Shown here: in pieces, positions 1-32,000 of the stretch | Position numbering within the stretch: position 1 is the first letter of the stretch | Layout: every line of letters starts with the position of its first letter | Source of the DNA: an uncultured Nitrospiraceae bacterium | Lineage (GTDB): Bacteria > Nitrospirota > Nitrospiria > Nitrospirales > Nitrospiraceae | Direction of reading: 5' to 3' | DNA length: 32,000 bases | Assembly: GCA_963801725.1 (NCBI GenBank) | Contig: CAWDFX010000002.1 | Coordinates: 1,507,231 to 1,539,230, forward strand | Made by a program: the position numbers and the translations under genes | Notes under the pieces: generated by a model | Told to the model about the DNA's origin: nothing | Databases searched by the model: none | Seen by the model: the letters and a program-made list of their open reading frames with translations, nothing else

Positions 1-416
1 TAATAGGGATTTCCGTCTTTGCCAAAGACATGTGCGGTCAGGACTTTCTCGTTGCCGCGCAGGCAGAGCGTGAAGTCGACCATCCGTTGTCCCATCTCAG
101 ACGACAGTCGTCCGCTTTGCACGGTCACCCTTCCTGTCCCAACGAGGGAACCGTGGGCTGTCGCTCCCCCGAAACTGTAGGTCCCGTACGCATCGTGAGA
201 CGTGAGAACCACGACGATCCGTCCTGCGTCCTTCCCCGTTCGTGCGTTTATCACCAGCCCTTCCCATGTTCCTTCGACCATTTTGATTTCCGTAATAGGG
301 ACAGGGGATAGAGGTATTTGTTGCTGTGTTCCCAATACGGCGCAAGCCGCAAGCGAACTCACCAGCAACAAGAAAACCAGGAACAGGCCCCGGAATCGAA
401 CGAGATGGTTCCACAT
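1..416 (-). CDS. Partial CDS running off the window start: putative lipoprotein of unknown function
   Basis: Absent from the ORF track because it has no stop inside the window. The minus-strand ATG at 416..414 is preceded by GAAGGAGGG with a 4-nt spacer. I translated it by hand: MWNHLVRFRGLFLVFLLLVSSLAACAVLGTQQQIPLSPVPITEIKMVEGTWEGLV... The frame stays open to position 1 and contains a signal peptide plus lipobox (L-A-A-C). Confidence 0.55.
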   Translation of the reverse strand, partial: MWNHLVRFRGLFLVFLLLVSSLAACAVLGTQQQIPLSPVPITEIKMVEGTWEGLVINARTGKDAGRIVVVLTSHDAYGTYSFGGATAHGSLVGTGRVTVQSGRLSSEMGQRMVDFTLCLRGNEKVLTAHVFGKDGNPY

Positions 417-562
417 ACAACCCTCCTTCAGTATCCTAGACGTACGGACCATTGAATTTCCACCCTGCCGCGATAGTTTTTTCGTAACCGCCAGAGTCCC
501 TGTTTGCTTTCCCATGTTTTCTTGCCACGTTGTGGAGGTCGGGCTACACTTTCCCCACACCT

Positions 563-1964
563 ATGGCACGGGCAAAAACATCAGAGCAGCTCCGCGCTCG
601 CTCCAAAGTCTCTATGATTGAAGACCTCTCCCGTGGCGCAGGAGAGCTCCGGGAATTTCTTGCACAGGTGGAAGACCTGGGCCGGGAAGGCTTTCCCTAT
701 CTCGACGCGGGCAGGGCCAGAACTGAGCTGCAATTCCGTGAATGTATTCGCCGCACATTTGGTGAGAAATCCCCGGAATTCCAAGAACATCGTCATCACA
801 AACTTCTCATGGGCAGCTCTGAGGAGACGCGGCAGAGCATCGCCCTGATTAAGTCTCTCATTGCCACACTGGAACAGAAGAAACTTGAGCTGCAAGGAGG
901 ACCGCCTCCCCAACAAGTTTCAACCACGCCGCCGACTTCACCAACGCCCAAGCCCCCACAGATGACCATCGTGCCTGCTTCGATCTCGACGGTTCAGATG
1001 ACCGTGACACAAACGGGTCCGATCACCCCCCCACCGGTGGCCATAGCCGTCCCTCTAACCACAAATCTCGACATAGCCCCAGCTACCGCCGTACCCAATC
1101 CGCCTCCGCTCTCCGTAGCCCCTTCAGATTCTTCGCGAGAGCCGGAGCCTCTGAGACCACCAGCAATTCCACCTAAACCACCGCTGGTTTCACCGGTCCG
1201 GACCGCGGCAGCGATGTTGCCTACGCCTCCCAAGCCTATGGTTCGAGTCGATCCGGAGCCCCAACAGCAGTTGTCGTCAGACGTGACACATCAGCCTGCA
1301 CAGCCAGATGTATCCCATGCCGCCATGCCACCACAGCGGCCGAGCCAGGAACCAACGCCCATCATGGATCCCAATTCCCTCCGCCGGCCCCCAGCAGCAG
1401 ATGCCAGAGGCGTCTCCCGTCCCTCCGCATGTGCTCCCGCGTTCTTCAGTGCCGGTCGGTCCCTCCACGCATCAGGAGCCCGCACCGCAATCTCTTCAGA
1501 CCGGATCGGATCCTGTCGAACTCGTGAGGGTACTGTGTCGCCGGTTTCATTCCGTCGCTCGGCAGTTGCGACTCCGTGGGGAGTATCGAGCCACGGTAAG
1601 CGTGGAAGACGAGCTTGACGTGCAGGATCTCCTGCATGCGTTGCTGCGAATCCAGTTCGACGATATCGGCACGGAGGAATGGACGCCGAGTTATGCGGAA
1701 GGAGCGTCGCGCACGACATTTTTGCTGCACGACAATCGGCTTGCGGTACTCGTCAAAAAAACGCGCAACGGTCTCACGGCCAAAGACCTCACCGAGCAGC
1801 TCCGGATCGATACCGAGCGTTATCGCACCAAGAGTCGTTGCACGTCCCTCTTGTGCTTTATTTACGACCCTGAAGGCCGCATCGGCAATCCGCGAGCCCT
1901 CGAAACCAGTCTCACCACGGTGAGTGATTCCTTGACCATCGACGTACTTGTCGCTCCGAAATGA
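563..1964 (+). CDS. Hypothetical protein with an N-terminal helical domain, a ~200-aa Pro-rich linker and a C-terminal PD-(D/E)XK-like nuclease-fold domain; the reading frame switches near 1375-1395
   Basis: ORF 530..1618 has a likely ATG at 563 (MARAKTSEQL...) and looks protein-like up to ...QEPTPIMDPNSL, after which it becomes Arg/Ser/Ala-rich off-frame-type sequence. ORF 1308..1964 takes up the Pro-rich linker in another frame (PSAGPQQQMPEASPVPPHVLP...). It ends in a globular domain (EDELDVQDLLHALLRIQFDDIGTEEWTPSY...LAVLVKKTR...LLCFIYDPEG) that I recall as a PD-(D/E)XK-type family. The frame switch lies at C-runs (C5 at 1388-1392). Confidence 0.45.
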
Positions 1965-2128
1965 GGCCAAACATGAAAAAGTCTAAACCTGCCGTCGCGG
2001 CGTTCCCTGTATCGTCTGAGGGCTCACTTGCATTGACACAGGAGACAGGCATCCGCTACGTTGGCGAGGATCCCGCTATTTCTGCGGTGCCTTGTACGAT
2101 TCACGCTCCAGTCGATGGCGGGAGAATC

Positions 2129-2383
2129 ATGTCGGATCGGGCCTACGTGCTCATCAATGTACAGCCGGGACGCACGAGCGATGTGGTTCGGGCTCTGTCC
2201 GGAATCAAGCAGATCAAGACGATCGACCCTTGCTGGGGCAAACCGGATATTATTGTCGTAGTAGAAGTGTCGGACCAGGACGCCCTGACCCAGTTGGTGC
2301 TGAGCCGGATACATGAGATCGACGGTGTCTTACAGACCGACACCCATCTCGTCTATCGATTGAAGGCCAGTAAAGCAAAGTGA
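2129..2383 (+). CDS. Small stand-alone Lrp/AsnC ligand-binding-domain protein (about 84 aa)
   Basis: The C-terminal 84 aa of ORF 1961..2383 (MSDRAYVLINVQPGRTSDVVRALSGIKQIKTIDPCWGKPDIIVVVEVSDQDALTQLVLSRIHEIDGVLQTDTHLVY) resemble the AsnC-type effector domain. The internal ATG at 2129 has GGAGA 3 nt upstream. The longer N-terminal extension looks non-coding. Confidence 0.6.
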   Translation: MSDRAYVLINVQPGRTSDVVRALSGIKQIKTIDPCWGKPDIIVVVEVSDQDALTQLVLSRIHEIDGVLQTDTHLVYRLKASKAK

Positions 2384-2473
2384 TCCGCACGCTTCGCGTG
2401 CTCAGCGCCGAGAATCATCGCGATTAACCAAGGACGCGCTCCGACTCCGCCGGCCCTGTCTCCTCCGCTACGA

Positions 2474-3871
2474 TCACTCTCCGCTGTCGGCATCATCGCC
2501 AAGATCCAATCCAAACCGGTCTGCCATCCGATACAGCGTACGCCGATCGATGCCGAGAATCTTTGCGGCTTTGACTTTATTTCCCTTGGTTTCCTTCAGC
2601 ACGCGGACGAGATGACGCTTCTCGACTTCCTCAAGCGACAAAGACCCTTCATCGATATGGCCGACCGCCCCCGCGGTTTCCTTCGCCGGTAACTCCGTCA
2701 GACGCAGCGACGCCGGCAGATCGTCTGGCGTGAGGAGGGGACCGTGACTCAATGAGACAGCCCGCTCAATGGCATTTTCCAGCTCTCGCACATTGCCGGG
2801 CCACCGGTATTGCATCAACAGCGCCATGGTCTCAGGGAGAATCCCGCGTACCGCGTGCGCCGCCCCCGCTGCGCATTTCTGCAAGAAGTGATGCACCAGC
2901 ATCGGAATATCTTCCCGCCGTTCTATCAGAGACGGCAAGGTGATACGCACGACATTGAGCCGATAAAATAAGTCGTCCCGATACTTCCCTTCCTTGACGA
3001 GCTGTTCGAGATCTCGATTGGTCGCGGCGATGATGCGGACATCGACCTTCGTCGATGTCGTGCTGCCGACACGGCGGACTTCGTGATCCTGCATGACCCG
3101 CAATAATTTCACTTGCACGGCCTGGCCCATCTCACCGATTTCGTCGAGAAACAGCGTGCCCCCGTTTGCGGATTCAAACAGACCGGCTTTATTTCCCACT
3201 GCGCCGGTAAAGGCCCCCTTTTCATATCCGAACATTTCAGATTCCAGGAGGGTGTCCGGCAGTGCTCCGCAATTCACCGGAATGAACGGCTTGTCCCGAC
3301 GAGGCCCATTCACATGGATCGCCCGCGCGATCAGCTCCTTGCCGGTCCCGCTTTCTCCTTGCAGGAGCACAGTGCTCTTGCTCCCGGTCACCCGCGCCAC
3401 CAGCTTATACACTTCCAACATCGCGGGACTGCTTCCCACCAGCGGAGACCATTCCTCTTTGCTCTTCAGCTCTTCACGATATCGGGCATTCTCTCGGATG
3501 AGTCGGCAGTGATCGAGACTCCGCTTGACCACCAGCGTGATATCTTCCTTCTTAAACGGCTTGGCGAGATAATCGTAGGCTCCTTGCTTGATCGCTTCGA
3601 TCGCACCTTCCAGGGACCCGAATGAGGTCAGCACCACGACCGCGGTGTCAGGGCTCATACGTTTAAATTCACGCAAGACCGTGAGCCCATCGACCGCGCC
3701 CATGCGAATATCCGTCAGCACCAGATCCACTCGTCCCTGACGTCCACGAGCGATAATCTCTTCTCCGCTGGCGAAGGCTTCAACGGTATAGCCCTCCTTT
3801 TTTAAGGCCTCAGCCAAAAGGTCGCGCGCGACCGCGTCGTCATCGGCTACGAGAATACTAGCTGGTTGCAT
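2474..3871 (-). CDS. Sigma54-dependent response regulator (NtrC family: REC + AAA+ + Fis-type HTH)
   Basis: REC domain motifs (ILVADDD, LVLTDIRM), Walker A GESGTGKE, the sigma54-contact loop GAFTGA, and a C-terminal HTH (KAAKILGIDRRTLYRM). Confidence 0.95.
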   Translation of the reverse strand: MQPASILVADDDAVARDLLAEALKKEGYTVEAFASGEEIIARGRQGRVDLVLTDIRMGAVDGLTVLREFKRMSPDTAVVVLTSFGSLEGAIEAIKQGAYDYLAKPFKKEDITLVVKRSLDHCRLIRENARYREELKSKEEWSPLVGSSPAMLEVYKLVARVTGSKSTVLLQGESGTGKELIARAIHVNGPRRDKPFIPVNCGALPDTLLESEMFGYEKGAFTGAVGNKAGLFESANGGTLFLDEIGEMGQAVQVKLLRVMQDHEVRRVGSTTSTKVDVRIIAATNRDLEQLVKEGKYRDDLFYRLNVVRITLPSLIERREDIPMLVHHFLQKCAAGAAHAVRGILPETMALLMQYRWPGNVRELENAIERAVSLSHGPLLTPDDLPASLRLTELPAKETAGAVGHIDEGSLSLEEVEKRHLVRVLKETKGNKVKAAKILGIDRRTLYRMADRFGLDLGDDADSGE

Positions 3872-5132
3872 CAGTGCTATCCTGTGTTGCGTGCGTCGGC
3901 TCGCGCTTCAATCCAGGTAAGGTGACGGTCACGGTTGTGCCCTGTCCAGCTTCGCTCTCGAGCACAAGACTGCCTCCATGGGCTAGGACCGTTTCGCGGC
4001 TCAAGAATAGCCCTAACCCGGTGCCCTTGCCAACCGCCTTCGTTGTAAAAAACGGTTCAAAGGCTTTCTGCACATCGGCCTCTGGCATGCCGCATCCTGT
4101 ATCCCGCACCGCGACTGTGACGACCAGCGGTGACATCGCGTCAGCCGTCAAGCGGCCACGGTCGAGTTCTTCGGACGATGCCGCATGGGCTCCTACTGAT
4201 ACGCTCACCGTTCCCTGCGCCGGAGTCGCGGCTAAAGCATTGGCGAATACGTTGACCAGTACTTGATGCATCTTTTCCGCATCGGCCCAGATGAGCGGGA
4301 GATTGTCGGGAATCTCAACCGTCAGGGCGATCTCTTTCGCATGGAAGGCCGGTTCCATGAGTATGGTCGCTGGGCTGATCACCATTTCTACGGGCAACCA
4401 TGTCGGTTCCGGCTGGCGCTGTCTGGTTGAGGACAGCAAATCCTGAATGATCCGAACCACCCGTGTGAGCTGCTCATCGATCACGGTCACCCGCTTTTTC
4501 ATCTCGGGCGTGACGCCAGGCTCTTCAGCCAGCGCCTGCACATGCCAGGCAATAGAGTGCAGCGGCGTTCCGATCTCATGCGCGACGGACGCCACCAGTT
4601 GCCCCACCGCAGCCAAGCGTTCCGAACGATTCAGCTGGTCTTTGGCATCGACCAGTTGCGTATTGGCCTTCAGGAGATTTTCCGTCTCCCGGGCGAGAGC
4701 GGCACGCGCCGCCGCCTCTCTCGTCTTGCGCTCTTCCCACGTCATGCCGATATAGGCCACAATCAGAAGTATTCCTGCCACCACACTGCGATTGATCACC
4801 GCCGACTGCAATCGCCCCGGCTTGGTCGGTTGCATGAGCCCCATATAGGTCGCCACGATGCAGGCCAAGACCGTCGCAATCATCAGGCTGCGGCTGCGCA
4901 CGGTTGCGACCAATAGAATCGGCAACACAAACCCATATGCGGCGACCACGTTCGCCGGGGCGGCCATTTCAAGCGCGACGATCGCCAGGAACACCGCCCC
5001 TGCGACCGCCAACACGATGCGATTTTGCTTCAACATGGAAATGGGAGATACATAGACTGCCGATGAACCATGGTACGGTTGCTTAGAGAGCTGAGAAAAA
5101 TAGGTATTGTGCCACAGTTGCCGGATGCTCAA
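3858..5132 (-). CDS. Membrane sensor histidine kinase, partner of the downstream NtrC-type regulator
   Basis: Several N-terminal TM helices, H-box VASVAHEIGTPLHSI, and HATPase_c motifs (DTGCGMP, GKGTGLGL). It overlaps the regulator gene by 14 nt. The ORF opens at TTG 5132; ATG 5036 (MLKQNRIVLAV...) is an alternative start. Confidence 0.9.
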   Translation of the reverse strand: MSIRQLWHNTYFSQLSKQPYHGSSAVYVSPISMLKQNRIVLAVAGAVFLAIVALEMAAPANVVAAYGFVLPILLVATVRSRSLMIATVLACIVATYMGLMQPTKPGRLQSAVINRSVVAGILLIVAYIGMTWEERKTREAAARAALARETENLLKANTQLVDAKDQLNRSERLAAVGQLVASVAHEIGTPLHSIAWHVQALAEEPGVTPEMKKRVTVIDEQLTRVVRIIQDLLSSTRQRQPEPTWLPVEMVISPATILMEPAFHAKEIALTVEIPDNLPLIWADAEKMHQVLVNVFANALAATPAQGTVSVSVGAHAASSEELDRGRLTADAMSPLVVTVAVRDTGCGMPEADVQKAFEPFFTTKAVGKGTGLGLFLSRETVLAHGGSLVLESEAGQGTTVTVTLPGLKREPTHATQDSTDATS

Positions 5133-5245
5133 AAAGGCCGTTCAGCGAGGCCGCAGGCGAATCGAAACCAGAGGCGTACCCTCAGGGGTACGTTGAGGAT
5201 TTCGATGAGTCGAGAACGAAGCTGGCGGCCTTTTTCAGCATCCGG
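5121..5245. repeat. About 125-bp structured intergenic element: 20-bp terminal inverted repeats enclosing nested hairpins; probable terminator for malQ
   Basis: 5121-5140 ccggatgctcaaaaaggccg pairs with 5226-5245 cggcctttttcagcatccgg (19/20 complementary). There are inner pairs atcgaaa/tttcgat and a central hairpin cgtaccc-tcag-gggtacg (about 5175-5192). On the minus strand the outer stem ends in a T5 run just downstream of the malQ stop. Confidence 0.4.
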
Positions 5246-5256
5246 ATAAAGGGTCT

Positions 5257-7536
5257 TTACTCTAGCGGACGGGTGGAACGCAAGACAGCTCCAAGCTGCC
5301 GGAGTCGTTCATCACAGAACATCTCATCCACACGAACTGCATACTTACGGGTCCAGTTCGGATGGCTGTCGATTGTCCCAGGAAGATTGGTTTGCGAAAG
5401 TTCTCCCAAGCCGTCTTCAAGATTTGCCAGCACGATACAGGACGGCGTGCGAGCCAGGTAGAGATGAATCGCTTGGCAGAGTTCCGTCGTCATGGCGGGG
5501 ATGGTGGCCAGGTCTTCAGTCACGCCGGTCGGCAGGAGGTTTTCTCTCTTAAGAGCACTCAGGATGTTTACCTTGTCGCGATGTCGCTCCTCCCAGGCCC
5601 GATGGCGCGCTGCGTCATCGGGAAAGGCGCCCAATCCTGACCGTACATGCAAGTCCTCGCCGGACCAAAATCCAGCGAGGGTGGGTAAGTCGTGCGTCGT
5701 GGCCACAGCCAAGGATCGCACAGGGTAGTCGCCAGGCGGCTTCATGGCGCCGTCGGCGCCACGCTCGAAGTAGAATACTCGATAGGACAGCACTCTCGCC
5801 TGCGCCAACTGCTCCCTGATCCAATCGGGGACCGTGCCGAGGTCTTCTCCTATTACCAAGGTTTTAGACCGGGTACTCTCCAGCGCCACGATCGCCAATA
5901 AGTCTTCGAAAGGGTATCGCACATACGTGCCCTCGGACGCGGGTCTTCCACGCGGAATCCAAAAGAGACGGAAGAATGCCATGACATGATCCAGTCGGAT
6001 GGCCCCGCCGGATCGGAAATTATTACGCAAGAGTTGGATCATCAATTCATAGCCGCTGGCGCGCAACGCGTGAGGGTTGATCGGAGGCAAGCCCCAATTC
6101 TGTCCCTCCGGCGCAAACGCGTCGGGCGGGGCGCCGGAGTCGGCTCCGAGCGCCAGTATCGATTGATAGATCCAGGCCTCGGCCCCATTCCGATCGGCGC
6201 CAAGAGCCACGTCGTGATACAGCCCGATCGGCATGGCCAGGCGTTCGGCCGCCCGTCGGATCTCGTTCAGTTGTCCGCTCGCCACCCACTGAACGTATTG
6301 AAAGAAGCGAACGCGCTTCGAGTGTCGTTTCGCATATTCACGAACCGGTTGGCCGGGCGTCAGAAATTGTTTGGGCCAATCGTGCCAGGTGGCGGACTTG
6401 GATTGAATCAGCCAGCGTTCCTCCTCCAATGTCTGGAAGGTGGCATACACCTCGAGCAGGGAGCCTTCAGCCTGGATAAACCGTTCGAAGAGCCAGGCGC
6501 GCGCCGTCTTCGGTTGGAGATTCGGCTCCTCTCCGCTGTAGGCTTCTGCGAGGAATGTGCGGTAGGTCAAATCGAGCATGGCGCGCTTGGCGGTTGCAAT
6601 GGCATCATAGTCCACCTGCGGGCTTACTCGCAGCGCCTGGAGCTTGGCTTGAAATTCTGGGGCATGAAACAGGTGCTGCGCCTTCTCCGACGAATGAAAC
6701 TCCGGCAGCCGCTCGAGATCGATATAGAGTTCATTGAGATACAGTCGGTTGTACGGCGCATAGGGGCTGATGTGATACGGCGCGGTATTCCGCAGTGCGT
6801 GCAGCGGATTGAGCCCGATGACTCCGGCGCCGAGTTCCTTCCCGGCCCACTCCACAATCCGGCCGAGATCGGTAAAGTCGCCGCATCCCCAATTACGATT
6901 GGAGGACAACGAATAGAGCTGCAACGCCAATCCCCACAGCCGTTGGTGTGCCTCGAGCGACGGCGGGGCATAGCACTGACGTGGCGCCACGATGACACGC
7001 ATCGACCCCACACTCCCCCCAACCAAGCCCTTGGCCTGTACGGTCAAATTGTAGTACCCGAGCGAGAGACCCTGCGGAGCCGGGATTTCGATACGCACAT
7101 GCCGTTGACCCTTGAGAAATCGAACCTCTGCAGCAGAGAGCCCAGGTCCTGCCTGCCCCTCCTGCGCCACGGCGTTCGCCTCGTCGTGGATCTGCCACTC
7201 CATTTCGACGGACTTTTCTTGTCCCTCATCGAGCCTCAGGTAACAGGACAGGGGCGCTCCTGTTTCACCGTCACACAGAACTCGCACGGGGTCGCAAGGG
7301 CGTAGCCACGGCGCCTCCTCCCATTCTTGCAGTGCCTGTGTCAGTGATGCGGCCGAATCGGCTGCAAAGCCCATGGCAGTCAAAATGGCGCGTCGGGTGT
7401 CGTCGGAAGTGAGATGAATAGTACCTGCGATATCGTAATAGTCAGCCGCGATACCGGCACGTTCAGCGAGTTCGGCAAGAAGAGTGTGCTCCGTCTGGTC
7501 CTGCATGAAGGCAGTCTGCGTGAAGCCCGCTGGCAT
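5257..7536 (-). CDS. malQ: 4-alpha-glucanotransferase (amylomaltase, GH77) with a long N-terminal domain
   Basis: GH77 signature stretches: WGCGDFTDL, GLNPLHAL, IRLDHVMAFFRLFWIP, VIGEDLGTVPDWI, ATTHDLPTLAGFW. 759 aa. Confidence 0.9.
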   Translation of the reverse strand: MPAGFTQTAFMQDQTEHTLLAELAERAGIAADYYDIAGTIHLTSDDTRRAILTAMGFAADSAASLTQALQEWEEAPWLRPCDPVRVLCDGETGAPLSCYLRLDEGQEKSVEMEWQIHDEANAVAQEGQAGPGLSAAEVRFLKGQRHVRIEIPAPQGLSLGYYNLTVQAKGLVGGSVGSMRVIVAPRQCYAPPSLEAHQRLWGLALQLYSLSSNRNWGCGDFTDLGRIVEWAGKELGAGVIGLNPLHALRNTAPYHISPYAPYNRLYLNELYIDLERLPEFHSSEKAQHLFHAPEFQAKLQALRVSPQVDYDAIATAKRAMLDLTYRTFLAEAYSGEEPNLQPKTARAWLFERFIQAEGSLLEVYATFQTLEEERWLIQSKSATWHDWPKQFLTPGQPVREYAKRHSKRVRFFQYVQWVASGQLNEIRRAAERLAMPIGLYHDVALGADRNGAEAWIYQSILALGADSGAPPDAFAPEGQNWGLPPINPHALRASGYELMIQLLRNNFRSGGAIRLDHVMAFFRLFWIPRGRPASEGTYVRYPFEDLLAIVALESTRSKTLVIGEDLGTVPDWIREQLAQARVLSYRVFYFERGADGAMKPPGDYPVRSLAVATTHDLPTLAGFWSGEDLHVRSGLGAFPDDAARHRAWEERHRDKVNILSALKRENLLPTGVTEDLATIPAMTTELCQAIHLYLARTPSCIVLANLEDGLGELSQTNLPGTIDSHPNWTRKYAVRVDEMFCDERLRQLGAVLRSTRPLE

Positions 7537-7588
7537 GTCAAGCTATCCTATTGTTCTTAAAGATGAATTCTGTATAATTCCCTTACTC

Positions 7589-8476
7589 ATGTTCACCGAC
7601 CTTCGCGACGTTCGATTTGGCACGAGCTCCTGGGCCTATGAAGGCTGGCAGGGGTTGGTTTACCACCGGACCTATCCGAAGAACCGATTCAGCCAAGACA
7701 CGCTGACAGAATACGTTACCTACGAGAAAGCCGGCATTCCGCTATTTCGCACCGTCGGTATCGACCATTCCTTCTATCGCCCGGCAAGCACCACGCAACT
7801 CGCGCACTATGCGAGTCAAGTCCCAGAAGATTTCCGCTTCTGTTCCAAGGTCTGGGAAGACATCACTATCCCGGCTTATGCACATCTTCCCCGCTATGGA
7901 GCCAAAGCAGGAAAACCCAACCCACGATTTCTTGATACCGGCGCGTTTCGGGACTTGGTCTGGGCGCCGGCACAAGAGAGCTTGGGATCGAAACTTGGTC
8001 CATTCATTTTTGAATTTCAGCGCTGGGGCATGGAGCCTGCCGCCTTTCTTGGCGCGTTGGATCGATTTCTCGGCACATTGCCGCCCGGACCACAGTACGC
8101 AACAGAAGTCCGCAATCCCGCGATTCTTGGATCGCGTTACCTGAACATCCTTCGCACACACCACGTCTCCCACGTGTACAATCATTGGACGGCCATGCCG
8201 CCACTTTCCGAGCAACATCGCCTGCTCGAACAGGCATTTACTGCCCCCCATGTCGTAATCCGGCTCCTCACGCCGCTGGGGCTCGCCCATGAGAAAGCGG
8301 TCGAACGATACGCACCCTACAATCGGATCATTGCCGCACAACCTCGCATGAGACAAGACACGACGGCGTTGGTCCAGCAGGCTGTGACTCAGGGAAAAAG
8401 CGCGTACGTGCTCGTGAATAATCGAGCCGAGGGCTGTTCCCCGCTGACGATCCAAGCCTTGGTGGCTGGACTCTAG
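7589..8476 (+). CDS. DUF72 (UPF0759) family protein
   Basis: The N-terminal motif FGTSSWAYEGWQGLVY is typical of DUF72. The likely start is ATG 7589 (MFTDLRDVRFGTSSW), since the longer ORF start at 7484 overlaps malQ. Confidence 0.75.
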   Translation: MFTDLRDVRFGTSSWAYEGWQGLVYHRTYPKNRFSQDTLTEYVTYEKAGIPLFRTVGIDHSFYRPASTTQLAHYASQVPEDFRFCSKVWEDITIPAYAHLPRYGAKAGKPNPRFLDTGAFRDLVWAPAQESLGSKLGPFIFEFQRWGMEPAAFLGALDRFLGTLPPGPQYATEVRNPAILGSRYLNILRTHHVSHVYNHWTAMPPLSEQHRLLEQAFTAPHVVIRLLTPLGLAHEKAVERYAPYNRIIAAQPRMRQDTTALVQQAVTQGKSAYVLVNNRAEGCSPLTIQALVAGL

Positions 8477-8730
8477 CCGCTGTGGGAAAACCATGCCGGC
8501 CAGCGAAATTTCAATGAGCTTAAACAGACTGAATACGGACGCACCTGGTTGATCCACCGACTTTCGTGACCTCATACGTTGGCGCCGCGTGGCAGGCGGG
8601 CTGCTTGTGTGGGTTCATTGACTCCCTCATTTCATTTTGTTAGCCTCAAATCCCACCGCGATGCTGCCGATAGAGAAGGCGAGAAGATTCCAGCAGCATT
8701 ATTTGTATCCAAATCCCGAAGGGAGTTCCG

Positions 8731-10596
8731 ATGGCTAGCTCAACCACCCAGCCCGAATTGCTTGCTGAACTACAGAACAAGGCCACACAGCTCCGGATCG
8801 GGAGCGTTCGTGCAACGAGTGAAGCCGGGAGCGGGCATCCCTCCAGCTGCTGCTCCGCCGCGGACATCGTCGCCGCCCTTTTCTTTTCCGTCATGCGCTA
8901 TGACCCCAAGAATCCGAAAGCTCCCAATAGCGATCGGTTCGTGCTGTCAAAAGGCCATGCCGCCCCACTGCTGTATGCCGCCTGGGCGGAAGCAGGTCTC
9001 TTTCCGAAAAGCGATCTCTTGAAATTGCGCACGTTGACCTCAGATCTGGAAGGGCACCCGACCCCTCGCTTGTCGTTTGTCGATATGGCAACGGGTTCAT
9101 TGGGGCAAGGCCTTCCGGTCGGCATCGGCATCGCCCTGAATGCAAAATTCGTCGACAAACTGGATCACCGAACTTACGTCTTGATGGGCGATGGAGAATC
9201 CGTCGAGGGGTCGGTATGGGAAGCGGCTGAAGTCGCGCGCCATCATGGTTTGGATAACCTCTGCGCCATTGTCGATGTCAATCGACTGGGTCAAAGCGAC
9301 CCCACCATGCTGCAACACGACATGGAGGCGTATCGCTCCCGGTGGGCCGGTTTTGGCTGGCAGGCGTTGGTGGTTGACGGGCACGATCTTTCAGCTGTGC
9401 TCGCGGCATTCGATACCGCTGCCGCCACCAAAGGCAGACCGACGGTTCTCCTCGCCAAAACGTTCAAGGGCAAGGGGATCTCCTTCATGGAGAATCATCC
9501 AGGCTGGCATGGGAAGGCGACTGCGAAAGGCGAGGAAACCCAGAAGGCGATCGATGAGTTGACCAAGCAGTTGAAGCCGGGCAGCACCGCCATTTCAGTG
9601 AAGAAACCCGCGACGCCGGTTCAGGGGGCTTCATCGATCAATCCTCTCCCACCGTCGCCCTACAAAGTGGGCGACGCTGTCGCGACGCGCGAAGCGTTCG
9701 GCGTTGCCCTGGAGGCGCTTGGCGCAGTGAACCCACTGGTTGTGGGACTCGATGCGGACGTCAAGAATTCGACCTATACCGATAAGTTCGGCAAGAAATT
9801 TCCTAACCGATTTTTCGAAAACTTCATCGCCGAGCAAAACATGGTCGGCGCAGCAGCTGGCCTTGCGGCTTGCGGTAAAGTCCCGTTTGCGGCGACGTTT
9901 GCCTGTTTCCTCGCCAGGGCATATGACTTCATCCGTATGGCCGCGATCAGTGGTTCGAATATCAAGCTTGTCGGTACACACGTCGGCGTCAGCATCGGGG
10001 AAGATGGTCCCTCGCAAATGGGCTTGGAAGATATCGCGATGATGGCTGCACAACCAGGCGTGACCGTGTTGTATCCGTCCGATGCGACCTGCACGTATCG
10101 GCTGGTCGAAATGGCTGCCGCACACAAGGGAATGGTCTACATTCGGGCCGGCCGCCCAAAGTCTCCGGTGTTGTATGGGCCGGACGAAACGTTCCAGATC
10201 GGCGGATCGAAGGTCATTCGACAAAGCGCGTCGGATGTCCTCACGATCGTCGCAGCTGGCGTCACGCTCTTCGAAGCTTTAAAAGCCTACGAGACTTTGA
10301 AAGCTGCCGGCGTCTCTGTGCGAATCGTCGACCTCTACAGCATCGTCCCCATCGATCGCACCACTCTACTTGACAGTGCGAGGGCCACGCAGGGGCGCAT
10401 CCTCACCGTTGAGGACCATTACGCGCACGGTGGTCTAGGTGACGCAGTGCTCAGCGCGGTTGGACCAGAAGGGATCAAAGTGCATAAGCTTGCAGTTCGC
10501 ACGATTCCACACAGCGGGAAGCCGGACGAACTCATCGACCACTTCGGCATCGGAGCGCGATCGATTGTCGAAGCAGCTAAGCAAATTACAAAGTAA
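8731..10596 (+). CDS. tkt: Transketolase, short single-chain (about 620 aa) type
   Basis: GSGHPSSCCSAADIVAALFF, DRFVLSKGHAAPLLYA, GDGESVEGSVWEA, NRLGQSDPT, IAEQNMVG, GEDGPSQMGLEDIAMM. The sequence is colinear along its whole length with the vertebrate-type TKT as I recall it. Confidence 0.95.
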   Translation: MASSTTQPELLAELQNKATQLRIGSVRATSEAGSGHPSSCCSAADIVAALFFSVMRYDPKNPKAPNSDRFVLSKGHAAPLLYAAWAEAGLFPKSDLLKLRTLTSDLEGHPTPRLSFVDMATGSLGQGLPVGIGIALNAKFVDKLDHRTYVLMGDGESVEGSVWEAAEVARHHGLDNLCAIVDVNRLGQSDPTMLQHDMEAYRSRWAGFGWQALVVDGHDLSAVLAAFDTAAATKGRPTVLLAKTFKGKGISFMENHPGWHGKATAKGEETQKAIDELTKQLKPGSTAISVKKPATPVQGASSINPLPPSPYKVGDAVATREAFGVALEALGAVNPLVVGLDADVKNSTYTDKFGKKFPNRFFENFIAEQNMVGAAAGLAACGKVPFAATFACFLARAYDFIRMAAISGSNIKLVGTHVGVSIGEDGPSQMGLEDIAMMAAQPGVTVLYPSDATCTYRLVEMAAAHKGMVYIRAGRPKSPVLYGPDETFQIGGSKVIRQSASDVLTIVAAGVTLFEALKAYETLKAAGVSVRIVDLYSIVPIDRTTLLDSARATQGRILTVEDHYAHGGLGDAVLSAVGPEGIKVHKLAVRTIPHSGKPDELIDHFGIGARSIVEAAKQITK

Positions 10597-10606
10597 ACCC
10601 TCCCGC

Positions 10607-10631
10607 ACCGCCCTTCCTCATGGGGGGCGGT
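10607..10631 (+). terminator. Hairpin downstream of tkt (candidate terminator, no clear T-tract)
   Basis: accgccc (10607-10613) pairs with gggcggt (10625-10631), a 7-bp GC-rich stem starting 11 nt after the tkt stop. It is followed by attcc, not a U-run. Confidence 0.3.
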
Positions 10632-10785
10632 ATTCCATGCTTGAACATTCTGGCAGGACCGGCACACCAACGTCTGCTTCAGGAACTGACCGAGGCCCGC
10701 TACGCCAGTGGCTGTTCGTGAAGAAACATCAGTCCGGCGATGATCCTGCATCGCGTGCGAAACTGGTCGGATTTCAATCGCCCAC

Positions 10786-11127
10786 TTATGGTGCGTCTTT
10801 TCGAGTCTGGGGGACAGGGGCTGCCGTGATGCAGGACTGCATAATTTCAGCGCGGCATTGCCATGACGTGGCCGCTGTATTGAGATGACGAACCAGTTCT
10901 TCCGGCACGATCATGCCGACGGTGATATCTACCAAGACGTGATCGGGTATGCGATGAAAATGCGCGGCGTTCACACCCTGCAAGGTGAGCAACGCCCTGC
11001 TTAGCTCGTTCTCATGGCTGTCGCAACCAGGTCCTGTCAGCGCGACGGGAACTCTCTCCATGGCAGCCTGGCTGGCTCTGGCCGGCTGAAATACCCCAAG
11101 ACCCACGGTGAGCGCCATCGCCAGCAT
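10786..11127 (-). CDS. Small exported hypothetical protein (about 113 aa), possible ferredoxin-like/HMA-like fold without CxxC
   Basis: The internal start at 11127 gives MLAMALTVGLGVFQPARA|SQA (signal-peptide-like). The upstream part of ORF 10786..11403 is low-complexity. It sits on the same strand directly after the globin gene. The function call is weak. Confidence 0.35.
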   Translation of the reverse strand: MLAMALTVGLGVFQPARASQAAMERVPVALTGPGCDSHENELSRALLTLQGVNAAHFHRIPDHVLVDITVGMIVPEELVRHLNTAATSWQCRAEIMQSCITAAPVPQTRKDAP

Positions 11128-11442
11128 CAGACAGTTGTGCCTGAGCGTGGCCTTGCTGTCTCCATGAGGCTGTGGGCGAGTTGCGGGTACGTTCTTCACA
11201 AAGGGCGTCTGCGTCCGGTTTGCGTATCTGCGATGAGCTGTTCGCGTCATCGGAATACCTGTCAGCAGGGACTCGATCTGAAGCCCTTGGATAGGTTCAT
11301 CGATTTGTTTTAAGATCTCATGGTAGACGGTAATGCGAGTTGTCGGACCCTGCGAAGCTCCGGTTCGGCTGGGTTGCAGTGTTCCTCTCTTGGACGCGTT
11401 CATGGGCAGGCGGCGAGGATCTCACCGCCTGCCCGTTGCCCT

Positions 11443-11889
11443 TTACGGCACTTCGACGATGTCGGACTTCATAGGACCCAGCACGGAAAGGAGTTCGTTC
11501 TTTTCTCTGGCTGGCACGTTGAACGTATCCAATGCCTTGACGAGGTCTTCAACCAGGGCATTGAAGGCAGCCGTCGTGATTTTCATGCCGGCATGCGTTG
11601 TTTTCATGTCTCGCCCCTCATAGGTGCAGGGGCCGCCGCTGGCTTGGCAGACCTGGTCGACCAGTTGTTTTTTCAGTTTCGGCAGATCGGCGTTGGCAAA
11701 ATACCCGTTGATGCGCTTGTCTTGGCCTACGATGCTAACGAACTTGCCGACGACGGCCGTGATAGGGCCTGTTCCACCGAGCCGTTCATAGAGTGAGGGC
11801 AACGGAGCATCGGCTGCCCACACCGGCGCTGAGATCAACAGCAAGGCGACGGTCAGCATAGTCTTGATGGCGCGAGAAAGTTGTTTCAT
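11443..11889 (-). CDS. Group 1 truncated hemoglobin (trHbN-like) with an N-terminal signal peptide
   Basis: Signal peptide MKQLSRAIKTMLTVALLLISAPVWA, then a truncated-globin core (LYERLGG...INGYF...MKTTHAGMKIT...FNALVEDLVKAL). RBS AAAGGAG lies 8 nt upstream of ATG 11889. Confidence 0.85.
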   Translation of the reverse strand: MKQLSRAIKTMLTVALLLISAPVWAADAPLPSLYERLGGTGPITAVVGKFVSIVGQDKRINGYFANADLPKLKKQLVDQVCQASGGPCTYEGRDMKTTHAGMKITTAAFNALVEDLVKALDTFNVPAREKNELLSVLGPMKSDIVEVP

Positions 11890-11962
11890 GAAAGGCGCTC
11901 CTTTTTTGAGAGGTATATGAGGGCTTCCTTCAAATGTACACTTCTATCATATTTCTGGTCGT

Positions 11963-12911
11963 TTAGGGGTTCCAGGGCGTCAGTGGCATCAGCGGAGCAT
12001 CCTTGGCTACCGGTGTAATCGTCAGGGCGGCAATGGCTCCACGAAGGGCTGAAGTGAGCGAATGCGTCACAATCGGGTAGACCCCGGGTGATTCGGAGAC
12101 CAAGTCGAATGTGGCGGCGCTTCCTGGTCCCACAACATAGGTTTGCACCCCTGTGAGTTTATTGGAAGGGTTCCCGCTCTCGTAGACGTTGTCCCAAATC
12201 TCGCCGATCGGGTGGAGCGAGGAAAACTCGTTGGGACCCGCGTTCACAAAATAGATCCGGACACGCTCATTCGGTTTCGCCTCCAGCGCTTCCGCGCCGA
12301 TGAAGAAGGGATGATACTTCCAAATTCCTCCGTTGAAGATCGTATAGTCGAACTTCCGGGCGAACATGGCCTCGACATCGTCGGGGTTACTCCAGAGCTC
12401 TGATTGGACCAACAGAAACTCCCGGTCTGCTTTCGGCCAGACCTTCGGATTCTTGGGATCGACGATAATCGCGCCGAACATGCCGCGCGCGATGTGCTGG
12501 ATCATGGGCGCTGCTCCGCAATGATAGAAAAACACGCCGGGCTTCTTCGCCACAAAGGTGATAGGAAATGGTTTCTCCCGGATTGATGGCCCGATAGTTC
12601 TTCAGGAAATCGATTTCCGCCGCATGGAAGTCCATGGAGTGTTGATAAACATTGGTCTTGGGATTCTCCAGCGTGAAGTTGACAGTGTCACCTTCCGTGA
12701 CCCGCACGGCCGGCCCCGGCATCTGGCCGTTGAACGTCCAGGCCCTATATTTCTTTCCCGTTCCTTCCGTCACGATTTCTACTTCGAGGGCAGTCATCTT
12801 GACGTCATGGGTCTTCGCAGATGCCTCGGAGGGCAATCCCATCAATCCGGCCATCGCAAGGACCATGGCCCCTGCGATGGCCATCAGTTGAGGTGATTGT
12901 CTTTTCATCAT
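11963..12911 (-). CDS. nirK: Copper-containing nitrite reductase NirK, split into two ORFs by a 1-nt frame disruption near 12554-12562
   Basis: The N-terminal ORF carries a signal peptide plus HSMDFHAA (His-x3-Asp... type 1/type 2 Cu region). The C-terminal ORF carries FFYHCGAAPMIQHIARGMFG (His-Cys...His...Met ligand set) and VTHSLTSA (the distal type 2 His region). On the minus strand, tcc tat cac c|ttt gtg gcg aag aag reads ISYH / FVAKKPGVFFYHC, so one base too many or too few separates the halves. ATG 12911 has GAGGAG 7 nt upstream. Confidence 0.85.
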
Positions 12912-13127
12912 GGTTGAACTCCTCTCTGAAATGGTTGAGCGAACCTCTCCAGCCAAATGTACAACTGGTCTTTTCTATGTGAGGGGTCTCACAGGCATTT
13001 CGTCTGTGTGTGAGGAAAAGAATAGCAGAGCCAAATTTTGCAATATGTATCGTAGTGTCCGGTTAAGAGTCAAGCACTTTGACCCAAAACCAGAAAAGTA
13101 GGCCAGCGGAATCTTGCCCACAGCCTA

Positions 13128-13575
13128 CGTGCGGTGTTGGGTCCGCACCGTCAGCCCTTCGTCCGTATACAGCCGATAAATCCGTTTGGCGTTCACCTGC
13201 CACCCTTCCCGTCTCAGCAACACCGTGAGTCGCCGATACCCGAAGCGTACTCGGCTCGCCGCCAACTCTCGCAACCGCATGCGCAACGCCTCCTGCGGAT
13301 CACGGCGACTCCGATACTGTAAGGAGGCTCGCGCCATCGGTAACAGCCTCGAGACCCGGCGCTCACTGACCTGATAGGTCGTTTGCGCCTAGCGTGCCAG
13401 CACACGCCAGTCCCGAGGCCGTACAGCTTTTTTCGCACGATCTCCTGCAGCATATGGCGATCGAGCGAGAGATCTGCCACCAAGCGTTTCAACTTGGCAT
13501 TCTCCTCACGGAGCTGCCGCAGTTCGCGCCGTTCACTGAGGCCCAGCCCCGCATACTTGCGTTTGGCTCCGGGAG
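13128..13575 (-). mobile_element. IS3-family insertion sequence remnant (OrfA C-terminus plus OrfB N-terminus only, no DDE domain)
   Basis: The minus strand reads ...GAKRKYAGLGLSERRELRQLREENAKLKRLVADLSLDRHMLQEIVRKK, followed by the canonical IS3 slippery heptamer A-AAA-AAG (13433..13427). The -1 frame then gives KAVRPRDWRVLAR*AQTTYQVSERRVSRLLPMARASLQYRSRRDPQEALRMRLRELAASRVRFGYRRLTVLLRREGWQVNAKRIYRLY... It contains an in-frame TAG (13391..13389) and is truncated at both ends. Confidence 0.8.
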
Positions 13576-14375
13576 GTAACGATAAGGGCTAGAAATCATT
13601 CGATGATGAAGAATTCTTCACGATCCGTTCACGATCTGCTCATCTGAGGCTGTTACATCGTAGGCAAACGACAGGCCCCCGAATTTTATCTCGGGAATAT
13701 TGAGCAACAGGGTCTGAACATCGACTTGAACAAGCTTTGATGAACACGGGTCTGTACAGCTGGTTCCATTTTGCCAGCAACCAGACGAATGCGGCGAGTA
13801 ACGTTGACATGATCGGGGCGCTGCGAAATTACAGAGCGTCTTATTCACGATTCCAACCCAACCATGCGTACATGTTATGAATGTCGTACGGACCGAGTCG
13901 TCTCCAGGGCTACACTCCCTCCTAGCCTCAAGAATTTCCATTGTGTTATAAAAAGCGGACACGACATATGTTGTCTGCAGGGGGCAAAGGCTGGCATTGA
14001 CAGATTTTTCTGGGGCCTGTATAAGGGCGCCGATCAGATAGGGGAACAACGGCGTTTCCCATCAGCCTCAAGTCATAAATTGATGCGTGGACAATGGCGT
14101 CCTCCAGCCCAAGCGGGCTAGAGGATTTTTTTTGCTCGCATTCGAATCGGCTGAATCACAATGGCGCAGGTGAACTGAGCGATGGGAAAATCTGAGAATA
14201 GCCAGACGTGGGCGATTGGACGGGGAGGGGATTCAGATTGTTATACTGGCGTTGGTTCGACGATGTTGTTGTGGCGAGAGGCTTGCAGGGGGATGCAAGT
14301 AGACAAGTAGGCTGATCTCCGTCTTTCGGTATGTATGATAGAGGCAACCTCGGGAATTGTTTAAGGAGGTGTGAC

Positions 14376-15233
14376 GTGAAGAAGCTGATTGGAAGTATTG
14401 TCGTATTGACAATGGCGACGATTCTGAGTTCTCTGGCTTGGGCACAAGACGGGAAACCACCGGCCCCGCAAGTCAAAACGCGATCTGTGGCGCCTCCTCA
14501 TGACGCCCCCCACTGGAGCTACGAAGGCAAGGATGGCCCTCGATTTTGGGGTAAGCTCGACCCGGATTTTTCGCTTTGTAAAGACGGCCATAAACAGTCG
14601 CCTATCGATATCGGGAAAACCACTCAAGCATCACTTCAGAAACTCGGAGCAGACTTCAGTCCCGCGAAGCTGCAGATCGCGCATCACGAGCATATCGCCG
14701 ACGAGATCAACAATGGCCACACCATCCAGGTCAACTATTCGGAAGGCGATACCCTTACCATTGGAGAAGACAGCTTCGAGCTTATCCAATTCCACTTCCA
14801 TAGTCCGAGCGAGCACACTGTCAAGGGCAAGCATTACCCGATGGAGATGCATTTCGTGCACAAGTCTGCCTCAGGTGCCCTGGCGGTCGTCGGCGTATTC
14901 ATCGAGAAAGGGGCACACAATGTGGCCTTCGACCCTATCTGGTCGAACCTTCCAACGAAAAAGGGAGTCGAGTCACATTTTGAACATGTCCAGGTGAATG
15001 TTGATGATCTTTTGCCGCACAATACTGAGAGCTACCGTTATGATGGTTCTCTGACAACTCCCCCTTGTTCGGAGGGGGTGAGGTGGATCGTGATGAAGTC
15101 TCCTATCCAGCTCTCTGGGGAGCAAATCGGGAAGTTCACGGCGCTCGTCAAGGGGAATAATCGGCCTGTGCAGCCCTTACATCACCGTGTGACTGTGACC
15201 GATGCGGTTACAGAAGAAGTGATGGCGAGATGA
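14376..15233 (+). CDS. Alpha-class carbonic anhydrase, exported
   Basis: HWSYEGKDGP, QSPIDI, NNGHTIQV, QFHFHSPSEH and MEMHFVH (the three Zn His), LTTPPCSEGVRWIV. The likely start is GTG 14376 (VKKLIGSIVVLTMATILSSLAWA signal peptide) with AAGGAGG 6 nt upstream. Confidence 0.9.
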   Translation: MKKLIGSIVVLTMATILSSLAWAQDGKPPAPQVKTRSVAPPHDAPHWSYEGKDGPRFWGKLDPDFSLCKDGHKQSPIDIGKTTQASLQKLGADFSPAKLQIAHHEHIADEINNGHTIQVNYSEGDTLTIGEDSFELIQFHFHSPSEHTVKGKHYPMEMHFVHKSASGALAVVGVFIEKGAHNVAFDPIWSNLPTKKGVESHFEHVQVNVDDLLPHNTESYRYDGSLTTPPCSEGVRWIVMKSPIQLSGEQIGKFTALVKGNNRPVQPLHHRVTVTDAVTEEVMAR

Positions 15234-15323
15234 CGGCCTGAATGGTGGCCACTGGACGAGGTAGATGGAATAATGTGTCAGCAATCGCGGTGTCCGTTCG
15301 GTAGGGACCAGTGTGATTTCCCA

Positions 15324-15362
15324 CTTGTTTGACATGTGTGCATAACACACATGTCAAACAAG
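15324..15362. repeat. Perfect 17-bp inverted repeat (hairpin) with a 5-nt loop in the non-coding spacer
   Basis: cttgtttgacatgtgtg (15324-15340), cataa, cacacatgtcaaacaag (15346-15362). There is no flanking T- or A-tract. It is bracketed by gtaggga (15301) and gtagggc (15363). Confidence 0.7.
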
Positions 15363-16182
15363 AGTAGGGCGATGAACTCAGAAATGCGCCGCCGGCCTCT
15401 CTGCCCTCAGCACAGCTCTATCGGCAAACAGGCTATAGAAGCCTGGTGTGTTGACGGGGCATGATCTTGCACCCCCCATTTGGAAGTGTGTTGGACGCTT
15501 GCCTAAGCGGGAGAATCCCGCATCGAGTGTTACACGCGAAGAGTGAGGACACGCTGTTTGGGGATGAGTTGAATCCAACTACGATCTTAGCAGGAGCGAT
15601 TCCAGGTTGTTTTCTATCAGATAGACTTGGCGATCCGGCGACATATCAAAGTAGGATCCTCGACTGTAATAAAGTGACAGGATGTCTACGAGCACATATC
15701 TTTCACCTATGAACTCAACCAAAGTACATTCGATTCTCGATTTTTCTGTCGTCCGATCTCTATTCGTGTCTGAACACGGTATGTTCCTCGACTAACGACT
15801 GATCTTGCCGGACAATCGCCCCGTGCCCGTCACTTGCTCCGGTTCCGCTAGTCTTCTTTGATTGCAAACACATTGATTCCTCCAAAACTTCGGCGGGTGG
15901 TCGCCGTTATGTCGGCGATCATGCGAAAATCCCCCTGTGGCCAACTGATACTGTCGGATCATGTGCTTGTGAAGTGGCTCTGGGGTAGCATAAACCCCAT
16001 AGATAGAAGCGGTGGAGAGTAAGTATTATGAGTAACTTCAGCGAAGGATAAAATATCGCTCAAATAGAACTAAACGAATAGTCCTGGCAGGAGTTGTTCA
16101 ATTCCGTGCGAACGGTAATCTCTTAGCCGTGGATTCTTAGTATTCGATCGATAGGTCCATTCTATCTATCTTCTCGTTCCAT

Positions 16183-16229
16183 AAAAAAAGCCGATCCGCC
16201 AACCCGTCTCACGACGGGGGCGGATCGGC
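16183..16229 (-). terminator. Rho-independent terminator of amoCAB
   Basis: On the minus strand, 25 nt after the amoB TAA: an 11-bp perfect stem gccgatccgcc/ggcggatcggc (16229..16219 with 16200..16190) enclosing an inner 6-bp stem cccgtc/gacggg, followed immediately by T7 (16189..16183). Confidence 0.85.
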
Positions 16230-16254
16230 ATCACGCTTGGACGTGCTTAAACCC

Positions 16255-17520
16255 TTAGCTTCCTACGGCCCTCGTAAAGACTGGGATGATGTTACCAGCT
16301 ATACTGTTGATATGACGATTTCCGGCTTCGTCCCAAGCCATCACGAGCCCTCCGAAGCGCTGGTCAGGATCGTGGACCAGATCCATCAACCTCTGCACTT
16401 CCCAGAGCGAATCACGTGAGTCGAGCTTGACTTCTCTGCTTTCGCCTGGGTTGATGGGAGACTCATCCTCTATATGCAAGCCGTCTAGGGCCATGATCTC
16501 CGGTGGATAGGTCGGGTCCATATTGTTCGCCACCCCCACCTTGTTAAGGAACCTGATTCCTGCCGTCGTGAATTCTCCGATCCTAAGAGGCTGCTCTCCG
16601 CTGTTGGTGACCTGTAGGGTCATGCGAAGGGCGCGACCAGGAACGTCGTAATCTGCGGTGAGAACCTTGATCGTGAGGTCTGACTTCAAATGAGTCGCCT
16701 TGATCTTTGGCTCACCCGCTTGGAGCGGGATAGTATAAGGGTACTGAGAATCTGTCACGAAGAAACCAATTGCGATTAAGACAAAGCACACCCCTAACAT
16801 ACCAAAGGCCACTACACGGTCGACCGGATCGTTTAGGAGCGCATCTCCTCCCTCTTGCGCCAGCACGCGGGCGCGAATGAGGAACATCGGTCTGATTGAG
16901 AACCAGGCAATCCAGAGAAACCCGAGACTACCCCATAGGGCATGCCAGAAGAGCCCGGCCGCCAGGCCTGCGGTCTCCGTATCGATGGTTCCACCAACCA
17001 GCAACTTCACCGGGTTGGTAAAGTCCTTATAGTTGCCTGTGATATCCATCCAGCCCCCAGGTCCGGCGATAGGGCCGGCCCCATTGACTGCCAACATCGG
17101 GTGGATGTGGTGATGTCCAGGTAACCGGCCTCTCAGCTTGATCACATACTCGTAGTCCCCACCGAGCTCCATTGGGCCAGAGGTGACCATCGGAATTCCG
17201 TTCACTTTCGAGCTGAGACGTGTAAACACCGAACTTGGGCTGCCTACGTTTATGAACGTACGCTTGGGCGCAACAACGGCCCTTGGCCAGTCTTCGGATA
17301 TGTGGATCTTGCCAGACAGCATCGCTTCATCGTTGACGGCGGTCTTCTGCGGATTCCATCTTGTGTCATACCATTGAGCGGTACGCATCCGCAGGAACGG
17401 TTCCTGAGACCGCTCCCCGTGGGCGGCGGCGGGAGAGGCAAAGAACACCAGGGGGAGCCCCAGTGTCGCCATCCCGAGGGAGCCGATCACGCACAATTTA
17501 ATTATGTTTTTGGCGTTCAT
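16255..17520 (-). CDS. amoB: Ammonia monooxygenase subunit B (CuMMO PmoB/AmoB family)
   Basis: The signal peptide ends ...SPAAA|HGERSQEPFLRMRT, so the mature N-terminus is His. Contains GHHHIHPM (HxH copper-site region), two internal TM helices and a C-terminal cupredoxin domain. The start overlaps the amoA stop (ATGA at 17520..17517). Confidence 0.95.
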   Translation of the reverse strand: MNAKNIIKLCVIGSLGMATLGLPLVFFASPAAAHGERSQEPFLRMRTAQWYDTRWNPQKTAVNDEAMLSGKIHISEDWPRAVVAPKRTFINVGSPSSVFTRLSSKVNGIPMVTSGPMELGGDYEYVIKLRGRLPGHHHIHPMLAVNGAGPIAGPGGWMDITGNYKDFTNPVKLLVGGTIDTETAGLAAGLFWHALWGSLGFLWIAWFSIRPMFLIRARVLAQEGGDALLNDPVDRVVAFGMLGVCFVLIAIGFFVTDSQYPYTIPLQAGEPKIKATHLKSDLTIKVLTADYDVPGRALRMTLQVTNSGEQPLRIGEFTTAGIRFLNKVGVANNMDPTYPPEIMALDGLHIEDESPINPGESREVKLDSRDSLWEVQRLMDLVHDPDQRFGGLVMAWDEAGNRHINSIAGNIIPVFTRAVGS

Positions 17521-18425
17521 GATTTCCCTTCTGCTAATGTGGCTCCGGCCCCCATAGGTGCTCCTGCCAATTTAGGCGCAATCCCGTCCGGCGTACCATG
17601 CCTTTGTGCAAACTCATCGCTGCCGACAACCATGATATCGTTCTTCCGTGACATTGCGCCGCGTTTGCCCTTGACCCAAAAGAACGATTGACCAACGAAG
17701 TGGCCGATTTGCCACCAAATGGTGAAGACCAACATAGAAACGAAGGCCGAGAAAAACGCCGAGATCCAGACGGTGTGTCCACCGAACGTACGCAGCGATC
17801 CCACCTCAATGATTCGGATATACTCAGGTGTCCCAGTACGGACATAAGTGAATCCCATGTAATCGGCCAGCGACATGAGCTGACCATCCACAACCAACGG
17901 TTGGTGGCTGTATCCGAATAGAGCGTATTGTGTTGGATTAAACATCATTGCGAATGCCCACACCCCGAATATCGCGGTGAGCATCCAGCTCCGAGTCAGC
18001 AACAGGGTGCAATCAAGGATCAGCGCGCTGCTGACCATGGTGGCGGGCATGACGAAGTTCATCGGAAAGTTGGCCCACCAGTACCAAGCAAATACAATCG
18101 TGATCCACTTCCCGACGAGGAGCCCCGTGATGCTCAATGTTGCACCAAACGGTTGCCGGTAGAACGTCCAGAAGTAGTACATGATCGCCCCAGGATACAT
18201 GACCTCGACAATTGGTGTCACCGTCACCCAAAACTGCCGGTCCTTCCAATCGACCCAGAAATCCCAGTCTCCTGCAAGCAGGTCGAAGTGCATATGAAAG
18301 GTTGCGAATACCCCTAAATATGCAATCGGAATGAAATACACCGCATCTATCATTCTTGACAGCTTGACGCCTTCCGGCGGAAGCTTGCTGGCTTTGATAA
18401 TTTCTGCGGTTCTAAACAGTGCCAT
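17517..18425 (-). CDS. amoA: Ammonia monooxygenase subunit A, divergent lineage, with an Ala/Gly/Pro-rich C-terminal extension
   Basis: MALFRTAEIIKASKLPPEGV..., LLAGDWDFWVDWKDRQFW, YVRTGTPEYIRIIEVGSLRTFGGHT, SAFFSAFVSML. The likely start is ATG 18425, preceded by GAGGAGGGG; the ORF-track GTG 18440 lies inside that RBS. Confidence 0.95.
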   Translation of the reverse strand: MALFRTAEIIKASKLPPEGVKLSRMIDAVYFIPIAYLGVFATFHMHFDLLAGDWDFWVDWKDRQFWVTVTPIVEVMYPGAIMYYFWTFYRQPFGATLSITGLLVGKWITIVFAWYWWANFPMNFVMPATMVSSALILDCTLLLTRSWMLTAIFGVWAFAMMFNPTQYALFGYSHQPLVVDGQLMSLADYMGFTYVRTGTPEYIRIIEVGSLRTFGGHTVWISAFFSAFVSMLVFTIWWQIGHFVGQSFFWVKGKRGAMSRKNDIMVVGSDEFAQRHGTPDGIAPKLAGAPMGAGATLAEGKS

Positions 18426-18488
18426 TTGTCCCCTCCTCACTCGTTCTGAACATCAGTCTCCTCCCCATAGTTCAACTAGCCTCCCGAC

Positions 18489-19289
18489 TTAGTACGGGAT
18501 CACATGCAAACAGTCCTTGCTCTCGTTGTTCCAGACCACATCACACAGGTTGGACATGCGCGCCACGATCTGCGCCGCCACGCCCCCCGTGCCGCCGAAC
18601 AACCCGCACCAGCCCAACGTCACAAAGCCCCAGTGCAACGGCGCGGCAAAGAGCTCATCGACGAACCAGAACGCATGCCCCCACTCATTGAGGCCCACGT
18701 TCGGCAGAATCATCATCGGCCCCACGATCGCTCCCACCAACGGGAACGAGACCGCCTTGCTGAACTGCGGCAGCCGGGTCATGGCATACAGGTAACTCGC
18801 GACGCCACAGGTGATGTACAACGGGAAGGTGAAGTAGAACGCGATAATATGGCTGGCGGTGAAGCTCGTATCGCGGATGATCACTTGATGCCACGACGCA
18901 TCCTGCTCCAGCGTATAACTGCCGGCCCAGTACACGCCGAACACATAAATCGCGAGCCACATCATCCAGTAAAAGTACCGCTTGAGTTCCGTCTTGGGAT
19001 CGACGTTGGCGATGTTCCGATCCCGCGTGCTCCAAATCCATCCCAGGGTCGCGGCCGAGAAGATGATGTTGGAAATCACGTTAAAGCGCCACAGGCCCAT
19101 CCAGACGTTTTCGAACTCCGGCGTCATCGAGTCCAACCCGTGGGAGTACCCAAAGACGCGCTGAAACACGACCTCGGCGCCCACCGCCGCCAACATTGCA
19201 AACCAGCCGATCTTGAGAGGCCTGGAATCGTACCAGAGCGACATGTCGTACCCCCGGTCGCTACCCCCCCATGTTGTTGAACTCGCCAT
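18489..19289 (-). CDS. amoC: Ammonia monooxygenase subunit C
   Basis: [57 protein letters not shown] (the conserved AmoC/PmoC metal-site region). ATG 19289 has GGAGG 7 nt upstream. Confidence 0.95.
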
Positions 19290-19396
19290 ACACGGACCTC
19301 CTTTTTATGTGATTGAGACCCACCGCGTATTCCAGAGAAAAATTCTCCGGGGAACCATCACTACTACTGGTTGCTGCCGTTTATCTGCGTGGCGGG

Positions 19397-19426
19397 AGAT
19401 TAGCGGATACGGTTTCTTGATGTCAA
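19397..19426 (-). promoter_or_regulatory. Candidate sigma70-type promoter for amoC
   Basis: The minus strand has a perfect -35 TTGACA (19426..19421), an 18-nt spacer and a weak -10 TAATCT (19402..19397), about 110 nt upstream of the amoC ATG. This is a pattern match only. Confidence 0.2.
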
Positions 19427-19460
19427 GTAGAATATCCAAGGTGGAAGCCTACATCCTGCT

Positions 19461-19476
19461 TGCAAAATGCGTGCAA
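19461..19476 (-). promoter_or_regulatory. Sigma54-like -24/-12 motif and TTGCA-N7-TGCAA palindrome abutting the IS end
   Basis: The minus strand reads TTGCACGcattTTGCA against the consensus TGGCACG-N4-TTGCA. All specified positions match except the first G of the GG dinucleotide. The same bases form an inverted repeat TTGCA..TGCAA. Confidence 0.15.
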
Positions 19477-19477
19477 A

Positions 19478-20490
19478 GGACTATGCACTTAACTCCAGTT
19501 TCGTCACCTAAATTAAGAGGTGCCCGCAACCAGTCTGGAGTAGGGGGCAGGCTCAATTGATACAGCTTGCGCGACAAGTCCGTAGAACAGTTTCCAACGG
19601 TATCTGGACGTTCGACGGTTGAATCTAAACGTGAATTCCTCGAGATAGGTATCCAGCTGCTCGCGGGACAGTGCACCTTGATGGGTACCCATCAACCAGC
19701 GTCTCAACAAGGAGGCGACCCGGTGTACGCGGGGTAGCAAGGCAGACGACTGTTTTGCCGTTGGCATTGATCAATCGCGGTCGGTGCTTGAAACCCTCCT
19801 GTTTCAACCCTGCATAGCCTTTCCATCCATCCGTGATGACTATGGAGCCTGGTTCAACCACGTGTTTTACGAAGGTGACGAGCTGACTCGGAGAGGCGGC
19901 GGGAATCCGACGCAGACGGATGCGCCCAATCCCTTTCCCATCAATCTGCGCGGCGATCGCCACCAGGGCCTTGCTCTCTAGGTGCCAGCGGCCTCCTCCC
20001 GCCTCGACGTTCCCCATATGCATTTCGTCCACTTCAACTTCGCCTCCCAGTCTGTCCCAATCCGGCAGTACCATTGCTCGCCGCAATTTTTGTAGCCACA
20101 ACCAGGCAGTTCTATAACTGCCAAAGCCCAGCAGGCGCTGTAGTCCTAAGGCGCTGAGCTGGTGTTTCTGTCCGGTCATCCACCACATGGCTCGGAACCA
20201 GTCCTGCAAAGGAAGGCGGGTTCGATGGAAGATCGTTCCCGCTGTGACCGAGGCTTGGTATCCGCATCGGCGGCACATCAAGAGGCATCGTGTGGTTGTC
20301 CAACTGCCGTTGGTCGTGCACTGTGGGCAACAGAACCCAGTCGGCCAACGCAACCGAGCTAGGTAGGCACGGCACGCACCTTCTGTGGCGAAGCGCTGCT
20401 CGAACTCGGCGAGGGTCCGCATTATATAGTCCTCCACGGTGTGACCCCGCTAGGCCTGGGGTATACTGGAGTCAAGTGCATAGTCCGTTG
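19478..20490 (-). mobile_element. IS1595-family insertion sequence, full length with terminal inverted repeats
   Basis: IR-L 19478-19499 ggactatgcacttaactccagt; IR-R 20465-20486 actggagtcaagtgcatagtcc, whose reverse complement is ggactatgcacttgactccagt (21/22). The heptamer gtgcaaa occurs at 19471-19477, directly abutting IR-L, and at 20492-20498, 5 nt beyond IR-R; this may be a target duplication. Confidence 0.85.
19513..20422 (-). pseudogene. IS1595-family (ISXO2-like DDE) transposase, frameshifted near 19745-19765
   Basis: N-terminal Zn-ribbon (CPQC...CRRCGY), then the DDE region (EVEVDEMHMG..., SIVITDGWKGY). The C-terminal part (LPRVHRVASLLRRWLMGTHQGALSREQLDTYLEEFTFRFNRR) lies in a different frame (ORF 19513..19767). 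The switch is around the A4 run in ggcaaaaca. ATG 20422 has GGAGG 8 nt upstream. Confidence 0.85.
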
Positions 20491-20880
20491 TGTGCAAAAA
20501 ATATACAAGAAGGTGTTGTAATGTCAAGCACGCAGGAACACCTAAGATTGCCACGCGGCATCTGTGCCAACAAAGGCTGACGATCGCCGAGCTTCCTGAT
20601 CCTGTGTCCCGTCAGGGGCTCACCCGCGCTCATGCAACTGTTTGGGGTTGTTTAGAATGAAGGTCCCGACTAGCCTGTGGGGTATTCGGGCAAAGAAAGT
20701 ATAGGGCGCAACGACCTTGCTACTACAGGGTTTTGAGGAGCAGAGTATTTCTAACTGTCATATTCGAATTGTCGAGAAACCATAGCCGCCATATCCTCTT
20801 CTCCTTAAAGTTCTCCTTAAAAAGTAATCAGTGAGACGTGCCCCGGTCTGCGCCAGACCCATTTTCTTCCATATGGGAAC

Positions 20881-22902
20881 TCAGTGCACGTGATCGTCTG
20901 GAGGCGGACGAATTTCATCTTCCCTGTTAAGTTGACCGATCTCCCGCATCAATGCGCCGATGTCCGTCCATCCCGCTCCATCCACCTCAGGGATCCAGCG
21001 CGCCCGCAGATAGCCATAGCGGTCTATCAGGAACTCCATGTGTTTGGGCGCTGTTCCCTCACCGGCCAGATCAGGATTGCTGAGGGTTCTACGGAACAAT
21101 GCGTAGCTTTTCGCAATTTCCGGCCCACCCTGCGTTGCCACGGGGAAAGGCATGTTTGCCAAGACTGACTCCAGATCCTGCTGTTTGCTGTCATTCACTG
21201 GGACCGCCAGCACCACCGTATTGCTGCCACTTAGTGTGGCGTATGCCAGCCGCAACTGATCGAGCCTCGTGCGTGACTCTGGCCACGAAAACAGCACCAA
21301 CAGCACTATTTTGTGTTGGCGGAAATCCTTCAACGTGCCGCTTGCGCCGTCGTGCGCGGAATAGGAGAAGTTTTGCGGGGCCATATAGGGCTGATTGGGG
21401 GCGACAAAGGGGTTGATGAGGCGCGCCTGATAGCCGCGGGACGTGGCATGGAGAAAGTTCACGACATCCCAGCGATCCTCTTCTGTAAGTTTGTCAGCAA
21501 ATGCCGGCATACCTGTATCGGGAATACCATAAGTCAGCCAGTGGAAAAAATCGCCTGCGGTGTGCTTGAGAGTGTGCGGCTCCGTGAGCAGATCCACCGG
21601 TGGCTTCTTGAAGGTCTTGGCCAGAACGCCATTGCCCTTGGCTTGAGGGCCGTGGCAAGGCACGCAGTTCGCGGCGAAGTGGGTCGCACCGTTGGCAACA
21701 GAAATGGCATCGAACGGGACCGGCGTCTTACGGTAGGTTTCAGGATAGGCCTGAATAGCAATGGGAGGCAGCGCCACGGCCAGCGCACAGGCAGCCAGTG
21801 CGATCGGGATGGTTATGCGCCATTTTGTTTTCCAGCGTTTGGTTCGACCTAGTATGATCGCCCCACCTGCCAGCACAAGCAGTGCGATTCCGATTCCCCC
21901 TCCAATCATCGCTCCCGGCTCGCCCCAGGTGGCGTCGATGGAGAAGCGGAATGGATAGGGCCAGTCTTCAATGACGGCATGCTTTGCCGGCACGGCGTTG
22001 GCCAGCACTGTTGCCACCAACACCAGCGTCAACGCGATCGCGAATTCGACGGATACCCATTTTCGAAGGCCTCGGCCACCGGCTGCAGCTACATTAGGGT
22101 TCTGATCAAGCGACGGCACCCAGAGGAGGCGAGCGCATGCGCCGATCACAAGAATCGGTGCGAGCAACGAGACCTTTGTATTCAGTAGCCAGCCGTAGCT
22201 CGTCGCAACTAATGCAGCGTAGCTCGTGTCCACCATCTGATCCGCAACGAGGATGCCGGTGGCAACGACAGCGACCATCACCGGCAACGCTATTGCCGAG
22301 AAACGCTTCAGGGTCTGGATATCGGACCGATCCACTTCATCGTGTGAGCCCTTCCTACTAGTGGCGAATATGACCGTGAGAATGGCTGGCAACCCTCCGA
22401 ACCAGACACTTGCGAGAATGATGTGCAGCGTGTAGGGCAGGACCGATGCCACGGATAGCTCTCCGGCTGCGGAATGGCTTGCGAGCGATCCCACTGCCAG
22501 CGTGAGCGCGGCGAAGGTCGCGCACAACACATACCGCCAATGCGCCGAAGGGGAGAATCGAATGTAGAGGGCTACGCCGAGGACGATAAGCGCAAGGGCT
22601 GCGCGCGCCATCCAGATGAGTCCTATGCGGGTTTTCTGTAAGAATTCTAGCCAGGCCCCCGGGTGCCAAGCATTTTCGGCTAACCCCGTGGCCTGCGCCG
22701 TAGTCGTGGCCAGCAAGCCCACCAACCCTAGCAAAAGCGCGACTGAAAGCCACGGTAACGCCTGTCCCAGGCGGGCTGGCCATGGGGCGTCGGATGCGGT
22801 TCTGGCGCGCACGGCAATCGCGAGAAAGACGCAGCCGCCGATCAGGATCATGTTGGACGCAAGCTGCAGCCAGCGGAACAGCGCGCCGATGACCTCGATC
22901 AT
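20881..22902 (-). CDS. copD: CopD-family copper transport membrane protein fused to a mono-heme cytochrome c domain and a Cys-less thioredoxin/peroxiredoxin-fold domain
   Basis: About 380 aa of polytopic CopD-like membrane domain. Next comes CVPCH (codons 413-417, about 21652-21666) with a downstream GMPAF Met ligand region. The final ~170 aa have a redoxin-like fold (KIVLLVLFSWPESR...VLAVPVND...MEFLIDRYGYLRARW) lacking catalytic Cys. ATGA overlap with copC. Confidence 0.85.
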   Translation of the reverse strand: MIEVIGALFRWLQLASNMILIGGCVFLAIAVRARTASDAPWPARLGQALPWLSVALLLGLVGLLATTTAQATGLAENAWHPGAWLEFLQKTRIGLIWMARAALALIVLGVALYIRFSPSAHWRYVLCATFAALTLAVGSLASHSAAGELSVASVLPYTLHIILASVWFGGLPAILTVIFATSRKGSHDEVDRSDIQTLKRFSAIALPVMVAVVATGILVADQMVDTSYAALVATSYGWLLNTKVSLLAPILVIGACARLLWVPSLDQNPNVAAAGGRGLRKWVSVEFAIALTLVLVATVLANAVPAKHAVIEDWPYPFRFSIDATWGEPGAMIGGGIGIALLVLAGGAIILGRTKRWKTKWRITIPIALAACALAVALPPIAIQAYPETYRKTPVPFDAISVANGATHFAANCVPCHGPQAKGNGVLAKTFKKPPVDLLTEPHTLKHTAGDFFHWLTYGIPDTGMPAFADKLTEEDRWDVVNFLHATSRGYQARLINPFVAPNQPYMAPQNFSYSAHDGASGTLKDFRQHKIVLLVLFSWPESRTRLDQLRLAYATLSGSNTVVLAVPVNDSKQQDLESVLANMPFPVATQGGPEIAKSYALFRRTLSNPDLAGEGTAPKHMEFLIDRYGYLRARWIPEVDGAGWTDIGALMREIGQLNREDEIRPPPDDHVH

Positions 22903-23303
22903 TTCTTTTGCACTTTATCCTTTACCGTGAAGTCGAAGGAAGACTCCACCACGTGACCGTCTACCGACAGCACCCGAAATTTCACGGAATACTTCCCAGG
23001 CGCCAATTCCGGTAATGGCAGGATGATGGATTTTCGATCATCCGGAGCAAGTTGAGGATGGATCTCGGTTACAGGATGCTTTTCGGCGTCGAGCACGACA
23101 AGGGACGCGTAGTCGCCTTCGATTTCTTCGTTGAACCAGAGTCGTACCTGCGCCGGCGCTTTGGCGAGGAGAGCCCGGCGCGGCGGCTCTGCCTTGACCA
23201 GCATTGAATGAGCTAACGCCGGAGCGGCATATACGCACATAGCCATGGCCATCACTGCGCCTACCATGACGCGCTTGGGCGCATGAACGACCCATGATCC
23301 CAT
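22899..23303 (-). CDS. copC: CopC-family periplasmic copper-binding protein
   Basis: The signal peptide ends ...APALA|HSMLVKAEP, so the mature N-terminus is His. A CopC beta-sandwich pattern follows (VRLWFNEEIE..., YSVKFRVLSVDGHVVESSFDFTV). GAGGAGGG lies 6 nt upstream of ATG 23303. Confidence 0.9.
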   Translation of the reverse strand: MGSWVVHAPKRVMVGAVMAMAMCVYAAPALAHSMLVKAEPPRRALLAKAPAQVRLWFNEEIEGDYASLVVLDAEKHPVTEIHPQLAPDDRKSIILPLPELAPGKYSVKFRVLSVDGHVVESSFDFTVKDKVQKK

Positions 23304-23406
23304 TAGATACCCTCCTCATTCCTTACTGTTTCACTCGCTCGCAGCAGCCGGCCATTTGGCCGGCTTGTTTCGGCGCACTACTCTCCGGCGACGGATGACC
23401 GGCCGC

Positions 23407-23994
23407 CTACGAAACGGTACTAACCGAGGGTTTGCGGCGACTGCGTAGGAAAAAGAAGATCGCCGCTCCACCGGCAATCGCTGCGAGCGGGACTATGACC
23501 ATGATGTAGTGCATGAAGTGCGAAACCACTCCCGATTCTCCTACCGAGATCGGGAATCGCGCTACATGTTCCTGCGTGCCCCCAACGGTGACTACACCGA
23601 TGAATTTGCCGGGCTGGTTGAAGTTATATTCGAAATTGATGAAACCTCCGGGGTAGACTTTGGGCGGCAGGTGAACGATCGTGATGGCCTGAAGGTCCTG
23701 CTCCGAACCCGTATCTTTGACGACCCGGACCTCGACGGGCAACGAACGGAGTTCCCCTTCGATATAATCGAGCACCAACACCGTACGGCCGGTCGACGGA
23801 ACATCCCCGCAGAGCTCTCTTTGGGCTGAGGTGTCAGGCTGATATTCGGTAAGGTGCATGCCGTAGGGTCCAAGCTTGAGTATGCAGAAGTTCTTGTCCA
23901 GCTCATGAAAGTGTTGGGCCTCTGCGGAGAGTGGAACTCCGATCGCCAGCATCAAAAAGCACACAACCGCGGGTTTCAGAAATCGCAAAGACAT
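23407..23994 (-). CDS. AmoD/AmoE (PmoD)-like exported protein with a C-terminal TM anchor, paralog 1
   Basis: Signal peptide, then a ~140-aa periplasmic domain (FCILKLGPYGMHLTEYQP...ELCGDVPSTGRTVLVLDY...), then a single C-terminal TM helix and a basic tail. The likely start is ATG 23994 (GAGGA 8 nt upstream), not the overlapping ORF-track start at 24168. The family assignment rests on architecture, motif and synteny with copCD/amoCAB. Confidence 0.65.
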   Translation of the reverse strand: MSLRFLKPAVVCFLMLAIGVPLSAEAQHFHELDKNFCILKLGPYGMHLTEYQPDTSAQRELCGDVPSTGRTVLVLDYIEGELRSLPVEVRVVKDTGSEQDLQAITIVHLPPKVYPGGFINFEYNFNQPGKFIGVVTVGGTQEHVARFPISVGESGVVSHFMHYIMVIVPLAAIAGGAAIFFFLRSRRKPSVSTVS

Positions 23995-24082
23995 CGTCAG
24001 TATCCTCATCGTTAGGCGTCTCAATTTCCTCGTTGAACCAGAGTCACACTGCGCCGGCGTGTTGGATCGGCTAGCCGGATGC

Positions 24083-24667
24083 CTATGAAACGGTACTGCC
24101 AGAAGTTTTGCCACGCCCGCGCAGAGCAAAGAAGAGCACCCCAATAACAGCGACCCCTGCGAATGCAATCAAGAAGTATGAGGGTGGCAACGGAATTTTC
24201 GTCTCCCCTACCGAGAATGGAAATCGTGATACATGTATTTGCTTGTCGCCTACGGTGACCAGGCCGACGAATTTACCGGGCTGGTCGAAATTGTATTCGA
24301 AATTGACCGTGCCGTTGGGATAGACCTTGGGCGGCAGGTGAAGGACTGTGATGGCCTGAAGGTCTTGCTCCGAGCCCGTATCCTTGATGACCCGAACCTC
24401 GGTGGGCAACGGGCGAAGAGCATCTTCCATGTAGTCGAGTACCACGACCGTGCGACCAGTTGCCGGAATATCCTCGCAGAATTCCTTGTTGCGCGTGTTG
24501 TCAGGCTGATAGCCGGTGAAGTGCATGTTGTACGGGCCGATCGTGAGTCGGCACATGTCCTCTGCCAGTGCCAGTCCTCCGTGAGCCTGGGCCTGTGTGG
24601 AGAATGTAACTCCGATCGCCAGCATCAAGAAGCACGCGCTAGCAGATTTCAGCAATTGCGCAGCCAT
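24083..24667 (-). CDS. AmoD/AmoE (PmoD)-like exported protein with a C-terminal TM anchor, paralog 2
   Basis: MAAQLLKSASACFLMLAIGVTFSTQAQA|HGG..., MCRLTIGPYNMHFTGYQP...EFCEDIPATGRTVVVLDY. About 60% identical by eye to paralog 1, with long near-identical DNA stretches. ATG 24667 is preceded by GAGGGAGGG. Confidence 0.65.
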   Translation of the reverse strand: MAAQLLKSASACFLMLAIGVTFSTQAQAHGGLALAEDMCRLTIGPYNMHFTGYQPDNTRNKEFCEDIPATGRTVVVLDYMEDALRPLPTEVRVIKDTGSEQDLQAITVLHLPPKVYPNGTVNFEYNFDQPGKFVGLVTVGDKQIHVSRFPFSVGETKIPLPPSYFLIAFAGVAVIGVLFFALRGRGKTSGSTVS

Positions 24668-24720
24668 TGTCAGGACCCTCCCTCTCGAATGTTGAACCAT
24701 GTGCTCACAGGCCGGAACAC

Positions 24721-25317
24721 CTAGTTTCCCGTCCGGCGGACTGCCCACCAATTCCGCACCCACTTCGATCGTACGAGCTTGTACACGAGCCACGCCGCGA
24801 GCAGCACGCCGAACAATGGGATGCCCACGGAGCGCAGCAGCTTCTGATAATCGGTCATGTGTACCCGCAAGAGATACTGCGGGCGCCGCATCAGATTCTG
24901 CTTCTCTGCCGCAATGGTGACCGTATACAGACCCTCGTCCAGCCGGACTTCTCCCCGGAGCACTCCGTCCGGGTGGGTGCTCGGACGAATATCGGCTACA
25001 ATCTGATCTTCTGCCTCATTGCCCCCGTTTCCCTTCACGACTCGCATCCCGACCGGCTCGTTGCGTAGCGACGGGTCCACGAGGTCTACGACGAGAAAGG
25101 TGTCGCCTTCTTTGGGAATGTCTGTGCAGTATTGATCTTTCAACTCGTATTGCGGCTGATAGGCGCTGAAGTGCACCACGCGTTCACCGACTCTGCGCAA
25201 ACACGGATCGTCTTCTCCACTGGTTGCCCCATGTGCGGCAGCTAGGCTGGGCAGGTATAGTGCAGCACCAAGAAGCACGAGCACGATTGCGCCTGTCCGT
25301 GTCACCTGTCTCTTCAT
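24721..25317 (-). CDS. AmoD/AmoE (PmoD)-like exported protein with a C-terminal TM anchor, paralog 3 (most divergent)
   Basis: MKRQVTRTGAIVLVLLGAALYLPSLAAA|HGA..., PCLRRVGERVVHFSAYQP...QYCTDIPKEGDTFLVVDL, with a C-terminal TM (IPLFGVLLAAWLVYKLV). AGGAGAG lies 8 nt upstream of ATG 25317. Confidence 0.6.
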   Translation of the reverse strand: MKRQVTRTGAIVLVLLGAALYLPSLAAAHGATSGEDDPCLRRVGERVVHFSAYQPQYELKDQYCTDIPKEGDTFLVVDLVDPSLRNEPVGMRVVKGNGGNEAEDQIVADIRPSTHPDGVLRGEVRLDEGLYTVTIAAEKQNLMRRPQYLLRVHMTDYQKLLRSVGIPLFGVLLAAWLVYKLVRSKWVRNWWAVRRTGN

Positions 25318-26248
25318 AGGTCGAACTCTCCTGTGTGGGACTCTGCGCGGAGGCGCAGCTCATTCCGCCCACCGTGACGGCGTTCCATGCGGCTCAGCGA
25401 TCCCAGTGCATAGTTGCGCGACTGGCCACATATCGTATCAAGTGGTATTACCATGATGCCATTAAAGCAGGGCAAGATTCTAGCCCCCCTCGCGAGGTAT
25501 GCAAAAACCTCGAAATTGTTTTTCTGTTGGGTTCGACCGGAGCACCGGCTGTCCGATTTGAACCATCTTCGATTGAAGGCATAAATAAGGGCAGGCACTG
25601 CGCACCTATTTCTCGAAGCTTTCCCGCGTGGATATCCGGAGCCAAGAACCGGGCATTGTTTTCCCATCCGTAAGGTTGGTAGGGGAATGCCGTGATAGAA
25701 AACAGTGGTGGAGTTTAGATGATACACAAACCACACGATTCCTCGATAATGGGTACATGTTACATGCATCTACGTACCAAGAGAAGGGCTGCTAGGGGCA
25801 CGCCTTTCCGCCGTTGCATTCGCGACCAACGGCTTTCCTCTTGCTTGTGTGGCAGGATTTGGTTGCTGGTGGGGGATCTGGTCTTGTTCCTCTTGGATGT
25901 GATGGCCCAGCGGAGAGTACAACGAATGAATTTCTGGTGCCGAGAGTTCGATCAGTGGGTTTGAGCAACAGGCTTGGAGGTACGGTCATATCGTACCCGC
26001 GCAATCCATCTTTGACTTGCCGATGTCTGATGGGCGACAATTGCAAATCCATTGTGCGTTCCCTTTTCATGAGGCCGCAAATTGCCGCATGGTGACGTCG
26101 ACTTTGCGGAGGGAATACCGATTCAGATACGGGTGTCTTGTATGAGACGCCAGACGGTATCGAGAAGGCGTTCGCGAACAGCAAGACCTTTAAAAGCTCA
26201 ACGCTGCGGCAATTCTTATTCTTCAGTTCCCGTGGGATTTCTCGAAAT

Positions 26249-26869
26249 ATGTTCCAAATCGTCGCACTGAGCGGCAGCCGGGGAGAGCGGTTGCTGTTTT
26301 CCGATATCAGCGTGACGGTCACGCCAGGAACTCTGTTGGCTGTGGTCGGTGAGAACGGCAGCGGGAAAACCAGCTTCCTTCGCATGCTGTGCGGGTTGTT
26401 GTCGCCTGATAACGGCACGATTCTTTGGCAGGGGAAAGACATTCGCCAGCTTAAGGAACTCTATCGTGCCCAGTTTACTTACGTGGGGCATCTCAACGGA
26501 ATCAAGGATGAGCTGACTCCAGTTGAAAACCTTACGGTCTCTGCCTGCCTGGCGGGCGATGAAAGTGCGAGTGGAGTTGTGCAGAAGGCGTTGGAGGCAG
26601 TCGGTCTTGGGCGACCGATCCATCGTCTGCCGACGCGCGTACTCTCGCAAGGACAAAAGCGCCGCGTGGCTCTGGCGCGTCTCTGGCTTTCCACTCGTCC
26701 GTTATGGCTCTTGGATGAACCATTTGCATCACTCGATGTTACAGCCACAAGTTACTTGACCCGGCACCTTCAGTCCCACCTGAGTCATGGTGGCATGGTG
26801 GTCGTCGCCACGCACCAGGAGATCGATCTTCCATCTGATTGCATTCAGCACCTGAGGCTGACTCGATGA
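26249..26869 (+). CDS. ccmA: Heme exporter ATP-binding protein CcmA
   Basis: Walker A GENGSGKT, ABC signature LSQGQKRR, Walker B LWLLDEP. The likely start is ATG 26249 (MFQIVALSG...). The stop overlaps the ccmB start (ATGA). Confidence 0.9.
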   Translation: MFQIVALSGSRGERLLFSDISVTVTPGTLLAVVGENGSGKTSFLRMLCGLLSPDNGTILWQGKDIRQLKELYRAQFTYVGHLNGIKDELTPVENLTVSACLAGDESASGVVQKALEAVGLGRPIHRLPTRVLSQGQKRRVALARLWLSTRPLWLLDEPFASLDVTATSYLTRHLQSHLSHGGMVVVATHQEIDLPSDCIQHLRLTR

Positions 26870-27549
26870 GTCAGCCCAGTCTGAGTGAGGCATTACACGG
26901 CGTTGTCCGACGGGACCTCCTGTTGGCTATGCGGCACCGCTCGGATGTGGCGATGTCGGTGTTCTTTGTCGTCATCGTCGCGAGCCTCTTTCCGTTGGGG
27001 GTTGGGCCGGAGCCGGCGGTTCTGAGGATGATCGCCTCCGGTGTGCTCTGGGTTACGGCCTTGCTTGCGTGTCTGTTGTCGTTGGGGCGCTTGTTCACTG
27101 CGGATTATCTTGATGGTGTGTTAGAACAGACGCTCTTGATCCCTCAACCGCTGGCTGTCTTGGTCGTTGGCAAGGTGTTCTCGCACTGGGTCATCTCTGG
27201 CTTGCCAGTGGTTCTGCTCTCGCCTCTCCTCGGCCTGCAATTCGGCTTGAGTGGAGAGTCGCTCTGGGTGTTGACGTTATCGCTCTTGCTTGGTACGCCG
27301 ACGTTGAGTATGATTGGAGCCATTGGAGCTGCATTAACTCTTGGATTGCGTGGGAGTGGCTTGCTGGTTGCCCTCCTGGTGCTTCCACTTTTTATTCCGG
27401 TGCTGATCTTTGGGGCCGGCGCCGTTACGAATAGTTTGGCCGGAATCGGAAGCGAAGCGAATCTGTCGCTGCTTGGAGCCTGCTTCCTGTTCTCGCTCAC
27501 ATTTGCGCCATGGGCCACGGCTGTTGCATTGCGCATTGCATTGGAATAA
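26866..27549 (+). CDS. ccmB: Heme exporter membrane protein CcmB
   Basis: Polytopic membrane protein of about 227 aa with typical CcmB sequence (FFVVIVASLFPLGVGPEP..., DYLDGVLEQTLL). Sits in the ccmA-B-C order. Confidence 0.9.
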   Translation: MSQPSLSEALHGVVRRDLLLAMRHRSDVAMSVFFVVIVASLFPLGVGPEPAVLRMIASGVLWVTALLACLLSLGRLFTADYLDGVLEQTLLIPQPLAVLVVGKVFSHWVISGLPVVLLSPLLGLQFGLSGESLWVLTLSLLLGTPTLSMIGAIGAALTLGLRGSGLLVALLVLPLFIPVLIFGAGAVTNSLAGIGSEANLSLLGACFLFSLTFAPWATAVALRIALE

Positions 27550-27558
27550 GACATCGTT

Positions 27559-28476
27559 ATGAGCGCCACAGGCATTAACTGGTTTAAATATTCATCACCA
27601 CAGGCCTTTCACCCGTTAGCCGGGCGGATGATTCCGTGGTTTGCTGCCGCTGCTGCGGGATTGATCGTGGTCGGGCTGTACGTGGGGTTTTTCGTCGCGC
27701 CGACCGATGCGACGCAAGGCGATGCCTACCGCATTATCTTTGTTCATGTACCGGCTGCCTGGATGTCCATGTTTCTCTACGTCATCATGGCGATCTGGGC
27801 AGGTCTTGGATTAGGGCTCAATGCGCGTCCTTCTTTTATGATGGCGCAGGCCATCGCTCCCACCGGAGCGATGTTTACGTTCCTCGCCCTGTTCACCGGA
27901 TCGATGTGGGGCAAACCGACCTGGGGGGCATGGTGGGTGTGGGATGCCCGGCTGACGTCGGAACTGATTTTGTTGTTTCAATACATCGGGATCATCTTGT
28001 TGCGCTCGTCGATCGACGACCTGCGTCGCGCCGATCGTGCCAGTGCCGTCTTGGCGCTCGTGGGGGTGGTCAATGTTCCAATCATCTATTTTTCTGTGAA
28101 GTGGTGGAACACGCTGCATCAAGGGGCTTCTGTCAGCATCACCGCGGCGCCGACAATGGCGGGCACCATGGTGACGGCGATGTTGGTGATGATGGTCGGC
28201 TTCTGGATGTACAGCATCGCGGTGACGCTAGCCCGCGTGCGCTGTGTGATTGTTGAGCGAGAGCGACAGCCGTCGTGGGGCAAGTCTGGCCTCGTTACCG
28301 GATGTCGCGGAGGCGCGCTGATGCAGTGGGGGAGTCTGGCGGAGTTTTTCGCGATGGGTGGGTACGGCCTCTATGTGTGGGCCTCGTTCGGCGCCACGGC
28401 TCTGTGCATGAGTGGGGAGGTCCTCGCGGTATGGCGGCGGTCTGCAGCAGCGGCTGAGAGCCACGATGAGTTGTAG
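27559..28476 (+). CDS. ccmC: Heme lyase/exporter subunit CcmC, with the CcmD sequence in-frame at its C-terminus as sequenced
   Basis: Trp-rich motif WGKPTWGAWWVWDARLTSE plus conserved His residues. The ORF is about 50 aa longer than a usual CcmC because the CcmD-like sequence follows with no stop. Confidence 0.9.
   Translation: MSATGINWFKYSSPQAFHPLAGRMIPWFAAAAAGLIVVGLYVGFFVAPTDATQGDAYRIIFVHVPAAWMSMFLYVIMAIWAGLGLGLNARPSFMMAQAIAPTGAMFTFLALFTGSMWGKPTWGAWWVWDARLTSELILLFQYIGIILLRSSIDDLRRADRASAVLALVGVVNVPIIYFSVKWWNTLHQGASVSITAAPTMAGTMVTAMLVMMVGFWMYSIAVTLARVRCVIVERERQPSWGKSGLVTGCRGGALMQWGSLAEFFAMGGYGLYVWASFGATALCMSGEVLAVWRRSAAAAESHDEL
28321..28476 (+). CDS. ccmD: CcmD (small heme-export membrane protein), probably a separate gene
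   Basis: MQWGSLAEFFAMGGYGLYVWASFGATALCMSGEVLAVWRR is a typical CcmD. In the neighbouring frame a TGA at 28319-28321 overlaps this ATG (cTGATGc), the usual ccmC/ccmD junction. A 1-nt slip at the G4 run 28277-28280 would restore it. Confidence 0.6.
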   Translation: MQWGSLAEFFAMGGYGLYVWASFGATALCMSGEVLAVWRRSAAAAESHDEL

Positions 28477-28491
28477 GAGGAAGCGAAGACG

Positions 28492-28959
28492 ATGAAGCCT
28501 CGACAGAAACGGTTTGTCCTTATCGGCCTAGGATTGGTCGCATTGGCGGTGGCGGCAGCGTTAGTGCTGAATGCATTTCAAAGCAACCTGGTGTTCTTTT
28601 ATACGCCGACGCAAGCCGCCAATGGGGATGTGCCCCAAGGGCGAAGCTTCCGTATCGGCGGAATGGTGGAAGCCGGCAGTCTCACGCGCGAAGGCGATGG
28701 GTTAACCGTACATTTTGTCGTGACCGATATGGCAAAGCGGGTGCCCGTGACGTTCAAAGGAATTCTACCGGACCTCTTCAAGGAGGGCAAAGGCGTTGTG
28801 GCTCAGGGGCAACTCGGAGCCAATGGAGCCTTTCTCGCGAGTGAAGTGCTGGCGAAGCACGATGAAAACTATATGCCACCGGAAGCCGCGGATGCGCTCG
28901 CCAAAGCCAAGACGGTAGGGGCGCAGAGCAGCGGCACCCTGGTCGTCAATCCACGCTAG
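28492..28959 (+). CDS. ccmE: Heme chaperone CcmE
   Basis: N-terminal membrane anchor, an OB-fold region ([11 protein letters not shown]...) and the heme-binding [12 protein letters not shown] motif. AGGAGG lies upstream. Confidence 0.95.
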
Positions 28960-28967
28960 GAGCCGAC

Positions 28968-30961
28968 ATGATTCCAGAAATTGGTCATTATGCCTTAATT
29001 CTCGCGCTCTGCGTGGCGGTCGTACAGGGGAGTCCTGCCTATCTATGGCGCGGCTGTGGGAAATTCCTCGCTGATGGCCGTTGCAAAGCCGGCGGCGCGC
29101 GCGCAATTCCTGCTGGTTCTACTGGCCTTTTGCTGCCTAGGGTATGCCTTTGCTGAGAAAGACTTCTCCGTGCTGTATGTTGCAGCCACGTCGAACTCTC
29201 AGCTCCCATTGCATTATCGTCTTGCCGCTATCTGGGGTGCGCACGAGGGTTCGTTACTGCTCTGGATGTTCATCCTCAGCATCTGGATGGTCGCCGTCTC
29301 TTTCTTCTCCACCCATCTGCCGGAGGCGATGCGCGCGCGCATTTTGGGTGTGATGGGTCTCGTCAGCGTGGGATTTCTTCTGTTCATGTTGACGGTCTCG
29401 AATCCGTTCGAGCGGTTGATTCCTGCCGCGCTTGATGGGCGCGATCTGAATCCGCTGTTGCAAGACCCCGGTATGGTGATCCACCCGCCGATGCTCTATA
29501 TGGGGTACGTGGGATTCTCCGTCGCGTTTTCCTTTGCGATCGCCGCGCTCTTGGGAGGCACGTTGGATGCGGCCTGGGCGCGTTGGTCACGTCCGTGGAC
29601 CACTGTTGCCTGGTGTTTTATGACCGTGGGGGTTGCGATGGGGAGCGGGTGGGCCTATTACGAGCTGGGTGGGGTGGTTGGTGGTTCTGGGACCCGGTCG
29701 AAAACGCCTCCTTCATGCCATGGCTGGCCGGCACCGCGTTGATGCACTCGCTGGCGGTGACCGATAAACGGGGCGGCTTCAAAGCCTGGAGCGTGTTGCT
29801 CGCCATTATGGCCTTCTCGCTCAGTCTGCTCGGAACCTTCTTAGTCCGTTCCGGCGTGTTGACTTCAGTGCATGCGTTTGCCACCGACCCGAAGCGTGGC
29901 TTATTCATTCTCGTGTTCCTGGCCGTGGTGATCGGCGGCTCGTTGGTCTTGTACGCCTGGCGGGCGCCTCGCGTCGGCCTGGGCGGGGGCTTTGCTATGA
30001 TCTCGCGCGAAGGGATGTTGCTGGCGAACAATGTGTTGTTGGTGGCGGCATTGGGCTCGGTGCTCCTGGGCACGCTGTATCCCTTGTTCTTGGACGCGCT
30101 GGATCTTGGAAAAATCTCGGTCGGCCCGCCGTACTTCGACACGGTCTTTCTCCCCCTGATGACCCCCGCAATCTTTTTGATGGGGATCGGGCCGCTGGCC
30201 CAATGGAAGCAGGCAAGCCTGCCGGCCTTGGCCATCCGCCTGCGCTGGGCATTCGGCGTCAGCCTGGTGACCGCCGTGGCGGTGCCGTGGCTCATGGGCC
30301 AATGGACGCCGCTGATCAGTCTGGGGCTCCTGCTGGCCTTCTGGATTCTGGCGACGATCGTGGTGGATCTGCGGGAGCGGCTGCTCCAGGCCGAAGGGGT
30401 GGCAGCATTGGGGGCCGCGTGGCCATGCTGCCTCGTGCCTATTGGGGCATGGTCTTGGCCCACTGCGGTGTGGCCCTATTCATTGTCGGTGTGACCATGG
30501 TGAAGGGCTTCGAAGTGGAGCAAGATGTACGGATGAACGTCGGTGAGACGGCCACGCTCGGCGGCTACACGTTCCGCTTTGACGGGACAGAACAGGTCAA
30601 TGGCCCGAACTATGTTGCGGCGCGGGGGACGTTTCATGTGAGCCAGGATGGCCGTGAGGTGACGGTGATGTATCCCGAAAAGCGCCGCTACTTCGTGCAG
30701 AACCAGACGATGACCGAAGCGGCAATTTCACCGGGGTTGCTGCGCGATCTGTACGTGTCGTTGGGCGAGCCGCTTGAGGGCGGAGCCTGGAGCGTGCGGC
30801 TCTATCACAAACCCTTCATCGATTGGATCTGGGGGGGCTGTTTGGTCATGGCTTCGGGCGGCGTCCTGGCCGTCAGCGATCGGCGCTATCGGCTGGCGTG
30901 GCGGCGGAAAGAGGCTGCGGTGCCGGCCACGACCCAGATGGCGCGCCCGACCGTCTCATGA
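28968..30961 (+). CDS. ccmF: Cytochrome c heme lyase CcmF, spread over three frame switches (four ORF pieces)
   Basis: Joining the pieces gives a colinear CcmF: MIPEIGHYALILALCVAVVQG | VLPIYGAAVGNSSLMAV...WGAHEGSLLLW...LNPLLQDPGMVIHPPMLYMGYVG...WAYYELG | WGGWWFWDPVENASFMPWL...SVHAF... | ...LPRAYWGMVLAHCGVA...YHKPFIDWIWGG. The switches are at G-runs: about 29027-29031, 29667-29669 and 30396-30414. Confidence 0.85.
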
Positions 30962-31572
30962 ACCGGTTTCTCATCCCGTTCGGGCTCTTCATTGTCGTGG
31001 TCGGTTTTCTGGCCGTCGGGCTCACGCTCAACCCGCGTGAATTGCCGTCTCCGTTGGTCGGGAAGGCGGCGCCTGAGTTTTCACTGCCGCAGCTCCATGA
31101 TCCAGGGAAAGTCATTTCGTCGAATGACCTGAAGGGCCAGGTCTGGTTGCTCAACTTCTGGGCGTCGTGGTGCGGGGGCTGTAAAGACGAGCATCCGGTG
31201 CTCGTCCATCTTGCACAATCAGGGGAGGTGCCCATCTATGGCATGGATTATAAGGATCAACGGAACGAGGCCCTGGGGTGGTTGAAGGAATGGGGCAATC
31301 CCTATCAGATCGTTGCCGTGGATGAGCCAGGGCGAGTCGGTATTAATTATGGTGTCTACGGTGTGCCGGAAACCTATGTGATCGATAAGCAGGGCGTCAT
31401 CCGCTACAAGCAAATCGGCCCGCTACGCGAGGATATCTTGGAAACAAAGATTTTTCCCCTGGTCAGGGAGCTTGCAGAACCAATGAGATGGCTCTGGGTG
31501 CTCATGCTGCTCTTTCCCAAGTCTTGCGACGGCGTACGAGGCCCCGCCGCTCGCTGCGAACCCGCAGGCTGA
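30958..31572 (+). CDS. ccmG: Thiol:disulfide oxidoreductase CcmG/DsbE (the ORF as sequenced reads through into the ccmH signal peptide)
   Basis: TM anchor MNRFLIPFGLFIVVVGFLAV, thioredoxin motif WASWCGGC, and GVYGVPETYVIDKQG. ATGA overlap with the ccmF stop. The CcmG-like sequence ends at ...LVRELAEP (about 31482). The remaining ~30 codons are the ccmH N-terminus plus off-frame sequence. Confidence 0.85.
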   Translation: MNRFLIPFGLFIVVVGFLAVGLTLNPRELPSPLVGKAAPEFSLPQLHDPGKVISSNDLKGQVWLLNFWASWCGGCKDEHPVLVHLAQSGEVPIYGMDYKDQRNEALGWLKEWGNPYQIVAVDEPGRVGINYGVYGVPETYVIDKQGVIRYKQIGPLREDILETKIFPLVRELAEPMRWLWVLMLLFPKSCDGVRGPAARCEPAG

Positions 31573-31871
31573 GGCGCGATTGAAAGCGCTCGCCGTCGAG
31601 CTGCGCTGCCTGGTCTGTCAGAATCAGACGTTGGCCGATTCGAACGCGCCGTTGGCCGAAGATTTGCGCCGAGAAGTGCGGGAGATGATCGCCAAAGATA
31701 TGAGCGACCGAGGAGATCATCGACTTTCTCGTCTCGCGATATGGGGACTTTGTGTTATACCGACCGCCCTGGAAGCTCACGACCACGTTGCTCTGGGTGG
31801 GGCCGTTCCTCTTGCTGGGAGCTGGCGCAACAGGATTGGTGTTTGCGCTGCGCGGAGACAGAAGAAGATGA
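31483..31871 (+). CDS. ccmH: Cytochrome c maturation protein CcmH, with two frame switches
   Basis: Signal peptide MRWLWVLMLLFP (frame 1). Then ATAYEAPPLAANPQAEARLKALAVELRCLVCQNQTLADSNAPLAEDLRREVREMIAKDMSD (frame 2, LRCxxCQ motif). Then EEIIDFLVSRYGDFVLYRPPWKLTTTLLWVGPFLLLGAGATGLVFALRGDRRR* (frame 3, stop 31869-31871). The switches are near 31513-31526 and 31708-31710. Confidence 0.8.
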
Positions 31872-31941
31872 CCGATGTGACGTTGTCGGAAGCCGAGCAC
31901 AATCGTGTGACGCAACTACTTTCCGAAGGAGCTCGTCGTCC

Positions 31942-32000
31942 TTGACCATCATATTCTGGTGTATCGTCATCGGGCATGACTCTTCTCATCCTCGGTCTTC
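31942..32000 (+). CDS. Possible start of ccmI (N-terminal TM helix), truncated by the window end
   Basis: TTG 31942 gives (M)TIIFWCIVIG, and ATG 31976 in another frame gives MTLLILGL. Joined at the GGG run 31972-31974, they form a typical CcmI N-terminal helix. Too short to be sure. Confidence 0.3.
   Translation, partial: MTIIFWCIVIGHDSSHPRS

Follow-up and report, generated by a model that had tools for sequence, protein, structure and literature searches.

The window, a stretch of 32,000 nucleotides, carries nirK, an IS3 remnant, an alpha-carbonic anhydrase gene, amoBAC, an IS1595 element, copDC and amoD2-D1-E, together with a divergent set of ccmA-H genes. Searches of Pfam, NCBIfam and the PDB bear out the gene calls of the original prediction (alpha-carbonic anhydrase, amoCAB, copCD, three AmoD/E-like proteins and ccmABCDEFGH), and its view that these genes serve one process – ammonia oxidation by AMO, copper handling and System I cytochrome c maturation – holds. 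The copper nitrite reductase gene nirK (11963–12956, minus strand; TIGR02376 matches both of its ORF pieces) lies just left of the boundary drawn in that prediction and is part of the cluster.

The AMO genes occupy the minus strand: amoB at 16255–17520 (PF04744, E=1e-144, with matches to the solved AMO structures 9LEG, 9PXF and 9CL6), amoA at 17517–18425 (also given as reaching 18440; PF02461, E=9e-92; 302 aa in the relatives L172 and L186) and amoC at 18489–19289 (PF04896, E=3e-105). The intrinsic terminator of amoCAB on the same strand, read from the sequence as a GC-rich hairpin and T-run at 16178–16232, is 87–89% conserved in clade A and in contigs binned as Nitrosomonadaceae or Nitrosospira. 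The amoC promoter and 5′ leader (19290–19467, minus strand) align with clade-A intergenic regions, have a proximal CTTGACA box in common with clade A, and show conservation of 0.77–0.91 across clade B.

Also on the minus strand are copD (20881–22902), fused to cytochrome c and thioredoxin-like (AhpC/TSA) domains (PF05425, PF00034, PF00578), copC (22899–23303; PF04234, E=1e-21) and three AmoD/E paralogues spanning 23407–25317. Two of these, amoD2 (23407–23994; 195 aa in L172 and L186) and amoD1 (24083–24667; matching PmoD, PDB 6CPD, E=5e-24), belong to the PmoD/AmoD family and form a tandem DNA repeat that is 76–78% identical; the more distant paralogue amoE (24721–25317) is 24–32% identical to both and has orthologues in all relatives.

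The ccmA-H genes run along the plus strand from 26138 to ~31945: ccmA (26138–26869; PF00005), ccmB (26866–27549; PF03379), ccmC and ccmD (27559–28476; PF01578, PF04995), ccmE (28492–28959; PF03100), ccmF (28968–30961; PF01578 and PF16327 over three ORF pieces), the thioredoxin-like ccmG (30958–31486; PF08534; 175 aa in L186) and ccmH (31483–31945), whose match to PF03918 is partial in the window and full length (153 aa) in L088 and L186. The window end cuts ccmI after its first ~60 bases (31942–32000, plus strand); the gene follows ccmH in L088, L086 and L186. The expectation that ccmI, hao, haoB and cycAB would be found just past the window holds in the relatives, seven of seven having ccmH-ccmI-ccmI'-haoA-haoB-cycA-cycB directly after ccmG (ccmI' is a second ccmI-like gene). 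Judged from L086 (~94.8% identical), haoA should start at a window position of ~34.6 kb.

On the established roles of these gene families, AmoCAB would convert ammonia to hydroxylamine, while AmoE, AmoD1 and AmoD2, as PmoD-type periplasmic copper proteins, would act with CopCD to supply or handle copper. CcmABCDEFGH(I) would load haem onto the multihaem cytochromes whose genes follow directly (HaoA, c554 (CycA) and cM552 (CycB)), and NirK, at the left edge, would handle NO and nitrite.

The closest loci are those of Nitrospiraceae and Nitrospira MAGs, including CG24C, CG24E and palsa_1310. CG24_C and CG24_E are assigned to clade B (bioRxiv 10.1101/138586), and we place the window locus in that clade. 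The order ccmHGFEDCBA<>amoE-D1-D2-copC-copD-IS1595-amoCAB is identical among the amo-bearing genomes compared in L001, L002, L004, L005, L006, L014, L034, L172 and L186; L029 has the amoE-to-amoB part in common with the window. The clade-B AMO/HAO/ccm region described for GWW3 and the CG24 bins (10.1101/138586) and for Rifle RCB (PMC6852473) has the same gene set and order (amoBAC, copDC, amoD2-D1-E, ccmA-I with a duplicated ccmI, haoAB and cycAB), with nirK adjoining the cluster, a transposase upstream of amoCAB and, as in this locus type, additional amoC copies. Unlike that region, the window lineage has an alpha-carbonic anhydrase gene inserted past the amoB terminator, and the window sequence bears frameshifts attributable to assembly. 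We are confident that the window holds the ammonia-oxidation supercluster of clade-B comammox Nitrospira, of foreign origin, acquired before clade B diversified, and later inherited and ameliorated. Palomo 2017 and Poghosyan 2019 have already described the cluster, its foreign origin and the transposases close by; the observation is genuine but unremarkable.

Eleven private 1-bp indels interrupt coding sequence in the window. One inserted base splits nirK at ~12560, one lies in the IS1595 transposase (19747) and one at 28288 joins ccmC and ccmD into a single ORF; ccmF is broken at 29031 (+1), 29666 (-1) and 30398 (-1), the C-terminus of ccmG is shifted by +1 base at 31474, and further events lie in ccmH (~31520, 31712, 31853) and ccmI (+1 at 31969). 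In L172 and L186 nirK (315 aa) and ccmF (664 aa) are intact, and ccmC and ccmD are separate genes of 253 and 51 aa. Taken at face value the indels would describe a strain losing System I cytochrome c maturation, nirK and the transposase. Their number lends itself to such decay, as does their non-random placement, nine of the 11 falling within 28.3–32 kb, in the ccmC/D-F-G-H stretch (binomial p=2e-5), which could in principle reflect a very recent process in this strain; canonical Nitrospira, moreover, have System II (10.1101/138586), which could in principle compensate. We nevertheless judge genuine decay very improbable. Frame-corrected dN/dS for ccmF (0.065), ccmG and ccmH lies within 0.04–0.17, matching the unbroken ccm genes, and every event is exactly 1 bp, insertions and deletions being mixed with no larger deletions. 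The chromosome OZ317818.1 (L186), which is separated from the window by just 17 substitutions between 10880 and ~27700 (~99.9% identity over 17 kb), has intact genes and none of the frameshifting indels; an indel to substitution ratio of 5:17 in this near-identical stretch is far above what evolution would produce. The only stretch diverging from L186, 27.75–32 kb (189 mismatches, 95.5% identity), contains the nine clustered frameshifts, a coincidence commonly seen when a long-read consensus mixes strains; the window comes from a contig of ~2.9 Mb. The sequence comparisons indicate that what breaks the frames of nirK, the transposase and ccmC-H is almost certainly error in this assembly and not biology.

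The original prediction saw in the 19-kb block the hallmarks of an island: insertion sequences, low-GC spacers and acquisition as a unit. Its account of one degraded and one complete insertion sequence is accurate. The IS3-family remnant (13116–13564, minus strand) comprises the end of orfA and the start of orfB, truncated on both sides; its stretch 13125–13337 matches residues 117–186 of 369 of the IS3 transposase model NF033516, and HTH_21 is called in the remnants of L172 and L186. Two clade-B relatives have the scar in common with the window, L029 (96% identical, inverted) and L034. The IS1595-family element of ~1,025 bp (19468–20492, minus strand) is structurally complete, as shown by terminal inverted repeats of 26 nt (19474–19499 and 20465–20490) and a 7-nt direct repeat, TGCAAAA, on both sides; only the transposase frame is broken, by the private indel. 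The spacers (15234–16182, 20491–20880 and 25318–26248) exist and are indeed lower in GC (0.49, 0.49 and 0.52, against 0.575 for coding sequence).

A recent island, bounded and moved by insertion sequences and retaining donor composition in its spacers, would account for two IS-derived sequences lying within the block or on its edge, for these long spacers and for a left junction that varies (L002, L005 and L014 carry other genes past amoB); a divergent tetranucleotide signature is also published for amoCAB of Ca. N. inopinata. Against this, the composition and codon usage of coding sequence in the block are indistinguishable from those of the flank at 1–13 kb (GC 0.571 vs 0.575, p=0.90; GC3, p=0.22; codon usage, p=0.22; tetranucleotides, a borderline p=0.07), the baseline being this ~13 kb and not the whole genome, so that a slight deviation might escape notice. 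The block has no tRNA gene, integrase or flanking direct repeat, and its two IS sequences come from different families and do not bracket it. Block and same-site IS1595 recur in the examined clade-B relatives at dS up to ~1, as does the IS3 scar in L029 and L034. The spacers are ordinary intergenic DNA, in which lower GC is normal and in itself no signal, and their middles are free of constraint: where the amoE and ccmA operons diverge (25318–26137), conserved blocks lie solely beside the two gene starts, the middle evolves freely (0.25–0.45 conserved), and an Rfam search of the region returned no match. The recent-island reading, to which we give hardly any credence, is largely refuted. Composition matches the flank and close relatives carry the same locus, with mobile-element scars nonetheless present; of the proposed horizontal acquisition, the foreign origin is supported and the recent arrival as a block is not.

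Only one segment, 13.6–16.1 kb, is both lineage-specific and compositionally odd, and it carries the alpha-carbonic anhydrase gene (14331–15233, plus strand; PF00194, E=3e-47). The gene probably starts at 14376, giving 285 aa, the length of its homologues, and by inspection has a Sec-type signal peptide. The variable segment (13565–16147) is the sole compositional outlier in the window (for the 14–16 kb chunk, GC is 0.518 and tetranucleotides correlate at r=0.54); it has matches in L172, L186 and L081/82 and none in L002, L029 or L034. The alpha-carbonic anhydrase gene is a later, lineage-specific addition, which corrects the single-block reading. The IS3 remnant probably marks a rearrangement-prone junction past the amoB terminator, at which the segment was added in the window lineage.

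Support for a horizontal origin of the cluster comes from its proteins, which are about as similar to those on Nitrosomonadaceae/Nitrosospira-bin contigs (51–63% for AmoA, AmoB, AmoE, AmoD and CopD) as to those of clade-A Nitrospira of the same genus (50–75%). The respective identities are 57–58% and 58–61% for AmoA, 55–57% and 57–59% for AmoB, and 59–63% and 64–75% for CopD. The Nitrosomonadaceae/Nitrosospira labels are bin assignments; the gene order of these contigs (amoAB-ED-copCD), on which full-length copD matches are also found, is of the beta-AOB type. Published work reached the same conclusion (bioRxiv 10.1101/138586; PMC6852473), and the affinity of Ccm to betaproteobacterial oxidisers rests on that literature. 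The amoCAB-amoED-copCD operon of beta-AOB (Nitrosomonas/Nitrosospira) resembles the window in its protein families (51–65% identity), a long CopD matched over its full 673 residues, a conserved amoB terminator and AmoD/E and CopCD adjoining AMO. Unlike the window, beta-AOB carry ED-copCD after amoCAB, all on one strand, with a single amoD, and ccm and hao clusters elsewhere in the genome (10.1101/138586); at the window locus the cop-amoD genes are found upstream of amoC, there are two copies of amoD, and ccm/hao adjoin. The clade-A cluster (Ca. N. nitrosa/nitrificans type; L032, L045) has the unit amoE-D1-D2-copC-copD-amoCAB in common with the window, yet lacks IS1595 between copD and amoC, has no ccm genes within the 7.5 kb covered upstream of amoE, and encodes AMO proteins only 57–61% identical to those of the window. 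The cluster is of foreign origin, related to that of betaproteobacterial ammonia oxidisers, and was gained before clade B diversified. Synonymous divergence within clade B is a mosaic (against L002, 0.086 for amoA and 0.57 for ccmA; against L029, 0.06–0.10 for nirK and globin and 1.03 for amoA), and the cluster has since been passed down inside clade B, homologous recombination being frequent and its composition becoming fully ameliorated.

The IS1595 element (PF12760, PF12762; transposase at 19513–20422) has the features of its family: Zn-ribbon and DDE_Tnp_IS1595 domains, a length of ~1 kb, terminal inverted repeats and a direct repeat of 7–8 bp. Typical family members are multi-copy and turn over; this one, in contrast, is single-site, orthologous and under purifying selection across the whole clade. 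Thirteen genomes have an intact transposase orthologue of 302 aa at this position (dS ~1.07, dN/dS 0.11), with common flanks and a conserved inverted-repeat core. A near-consensus sigma70-like promoter is predicted to abut the outer end of the element (TTGACA-16-TATATT, 20500–20527, minus strand; 11 of 12 consensus positions), and the block 20440–20560 is conserved across clade B. IS1595 was most likely inserted once, between this distal promoter and the proximal promoter of amoC, and has been kept there ever since.

Such persistence raises the possibility that the element is no longer selfish and has become a retained or domesticated piece of the region upstream of amoC in clade B, perhaps a regulator that binds the element's inverted repeats or a means of duplicating amoC. 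In every clade-B locus whose junction is covered (relatives' contigs often break within or just before amoC, a multi-copy gene) it sits at one fixed, orthologous position, immediately downstream of the 11/12-consensus promoter, and it never occurs apart from copD or amoC in 18 metagenome and MAG contexts, the same protein being found upstream of amoCAB and of singleton amoC copies. Its transposase dN/dS is below that of copD (0.16), and its inverted-repeat regions are 0.76–0.84 conserved, against 0.3–0.45 for neighboring spacer. We nonetheless consider domestication unlikely. By inspection the D, D, E(7)R catalytic motif appears intact, as are the inverted repeats, which fits a functional insertion sequence equally well; amoC retains its own proximal promoter, in common with clade A, which has no element there; and at least 1.3 kb past the element is duplicated along with it, which makes IS1595 a passenger of amoC duplication. 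The transposase is only touched on in 10.1101/138586 and PMC6852473, where it is not presented as a conserved orthologous element; its clade-wide purifying selection, with conserved inverted-repeat cores, is a small detail that is possibly new.

The window (overall GC approximately 57%) opens with housekeeping and regulatory genes encoding a DpnII-type nuclease, AsnC, an NtrC/histidine-kinase pair, MalQ, transketolase and a truncated globin, and continues with nirK (11963-12956), an IS3 fragment (13116-13564) and an alpha-carbonic anhydrase (CA; 14376-15233). These are followed by amoB, amoA and amoC (16255-19289, minus strand), an IS1595-type element (19468-20492), and copD, copC, amoD2, amoD1 and amoE (20881-25317, minus strand); ccmA to ccmH (26138-31945) and then the first bases of ccmI run divergently from amoE. 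Domain and structure matches bear out both the gene list and coordinates of the original prediction and its functional reading of the right-hand part as a unit for ammonia oxidation, copper handling and cytochrome c maturation. The AMO subunits encoded by amoCAB match their Pfam families (PF04896, PF02461 and PF04744; E=1e-92 to 1e-144), AmoB matches solved ammonia monooxygenase structures, and AmoD1 matches the solved PmoD structure 6CPD (E=5e-24). AmoE and the two copies of AmoD are three paralogues, which together with copCD adjoin amoCAB; amoD1/amoD2 (23537-24680) is a tandem duplication, the DNA of which is still 76-78% identical. Both CopC and CopD have Pfam matches, CopD (20881-22902) being a 673-amino-acid fusion of a CopD, a cytochrome c and a thioredoxin-like (AhpC/TSA) domain that is matched over its full length by beta-AOB-type contigs. 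All System I genes from ccmA to ccmH were found by family match, and the end of the window falls in ccmI. One reading frame, orf13618 (143 amino acids), was discarded as spurious, having neither a family match nor a comparable called gene in relatives. Near the left end, the DpnII/MboI-type restriction endonuclease domain (1308-1964) overlaps a 362-amino-acid ORF (530-1618) that lacks a family match.

A CopD scan of one genome per species returned 80 loci. The best matches are Nitrospiraceae and Nitrospira MAGs (76-94% identity), including palsa_1310, CG24C and CG24E, the latter two being comammox clade B (CG24_C and CG24_E in Palomo et al., bioRxiv 10.1101/138586). Other Nitrospira MAGs form a second group, which resembles clade A in its AmoA and AmoB identities and mostly shows 61-66%, with a maximum of 75% in the clade-A locus L032; Nitrosomonadaceae- or Nitrosospira-binned contigs show 59-65%. 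AmoA is 90-96% identical to clade-B-like loci versus 58-61% to the clade-A-like group. Judged by these protein identities, the locus is assignable to the ammonia-oxidation supercluster of clade-B, rather than clade-A, comammox Nitrospira. All clade-B loci of sufficient length (L001, L002, L004, L005, L006, L014, L034, L172 and L186) have one and the same order, ccmHGFEDCBA<>amoE-D1-D2-copC-copD-IS1595-amoCAB, and the relative L029 has the part from amoE to amoB. The expectation that hao and cycAB lie just past the window proved right, because haoAB and cycAB trail ccmI and its second copy in the relatives: in 7/7 metagenomic relatives the genes after ccmG are, in order, ccmH, ccmI, a second ccmI-like gene, haoA, haoB, cycA and cycB. 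Projection from one relative's locus (L086, 94.8% identical) places the start of haoA near window position 34.6 kb. A duplicated ccmI, and nirK beside the HAO cluster, have been described for clade B (10.1101/138586). One MAG, SMAG_U4501 (loci L030 and L043), has two different copCD loci, one clade-B-like and the other with a CopD 65% identical; the second locus also holds an amoD1-like gene (84% identical) and amoC (92% identical). This could reflect either a further cluster in the genome or mixing of genomes during binning.

The cluster enables a single Nitrospira cell to perform nitrification in full, hence its relevance for the nitrogen cycle; which genes it contains, how they are arranged and that they were acquired horizontally have been on record since 2015-2018. 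The block is missing from canonical Nitrospira, which use System II, while comammox copCD and System I are closest to those of betaproteobacterial oxidisers, and horizontal transfer of most of these genes is backed by reconciliation (10.1101/138586). Poghosyan et al. (PMC6852473) reported that a transposase adjoins amoCAB in a genome of clade B and tied it to lateral transfer, and transposases upstream of AMO operons were noted again in a 2026 paper (PMC12903955). With these accounts of transposases and transfer in print, the central idea of the original prediction, that the capacity for ammonia oxidation was acquired horizontally as a block, had already been published. The foreign origin itself is real, but it is ancient and ameliorated, and is not what the supposed island hallmarks show.

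Comparison of the encoded proteins points the same way. Three contigs in Nitrosomonadaceae or Nitrosospira bins (L036, L037 and L049) carry the beta-AOB order amoA-amoB-amoE-amoD-copC-copD and share with the window 57-58% identity in AmoA, 55-57% in AmoB, 51-56% in AmoE, 60-62% in AmoD, 61-65% in CopC and 59-63% in CopD. Equivalent values for clade-A Nitrospira, members of the same genus, are 58-61% for AmoA, 57-59% for AmoB and 64-75% for CopD. As far as identities can tell, this near-equality between Nitrosomonadaceae- or Nitrosospira-binned contigs and clade A is the discordance used by Palomo et al. The strong intrinsic terminator directly after amoB (16178-16232, minus strand) is 87-89% identical over approximately 54 nt to the Nitrosomonadaceae- or Nitrosospira-binned contigs; the surrounding coding sequence is less conserved.

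If base composition or codon usage still recorded the transfer, the cluster should stand apart from its flank; it does not. Bulk GC falls from 57.3% in the left part to 56.2% in the right part, a gap due to non-coding DNA. Coding GC is 0.571 in the flank versus 0.575 in the cluster (Mann-Whitney p=0.90), GC3 is 0.633 versus 0.687 (p=0.22), and 2-kb chunks show no more than a marginal difference in tetranucleotide profile (p=0.07), the baseline in each case being limited to the 13-kb flank; the difference in synonymous codon usage is within that of random gene partitions (p=0.22). The sole outlier is the chunk at 14-16 kb (GC 0.518, tetranucleotide r=0.54), and apart from it the deviating composition that had been expected of the cluster is absent. 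Compositionally invisible in this genome, the cluster will be missed by composition-based island finders. Other marks of an island were equally sought: a scan of the window for tRNAs found none, no integrase domain is present among the scanned ORFs, no long direct repeats flank the block (the amoD1/amoD2 tandem duplication is the only long direct repeat), and presence is not patchy, every clade-B locus examined having the block with its internal order unchanged.

Three long spacers (15234-16182, 20491-20880 and 25318-26248) had been singled out as low in GC, and so they are (0.49-0.52). Alignment with six relatives shows conservation only in blocks adjoining gene starts, at 19290-19467 (the amoC leader), 20440-20560, 25400-25520 (upstream of amoE) and 26000-26137 (upstream of ccmA); the middles evolve freely (0.25-0.45 conserved). 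An Rfam scan of the whole window gave zero matches, and thus no known RNA family resides in the long spacers; hidden genes were considered and rejected, there being no ORF above 83 amino acids and none conserved. On this pattern of conservation the spacers are long regulatory and filler intergenic DNA, not relics of a donor. The mobile-element scars are likewise present, but they are old and common to clade B. We conclude that the features named as hallmarks are not diagnostic.

Variability in the locus is concentrated at its left junction. The segment carrying the CA (13565-16147), the only compositional outlier of the window, is present in L172, L186, L081 and L082 and absent from L002, L029 and L034; CA homologues approximately 80% identical occur in an unrelated context (L083). 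This variable presence marks the CA as a late, lineage-specific neighbor and not a member of the core module. The spacer at 15262-16147 matches only the closest relatives (L172 and L186); in its place L081 has an extra IS256-type transposase (4266-5543) between CA and amoB. Together, the CA segment and this transposase make the junction beyond amoB appear to be an insertion hot spot. The genes beyond amoB differ again in L002, L005 and L014, and the IS3 remnant is common to L029 and L034, where it is inverted. At 15324-15362, some 90 nt past the stop codon of the CA gene, two 17-nt arms form a perfect inverted repeat around a 5-nt loop (CTTGTTTGACATGTGTG / CACACATGTCAAACAAG).

The IS1595 element upstream of amoC behaves differently from a recent arrival. 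It is filled by a transposase with an N-terminal Zn-ribbon and a DDE_Tnp_IS1595 domain (PF12760 and PF12762), has 26-nt terminal inverted repeats (92% complementary), and is bordered at both ends by TGCAAAA, exact over 7 nt (the family expectation is a target-site duplication of approximately 8 bp) and degraded in more distant relatives. The element is orthologous and at the same site across the clade-B comammox loci examined (L001, L002, L005, L006, L008, L013, L014, L020, L025, L029, L030, L033, L034, L172 and L186). Insertion at multiple unrelated sites was not seen: in all 18 metagenome or MAG contexts listed, and in the clade-B genome loci, it lies beside copD and/or amoC. A search of a representative library shows the transposase to belong to a large family, the nearest outside representatives being 57-65% identical. 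The 302-amino-acid transposase is intact in 13 clade-B loci, with a median pairwise dN/dS of 0.11 at a dS of approximately 1.07 (copD is higher, at 0.16), and the core of the inverted repeats is conserved. In the upstream flank a near-consensus promoter (20527-20500, 11/12 positions) has the element directly behind it; the other flank holds a proximal CTTGACA box that is present in clade A too.

An identical transposase is found upstream of both amoCAB and singleton copies of amoC. In the metagenome contigs L164-L171 the stretch comprising transposase and amoC is 99.97% identical over 3.27 kb, and continues into either amoA-amoB or unrelated genes. A shared stretch with two continuations indicates that amoC was duplicated along with its upstream region, which accounts for the breaks at amoC in many MAG contigs. 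Duplication of a unit bounded by the IS was ruled out, since the shared sequence reaches 1.3 kb or more past the upstream end of the IS and has its other limit at the amoC stop codon; the element is therefore a passenger of the amoC duplication. Together, the low dN/dS, the conserved inverted repeats, the promoter and co-duplication with amoC raise the idea that host-level selection has kept the element throughout clade B, as a functional part of the region upstream of amoC (a regulator or copy-number facilitator, for example) instead of a passive scar; we consider this rather unlikely. We found no description, in papers on the cluster such as Palomo 2017 and Poghosyan 2019, of an IS1595 element that selection maintains upstream of amoC across the clade. 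Being conserved, the element is an inexpensive means of recognizing amoC loci of clade B, and it may merit a small study of its own.

Synonymous divergence along the locus is uneven. Against L029, orf10786, globin and nirK have a dS of 0.06-0.10, transketolase 0.575, and the amo, transposase and cop genes 0.54-1.03. Accordingly placed between far more diverged transketolase and amoBAC, the stretch 10700-13564 (orf10786, globin, nirK and the IS3 remnant) is 94-96% identical to L029 at the nucleotide level, and looks like a recently exchanged cassette. Against L002 the values are 0.086 for amoA, 0.57 for ccmA and 0.76 for amoD1, the last (dN 0.29) far more diverged than its neighbors. This mosaic shows that the cluster is shared by descent within clade B, yet shuffled by homologous exchange.

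The window sequence contains private 1-bp indels in nirK (~12560), the IS1595 transposase (19747), the ccmC/ccmD junction (28288), ccmF (29031, 29666 and 30398), ccmG (31474), ccmH (~31520, 31712 and 31853) and the start of ccmI (31969). Several window proteins have exact copies on contigs of 2.87 and 3.28 Mb. Between 10880 and ~27700, just 17 substitutions separate the window from the latter, the chromosome OZ317818.1 (L186), in which none of the frameshifting indels occurs and the genes, ccmC/D, F, G and H included, are intact. Between 27750 and 32000, 189 positions differ and identity falls from ~99.9% to 95.5%; 9/11 coding frameshifts lie inside this divergent stretch (binomial p=2e-5). 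Real decay of the frameshifted genes is unlikely: after correction of the frame, dN/dS against L086 is 0.065 for ccmF, 0.17 for ccmG and 0.04 for ccmH, within the range spanned by ccmA, B, C and E, which are uninterrupted. Errors in the consensus of a long-read assembly that mixes strains explain the indels most simply, and the apparent pseudogenes (nirK, ccmF, ccmG, ccmH and the transposase) should not be taken as loss of function. Indels in transketolase were rejected as window errors and belong to L029 (MFD01561.bin.2.25), which has compensating frameshifts of its own in this gene; such indel errors are thus not unique to the assembly of the window.

Follow-up and report, generated by a model that had tools for sequence, protein, structure and literature searches.

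An amoCAB operon attributable to a clade B comammox Nitrospiraceae bacterium, with proteins identical to those of 'Candidatus Nitronatura plena'

The region described here is most likely an amoCAB operon from a Nitrospiraceae bacterium of comammox clade B (GTDB genus Palsa-1315), a strain within or nearly identical to 'Candidatus Nitronatura plena' (we put the probability of this reading at about 0.92). It was found in a window of 32,000 nucleotides, the whole stretch of DNA that was analysed. The operon itself is not new, because its AmoA, AmoB and AmoC are each 100% identical to the proteins of OZ317818.1, the closed circular 3.28 Mb type genome of 'Ca. Nitronatura plena' published in Nature in 2025 (PMC12823411). 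Thus, amoCAB is already known from a published, named and closed genome; the MAG of this species is MFD06229.bin.1.58 (GCA_974707355.1) from the Microflora Danica atlas (PMC12823411). At the DNA level, window positions 6254-27520 (~21 kb) are 99.86% identical to OZ317818.1, the shared 21 kb differing by 25 substitutions and 5 single-base indels. The initial annotation, made from the letters alone, had proposed an operon of the comammox Nitrospira type, and our results narrow this down to clade B. The features of the window on which we rely are as follows:

11963..12911, minus strand: nirK-type copper nitrite reductase gene, split by an extra G at 12560 (intact, 315 aa, in the reference)
16183..16229, minus strand: intrinsic terminator, 26 nt 3' of the amoB stop, a G+C-rich stem and then T7
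16255..17520, minus strand: amoB, 421 aa; signal peptide, His34 as the mature N-terminus, H-I-H motif
17517..18425, minus strand: amoA, 302 aa, counted from the ATG at 18425
18489..19289, minus strand: amoC, 266 aa, with D-x3-H-x12-H and N-x3-H-x13-H copper-site motifs
19475..20490, minus strand: IS1595-family element, with Pfam matches and 28-nt terminal inverted repeats
19513..20422, minus strand: IS1595 transposase gene, broken by an extra C at 19747 (intact, 302 aa, in the reference)
20881..22902, minus strand: copD in fusion with cytochrome c and thioredoxin-like (AhpC/TSA) domains, 673 aa (Pfam CopD, Cytochrom_C, AhpC-TSA)
22899..23303, minus strand: copC, 134 aa (Pfam CopC, 1e-21)
23407..23994, minus strand: PmoD/AmoD-family paralog of the amoE/D/D2 type, 195 aa as called in the reference, with ~73% nucleotide identity to 24083-24667
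24083..24667, minus strand: PmoD/AmoD-family gene, 194 aa (5e-24 to the solved PmoD structure 6cpd)
24721..25317, minus strand: more divergent PmoD/AmoD-family gene, 198 aa (8.9e-06 to PmoD 6cpd, residues 38-95)
26249..31945, plus strand: ccmA, B, C, D, E, F, G and H (cytochrome c maturation system I), transcribed divergently from the amo/cop genes

Three contiguous minus-strand genes in the order C-A-B were indeed present where they had first been annotated, and all three passed the curated Pfam and NCBIfam cut-offs. Translation of the window revealed no internal stops or frameshifts in amoC, amoA or amoB, so the earlier claim of undisturbed frames holds for the operon, but it fails for several neighbouring genes (see below). 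The start of amoA is likely the ATG at 18425, as in the public record, and not the upstream GTG at 18440 proposed by the ORF lister. The encoded AmoA ends with a C-terminal tail of ~28 aa closing with LAEGKS, which is absent from beta-AOB AmoA. Two of the three genes have the strong ribosome-binding sites ascribed to them, AGGAGG located 8 nt 5' of the ATG in amoC and GAGGAGG located 6 nt 5' of the ATG in amoA, while the site of amoB (GAAGGGA) is weaker. The annotated coupling of amoA and amoB is real, the stop of the former overlapping the start of the latter in ATGA. The terminator after amoB could be verified as well: an 11-bp G+C-rich stem (16229-16219 paired with 16200-16190), within which there is a 6-bp inner hairpin, is followed by T7 at 16189-16183, and the fold reaches -42.3 kcal/mol (z = -4.95). 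A simple terminator scan 3' of amoB gave no match, its loop limit being smaller than the 18 nt that separate the outer arms; the structure emerged from reading and folding the sequence.

As for the enzyme family, the three ORFs passed the curated Pfam cut-offs for AmoC (2.6e-105), AMO (8.6e-92) and Monooxygenase_B (1.2e-144). The NCBIfam equivalogs TIGR03078/03080/03079, applied at their curated cut-offs, gave 342.8 bits for AmoC_BACT (cut-off 319), 310.1 for AmoA_BACT (cut-off 290) and 515.4 for AmoB_BACT (cut-off 336). The A, B and C subunits of a copper membrane monooxygenase (CuMMO) are thus encoded together, each above its own family model. Solved AMO chains matched the three subunits with E-values from 1e-107 to 6e-158, while the pMMO chains were weaker (1e-67 to 2e-104); for AmoC, the best solved relative was AMO subunit C 9leg_C (2.1e-117, against ~1e-67 for pMMO). 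Being closer to AMO and above the AMO-specific equivalog models, the complex groups with bacterial AMO rather than pMMO. The metal-site motifs named in the initial annotation could all be read in the translations: AAA|HGERSQ (the bar marking the mature start) and GHHHIHPM in AmoB, NEWGHAFW...PLHWGF in AmoC, and AGDWDFWVDWKDRQFW in AmoA. In the alignment with the solved AMO structures, residue 1 of the mature chains falls on AmoB His34, and both DASWH...ASH and NEWGH...PLH of AmoC are kept in the alignment to 9leg_C. Which of these AmoB and AmoC residues serve as ligands is established from pMMO structures. The N-terminal His and H-x-H of subunit B and the motifs of subunit C are all present; amoCAB encodes a copper membrane monooxygenase that is complete in its three subunits and lacks none of the known copper ligands.

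The AmoA sequence of the window was 86-98% identical to those from 38 Nitrospiraceae species genomes, including CG24A, CG24C, CG24E and RCB (RSF3 is also in this group), and 90-99.6% identical to clade B sequences over a 236-residue core. AmoA sequences of other Nitrospira, which are probably clade A (the clade of Ca. N. inopinata, N. nitrosa and N. nitrificans), reached only 59-65% and formed a separate branch. In a tree that was a distance (neighbour-joining) tree only, with no bootstrap, the window AmoA fell inside the clade B group, apart from the other Nitrospira AmoA and from beta-AOB. The AmoA of CG24A and RSF6 entered this tree as 3-residue fragments, which gave them a false long branch; by tblastn, CG24A AmoA is 88% identical to that of the window. 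Since the CG24A/C/E and RCB MAGs have been defined as comammox clade B (10.1101/138586; PMC6852473), the grouping of the window AmoA with them places it in clade B. Clade A organisms were reported to possess Rh-type ammonium transporters instead of AmtB-type ones (PMC6852473). The host is a member of the Nitrospiraceae (lineage II / Palsa-1315), as indicated by the flanks and by the identity to the closed genome.

One might still think of a divergent amo/pmo operon from a proteobacterium, either a classical ammonia oxidiser or a methanotroph, keeping in mind that the family models are common to AMO and pMMO and that AmoA shares 58-60% identity with Nitrosomonas and other betaproteobacterial sequences. 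For Nitrosomonas, we measured 57.9-58.7% over 235 core positions and 55-58% in a second comparison, in line with the ~55-60% first estimated by eye. Nevertheless, we regard such an origin as vanishingly improbable: the nearest AmoA relatives all come from Nitrospiraceae, PmoA-type loci are only 42-49% identical, and the tkt, malQ and two-component genes of the flank are collinear with the amo genes in Nitrospiraceae contigs. The gene order is also unlike that of beta-AOB. The three proteins do not nest among beta- or gamma-proteobacterial ammonia oxidisers or methanotrophs, the outcome initially set against a comammox assignment; they fall in the Nitrospiraceae group with the clade B MAGs.

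The gene order runs from three PmoD/AmoD-family genes through copC and copD to amoC, amoA and amoB, as the annotation of amoD/E-copCD upstream of amoCAB had suggested. Pfam and NCBIfam models gave zero matches for the three ORFs at 23407-25317, and their family was recognised through the solved PmoD structure. The copD fusion is 673 aa long in 8/8 clade B genomes compared. Two ORFs, 25314-25769 and 25792-26442, were rejected as spurious genes; they match no family and sit in the divergent intergenic region between the amo and ccm genes. The identities of the flanking sigma54 two-component system, malQ and tkt were confirmed, and many independent Nitrospiraceae assemblies carry these genes in collinearity with the amo cluster, at 80-89% nucleotide identity. 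Nitrospiraceae MAG contigs of up to 688 kb are collinear with the flanks at 80-94% nucleotide identity, and the same adjacencies occur in the closed circle of the reference and on an ENA contig of 144 kb. Such collinearity rules out a chimeric join at 13-20.9 kb, the stretch whose continuity had been the initial concern. An assembly chimera, in which Nitrospira core genes were joined to foreign amo genes, might be suspected from the mobile-element remnants on both sides of the operon (an IS3 fragment at 13125-13564 and the IS1595 element at 19475-20490) and from a shift in divergence from the reference near 27.75 kb. This shift, however, falls in the ccm genes and at neither amo junction, and the adjacencies recur in many clade B assemblies made from different samples with different assemblers, so a chimera appears extremely improbable.

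The IS1595-family element deserves a separate comment. It occupies the same site between copD and amoC in at least 12 clade B genomes, with both position and sequence conserved. In the clade B genomes compared, its transposase is full length and shows a dN/dS of 0.145 at dS ~0.63, like the neighbouring genes; the inverted-repeat cores are invariant, and a conserved TTGACA-N16-TATATT site lies just beyond the right end of the element. The element looks to be under purifying selection. It is tempting to see in it something that the clade B amo cluster has kept for a function, and not a passive scar of horizontal transfer, although we consider this idea improbable; such an element might, for instance, influence how amoCAB is transcribed, through the TTGACA-N16-TATATT site, or keep the amoCAB block mobile. 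The IS3 fragment is a mobile-element remnant flanking the operon on the other side.

Beyond 27.75 kb, the window diverges from OZ317818.1 by ~4.4%, with 9 further indels. Single-base frameshifts interrupt nirK, the IS1595 transposase gene, ccmC/D, ccmF (twice) and ccmG/H, all of which are intact in the closed reference, and the ccm indels are concentrated in the segment ~4% divergent from it that begins near 27.75 kb. An exact look-up of the window CcmE, a stretch in which the window departs from the reference, found no match, while the CcmB look-up matched. Such clustering of single-base indels fits mixed-strain consensus errors, and the frameshifts are probably consensus errors or a result of strain mixing. 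True pseudogenisation of nirK and the ccm genes was considered and rejected, given the intact reference copies and the location of the indels mainly in the strain-divergent segment. The frameshifts next to amoCAB in this copy of the locus should therefore not be taken for pseudogenes.

In the pathway that we propose, amoCAB would be transcribed as a single unit, starting upstream of amoC and ending at the terminator after amoB. The AMO complex would oxidise ammonia to hydroxylamine in the membrane, and copper handling would fall to the PmoD/AmoD-family proteins and to CopCD, whose genes lie just upstream. Maturation of HaoA and CycA, the haem enzymes that are encoded just past the window and would take hydroxylamine onward, would be the task of the adjacent ccm system I. 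In OZ317818.1, which has identical AMO proteins, the intact ccm genes are followed by ccmI, haoA (569 aa), haoB (315 aa) and cycA, the haoA start lying ~2.6 kb beyond the position of the window end; HAO and its electron carriers thus belong to the same genome. NXR of the same cell would then convert the nitrite to nitrate, as the literature on this genome and clade implies: both amoA and nxrA were reported from the MAGs that were recovered, and the species was named for complete ammonia oxidation (PMC12823411). Our search for a long NxrA-like ORF in the window and in the clade B loci compared returned only ORFs with end sequences unlike NxrA. Since clade B has no cultured organism (PMC12823411), the assignment of ammonia as substrate and of complete nitrification rests on homology and genome content. 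From homology and from the haoAB-cycA genes adjoining the cluster in the reference, we infer that ammonia is the physiological substrate; the clade B host would also be a complete nitrifier, going by the published occurrence of amoA and nxrA in these MAGs.

One could also imagine a carrier of AMO that is not a complete nitrifier, either having no working NXR or losing its ammonia-oxidation pathway by decay. The absence of NXR from the window, the lack of a clade B culture and the frameshifts listed above would agree with this, and the ccmF, ccmC/D and ccmG/H frameshifts, if real, would block cytochrome c maturation and therefore HAO. Yet the closed reference, whose AMO proteins are identical, has nirK and the ccm genes intact, and the single-base indels cluster in the segment ~4% divergent from it, which fits consensus errors from mixed strains. 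We consider this alternative very improbable and keep to a probable complete nitrifier of clade B.

According to the Microflora Danica atlas (PMC12823411), no other ammonia oxidisers in the natural soils and sediments of Denmark are as abundant as clade B bacteria, which makes the AMO of this clade relevant to modelling soil nitrification and the emission of N2O. The operon of the window adds no new biology to this role. The practical value of the case is that of a check, a comammox amo cluster having been correctly recognised from sequence alone, without tools.

Finally, we would like to compare the operon with known systems. Solved bacterial AMO (PDB 9leg, 9cl6, 9pxf) align nearly end to end with all three subunits, keep the copper-ligand motifs, and have a mature AmoB beginning at the same His. 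With pMMO (PDB 1yew, 7s4h), the operon shares the three-subunit copper membrane monooxygenase fold and the ligand motifs, but AmoA identity is 45-50%, and the context here consists of hao and ccm genes, not of methanol-oxidation genes. Named beta-AOB have AmoA of ~58-60% identity, that of the window being ~28 residues longer at the C-terminus. Their genes are arranged as amoCAB-amoED-copCD; in the window, the accessory genes stand upstream of amoCAB. The AMO of other Nitrospira, probably clade A, belongs to the same enzyme family with the same inferred function, and some of these AmoA share a short C-terminal LAEGKS/LAGGKA ending. The clade B MAGs CG24_A/C/E (Palomo et al., 10.1101/138586), RCB (Poghosyan et al. 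2019, PMC6852473) and RSF3/6/48 are closer, with AmoA 86-92%, AmoB 84-93% and AmoC 93-98% identical to the window and with the same AmoA C-terminal tail. In CG24C (L012), the PmoD-family genes, copC, copD, the IS1595 element and amoCAB lie beside the ccm genes, as in the window. In CG24A, RCB and the genomes L022 and L035, by comparison, homology ends 30-40 bp 5' of the amoC start, the IS1595 element and the copD neighbourhood are missing from that position, and their amoC-upstream DNA has no meaningful similarity to that of the window past ~35 bp. The closest system is 'Ca. Nitronatura plena' itself, which has the same gene order from malQ to ccmH and carries intact nirK, IS1595 transposase and ccm genes where the copies of the window are broken by indels.

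The initial annotation had described an uninterrupted copper membrane monooxygenase (CuMMO) operon of three contiguous genes on the minus strand, and the open reading frames bear this out:

18489-19289, minus strand: amoC, uninterrupted (Pfam AmoC, 2.6e-105)
17517-18440 as listed, minus strand: amoA, uninterrupted (Pfam AMO, 8.6e-92)
16255-17520, minus strand: amoB, uninterrupted (Pfam Monooxygenase_B, 1.2e-144)

All three products scored above the curated NCBIfam cut-offs of the general CuMMO and bacterial-AMO equivalogs, and every copper-site motif quoted in that annotation reappears in the translations. Alignment to solved AMO chains places the beginning of mature AmoB at His34 and demonstrates that AmoC keeps the segments DASWH...ASH and NEWGH...PLH. 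Following established pMMO structural work, we take the mature AmoB N-terminus and these AmoC segments to be the CuB, CuC and CuD ligand positions. Overall, amoCAB encodes a CuMMO of the bacterial AMO type that is intact and complete and retains every copper ligand.

Strong ribosome-binding sites had been claimed for all three genes, which holds for two of them. AGGAGG lies eight bases upstream of the amoC ATG, and GAGGAGG precedes by six bases the ATG at 18425, the likely start of amoA, giving 302 aa, in agreement with the public gene call; amoB has the weaker GAAGGGA ahead of it. The amoB ATG overlaps the amoA stop as ATGA, just as had been proposed, and amoA and amoB form a translationally coupled pair. 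The proposed terminator is likewise present: 26 bases 3' of the amoB stop, there is an 11-bp G+C-rich stem around a 6-bp inner hairpin and then a run of seven T, and the fold of this region reaches -42.3 kcal/mol (z = -4.95). A consensus terminator scan 3' of amoB returned no match because of its loop limit.

An AmoA scan covering one genome per GTDB species yielded 41 loci with 83-97% identity over the best aligned segment. Almost all carry Nitrospiraceae, Nitrospira or Nitrospirota in their titles, and among them are Nitrospira sp. CG24A, CG24C, CG24E, RCB, RSF3 and RSF6. CG24_A, C and E belong to comammox clade B by amoA phylogeny (Palomo et al., 10.1101/138586), and RCB is the clade B genome from Rifle (PMC6852473). 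The tier below these loci consisted of PmoA-type proteins (42-49%), while in a large protein collection the next AmoA groups were Nitrospira/Nitrospirota (60-65%) and betaproteobacterial ammonia oxidisers (beta-AOB; 55-58%). In a neighbour-joining tree of 236 core positions, the window AmoA falls inside the clade B group, apart from other Nitrospira AmoA and from beta-AOB. Over these positions, identity is 90-99.6% within the clade B group, 59-65% to other Nitrospira groups, 58-60% to beta-AOB and 45-50% to PmoA. AmoB and AmoC are 84-98% and 93-99% identical to clade B loci, respectively, and at most 43-48% identical to pmo-type loci; for all three subunits, solved structures of pMMO are far more distant than those of bacterial AMO. 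The comammox-type reasoning of the initial annotation was sound, and the operon is of clade B.

The same tree contained a group of AmoA proteins of 276-282 aa (P0003-P0006 in the large collection), labelled only 'Nitrospirota bacterium' and 64-66% identical to that of the window. It branches beside other Nitrospira AmoA, probably clade A.

On the amo strand, the order is three PmoD/AmoD-family genes, copC, copD, an IS1595-family element, amoC, amoA, amoB and the terminator. In the 3' direction from amoB, there follow a variable stretch, nirK with a truncated globin, tkt, malQ and a sigma54 two-component pair. Other features of this neighbourhood are:

25317-23407, minus strand: three PmoD/AmoD-family genes, two matching PmoD structure 6cpd directly (5e-24 and 8.9e-06), the third a paralog
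Divergent from the PmoD genes: ccmA, B, C, D, E, F, G and H
20881-22902, minus strand: copD, 673 aa, with fused CopD, cytochrome c and thioredoxin-like (AhpC/TSA) domains
About 19475-20490, between copD and amoC: IS1595-family element with 28-nt terminal inverted repeats (2610-3625 in comparison locus L082)
19513-20422: IS1595 transposase gene, 302 aa, full length in other genomes
13117-16147: variable island between nirK and amoB
14374-15233, plus strand: secreted alpha-type carbonic anhydrase, in the island
13125-13564: IS3-family HTH fragment in the island, inverted in several other genomes
11443-11889: truncated globin, in the nirK block

The gene order and neighbours agree with those initially listed. 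A chimeric join, which would make the core-to-amo junctions artificial, was ruled against: in BLASTN, both the tkt/malQ and the cop/ccm sides are collinear with amoCAB at 80-94% identity in many independent Nitrospiraceae assemblies, some on contigs of 350-690 kb, and the junctions are therefore real. CopD is exactly 673 aa long in all eight clade B genomes compared. The whole island at 13117-16147 was common only to the reference genome OZ317818.1 and comparison locus L001 among the genomes compared. The block at 10700-13116 (nirK, truncated globin and a small ORF) shows 94-97% nucleotide identity across clade B species, compared with only 80-89% for the adjacent tkt and amo genes. Such a pattern suggests that the block was exchanged recently or is under unusually strong constraint.

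The operon is not a new finding: knowledge of comammox clade B amoCAB dates back to 2015-2018, and exactly this operon belongs to a genome that was named and appeared in print in 2025. NCBI GCA_974707355.1, OZ317818.1 (3,284,172 bp), contains precisely this AmoB, and its AmoA and AmoC are also 100% identical to ours. Window positions 6254-27520 match its reverse complement at 99.86% identity, differing by 25 substitutions and 5 single-base indels. The accession corresponds to MFD06229.bin.1.58, a closed circular MAG obtained by reassembly of a sphagnum acid bog sample. This MAG is the type material of 'Candidatus Nitronatura plena', the clade B comammox lineage within GTDB genus Palsa-1315 (PMC12823411). 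The same work, the Microflora Danica atlas, describes clade B as lacking any cultured member, reports amoA and nxrA from the MAGs it recovered, and ranks clade B first in abundance among the ammonia oxidisers of natural Danish habitats (PMC12823411). The reference carries intact ccmC-I, then haoA (569 aa), beginning about 2.6 kb past the window end, haoB (315 aa) and cycA.

Relative to OZ317818.1, single-base indels occur at 11354 (extra G), 12560 (extra G, splitting nirK), 19747 (extra C, splitting the transposase gene), 28288, 29031, 29665, 30397, 31474, 31523, 31712, 31852 and 31969. Over the last nine, ccmF is split into three ORFs by two frameshifts and ccmG/H is also split; a single-base indel fuses ccmC to ccmD, both intact in the reference. 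A third assembly, L081 (ENA ERZ25039492 contig_4214, 144 kb), is 97.3% identical to the window at this locus and has different frameshifts, splitting ccmC, ccmF, ccmI, haoA and haoB, which shows that long-read metagenome contigs of this population are error-prone. Because nirK, the transposase gene and the ccm genes are all intact in the reference, the window indels probably arose from errors in the long-read consensus or from strain mixing, not from pseudogenisation. Decay of nirK and ccm was set aside, as an intact reference and an L081 with frameshifts of its own fit consensus error or strain mixing. Divergence from the reference rises from about 0.1% over 6254-27700 to about 4.4%, mostly at third codon positions, over 27750-32000, the shift beginning part-way through ccmC. 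Given this jump near 27.7 kb, the window is a mosaic of two strains, produced by recombination or mixed-strain assembly.

We would also like to comment on the IS1595 element, which occupies the same copD-amoC site in at least 12 clade B genomes. Median dN/dS of its transposase is 0.145 at dS 0.63, comparable to copD (0.166) and copC (0.163), and its inverted-repeat cores are invariant, while the intergenic DNA around them varies. Judged from these sequence comparisons, the fixed site, apparent transposase constraint and invariant repeat cores are unusual for a passive insertion. Among the best 120 of 7,997 homologous proteins (E <= 1e-10), all are 301-310 aa long with at least 84% identity, and every one of the few bearing an organism name is from Nitrospiraceae. 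A near-consensus sigma70-type site (TTGACA-N16-TATATT, 20500-20527, minus strand, 11/12 matches) lies about 10 bp beyond the right inverted repeat and faces amoC across the element; clade B genomes with the element keep the TTGACA half of this site, and the TATATT half differs at 1-2 positions. A second TTGACA lies at 19421-19426, 130 bp ahead of amoC, also within a conserved patch. Where earlier papers note a transposase close to amoCAB, they treat it only as hinting at lateral transfer (PMC6852473), and our literature search found neither the element's fixed position nor its apparent constraint described.

Copper-handling and cytochrome c maturation genes adjoin amoCAB. From genome content, we infer the following physiology for this organism: AMO would oxidise ammonia to hydroxylamine, HAO with CycA/CycB would hand electrons to the quinone pool, and NXR, presumably encoded elsewhere in the genome, would convert nitrite to nitrate. 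The window follows the layout published for comammox genomes, whose amo, copDC and hao genes are grouped in a single region with those for cytochrome c biogenesis; in clade B, nirK is also found close to the hao cluster (10.1101/138586). Finally, clade B AmoA carries a C-terminal tail of ~28 residues, RHGTPDGIAP...LAEGKS (window 17517-17600, AmoA residues about 275-302), although a few clade B genomes (CG24A, RSF6, RCB) end in ...TAATSLS or ...TAATTLS instead. In some other Nitrospira AmoA just the short terminal motif LAEGKS/LAGGKA is present, without the linker, whereas AmoA of beta-AOB and of the solved AMO structures lacks the clade B tail.

Follow-up and report, generated by a model that had tools for sequence, protein, structure and literature searches.

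Some DNA-binding regulators derive from transposases, among them IS1 InsA and transposases that repress their own promoter through an inverted repeat (IR). In eukaryotes, domestication within the Merlin/IS1595 superfamily has been recognized from old, single, conserved open reading frames accompanied by decayed terminal IRs and target-site duplications, on the argument that neutral copies would become pseudogenes (PMC8101967). The IS1595 family has been described as making 8-bp duplications (PMC8101967). Among comammox Nitrospira, a 'transposase family protein' lies beside amoCAB in the clade B metagenome-assembled genome RCB and some clade A genomes have transposases upstream of amoCAB, and these have been taken as hints of lateral gene transfer (PMC6852473, PMC12903955). 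Clade B comammox bacteria were the most abundant ammonia oxidizers of Danish natural habitats in a national survey (PMC12823411). The open-access literature yielded no paper linking comammox with IS1595 or reporting conservation of the transposase gene. Clade B comammox bacteria are uncultured, and we know of nothing reported about how amoCAB is controlled in them.

Here we analyze a 32,000-nucleotide stretch of DNA from an uncultured Nitrospiraceae bacterium (the window), in which an IS1595-family element lies between copD and amoC. The transposase gene of this element is probably the same gene as the one annotated beside amoCAB in RCB. The parts of the locus are as follows.

20881 to 22902, minus strand: copD, fused to a cytochrome c and a redoxin-like domain (context)
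20489 to 20496, no strand: direct-repeat copy TGTGTGCA on the copD side, matching the other copy at 7/8 positions and decayed in most species
19476 to 20488, minus strand: IS1595-family element of 1,013 bp with terminal IRs, single copy, its ends placed by comparison with the G117 copy
20465 to 20488, minus strand: IRL, the copD-side end, adjoining the start of the transposase, with a conserved inner 18 nt and a variable 6-nt outer tip
19476 to 19499, minus strand: IRR, the amoC-side end
19468 to 19475, no strand: direct-repeat copy TGCGTGCA on the amoC side, within a conserved palindrome
18489 to 19289, minus strand: amoC, the first gene of amoCAB (context)

The order on the minus strand is copC (22899-23303), copD, element, amoC, amoA and amoB. 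The transposase gene, copD and amoC are co-oriented, and 186 nt separate the end of the element from the ATG of amoC. The initial annotation had proposed a co-oriented IS1595-family element between copD and amoCAB, and both the gene map and the protein family matches given below bear this out. The terminal IRs it described, identical at 21 of 22 positions, were recovered at 19478-19499 and 20465-20486, and a repeat-finding tool extended them to 26 nt at 92% identity. We set the ends of the element by analogy with a relative elsewhere in the family (G117), which is 64% identical, lies outside the amo locus between a perfect 8-bp duplication, and has IRs starting 6 nt outside a TAT(G/C)CAC core. 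In this register the IRs, tips included, are 24 nt long and agree at 22/24 positions. The heptamer previously noted as a possible target duplication is real, and is better described as an 8-bp direct repeat, TGCGTGCA and TGTGTGCA, that abuts both ends of the element and matches at 7/8 positions in the window. Across species the copD-side copies resemble a decayed TGCACGCA (7/8 in G099 and G045, 6/8 in G064 and lower elsewhere), and among 43 scored copies, of which three lie at other sites, the flanking 8-mers match at a mean of 3.2/8 positions. The amoC-side copy is conserved across species because it forms part of the palindrome.

DNA, protein and IR-motif searches of the 3.34-Mb genome found the element once, with no further copies or paralogues, so the copy count suggested as a check on the initial annotation yielded a single copy. 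A search of 19100-21000 against Rfam, with E values up to 1, gave no match. The element resembles the IS1595 family as described (PMC8101967) in its length of about 1 kb, its one open reading frame (broken in the window assembly), its PF12760 zinc ribbon, its PF12762/NF033547 core, its terminal IRs and its candidate 8-bp duplication, and is unlike IS1595 insertion sequences in being single-copy and, as detailed below, fixed at one orthologous site across the genus. It also differs from an active relative in the same genus (G094), a 1,005-bp element present in at least five identical copies, of which at least three carry clean 8-bp duplications, in agreement with the family description (PMC8101967).

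The transposase and its translation signal occupy the following positions.

20431 to 20435, minus strand: Shine-Dalgarno sequence GGAGG, 8 nt before the ATG, conserved across species
19748 to 20422, minus strand: N-terminal part of the transposase coding sequence, from the ATG at 20422-20420 through a zinc ribbon and a three-helix module into an RNase H-like core, to amino acid 225
19747, minus strand: single extra base that breaks the frame, found in no relative and in no contig of three public runs
19513 to 19746, minus strand: C-terminal part of the coding sequence, with the third catalytic residue (H), an R at +7, the E-R4-R7 motif and the stop codon

Translation probably starts at the ATG at 20422 and not at the upstream GTG given by the open reading frame lister. 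Pfam assigned the protein to Zn_ribbon_IS1595 (PF12760, 1.3e-09) and to DDE_Tnp_IS1595 (PF12762, 3.3e-13 and 3.6e-06, split over the two frames); NCBIfam model NF033547, with a cut-off of 75 bits, scored 125 bits for the window and 180 bits for an intact orthologue. The zinc-ribbon cysteines C32, C35, C50 and C53 are invariant in 34 sequences. The catalytic residues in the window are D132, D198, H233 and R240. By its motif (DDHK with E-R4-R7) the element belongs to what we take to be the ISSod11-like group of the family. An AlphaFold model (pLDDT 75.6, pTM 0.70) places a zinc ribbon and three helices before an RNase H-like core, with D132 on beta-1, D198 after beta-4 and H233 on the following helix, as a DDE enzyme needs. 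The modeled fold matches the ISCth4 transposase, retroviral integrases, TnsB and mariner-type enzymes.

The transposase had been described as split by one frameshift, and the split is there: a single extra base at 19747, with the N-terminal part ending in NANGKTV at 19748 and the C-terminal part beginning SALLPRV at 19746. With the frame restored across the break, the protein shares 98% identity with the intact 302-amino-acid protein of G099, and the downstream frame is otherwise undamaged. The extra base occurs in none of the relatives, and every contig spanning the site in public runs X1, X3 and X4 is without it; the contigs listed, from two of these three runs, are about 98% identical to the window. 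The most likely source of the frameshift is therefore an error of assembly or else a very young mutation private to this genome, and it probably does not represent biological pseudogenization. Programmed frameshifting was considered and rejected, as no slippery site is present, every relative has one continuous open reading frame and the public contigs lack the base.

We next consider the distribution of the element. A DNA search with 18700-21300 matched ten related species through the whole element at 74-86% identity, resuming in copD. When the 85 species of the genus were searched at the protein level, 45 genomes each had exactly one orthologue (67-100% identity), a count that includes the query's own genome (G010) and that of the window (G000); the weaker matches are separate IS1595 elements. 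Only two of 286 genomes from other genera of the family hold an orthologue of at least 64% identity, and both lie at other sites. One of them, in G373, is a 76%-identical copy in another context, which indicates that the element has moved at least once; this copy carries a stop codon. Among clade A comammox we found no orthologue closer than 52-57% identity, and none beside amo genes in the stretches read. Within the genus, about 38 fetched loci show copD, transposase and amoC on one strand, and a 909-kb metagenome contig reads copC-copD-transposase (302 amino acids)-amoC-amoA-amoB.

The co-occurrence of the transposase with amo genes was limited mainly by assembly. We found amoA in 45 of the 85 genomes and both genes in 31, leaving 14 genomes with the transposase only and 14 with amoA only; these are mostly explained by contig breaks in multi-copy amoC or just after copD, and one contig stops 30 bp inside the element. 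In two species (G049 and G020), amoCAB lies in another context, behind different genes. The empty-site comparison with relatives that the initial annotation had proposed turned up no empty site, including in the 14 amoA-positive genomes without an orthologue (where most contigs break), and in no genome of the 85 does copD lie directly beside amoC without the element. The polarity of the event consequently rests on the anatomy of the insertion sequence, namely its IRs and the decayed 8-bp repeat. Neither several copies nor polymorphic sites, the features of a mobile element, were observed: the element occupies the same site wherever its flanks are assembled, and no excision joints were found in four public runs.

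The age of the element can be read against its neighbor. Across 494 species pairs, the transposase has a median dS of 0.93 and the copD C-terminus one of 0.90 (ratio 1.04), and pS of the two genes is correlated (Spearman 0.81, for pairs that are not independent because the species are related). This parity indicates that the age of the element matches the divergence of these species and that it was inherited with its neighbor. The initial annotation had suggested a relatively recent insertion, a reading contradicted both by a dS equal to that of copD and by the orthologous copies, 74-86% identical in nucleotide sequence, that about 40 congeneric species carry. Relatives carrying the same sequence without insertion sequence features had been named as grounds for abandoning the annotation; the relatives carry the sequence with those features, which marks a conserved lineage feature instead of a recent accident. 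We are highly confident that the element is ancient and selectively maintained.

Selection on the protein is strong and uneven. By the Nei-Gojobori method, dN/dS of the transposase is 0.13 overall, 0.066 over amino acids 1-125 (zinc ribbon and helices) and 0.18 over the catalytic remainder, with copD at 0.09. The frame is complete and open in 39 of the 45 genomes carrying the element; the other six comprise three genes cut by contig ends, one truncated by rearrangement (G048), one with a frame break (G045) and the window itself. In public metagenomes, the best-listed 120 protein clusters (83-100% identity) are all 301-304 amino acids long. Their annotation goes no further than 'IS1595 family transposase' or 'transposase-like protein'. 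Bona fide mobile relatives have dN/dS values of 0.13-0.18, and because the constraint is equal, strength of selection alone cannot separate a host function from a selfish one.

The catalytic residues have decayed repeatedly. In a maximum-likelihood tree, relatives outside the locus retain D-D-H/N-K with E-R4-R7, whereas DDH[K/R] with ERR is retained in only 15-17 of 38 locus-bound orthologues, over half of which have at least one of the seven signature positions (four catalytic plus E-R4-R7) replaced. The first Asp has become Asn (one clade of four species), Gly or Ala in at least three separate losses; the catalytic His has become Gln (one clade), Tyr (twice), Glu or Asp; and the catalytic Lys has been replaced by Thr or Asn several times. 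Within the Asn and Gln clades dN/dS is 0.08-0.22, so the protein is still under selection after its canonical catalytic residues were lost. The window's own lineage has an intact signature (D, D, H, R and E-R4-R7) and IR tips that match at 5/6 positions, and its copy could therefore still be competent for transposition.

The IRs show a parallel division. Mean pairwise identity over 24 nt is 0.78 for IRL and 0.87 for IRR, against neutral references of 0.56 at four-fold degenerate sites and 0.43-0.57 in spacers. Identity at IR positions 7-24 is mostly 0.9-1.0 and the two ends agree in 92%, whereas at the tips (positions 1-6) identity is 0.27-0.86 and the ends agree in 44%. Three out-of-locus relatives have tips that are identical or nearly so between their ends. 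Both IRs are present in every copy. As judged from these alignments, constraint is released on the features used for cutting and joining and kept on those used for sequence-specific binding.

The spacers on either side of the element carry three conserved DNA sites.

20500 to 20527, minus strand: P1, a sigma70-type promoter (TTGACA-16-TATATT, 11/12) just outside the element, conserved in 39 species
19461 to 19476, minus strand: palindromic, sigma54-like motif TTGCACGCATTTTGCA abutting IRR, once per genome
19397 to 19441, minus strand: P2, the conserved amoC promoter, with a -35 box TTGACA at 19421-19426, a -10 box GCTAAT or TAATCT at 19397-19404 and an upstream element at 19427-19441

Mean pairwise identity is 0.72 for P1, 0.90 for the palindrome and 0.94 for P2. 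The predicted start of P1, near 20493, lies about 5 nt before IRL, so predicted transcripts run through IRL into the transposase. In an RNAalifold prediction of the P1 leader, CUCCA in IRL pairs with the Shine-Dalgarno UGGAG in a fold-back-like structure (-4.2 kcal/mol, no covariation). P2, in the spacer that separates the element from amoC, barely varies from species to species and has a predicted start near 19390; a simple promoter scan missed it because its -10 box is weak. The suggestion that the insertion had disrupted the amoC promoter did not hold, since this sigma70-like promoter (19397-19426) is intact and conserved. A simple scan of the gene strand from copD through the transposase to amoC found no intrinsic terminators.

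The palindromic, sigma54-like motif described earlier is indeed present beside the element, and its -12 TTGCA and spacing fit. Its -24 part reads TTGCAC or TCGCAC, and we rejected a sigma54 promoter since the -24 GG is absent in every species, with TG or CG in its place. The palindrome occurs only beside the element, in 22 genomes of the genus and in 0/286 genomes of other genera.

Metatranscriptomes X4 and X6 contain contigs 98-99% identical to the window that cover the transposase coding sequence at a depth of about 4, with depth 0 over the copD 3' end and the spacers and 100-2000 over amoC. This suggests low-level transcription of the transposase, contig coverage in an RNA library being weak evidence of transcription because of possible DNA carry-over.

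Our main reading, to which we assign a probability of roughly 0.6, is that the gene between copD and amoC encodes a domesticated, putatively DNA-binding transposase that derives from an ancient single insertion and is bracketed by two sigma70-type promoters. That it serves the host in some way other than transposition is probable.

The alternative that survives best, itself improbable, is an ordinary selfish, mobile insertion sequence that persists by occasional transposition or by horizontal travel with the amo locus and is conserved for transposition. The full DDH[K/R]+ERR signature in 15-17/38 orthologues, the window's lineage included, would follow from it, as would the presence of both IRs everywhere, the related copies at other sites in G373 and G117 (with the perfect 8-bp duplication in the latter) and a dN/dS resembling that of mobile relatives. 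Such an element, however, would have to have stayed at one copy per genome in 45 genomes and at the same site wherever flanks are assembled, with a dS equal to that of the neighboring gene and no excision joints in four runs. It would also have to have lost its tips and catalytic residues repeatedly while purifying selection persisted, and the 76%-identical copy in G373 is interrupted by a stop codon.

Retention of the transposase as a recombinase of the locus itself, mobilizing or rearranging the amo genes by one-ended transposition, amoC duplication or island transfer, seems to us still less plausible. No insertion sequence ends were seen at the new junctions of the rearranged loci in the stretches read, more than half of the orthologues have lost catalytic residues, the IR tips are decayed, and synteny is otherwise very stable. 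These observations weigh against the relocation of amoCAB in G049 and G020, its separation from P2 in G046, the multiple copies of amoC in these genomes and the published view of transposases beside amoCAB as signs of lateral transfer (PMC6852473, PMC12903955), all of which a locus-level recombinase could explain.

That the element is a neutral relic carried along by a strongly selected locus, and that its conservation reflects recent sweeps or gene conversion of the amo region, is in our view very unlikely. The flanking genes are strongly selected and lateral amo transfer among comammox lineages has been proposed, yet dS is about 0.9 and near saturation, nonsynonymous divergence is seven-fold lower, the reading frames are open, and the IR cores, unlike spacers in and beside the element, do not evolve at the neutral rate. 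The 7/8 flanking repeat, near-perfect IRs and single frame break of this assembly might suggest that the element arrived relatively recently, that a frameshift has already turned its transposase into a pseudogene and that the insertion rewired amoCAB expression in this strain. This version can hardly be right given the element at the orthologous site in about 40 species, the extra base missing from ~98%-identical public contigs and the intact, conserved P2.

The domesticated transposase would have the following history. A single insertion of an IS1595-family element into the copD-amoC spacer, between P1 and P2, would predate the radiation of clade B comammox Nitrospira (the 'Ca. Nitronatura' genus), and the element would have been inherited with the locus since. 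Purifying selection has kept the gene for the 302-amino-acid transposase and, in both IRs, the inner 18 nt, while the parts needed only for mobility (IR tips, target duplication, and the catalytic D, H and K) have eroded in many lineages. We infer that the transposase binds both IR cores because its N-terminus and the IR cores are strongly constrained; the tamed protein may still do so through its zinc-ribbon/helix-turn-helix N-terminus. The IRL core lies at about +5 to +30 of P1, where binding could give auto-control of the transposase's own transcript. The IRR core lies upstream of P2, about 55-75 bp from its -35 box; occupancy of this core, or pairing of the two ends in a synapse, could modulate amoCAB transcription. 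This effect on amoCAB is inferred, and we put forward a role of the transposase as a regulator of amoCAB only tentatively. A more specific version of the domesticated reading, which we regard as speculative and rather unlikely as it stands, is that the exapted, full-length IS1595 transposase, together with its two IR sites, acts in cis on the amo operon of clade B, as a regulator or architectural protein particular to this lineage. The protein would bind downstream of P1 and upstream of P2, and synapsis would loop out its own gene, coupling copCD read-through, its own expression and amoCAB transcription.

Each of the described systems resembles part of this arrangement. As in IS1 InsA-type regulators, a putative DNA-binding module of the transposase would act on an IR at or after its own promoter, IRL lying just downstream of P1. 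InsA-type regulators act within mobile elements, whereas the clade B unit is immobile in most species, its promoter lies outside the element, and a second candidate site lies upstream of a host operon promoter. The case for domestication is the same as for Merlin transposases, an old, single, conserved open reading frame with decayed features; unlike the Merlin cases, this one is bacterial and retains a full-length protein, both IR cores and a conserved genomic partner, amoCAB. A further difference from IS1595 insertion sequences is that many species have decayed tips and catalytic residues together with a reading frame under purifying selection. Finally, where transposases beside amoCAB were read as marks of mobility in single genomes (PMC6852473, PMC12903955), the gene described here is an ancient, conserved and selected part of the clade B locus.

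These results bear first on how such genes are interpreted, correcting a common inference: a transposase beside amoCAB is cited as a sign of recent lateral transfer, and here it is an old component of the locus. They also provide a bacterial example in which a transposase and its own candidate binding sites are retained while the features of mobility decay. For clade B comammox, a selected, transposase-derived gene between copCD and amoCAB in nearly all members of the clade constitutes a testable, lineage-specific candidate for the control of nitrification.

We searched for the palindrome that adjoins IRR, the amoC-side end of the IS1595-family element, across the genus and beyond:

window 19461-19476, palindrome TTGCA-N7-TGCA, adjoining IRR

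It had a single occurrence in each of 22 genomes of the genus, invariably next to IRR, and none in the 286 genomes of other genera. The palindrome is a candidate binding site for some regulator or else a candidate piece of the element's functional unit.

The element also has a predicted promoter on either side. The sigma70-type promoter outside IRL that reads into the transposase (P1, window 20500-20527) and the conserved amoC promoter (P2, 19397-19427) resemble each other over an extended stretch around the -35 box (CTTGACAT.A..A.AC), at 72-76% across 17-18 nt. At this locus the element is thus flanked by a pair of related promoters. In an alignment of the P1 leader (window 20408-20494, minus strand) with its orthologues, CUCCA of IRL, the copD-side end, can pair with the Shine-Dalgarno sequence UGGAG, and GCA can pair with the start-codon region. 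This pairing resembles the IS10-type fold-back inhibition of read-through transcripts; it showed no covariation in that alignment because both paired sides are invariant.

Between copD and the transposase, a 73-aa ORF was called on two metagenome contigs (L114 3686-3907; window about 20490-20880). It is probably not a gene, since the spacer is weakly conserved (pairwise identity 0.44). In one relative (G004:C181:8444-12849), copD and the element lie ~2.5 kb apart, compared with ~390 bp in the window, which suggests a secondary insertion in that spacer.

At sites other than copD-amoC, two copies reached at least 64% identity, of which the closer (G373) is broken and the other (G117) open. The G373 copy (L070, G373:C46:10900-14900) is 76% identical and belongs to a different genus and a different context; both of its IRs are present with identical tips (GTGGGC), and it contains an internal stop codon. 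A more distant IS1595-family relative (48% amino acid identity, 1,005 bp, ~24-nt IRs) was found at five loci of G094 (L083-L087), with at least five identical copies, of which three or more are bordered by clean 8-bp target duplications. This relative is active.

The window's genome (G000) holds three more amoC copies (C1:421518-423782 and C2:1346172-1346796), whose 5' 590-625 bp are 88-98% identical at the DNA level, and it is because amoC is multi-copy that most relatives' MAG contigs break inside this gene. In two species (L057, G049:C149; L064, G020:C56), amoCAB lies downstream of unrelated genes, without the copD-IS-P2 region; judged from its sequence alone, the ORF upstream of amoCAB in G049 resembles a sigma54-type activator. 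A further species (G046) retains IRR followed by the palindrome, P2, the 5'UTR and the start of amoC as far as about codon six, and diverges beyond that point (L043, G046:C9:107636-111595); that contig also carries amoA, at a distance of ~240 kb. Here, amoCAB has moved away, leaving the transposase behind intact.

Follow-up and report, generated by a model that had tools for sequence, protein, structure and literature searches.

The window analysed here, a stretch of 32,000 nucleotides to which all positions refer, contains three tandem genes which are best explained, with a probability of about 0.9, as amoE, amoD1 and amoD2 of a complete-ammonia-oxidizing (comammox) Nitrospira, apparently of clade B, encoding PmoD-type periplasmic copper-handling proteins. 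This reading is based on homology, fold, orthology, synteny, purifying selection and the conservation of Cys and His residues. Comammox bacteria have been described to carry one amoE and two amoD genes (Palomo et al., bioRxiv 10.1101/138586; Pinto et al. 2015, PMC4863621; PMC12903955), and the trio corresponds to these known genes amoE, amoD and amoD2; it is real but ordinary. As a discovery, it is minor: papers on comammox and on PmoD already cover the three genes together with their neighbours and motif variants, and public MAGs contain near-identical loci. In public records the proteins are labelled as hypothetical, and scans of all three against Pfam and NCBIfam gave no match, because the PmoD/AmoD/AmoE family has no model there; thus, automated annotation misses a conserved AMO-associated module. 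A literature search on amoD2 yielded unrelated papers alone among the matches listed.

Gene structure and family assignment

The ORF list confirms three tandem ORFs on the minus strand, namely amoE (24721..25317, 198 aa), amoD1, also referred to as amoD (24083..24667, 194 aa from the ATG at 24667), and amoD2 (23407..24009, 200 aa from the ATG at 24009), all of which are intact. The mechanically called ORF of amoD1 runs on to a GTG at 24793, and amoD2 has an alternative ATG at 23994, which is aligned with the amoD1 start, has a better-placed AGGA and would give a protein of 195 aa. Hydropathy windows agree with the common architecture proposed in an earlier note on this DNA: each protein has a hydrophobic, signal-like N-terminus, a periplasmic domain, put here at about 130 aa, and one C-terminal helix. 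In AmoE, a signal peptide (residues 1-28) is followed by the predicted mature start His29-Gly30, Cys39, Val47-Val48-His49, Cys64 and a transmembrane helix at about residues 160-185. AmoD1 possesses His29-Gly30, Cys39, Met48-His49 and Cys64, and AmoD2 a predicted mature start Gln32-His33-Phe-His35, Cys42, Met51-His52 and Cys67, each followed by a C-terminal transmembrane helix. An AxA-type cleavage context precedes His29 of AmoE and AmoD1 and Gln32 of AmoD2; the predicted mature N-termini begin, as had been noticed before, with His-Gly in two copies (AAA↓HG and AQA↓HG), the third being AEA↓QHFH. The core peptides quoted in the earlier note, FCILKLGPYGMHLTEYQP, MCRLTIGPYNMHFTGYQP and PCLRRVGERVVHFSAYQP, are exact.

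The suggested membership in the PmoD family holds for all three proteins. In a phmmer search of the PDB, AmoD1 (E 3.1e-24), AmoD2 (E 2.5e-20) and AmoE (E 8.9e-6) match the PmoD structure 6CPD; a further match of AmoD1, the designed repeat protein 8pjs, was disregarded, as it is confined to the transmembrane and low-complexity tail. Structure prediction was run on AmoE, the most divergent copy, and the best Foldseek match of its AF2 model (pLDDT 85.9; below 50 for residues 1-6) is also 6CPD (6cpd_A, E 3.4e-9, TM 0.67/0.69, 126 columns). The PmoD-type cupredoxin-like fold was thus modelled for AmoE, and for AmoD1 and AmoD2 it is indicated by sequence matches that span the whole domain. The Cys and His residues align with those of PmoD, both Cys and the His being invariant (Cys39, His49 and Cys64 in AmoE numbering). 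The columns of the two Cys residues (Cys39/Cys64 in AmoE and AmoD1, Cys42/Cys67 in AmoD2) are invariant with 6CPD and across 116 family sequences, in which one Asp (Asp78 in AmoE) is also invariant and the positions H1, G2 and H2 are at least 90% conserved.

AmoE shares 47.5% identity over 183 aa, including the C-terminal helix region, with AmoE of N. europaea (NE0942, orf4; E 1e-53), compared with 31% over 91 aa with AmoD (NE0941), and it is 49% identical to clade-A comammox AmoE. AmoD1 is 63% identical to N. europaea AmoD (NE0941, orf5), and AmoD2 54% identical to clade-A comammox AmoD2 (sequence from the Supplementary Data of Fisher et al.). In a neighbour-joining tree, the AmoE clade containing the window protein and the D clade both have a bootstrap value of 100; AmoD2 groups with comammox AmoD2, and the grouping of AmoD1 with N. 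europaea AmoD reaches just 53. Purifying selection acts on each of the genes, with dN/dS values of 0.19 for amoE, 0.11 for amoD1 and 0.17 for amoD2, and the YNMHFTGYQP motif of AmoD1 is unchanged in 49 orthologues.

Genomic neighbourhood

Downstream of the trio and on the same minus strand lies copC (22899..23303; Pfam CopC, E 1e-21), whose product is predicted to start, once mature, with His (ALA↓HSM). This gene shares 4 nt with copD (20881..22902), which encodes a protein of 673 aa with additional cytochrome c and AhpC/TSA (thioredoxin-like) domains (Pfam CopD, Cytochrom_C and AhpC-TSA); the full length of this fusion is conserved in related loci. Between copD and amoC, an IS1595-family transposase-like gene (19625..20437, minus strand) is found, which is frameshifted here compared with orthologues of about 306 aa at the same position in other loci. 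It is followed, again on the minus strand, by amoC (18489-19289; Pfam AmoC, 2.6e-105), amoA (17517-18440; Pfam AMO, 8.6e-92) and amoB (16255-17520; Pfam Monooxygenase_B, 1.2e-144), so that amoCAB (16255-19289) is located downstream of amoE-amoD1-amoD2-copCD. Gaps inside this block measure 53-103 bp, those flanking the transposase-like gene 443 and 335 bp, and a strong sigma70-like site is present upstream of the latter gene. Based on the shared strand and the close spacing, amoE-amoD1-amoD2-copC-copD looks like one operon; co-transcription of the trio with copCD or amoCAB is inferred from gene spacing.

On the plus strand, a divergent cluster of cytochrome c maturation genes (26138..31945) comprises ccmA, ccmB, ccmC(D), ccmE, ccmF, which is split across three frames, a thioredoxin-like gene and ccmH. 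A 151-aa ORF upstream of amoE (25314-25769) was treated as non-coding, because it matches no family and shows low conservation (32-79% in those loci in which it can be detected; most loci lack it). Scanning the window against Rfam and for tRNAs gave no match. Some 50 Nitrospira MAG loci, for the most part apparently of clade B, show the same order, ccmA<>amoE-amoD1-amoD2-copC-copD-(IS1595-like)-amoCAB, with protein identities of up to 98%.

Age of the amoD1/amoD2 duplication

The earlier note had described long near-identical stretches in two of the paralogues (23673-23745 and 24338-24410) and concluded that they arose by recent duplication or are subject to gene conversion. As written, only 11 of 73 bases match, since the stretches are shifted by 2 nt relative to each other; with the offset corrected to 667 nt, 62 of 73 bases are identical (85%), the best 60-nt window reaches 90% and the longest uninterrupted match spans 17 nt. 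A recent origin or homogenisation of amoD1 and amoD2 would be in line with the 85-90% identity of the central 60-100 nt and with the low pS (0.21) of the first 26 or so codons; over all aligned codons, however, their identity is 71% and pS amounts to 0.46. Furthermore, AmoD1 and AmoD2 form separate orthologue clades with bootstrap values of 99-100%, and across 43 loci, the nucleotide identity between amoD1 and amoD2 is the same within a genome (0.724) as between genomes (0.721). The two values also agreed in each of the regions compared, among them the central stretch (0.794 within versus 0.783 between) and the signal peptide (0.66 versus 0.67). AmoD2 with a QH-x-HEL N-terminus is also present in clade A, and the duplication is therefore old. 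The tree and the identity comparison refute the earlier conclusion, and a recent or converting gene pair is extremely improbable.

Copper-ligand motifs and the predicted N-terminus

Fisher et al. 2018 (PMC6189053) describe three motif classes: Cx7MxHxnC, found in AmoE and alpha-methanotroph PmoD, which forms CuA, Cx8MHxnC, which constitutes the AmoD class, and Cx9HxnC, which binds Cu and forms no CuA. In their description, CuA is limited to the Cx7MxH motif and is abolished by the exchange M49A. All three window proteins share the C-x9-H spacing of CuA-forming PmoD, and the shift or loss of the Met reported in the earlier note is also correct: Met directly precedes His in AmoD1 and AmoD2 (Cx8MH), and AmoE contains Val-Val at this place (Cx9H). 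This observation, however, is a restatement of the published classes. The complete Cys-x7-Met-x-His set was found in none of the three proteins, AmoE belonging to Cx9HxnC and AmoD1 and AmoD2 to Cx8MHxnC. Among AmoE proteins, the full Cx7MxH is present in 5 of 52 loci and in 4 of the 120 closest homologues, as well as in clade A and N. europaea; Val or Leu occupies the Met position in 113 of these 120 homologues, so that this position is not under strict selection. As the complete motif is needed for dimeric CuA according to Fisher et al., the most likely chemistry of the three proteins is mononuclear Cu binding rather than CuA-type electron transfer. For AmoD1 and AmoD2, this assignment is an extrapolation, since Cx8MH proteins are not known to be among those whose spectroscopy Fisher et al. 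describe.

An under-discussed feature of the family is the predicted His-Gly N-terminus (A-x-A↓H-G), which is shared by 110 of the 112 full-length representatives of the family, usually 10 residues ahead of the first Cys, and whose His is conserved as strongly as the known His ligand. Within the window, related N-termini are predicted for AmoB (AAA↓HGE), CopC (ALA↓HS), AmoE (AAA↓HGA) and AmoD1 (AQA↓HGG), while AmoD2 has Gln-His-x-His in place of His-Gly. It is tempting to speculate, although we consider it unlikely, that in most PmoD/AmoD/AmoE proteins the free N-terminus may take part in the physiological Cu site, similar to the N-terminal histidine brace of AmoB/PmoB, CopC and LPMOs. Such a site lay beyond the reach of the published spectroscopy, because the constructs carried two additional N-terminal residues, Ser-Met, and Glu takes this position in the CuA-forming PmoD under study; a literature search combining PmoD and histidine brace found no paper. 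If this were true, the three paralogues would diverge in a so far overlooked primary Cu site. The near-universal predicted His-Gly offers a cheap, testable lead on the function of the family.

Proposed role

AmoE, AmoD1 and AmoD2 would be exported via a cleavable signal peptide and anchored by their single C-terminal helix at the periplasmic face of the inner membrane. As suggested by published work on PmoD, the PmoD-type cupredoxin-like domain of each protein would bind Cu through its N-terminal Cys/His cluster and, together with CopC and CopD, would handle copper for the ammonia monooxygenase, that is, its acquisition, delivery or site assembly. The three paralogues may fulfil non-redundant roles, which would have been fixed by the ancient duplication. 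[quoted passage not shown]

It has been proposed for in-operon PmoD that these proteins act as CuA-type electron carriers feeding the monooxygenase. Although the fold and the Cys-to-His spacing match CuA-forming PmoD and a minority of AmoE orthologues retain the full motif, this function is improbable for the window proteins given their motif classes and the Val or Leu at the Met position of most close AmoE homologues. That the full CuA set occurs in none of the three in-operon homologues of an apparently clade-B comammox bacterium argues against CuA electron transfer as a general role. Somewhat less improbable, but still doubtful, is a function as stoichiometric structural subunits of comammox AMO, whose C-terminal helices pack on AmoA/AmoC. 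A cryo-EM preprint on the AMO of N. inopinata reports two unassigned auxiliary transmembrane densities, and each window protein has one transmembrane helix; however, the authors of the preprint give NXR as an alternative, and for AMO from AOB, small proteins unrelated to PmoD were identified as the additional helix and the additional soluble subunit of the structures. Published attempts to model PmoD into helix density of pMMO likewise yielded no strong evidence of an association.

Comparison with known systems

The structurally characterized relative of the three proteins is PmoD of Methylocystis sp. Rockwell (Met49242_1452; 6CPD; Fisher et al. 2018), with which they share the overall architecture, the cupredoxin-like fold, the two invariant Cys residues and the C-x9-H spacing at 28-38% identity over blastp-aligned regions. 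It differs by its Cx7MxH motif, its dimeric CuA and a Glu instead of His at the H1 position. In N. europaea, AmoE (NE0942) has Cx7MxH (NMVH), whereas the window AmoE reads RVVH; N. europaea AmoD and the window AmoD1 share the near-identical segment QAHGGL(A/S)LAEDMC(R/K)LTIGPY(N/T)MHFTGYQP, and a mature N-terminus A↓HG is common to these four proteins. Beta-AOB possess a single amoD after amoCAB (order amoCABED), whereas two amoD genes are present here and the block is located upstream of amoCAB. The closest resemblance is to the amoEDD2 arrangement of comammox bacteria, in which copC, copD and then amoC likewise come after three tandem PmoD-family genes and the region also contains ccm genes. 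Compared with clade A, the bacterioferritin genes described ahead of amoE are absent from this position, the Met of Cx7MxH, which is present in AmoE of clade A and N. europaea, is replaced by Val, and AmoD2 keeps Met-His and YQP where clade-A AmoD2 has Ile-Leu and YLP.

Identification of a tandem amoE-amoD1-amoD2 cluster

Three consecutive minus-strand ORFs encode P1, P2 and P3, the tandem PmoD-like proteins proposed in the earlier note, whose core peptides match the translated ORFs exactly. P1 is a 198-aa ORF at 24721-25317. For P2 (mechanical ORF 24083-24793) and P3 (mechanical ORF 23407-24168), start codons were chosen by alignment among the paralogues and with orthologues: P2 is read from the ATG at 24667 (194 aa), and the start of P3 is more likely the ATG at 23994 (195 aa) than that at 24009 (200 aa). 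Hydropathy confirmed the architecture of signal peptide, periplasmic domain and one transmembrane helix, since all three begin with a hydrophobic segment that closes with an A-x-A site, continue with a hydrophilic domain of ~130 residues and carry a single C-terminal hydrophobic helix. The motifs are C39-x9-H49, with Val47-Val48, in P1, C39-x8-M48-H49 in P2 and C42-x8-M51-H52 in P3, and the second cysteine follows the first at +25 residues in all three. Apart from its claim on DNA identity, the earlier observation is real.

No model in Pfam or NCBIfam matches P1, P2 or P3. In a PDB sequence search, all three matched 6CPD, the crystal structure of the PmoD soluble domain of Methylocystis sp. 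Rockwell (P2, E 3.1e-24; P3, E 2.5e-20), P1 with an E-value of 8.9e-6 over its N-terminal 58 residues only. Because P1 was the weak case in this search, it was chosen for the monomer structure prediction that had been suggested; its mature periplasmic domain was modelled from a 116-sequence alignment with a mean pLDDT of 85.9. A Foldseek search of the PDB placed 6CPD on top (126 columns, E 3.4e-9, TM 0.67-0.69), and generic beta-sandwiches ranked well behind. Sequence and fold matches thus bear out the assignment to the PmoD/AmoD/AmoE family. With P1 as query, phmmer detected 477 clusters (E<=1e-3) among 1.84 billion cluster representatives, which makes this a small family.

In a collection of 5.8 billion proteins, the closest relatives of P1 amount to about 2000 proteins, the named entries of which are labelled 'hypothetical protein' and come in part from Nitrospiraceae. 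A scan with P2, covering one genome per prokaryotic species, yielded 56 loci; those with a named taxon all belong to Nitrospira, Nitrospiraceae or Nitrospirota MAGs, with identities of up to 98%. Among the 56 are 'Rifle_cladeB' and the CG24A/C/E bins, which Palomo et al. reportedly place in clade B. The gene order of the window, namely ccmA (opposite strand), P1, P2, P3, copC, copD, a transposase-like gene and amoC, is found in about 50 of the 56 loci, and one locus (L052) has amoE and amoD1 only. The three proteins were compared with reference sequences from Fisher et al. 2018 (PMC6189053; Supplementary Data 3). P1 shares 47.5% identity over 183 residues with AmoE/orf4 of N. europaea (NE0942) and 49% with a clade-A comammox AmoE; identity is 63% between P2 and AmoD/orf5 of N. 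europaea (NE0941), and 54% between P3 and the third gene of clade-A comammox bacteria (AmoD2). Neighbour-joining grouped the AmoE sequences with a bootstrap value of 100 and resolved comammox D1 and D2 as separate monophyletic groups (99-100 each). These identities and groups identify the trio as amoE-amoD1-amoD2. Its genes, arrangement and motif classes are already in the literature: two amoD genes and amoE, followed by copC and copD and then amoC, were described by Pinto et al. (PMC4863621), and comammox trios were tabulated by Fisher et al. (PMC6189053).

Motif classes and proposed function

Fisher et al. (PMC6189053) sorted 860 PmoD homologues by their Cys/Met/His motif. The Cx7MxHxnC class (23.6%), which comprises in-operon PmoD of alpha-methanotrophs and AmoE of AOB, is the only one that forms a dimeric CuA centre; Cx8MHxnC (13.4%) contains AOB AmoD, and Cx9HxnC proteins (22.2%), often encoded near copC, bind Cu and do not form CuA. 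The remaining classes are Cx8MxnC and CxnC. Judged by their motifs, P2 and P3 are unremarkable AmoD-type proteins of the Cx8MH class, and P1, though of the AmoE lineage, falls into the Cx9H class because its Met is replaced by Val. Such a replacement is the norm among close relatives: V or L occupies the position in 113/120 nearest P1 homologues, M in only 4/120, and M occurs in 5/52 AmoE orthologues from the loci. Thus, the complete set of CuA ligands, as published, is absent from all three in-operon homologues of this organism.

The evidence for the trio is homology, fold, orthology, synteny and selection. Following Fisher et al. (PMC6189053), who report that deletion of the in-operon pmoD in Methylosinus trichosporium leads to a copper-dependent growth defect, copper would be bound by the N-terminal Cys/His cluster of the domains, which would act with CopC/CopD to supply or assemble copper for AMO. 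With an incomplete ligand set in all three, a function as CuA-type electron transfer proteins seems less probable here, although the spectra described in the available text of that study do not include the AmoD-type Cx8MH class. The proteins may also have a structural role within the AMO complex; in AOB AMO structures, however, the extra subunits are small proteins that are unrelated to these but, confusingly, share their names.

Age of the duplication and selection

The earlier note had cited near-identical stretches (23673-23745 and 24338-24410) as a sign of recent duplication or gene conversion. As cited, these match at 11/73 positions; after a shift of 2 nt (offset 667), 62/73 match, identity reaches at most 90% in any 60-nt window, and no exact run exceeds 17 nt. 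Over aligned codons, amoD1 and amoD2 are 71% identical (pS 0.46, pN 0.24), and even the most similar part, encoding VRV(I/V)KDTGSEQDLQAIT..HLPPKVYP, has a pS of ~0.35. Gene conversion and recent duplication were both rejected: across 43 loci, D1 and D2 are no more alike within than between genomes, with nucleotide identities of 0.724 and 0.721, respectively, in the core, 0.794 and 0.783 in the central stretch, and 0.66 and 0.67 in the signal peptide. As D1 and D2 form separate clades and D2 is also present in clade A, the duplication is old, and the similar stretch reflects constraint, not exchange. The dN/dS values against orthologues are 0.19 (amoE), 0.11 (amoD1) and 0.17 (amoD2), so all three genes are maintained.

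Additional solitary amoD1-like genes with 85% identity to P2 lie apart from the main cluster in some clade-B MAGs (L020, L021, L035), which also carry a full amoE-D1-D2 locus (L028 and L007); at L021, the lone gene is followed by copC and copD, and a lone amoC lies ~3.5 kb further.

Genomic surroundings

Downstream of P3, the minus strand encodes CopC (22899-23303), a 673-aa CopD fused to cytochrome c and AhpC/TSA (thioredoxin-like) domains (20881-22902), which is kept at full length across related loci, an IS1595-family transposase-like protein (19625-20437) between copD and amoC, and AmoC, AmoA and AmoB (19289 down to 16255). The IS1595-like gene has a homologue at the same position in 36/56 related Nitrospira loci (74-97% aa identity), as an intact ORF of 302-317 aa in 33, running off the contig end in two and disrupted in one (L051); in the window, it is frameshifted near codon 233, leaving a 270-aa ORF. 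A near-consensus sigma70-like site (TTGACA-16-TATATT, 20527-20500) lies just upstream. The gene looks like a long-retained rather than a fresh insertion and is possibly domesticated.

Upstream of P1, ccmA, ccmB, ccmC(D), ccmE, ccmF, a thioredoxin-like gene and ccmH are encoded divergently on the plus strand. The amoE-ccmA spacer (25318-26137; ~0.8-0.9 kb) contains no convincing gene, its 151-aa ORF being poorly conserved and without family match; it measures ~430 bp to ~1.5 kb in related loci and 6.4 kb in L039, and two bacterioferritin genes have been reported at this position in clade-A genomes. Rfam and tRNA scans of the window gave no match. An alpha (eukaryotic-type) carbonic anhydrase gene (14331-15233, plus) lies ~1 kb past the amoB 3' end on the opposite strand, and a bacterial-like (truncated) globin gene (11443-11889, minus) adjoins a gene for a NirK-like copper nitrite reductase (~11960-12960, minus), which is in two frames with a break near 12.5 kb. 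ccmF (29056-30961, plus), which is needed for maturation of c-type cytochromes, is spread over three overlapping ORFs. Because at least four frameshifts occur within 32 kb, one of them in ccmF, they suggest assembly indel errors rather than real pseudogenes; amoE, amoD1 and amoD2 are free of them.

A conserved N-terminal histidine

The His-Gly noted at two of the mature N-termini (H1, G2) proved to be nearly family-wide. In 110/112 full-length representatives, a His is found no more than 16 residues ahead of the first Cys; in 82 the distance is exactly 10 residues, and in about 89 the His is followed directly by Gly. Ala precedes the His in 94/110, and Ala or Val occupies position -3 in 94/110, which gives H1 the context of a canonical, predicted signal-peptidase site. 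In the 116-sequence alignment, this Ala, H1 and G2 are at least 90% conserved, as is the known ligand His; in the P1 model, the first six residues have low confidence. The AmoD2 N-terminus reads Q-H-(F/T)-H-E-L in 41/44 orthologues. Within the window, a mature N-terminal His after an A-x-A site is predicted for AmoE (AAA-HGA) and AmoD1 (AQA-HGG; both within 24083-25317), AmoB (AAA-HGE, 16255-17520) and CopC (ALA-HSM, 22899-23303). In the AmoB and CopC families, the N-terminal His binds Cu with its free amine. We hypothesize that the conserved His is a candidate Cu-site residue of the PmoD/AmoD/AmoE family, one lead that might repay work. A literature search turned up no paper that combines 'PmoD' and 'histidine brace'; the supplementary tables of Fisher et al. 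(PMC6189053) have an 'H1' column without discussion in the main text, and their constructs carry an additional N-terminal Ser-Met.

Compared with known systems, AmoE of clade-A comammox bacteria and N. europaea reads N-M-V-H, whereas P1 has Val at the Met position, and in clade-A AmoD2 nothing of Met-His remains (YKILF, YLP), whereas the AmoD2 of the window retains it. The clade-A AmoD2 N-terminus, QHGHEL, is similar to that of the orthologues of the window's AmoD2. CuA-forming PmoD, in contrast, has Glu at H1, where AmoE and AmoD1 have His.
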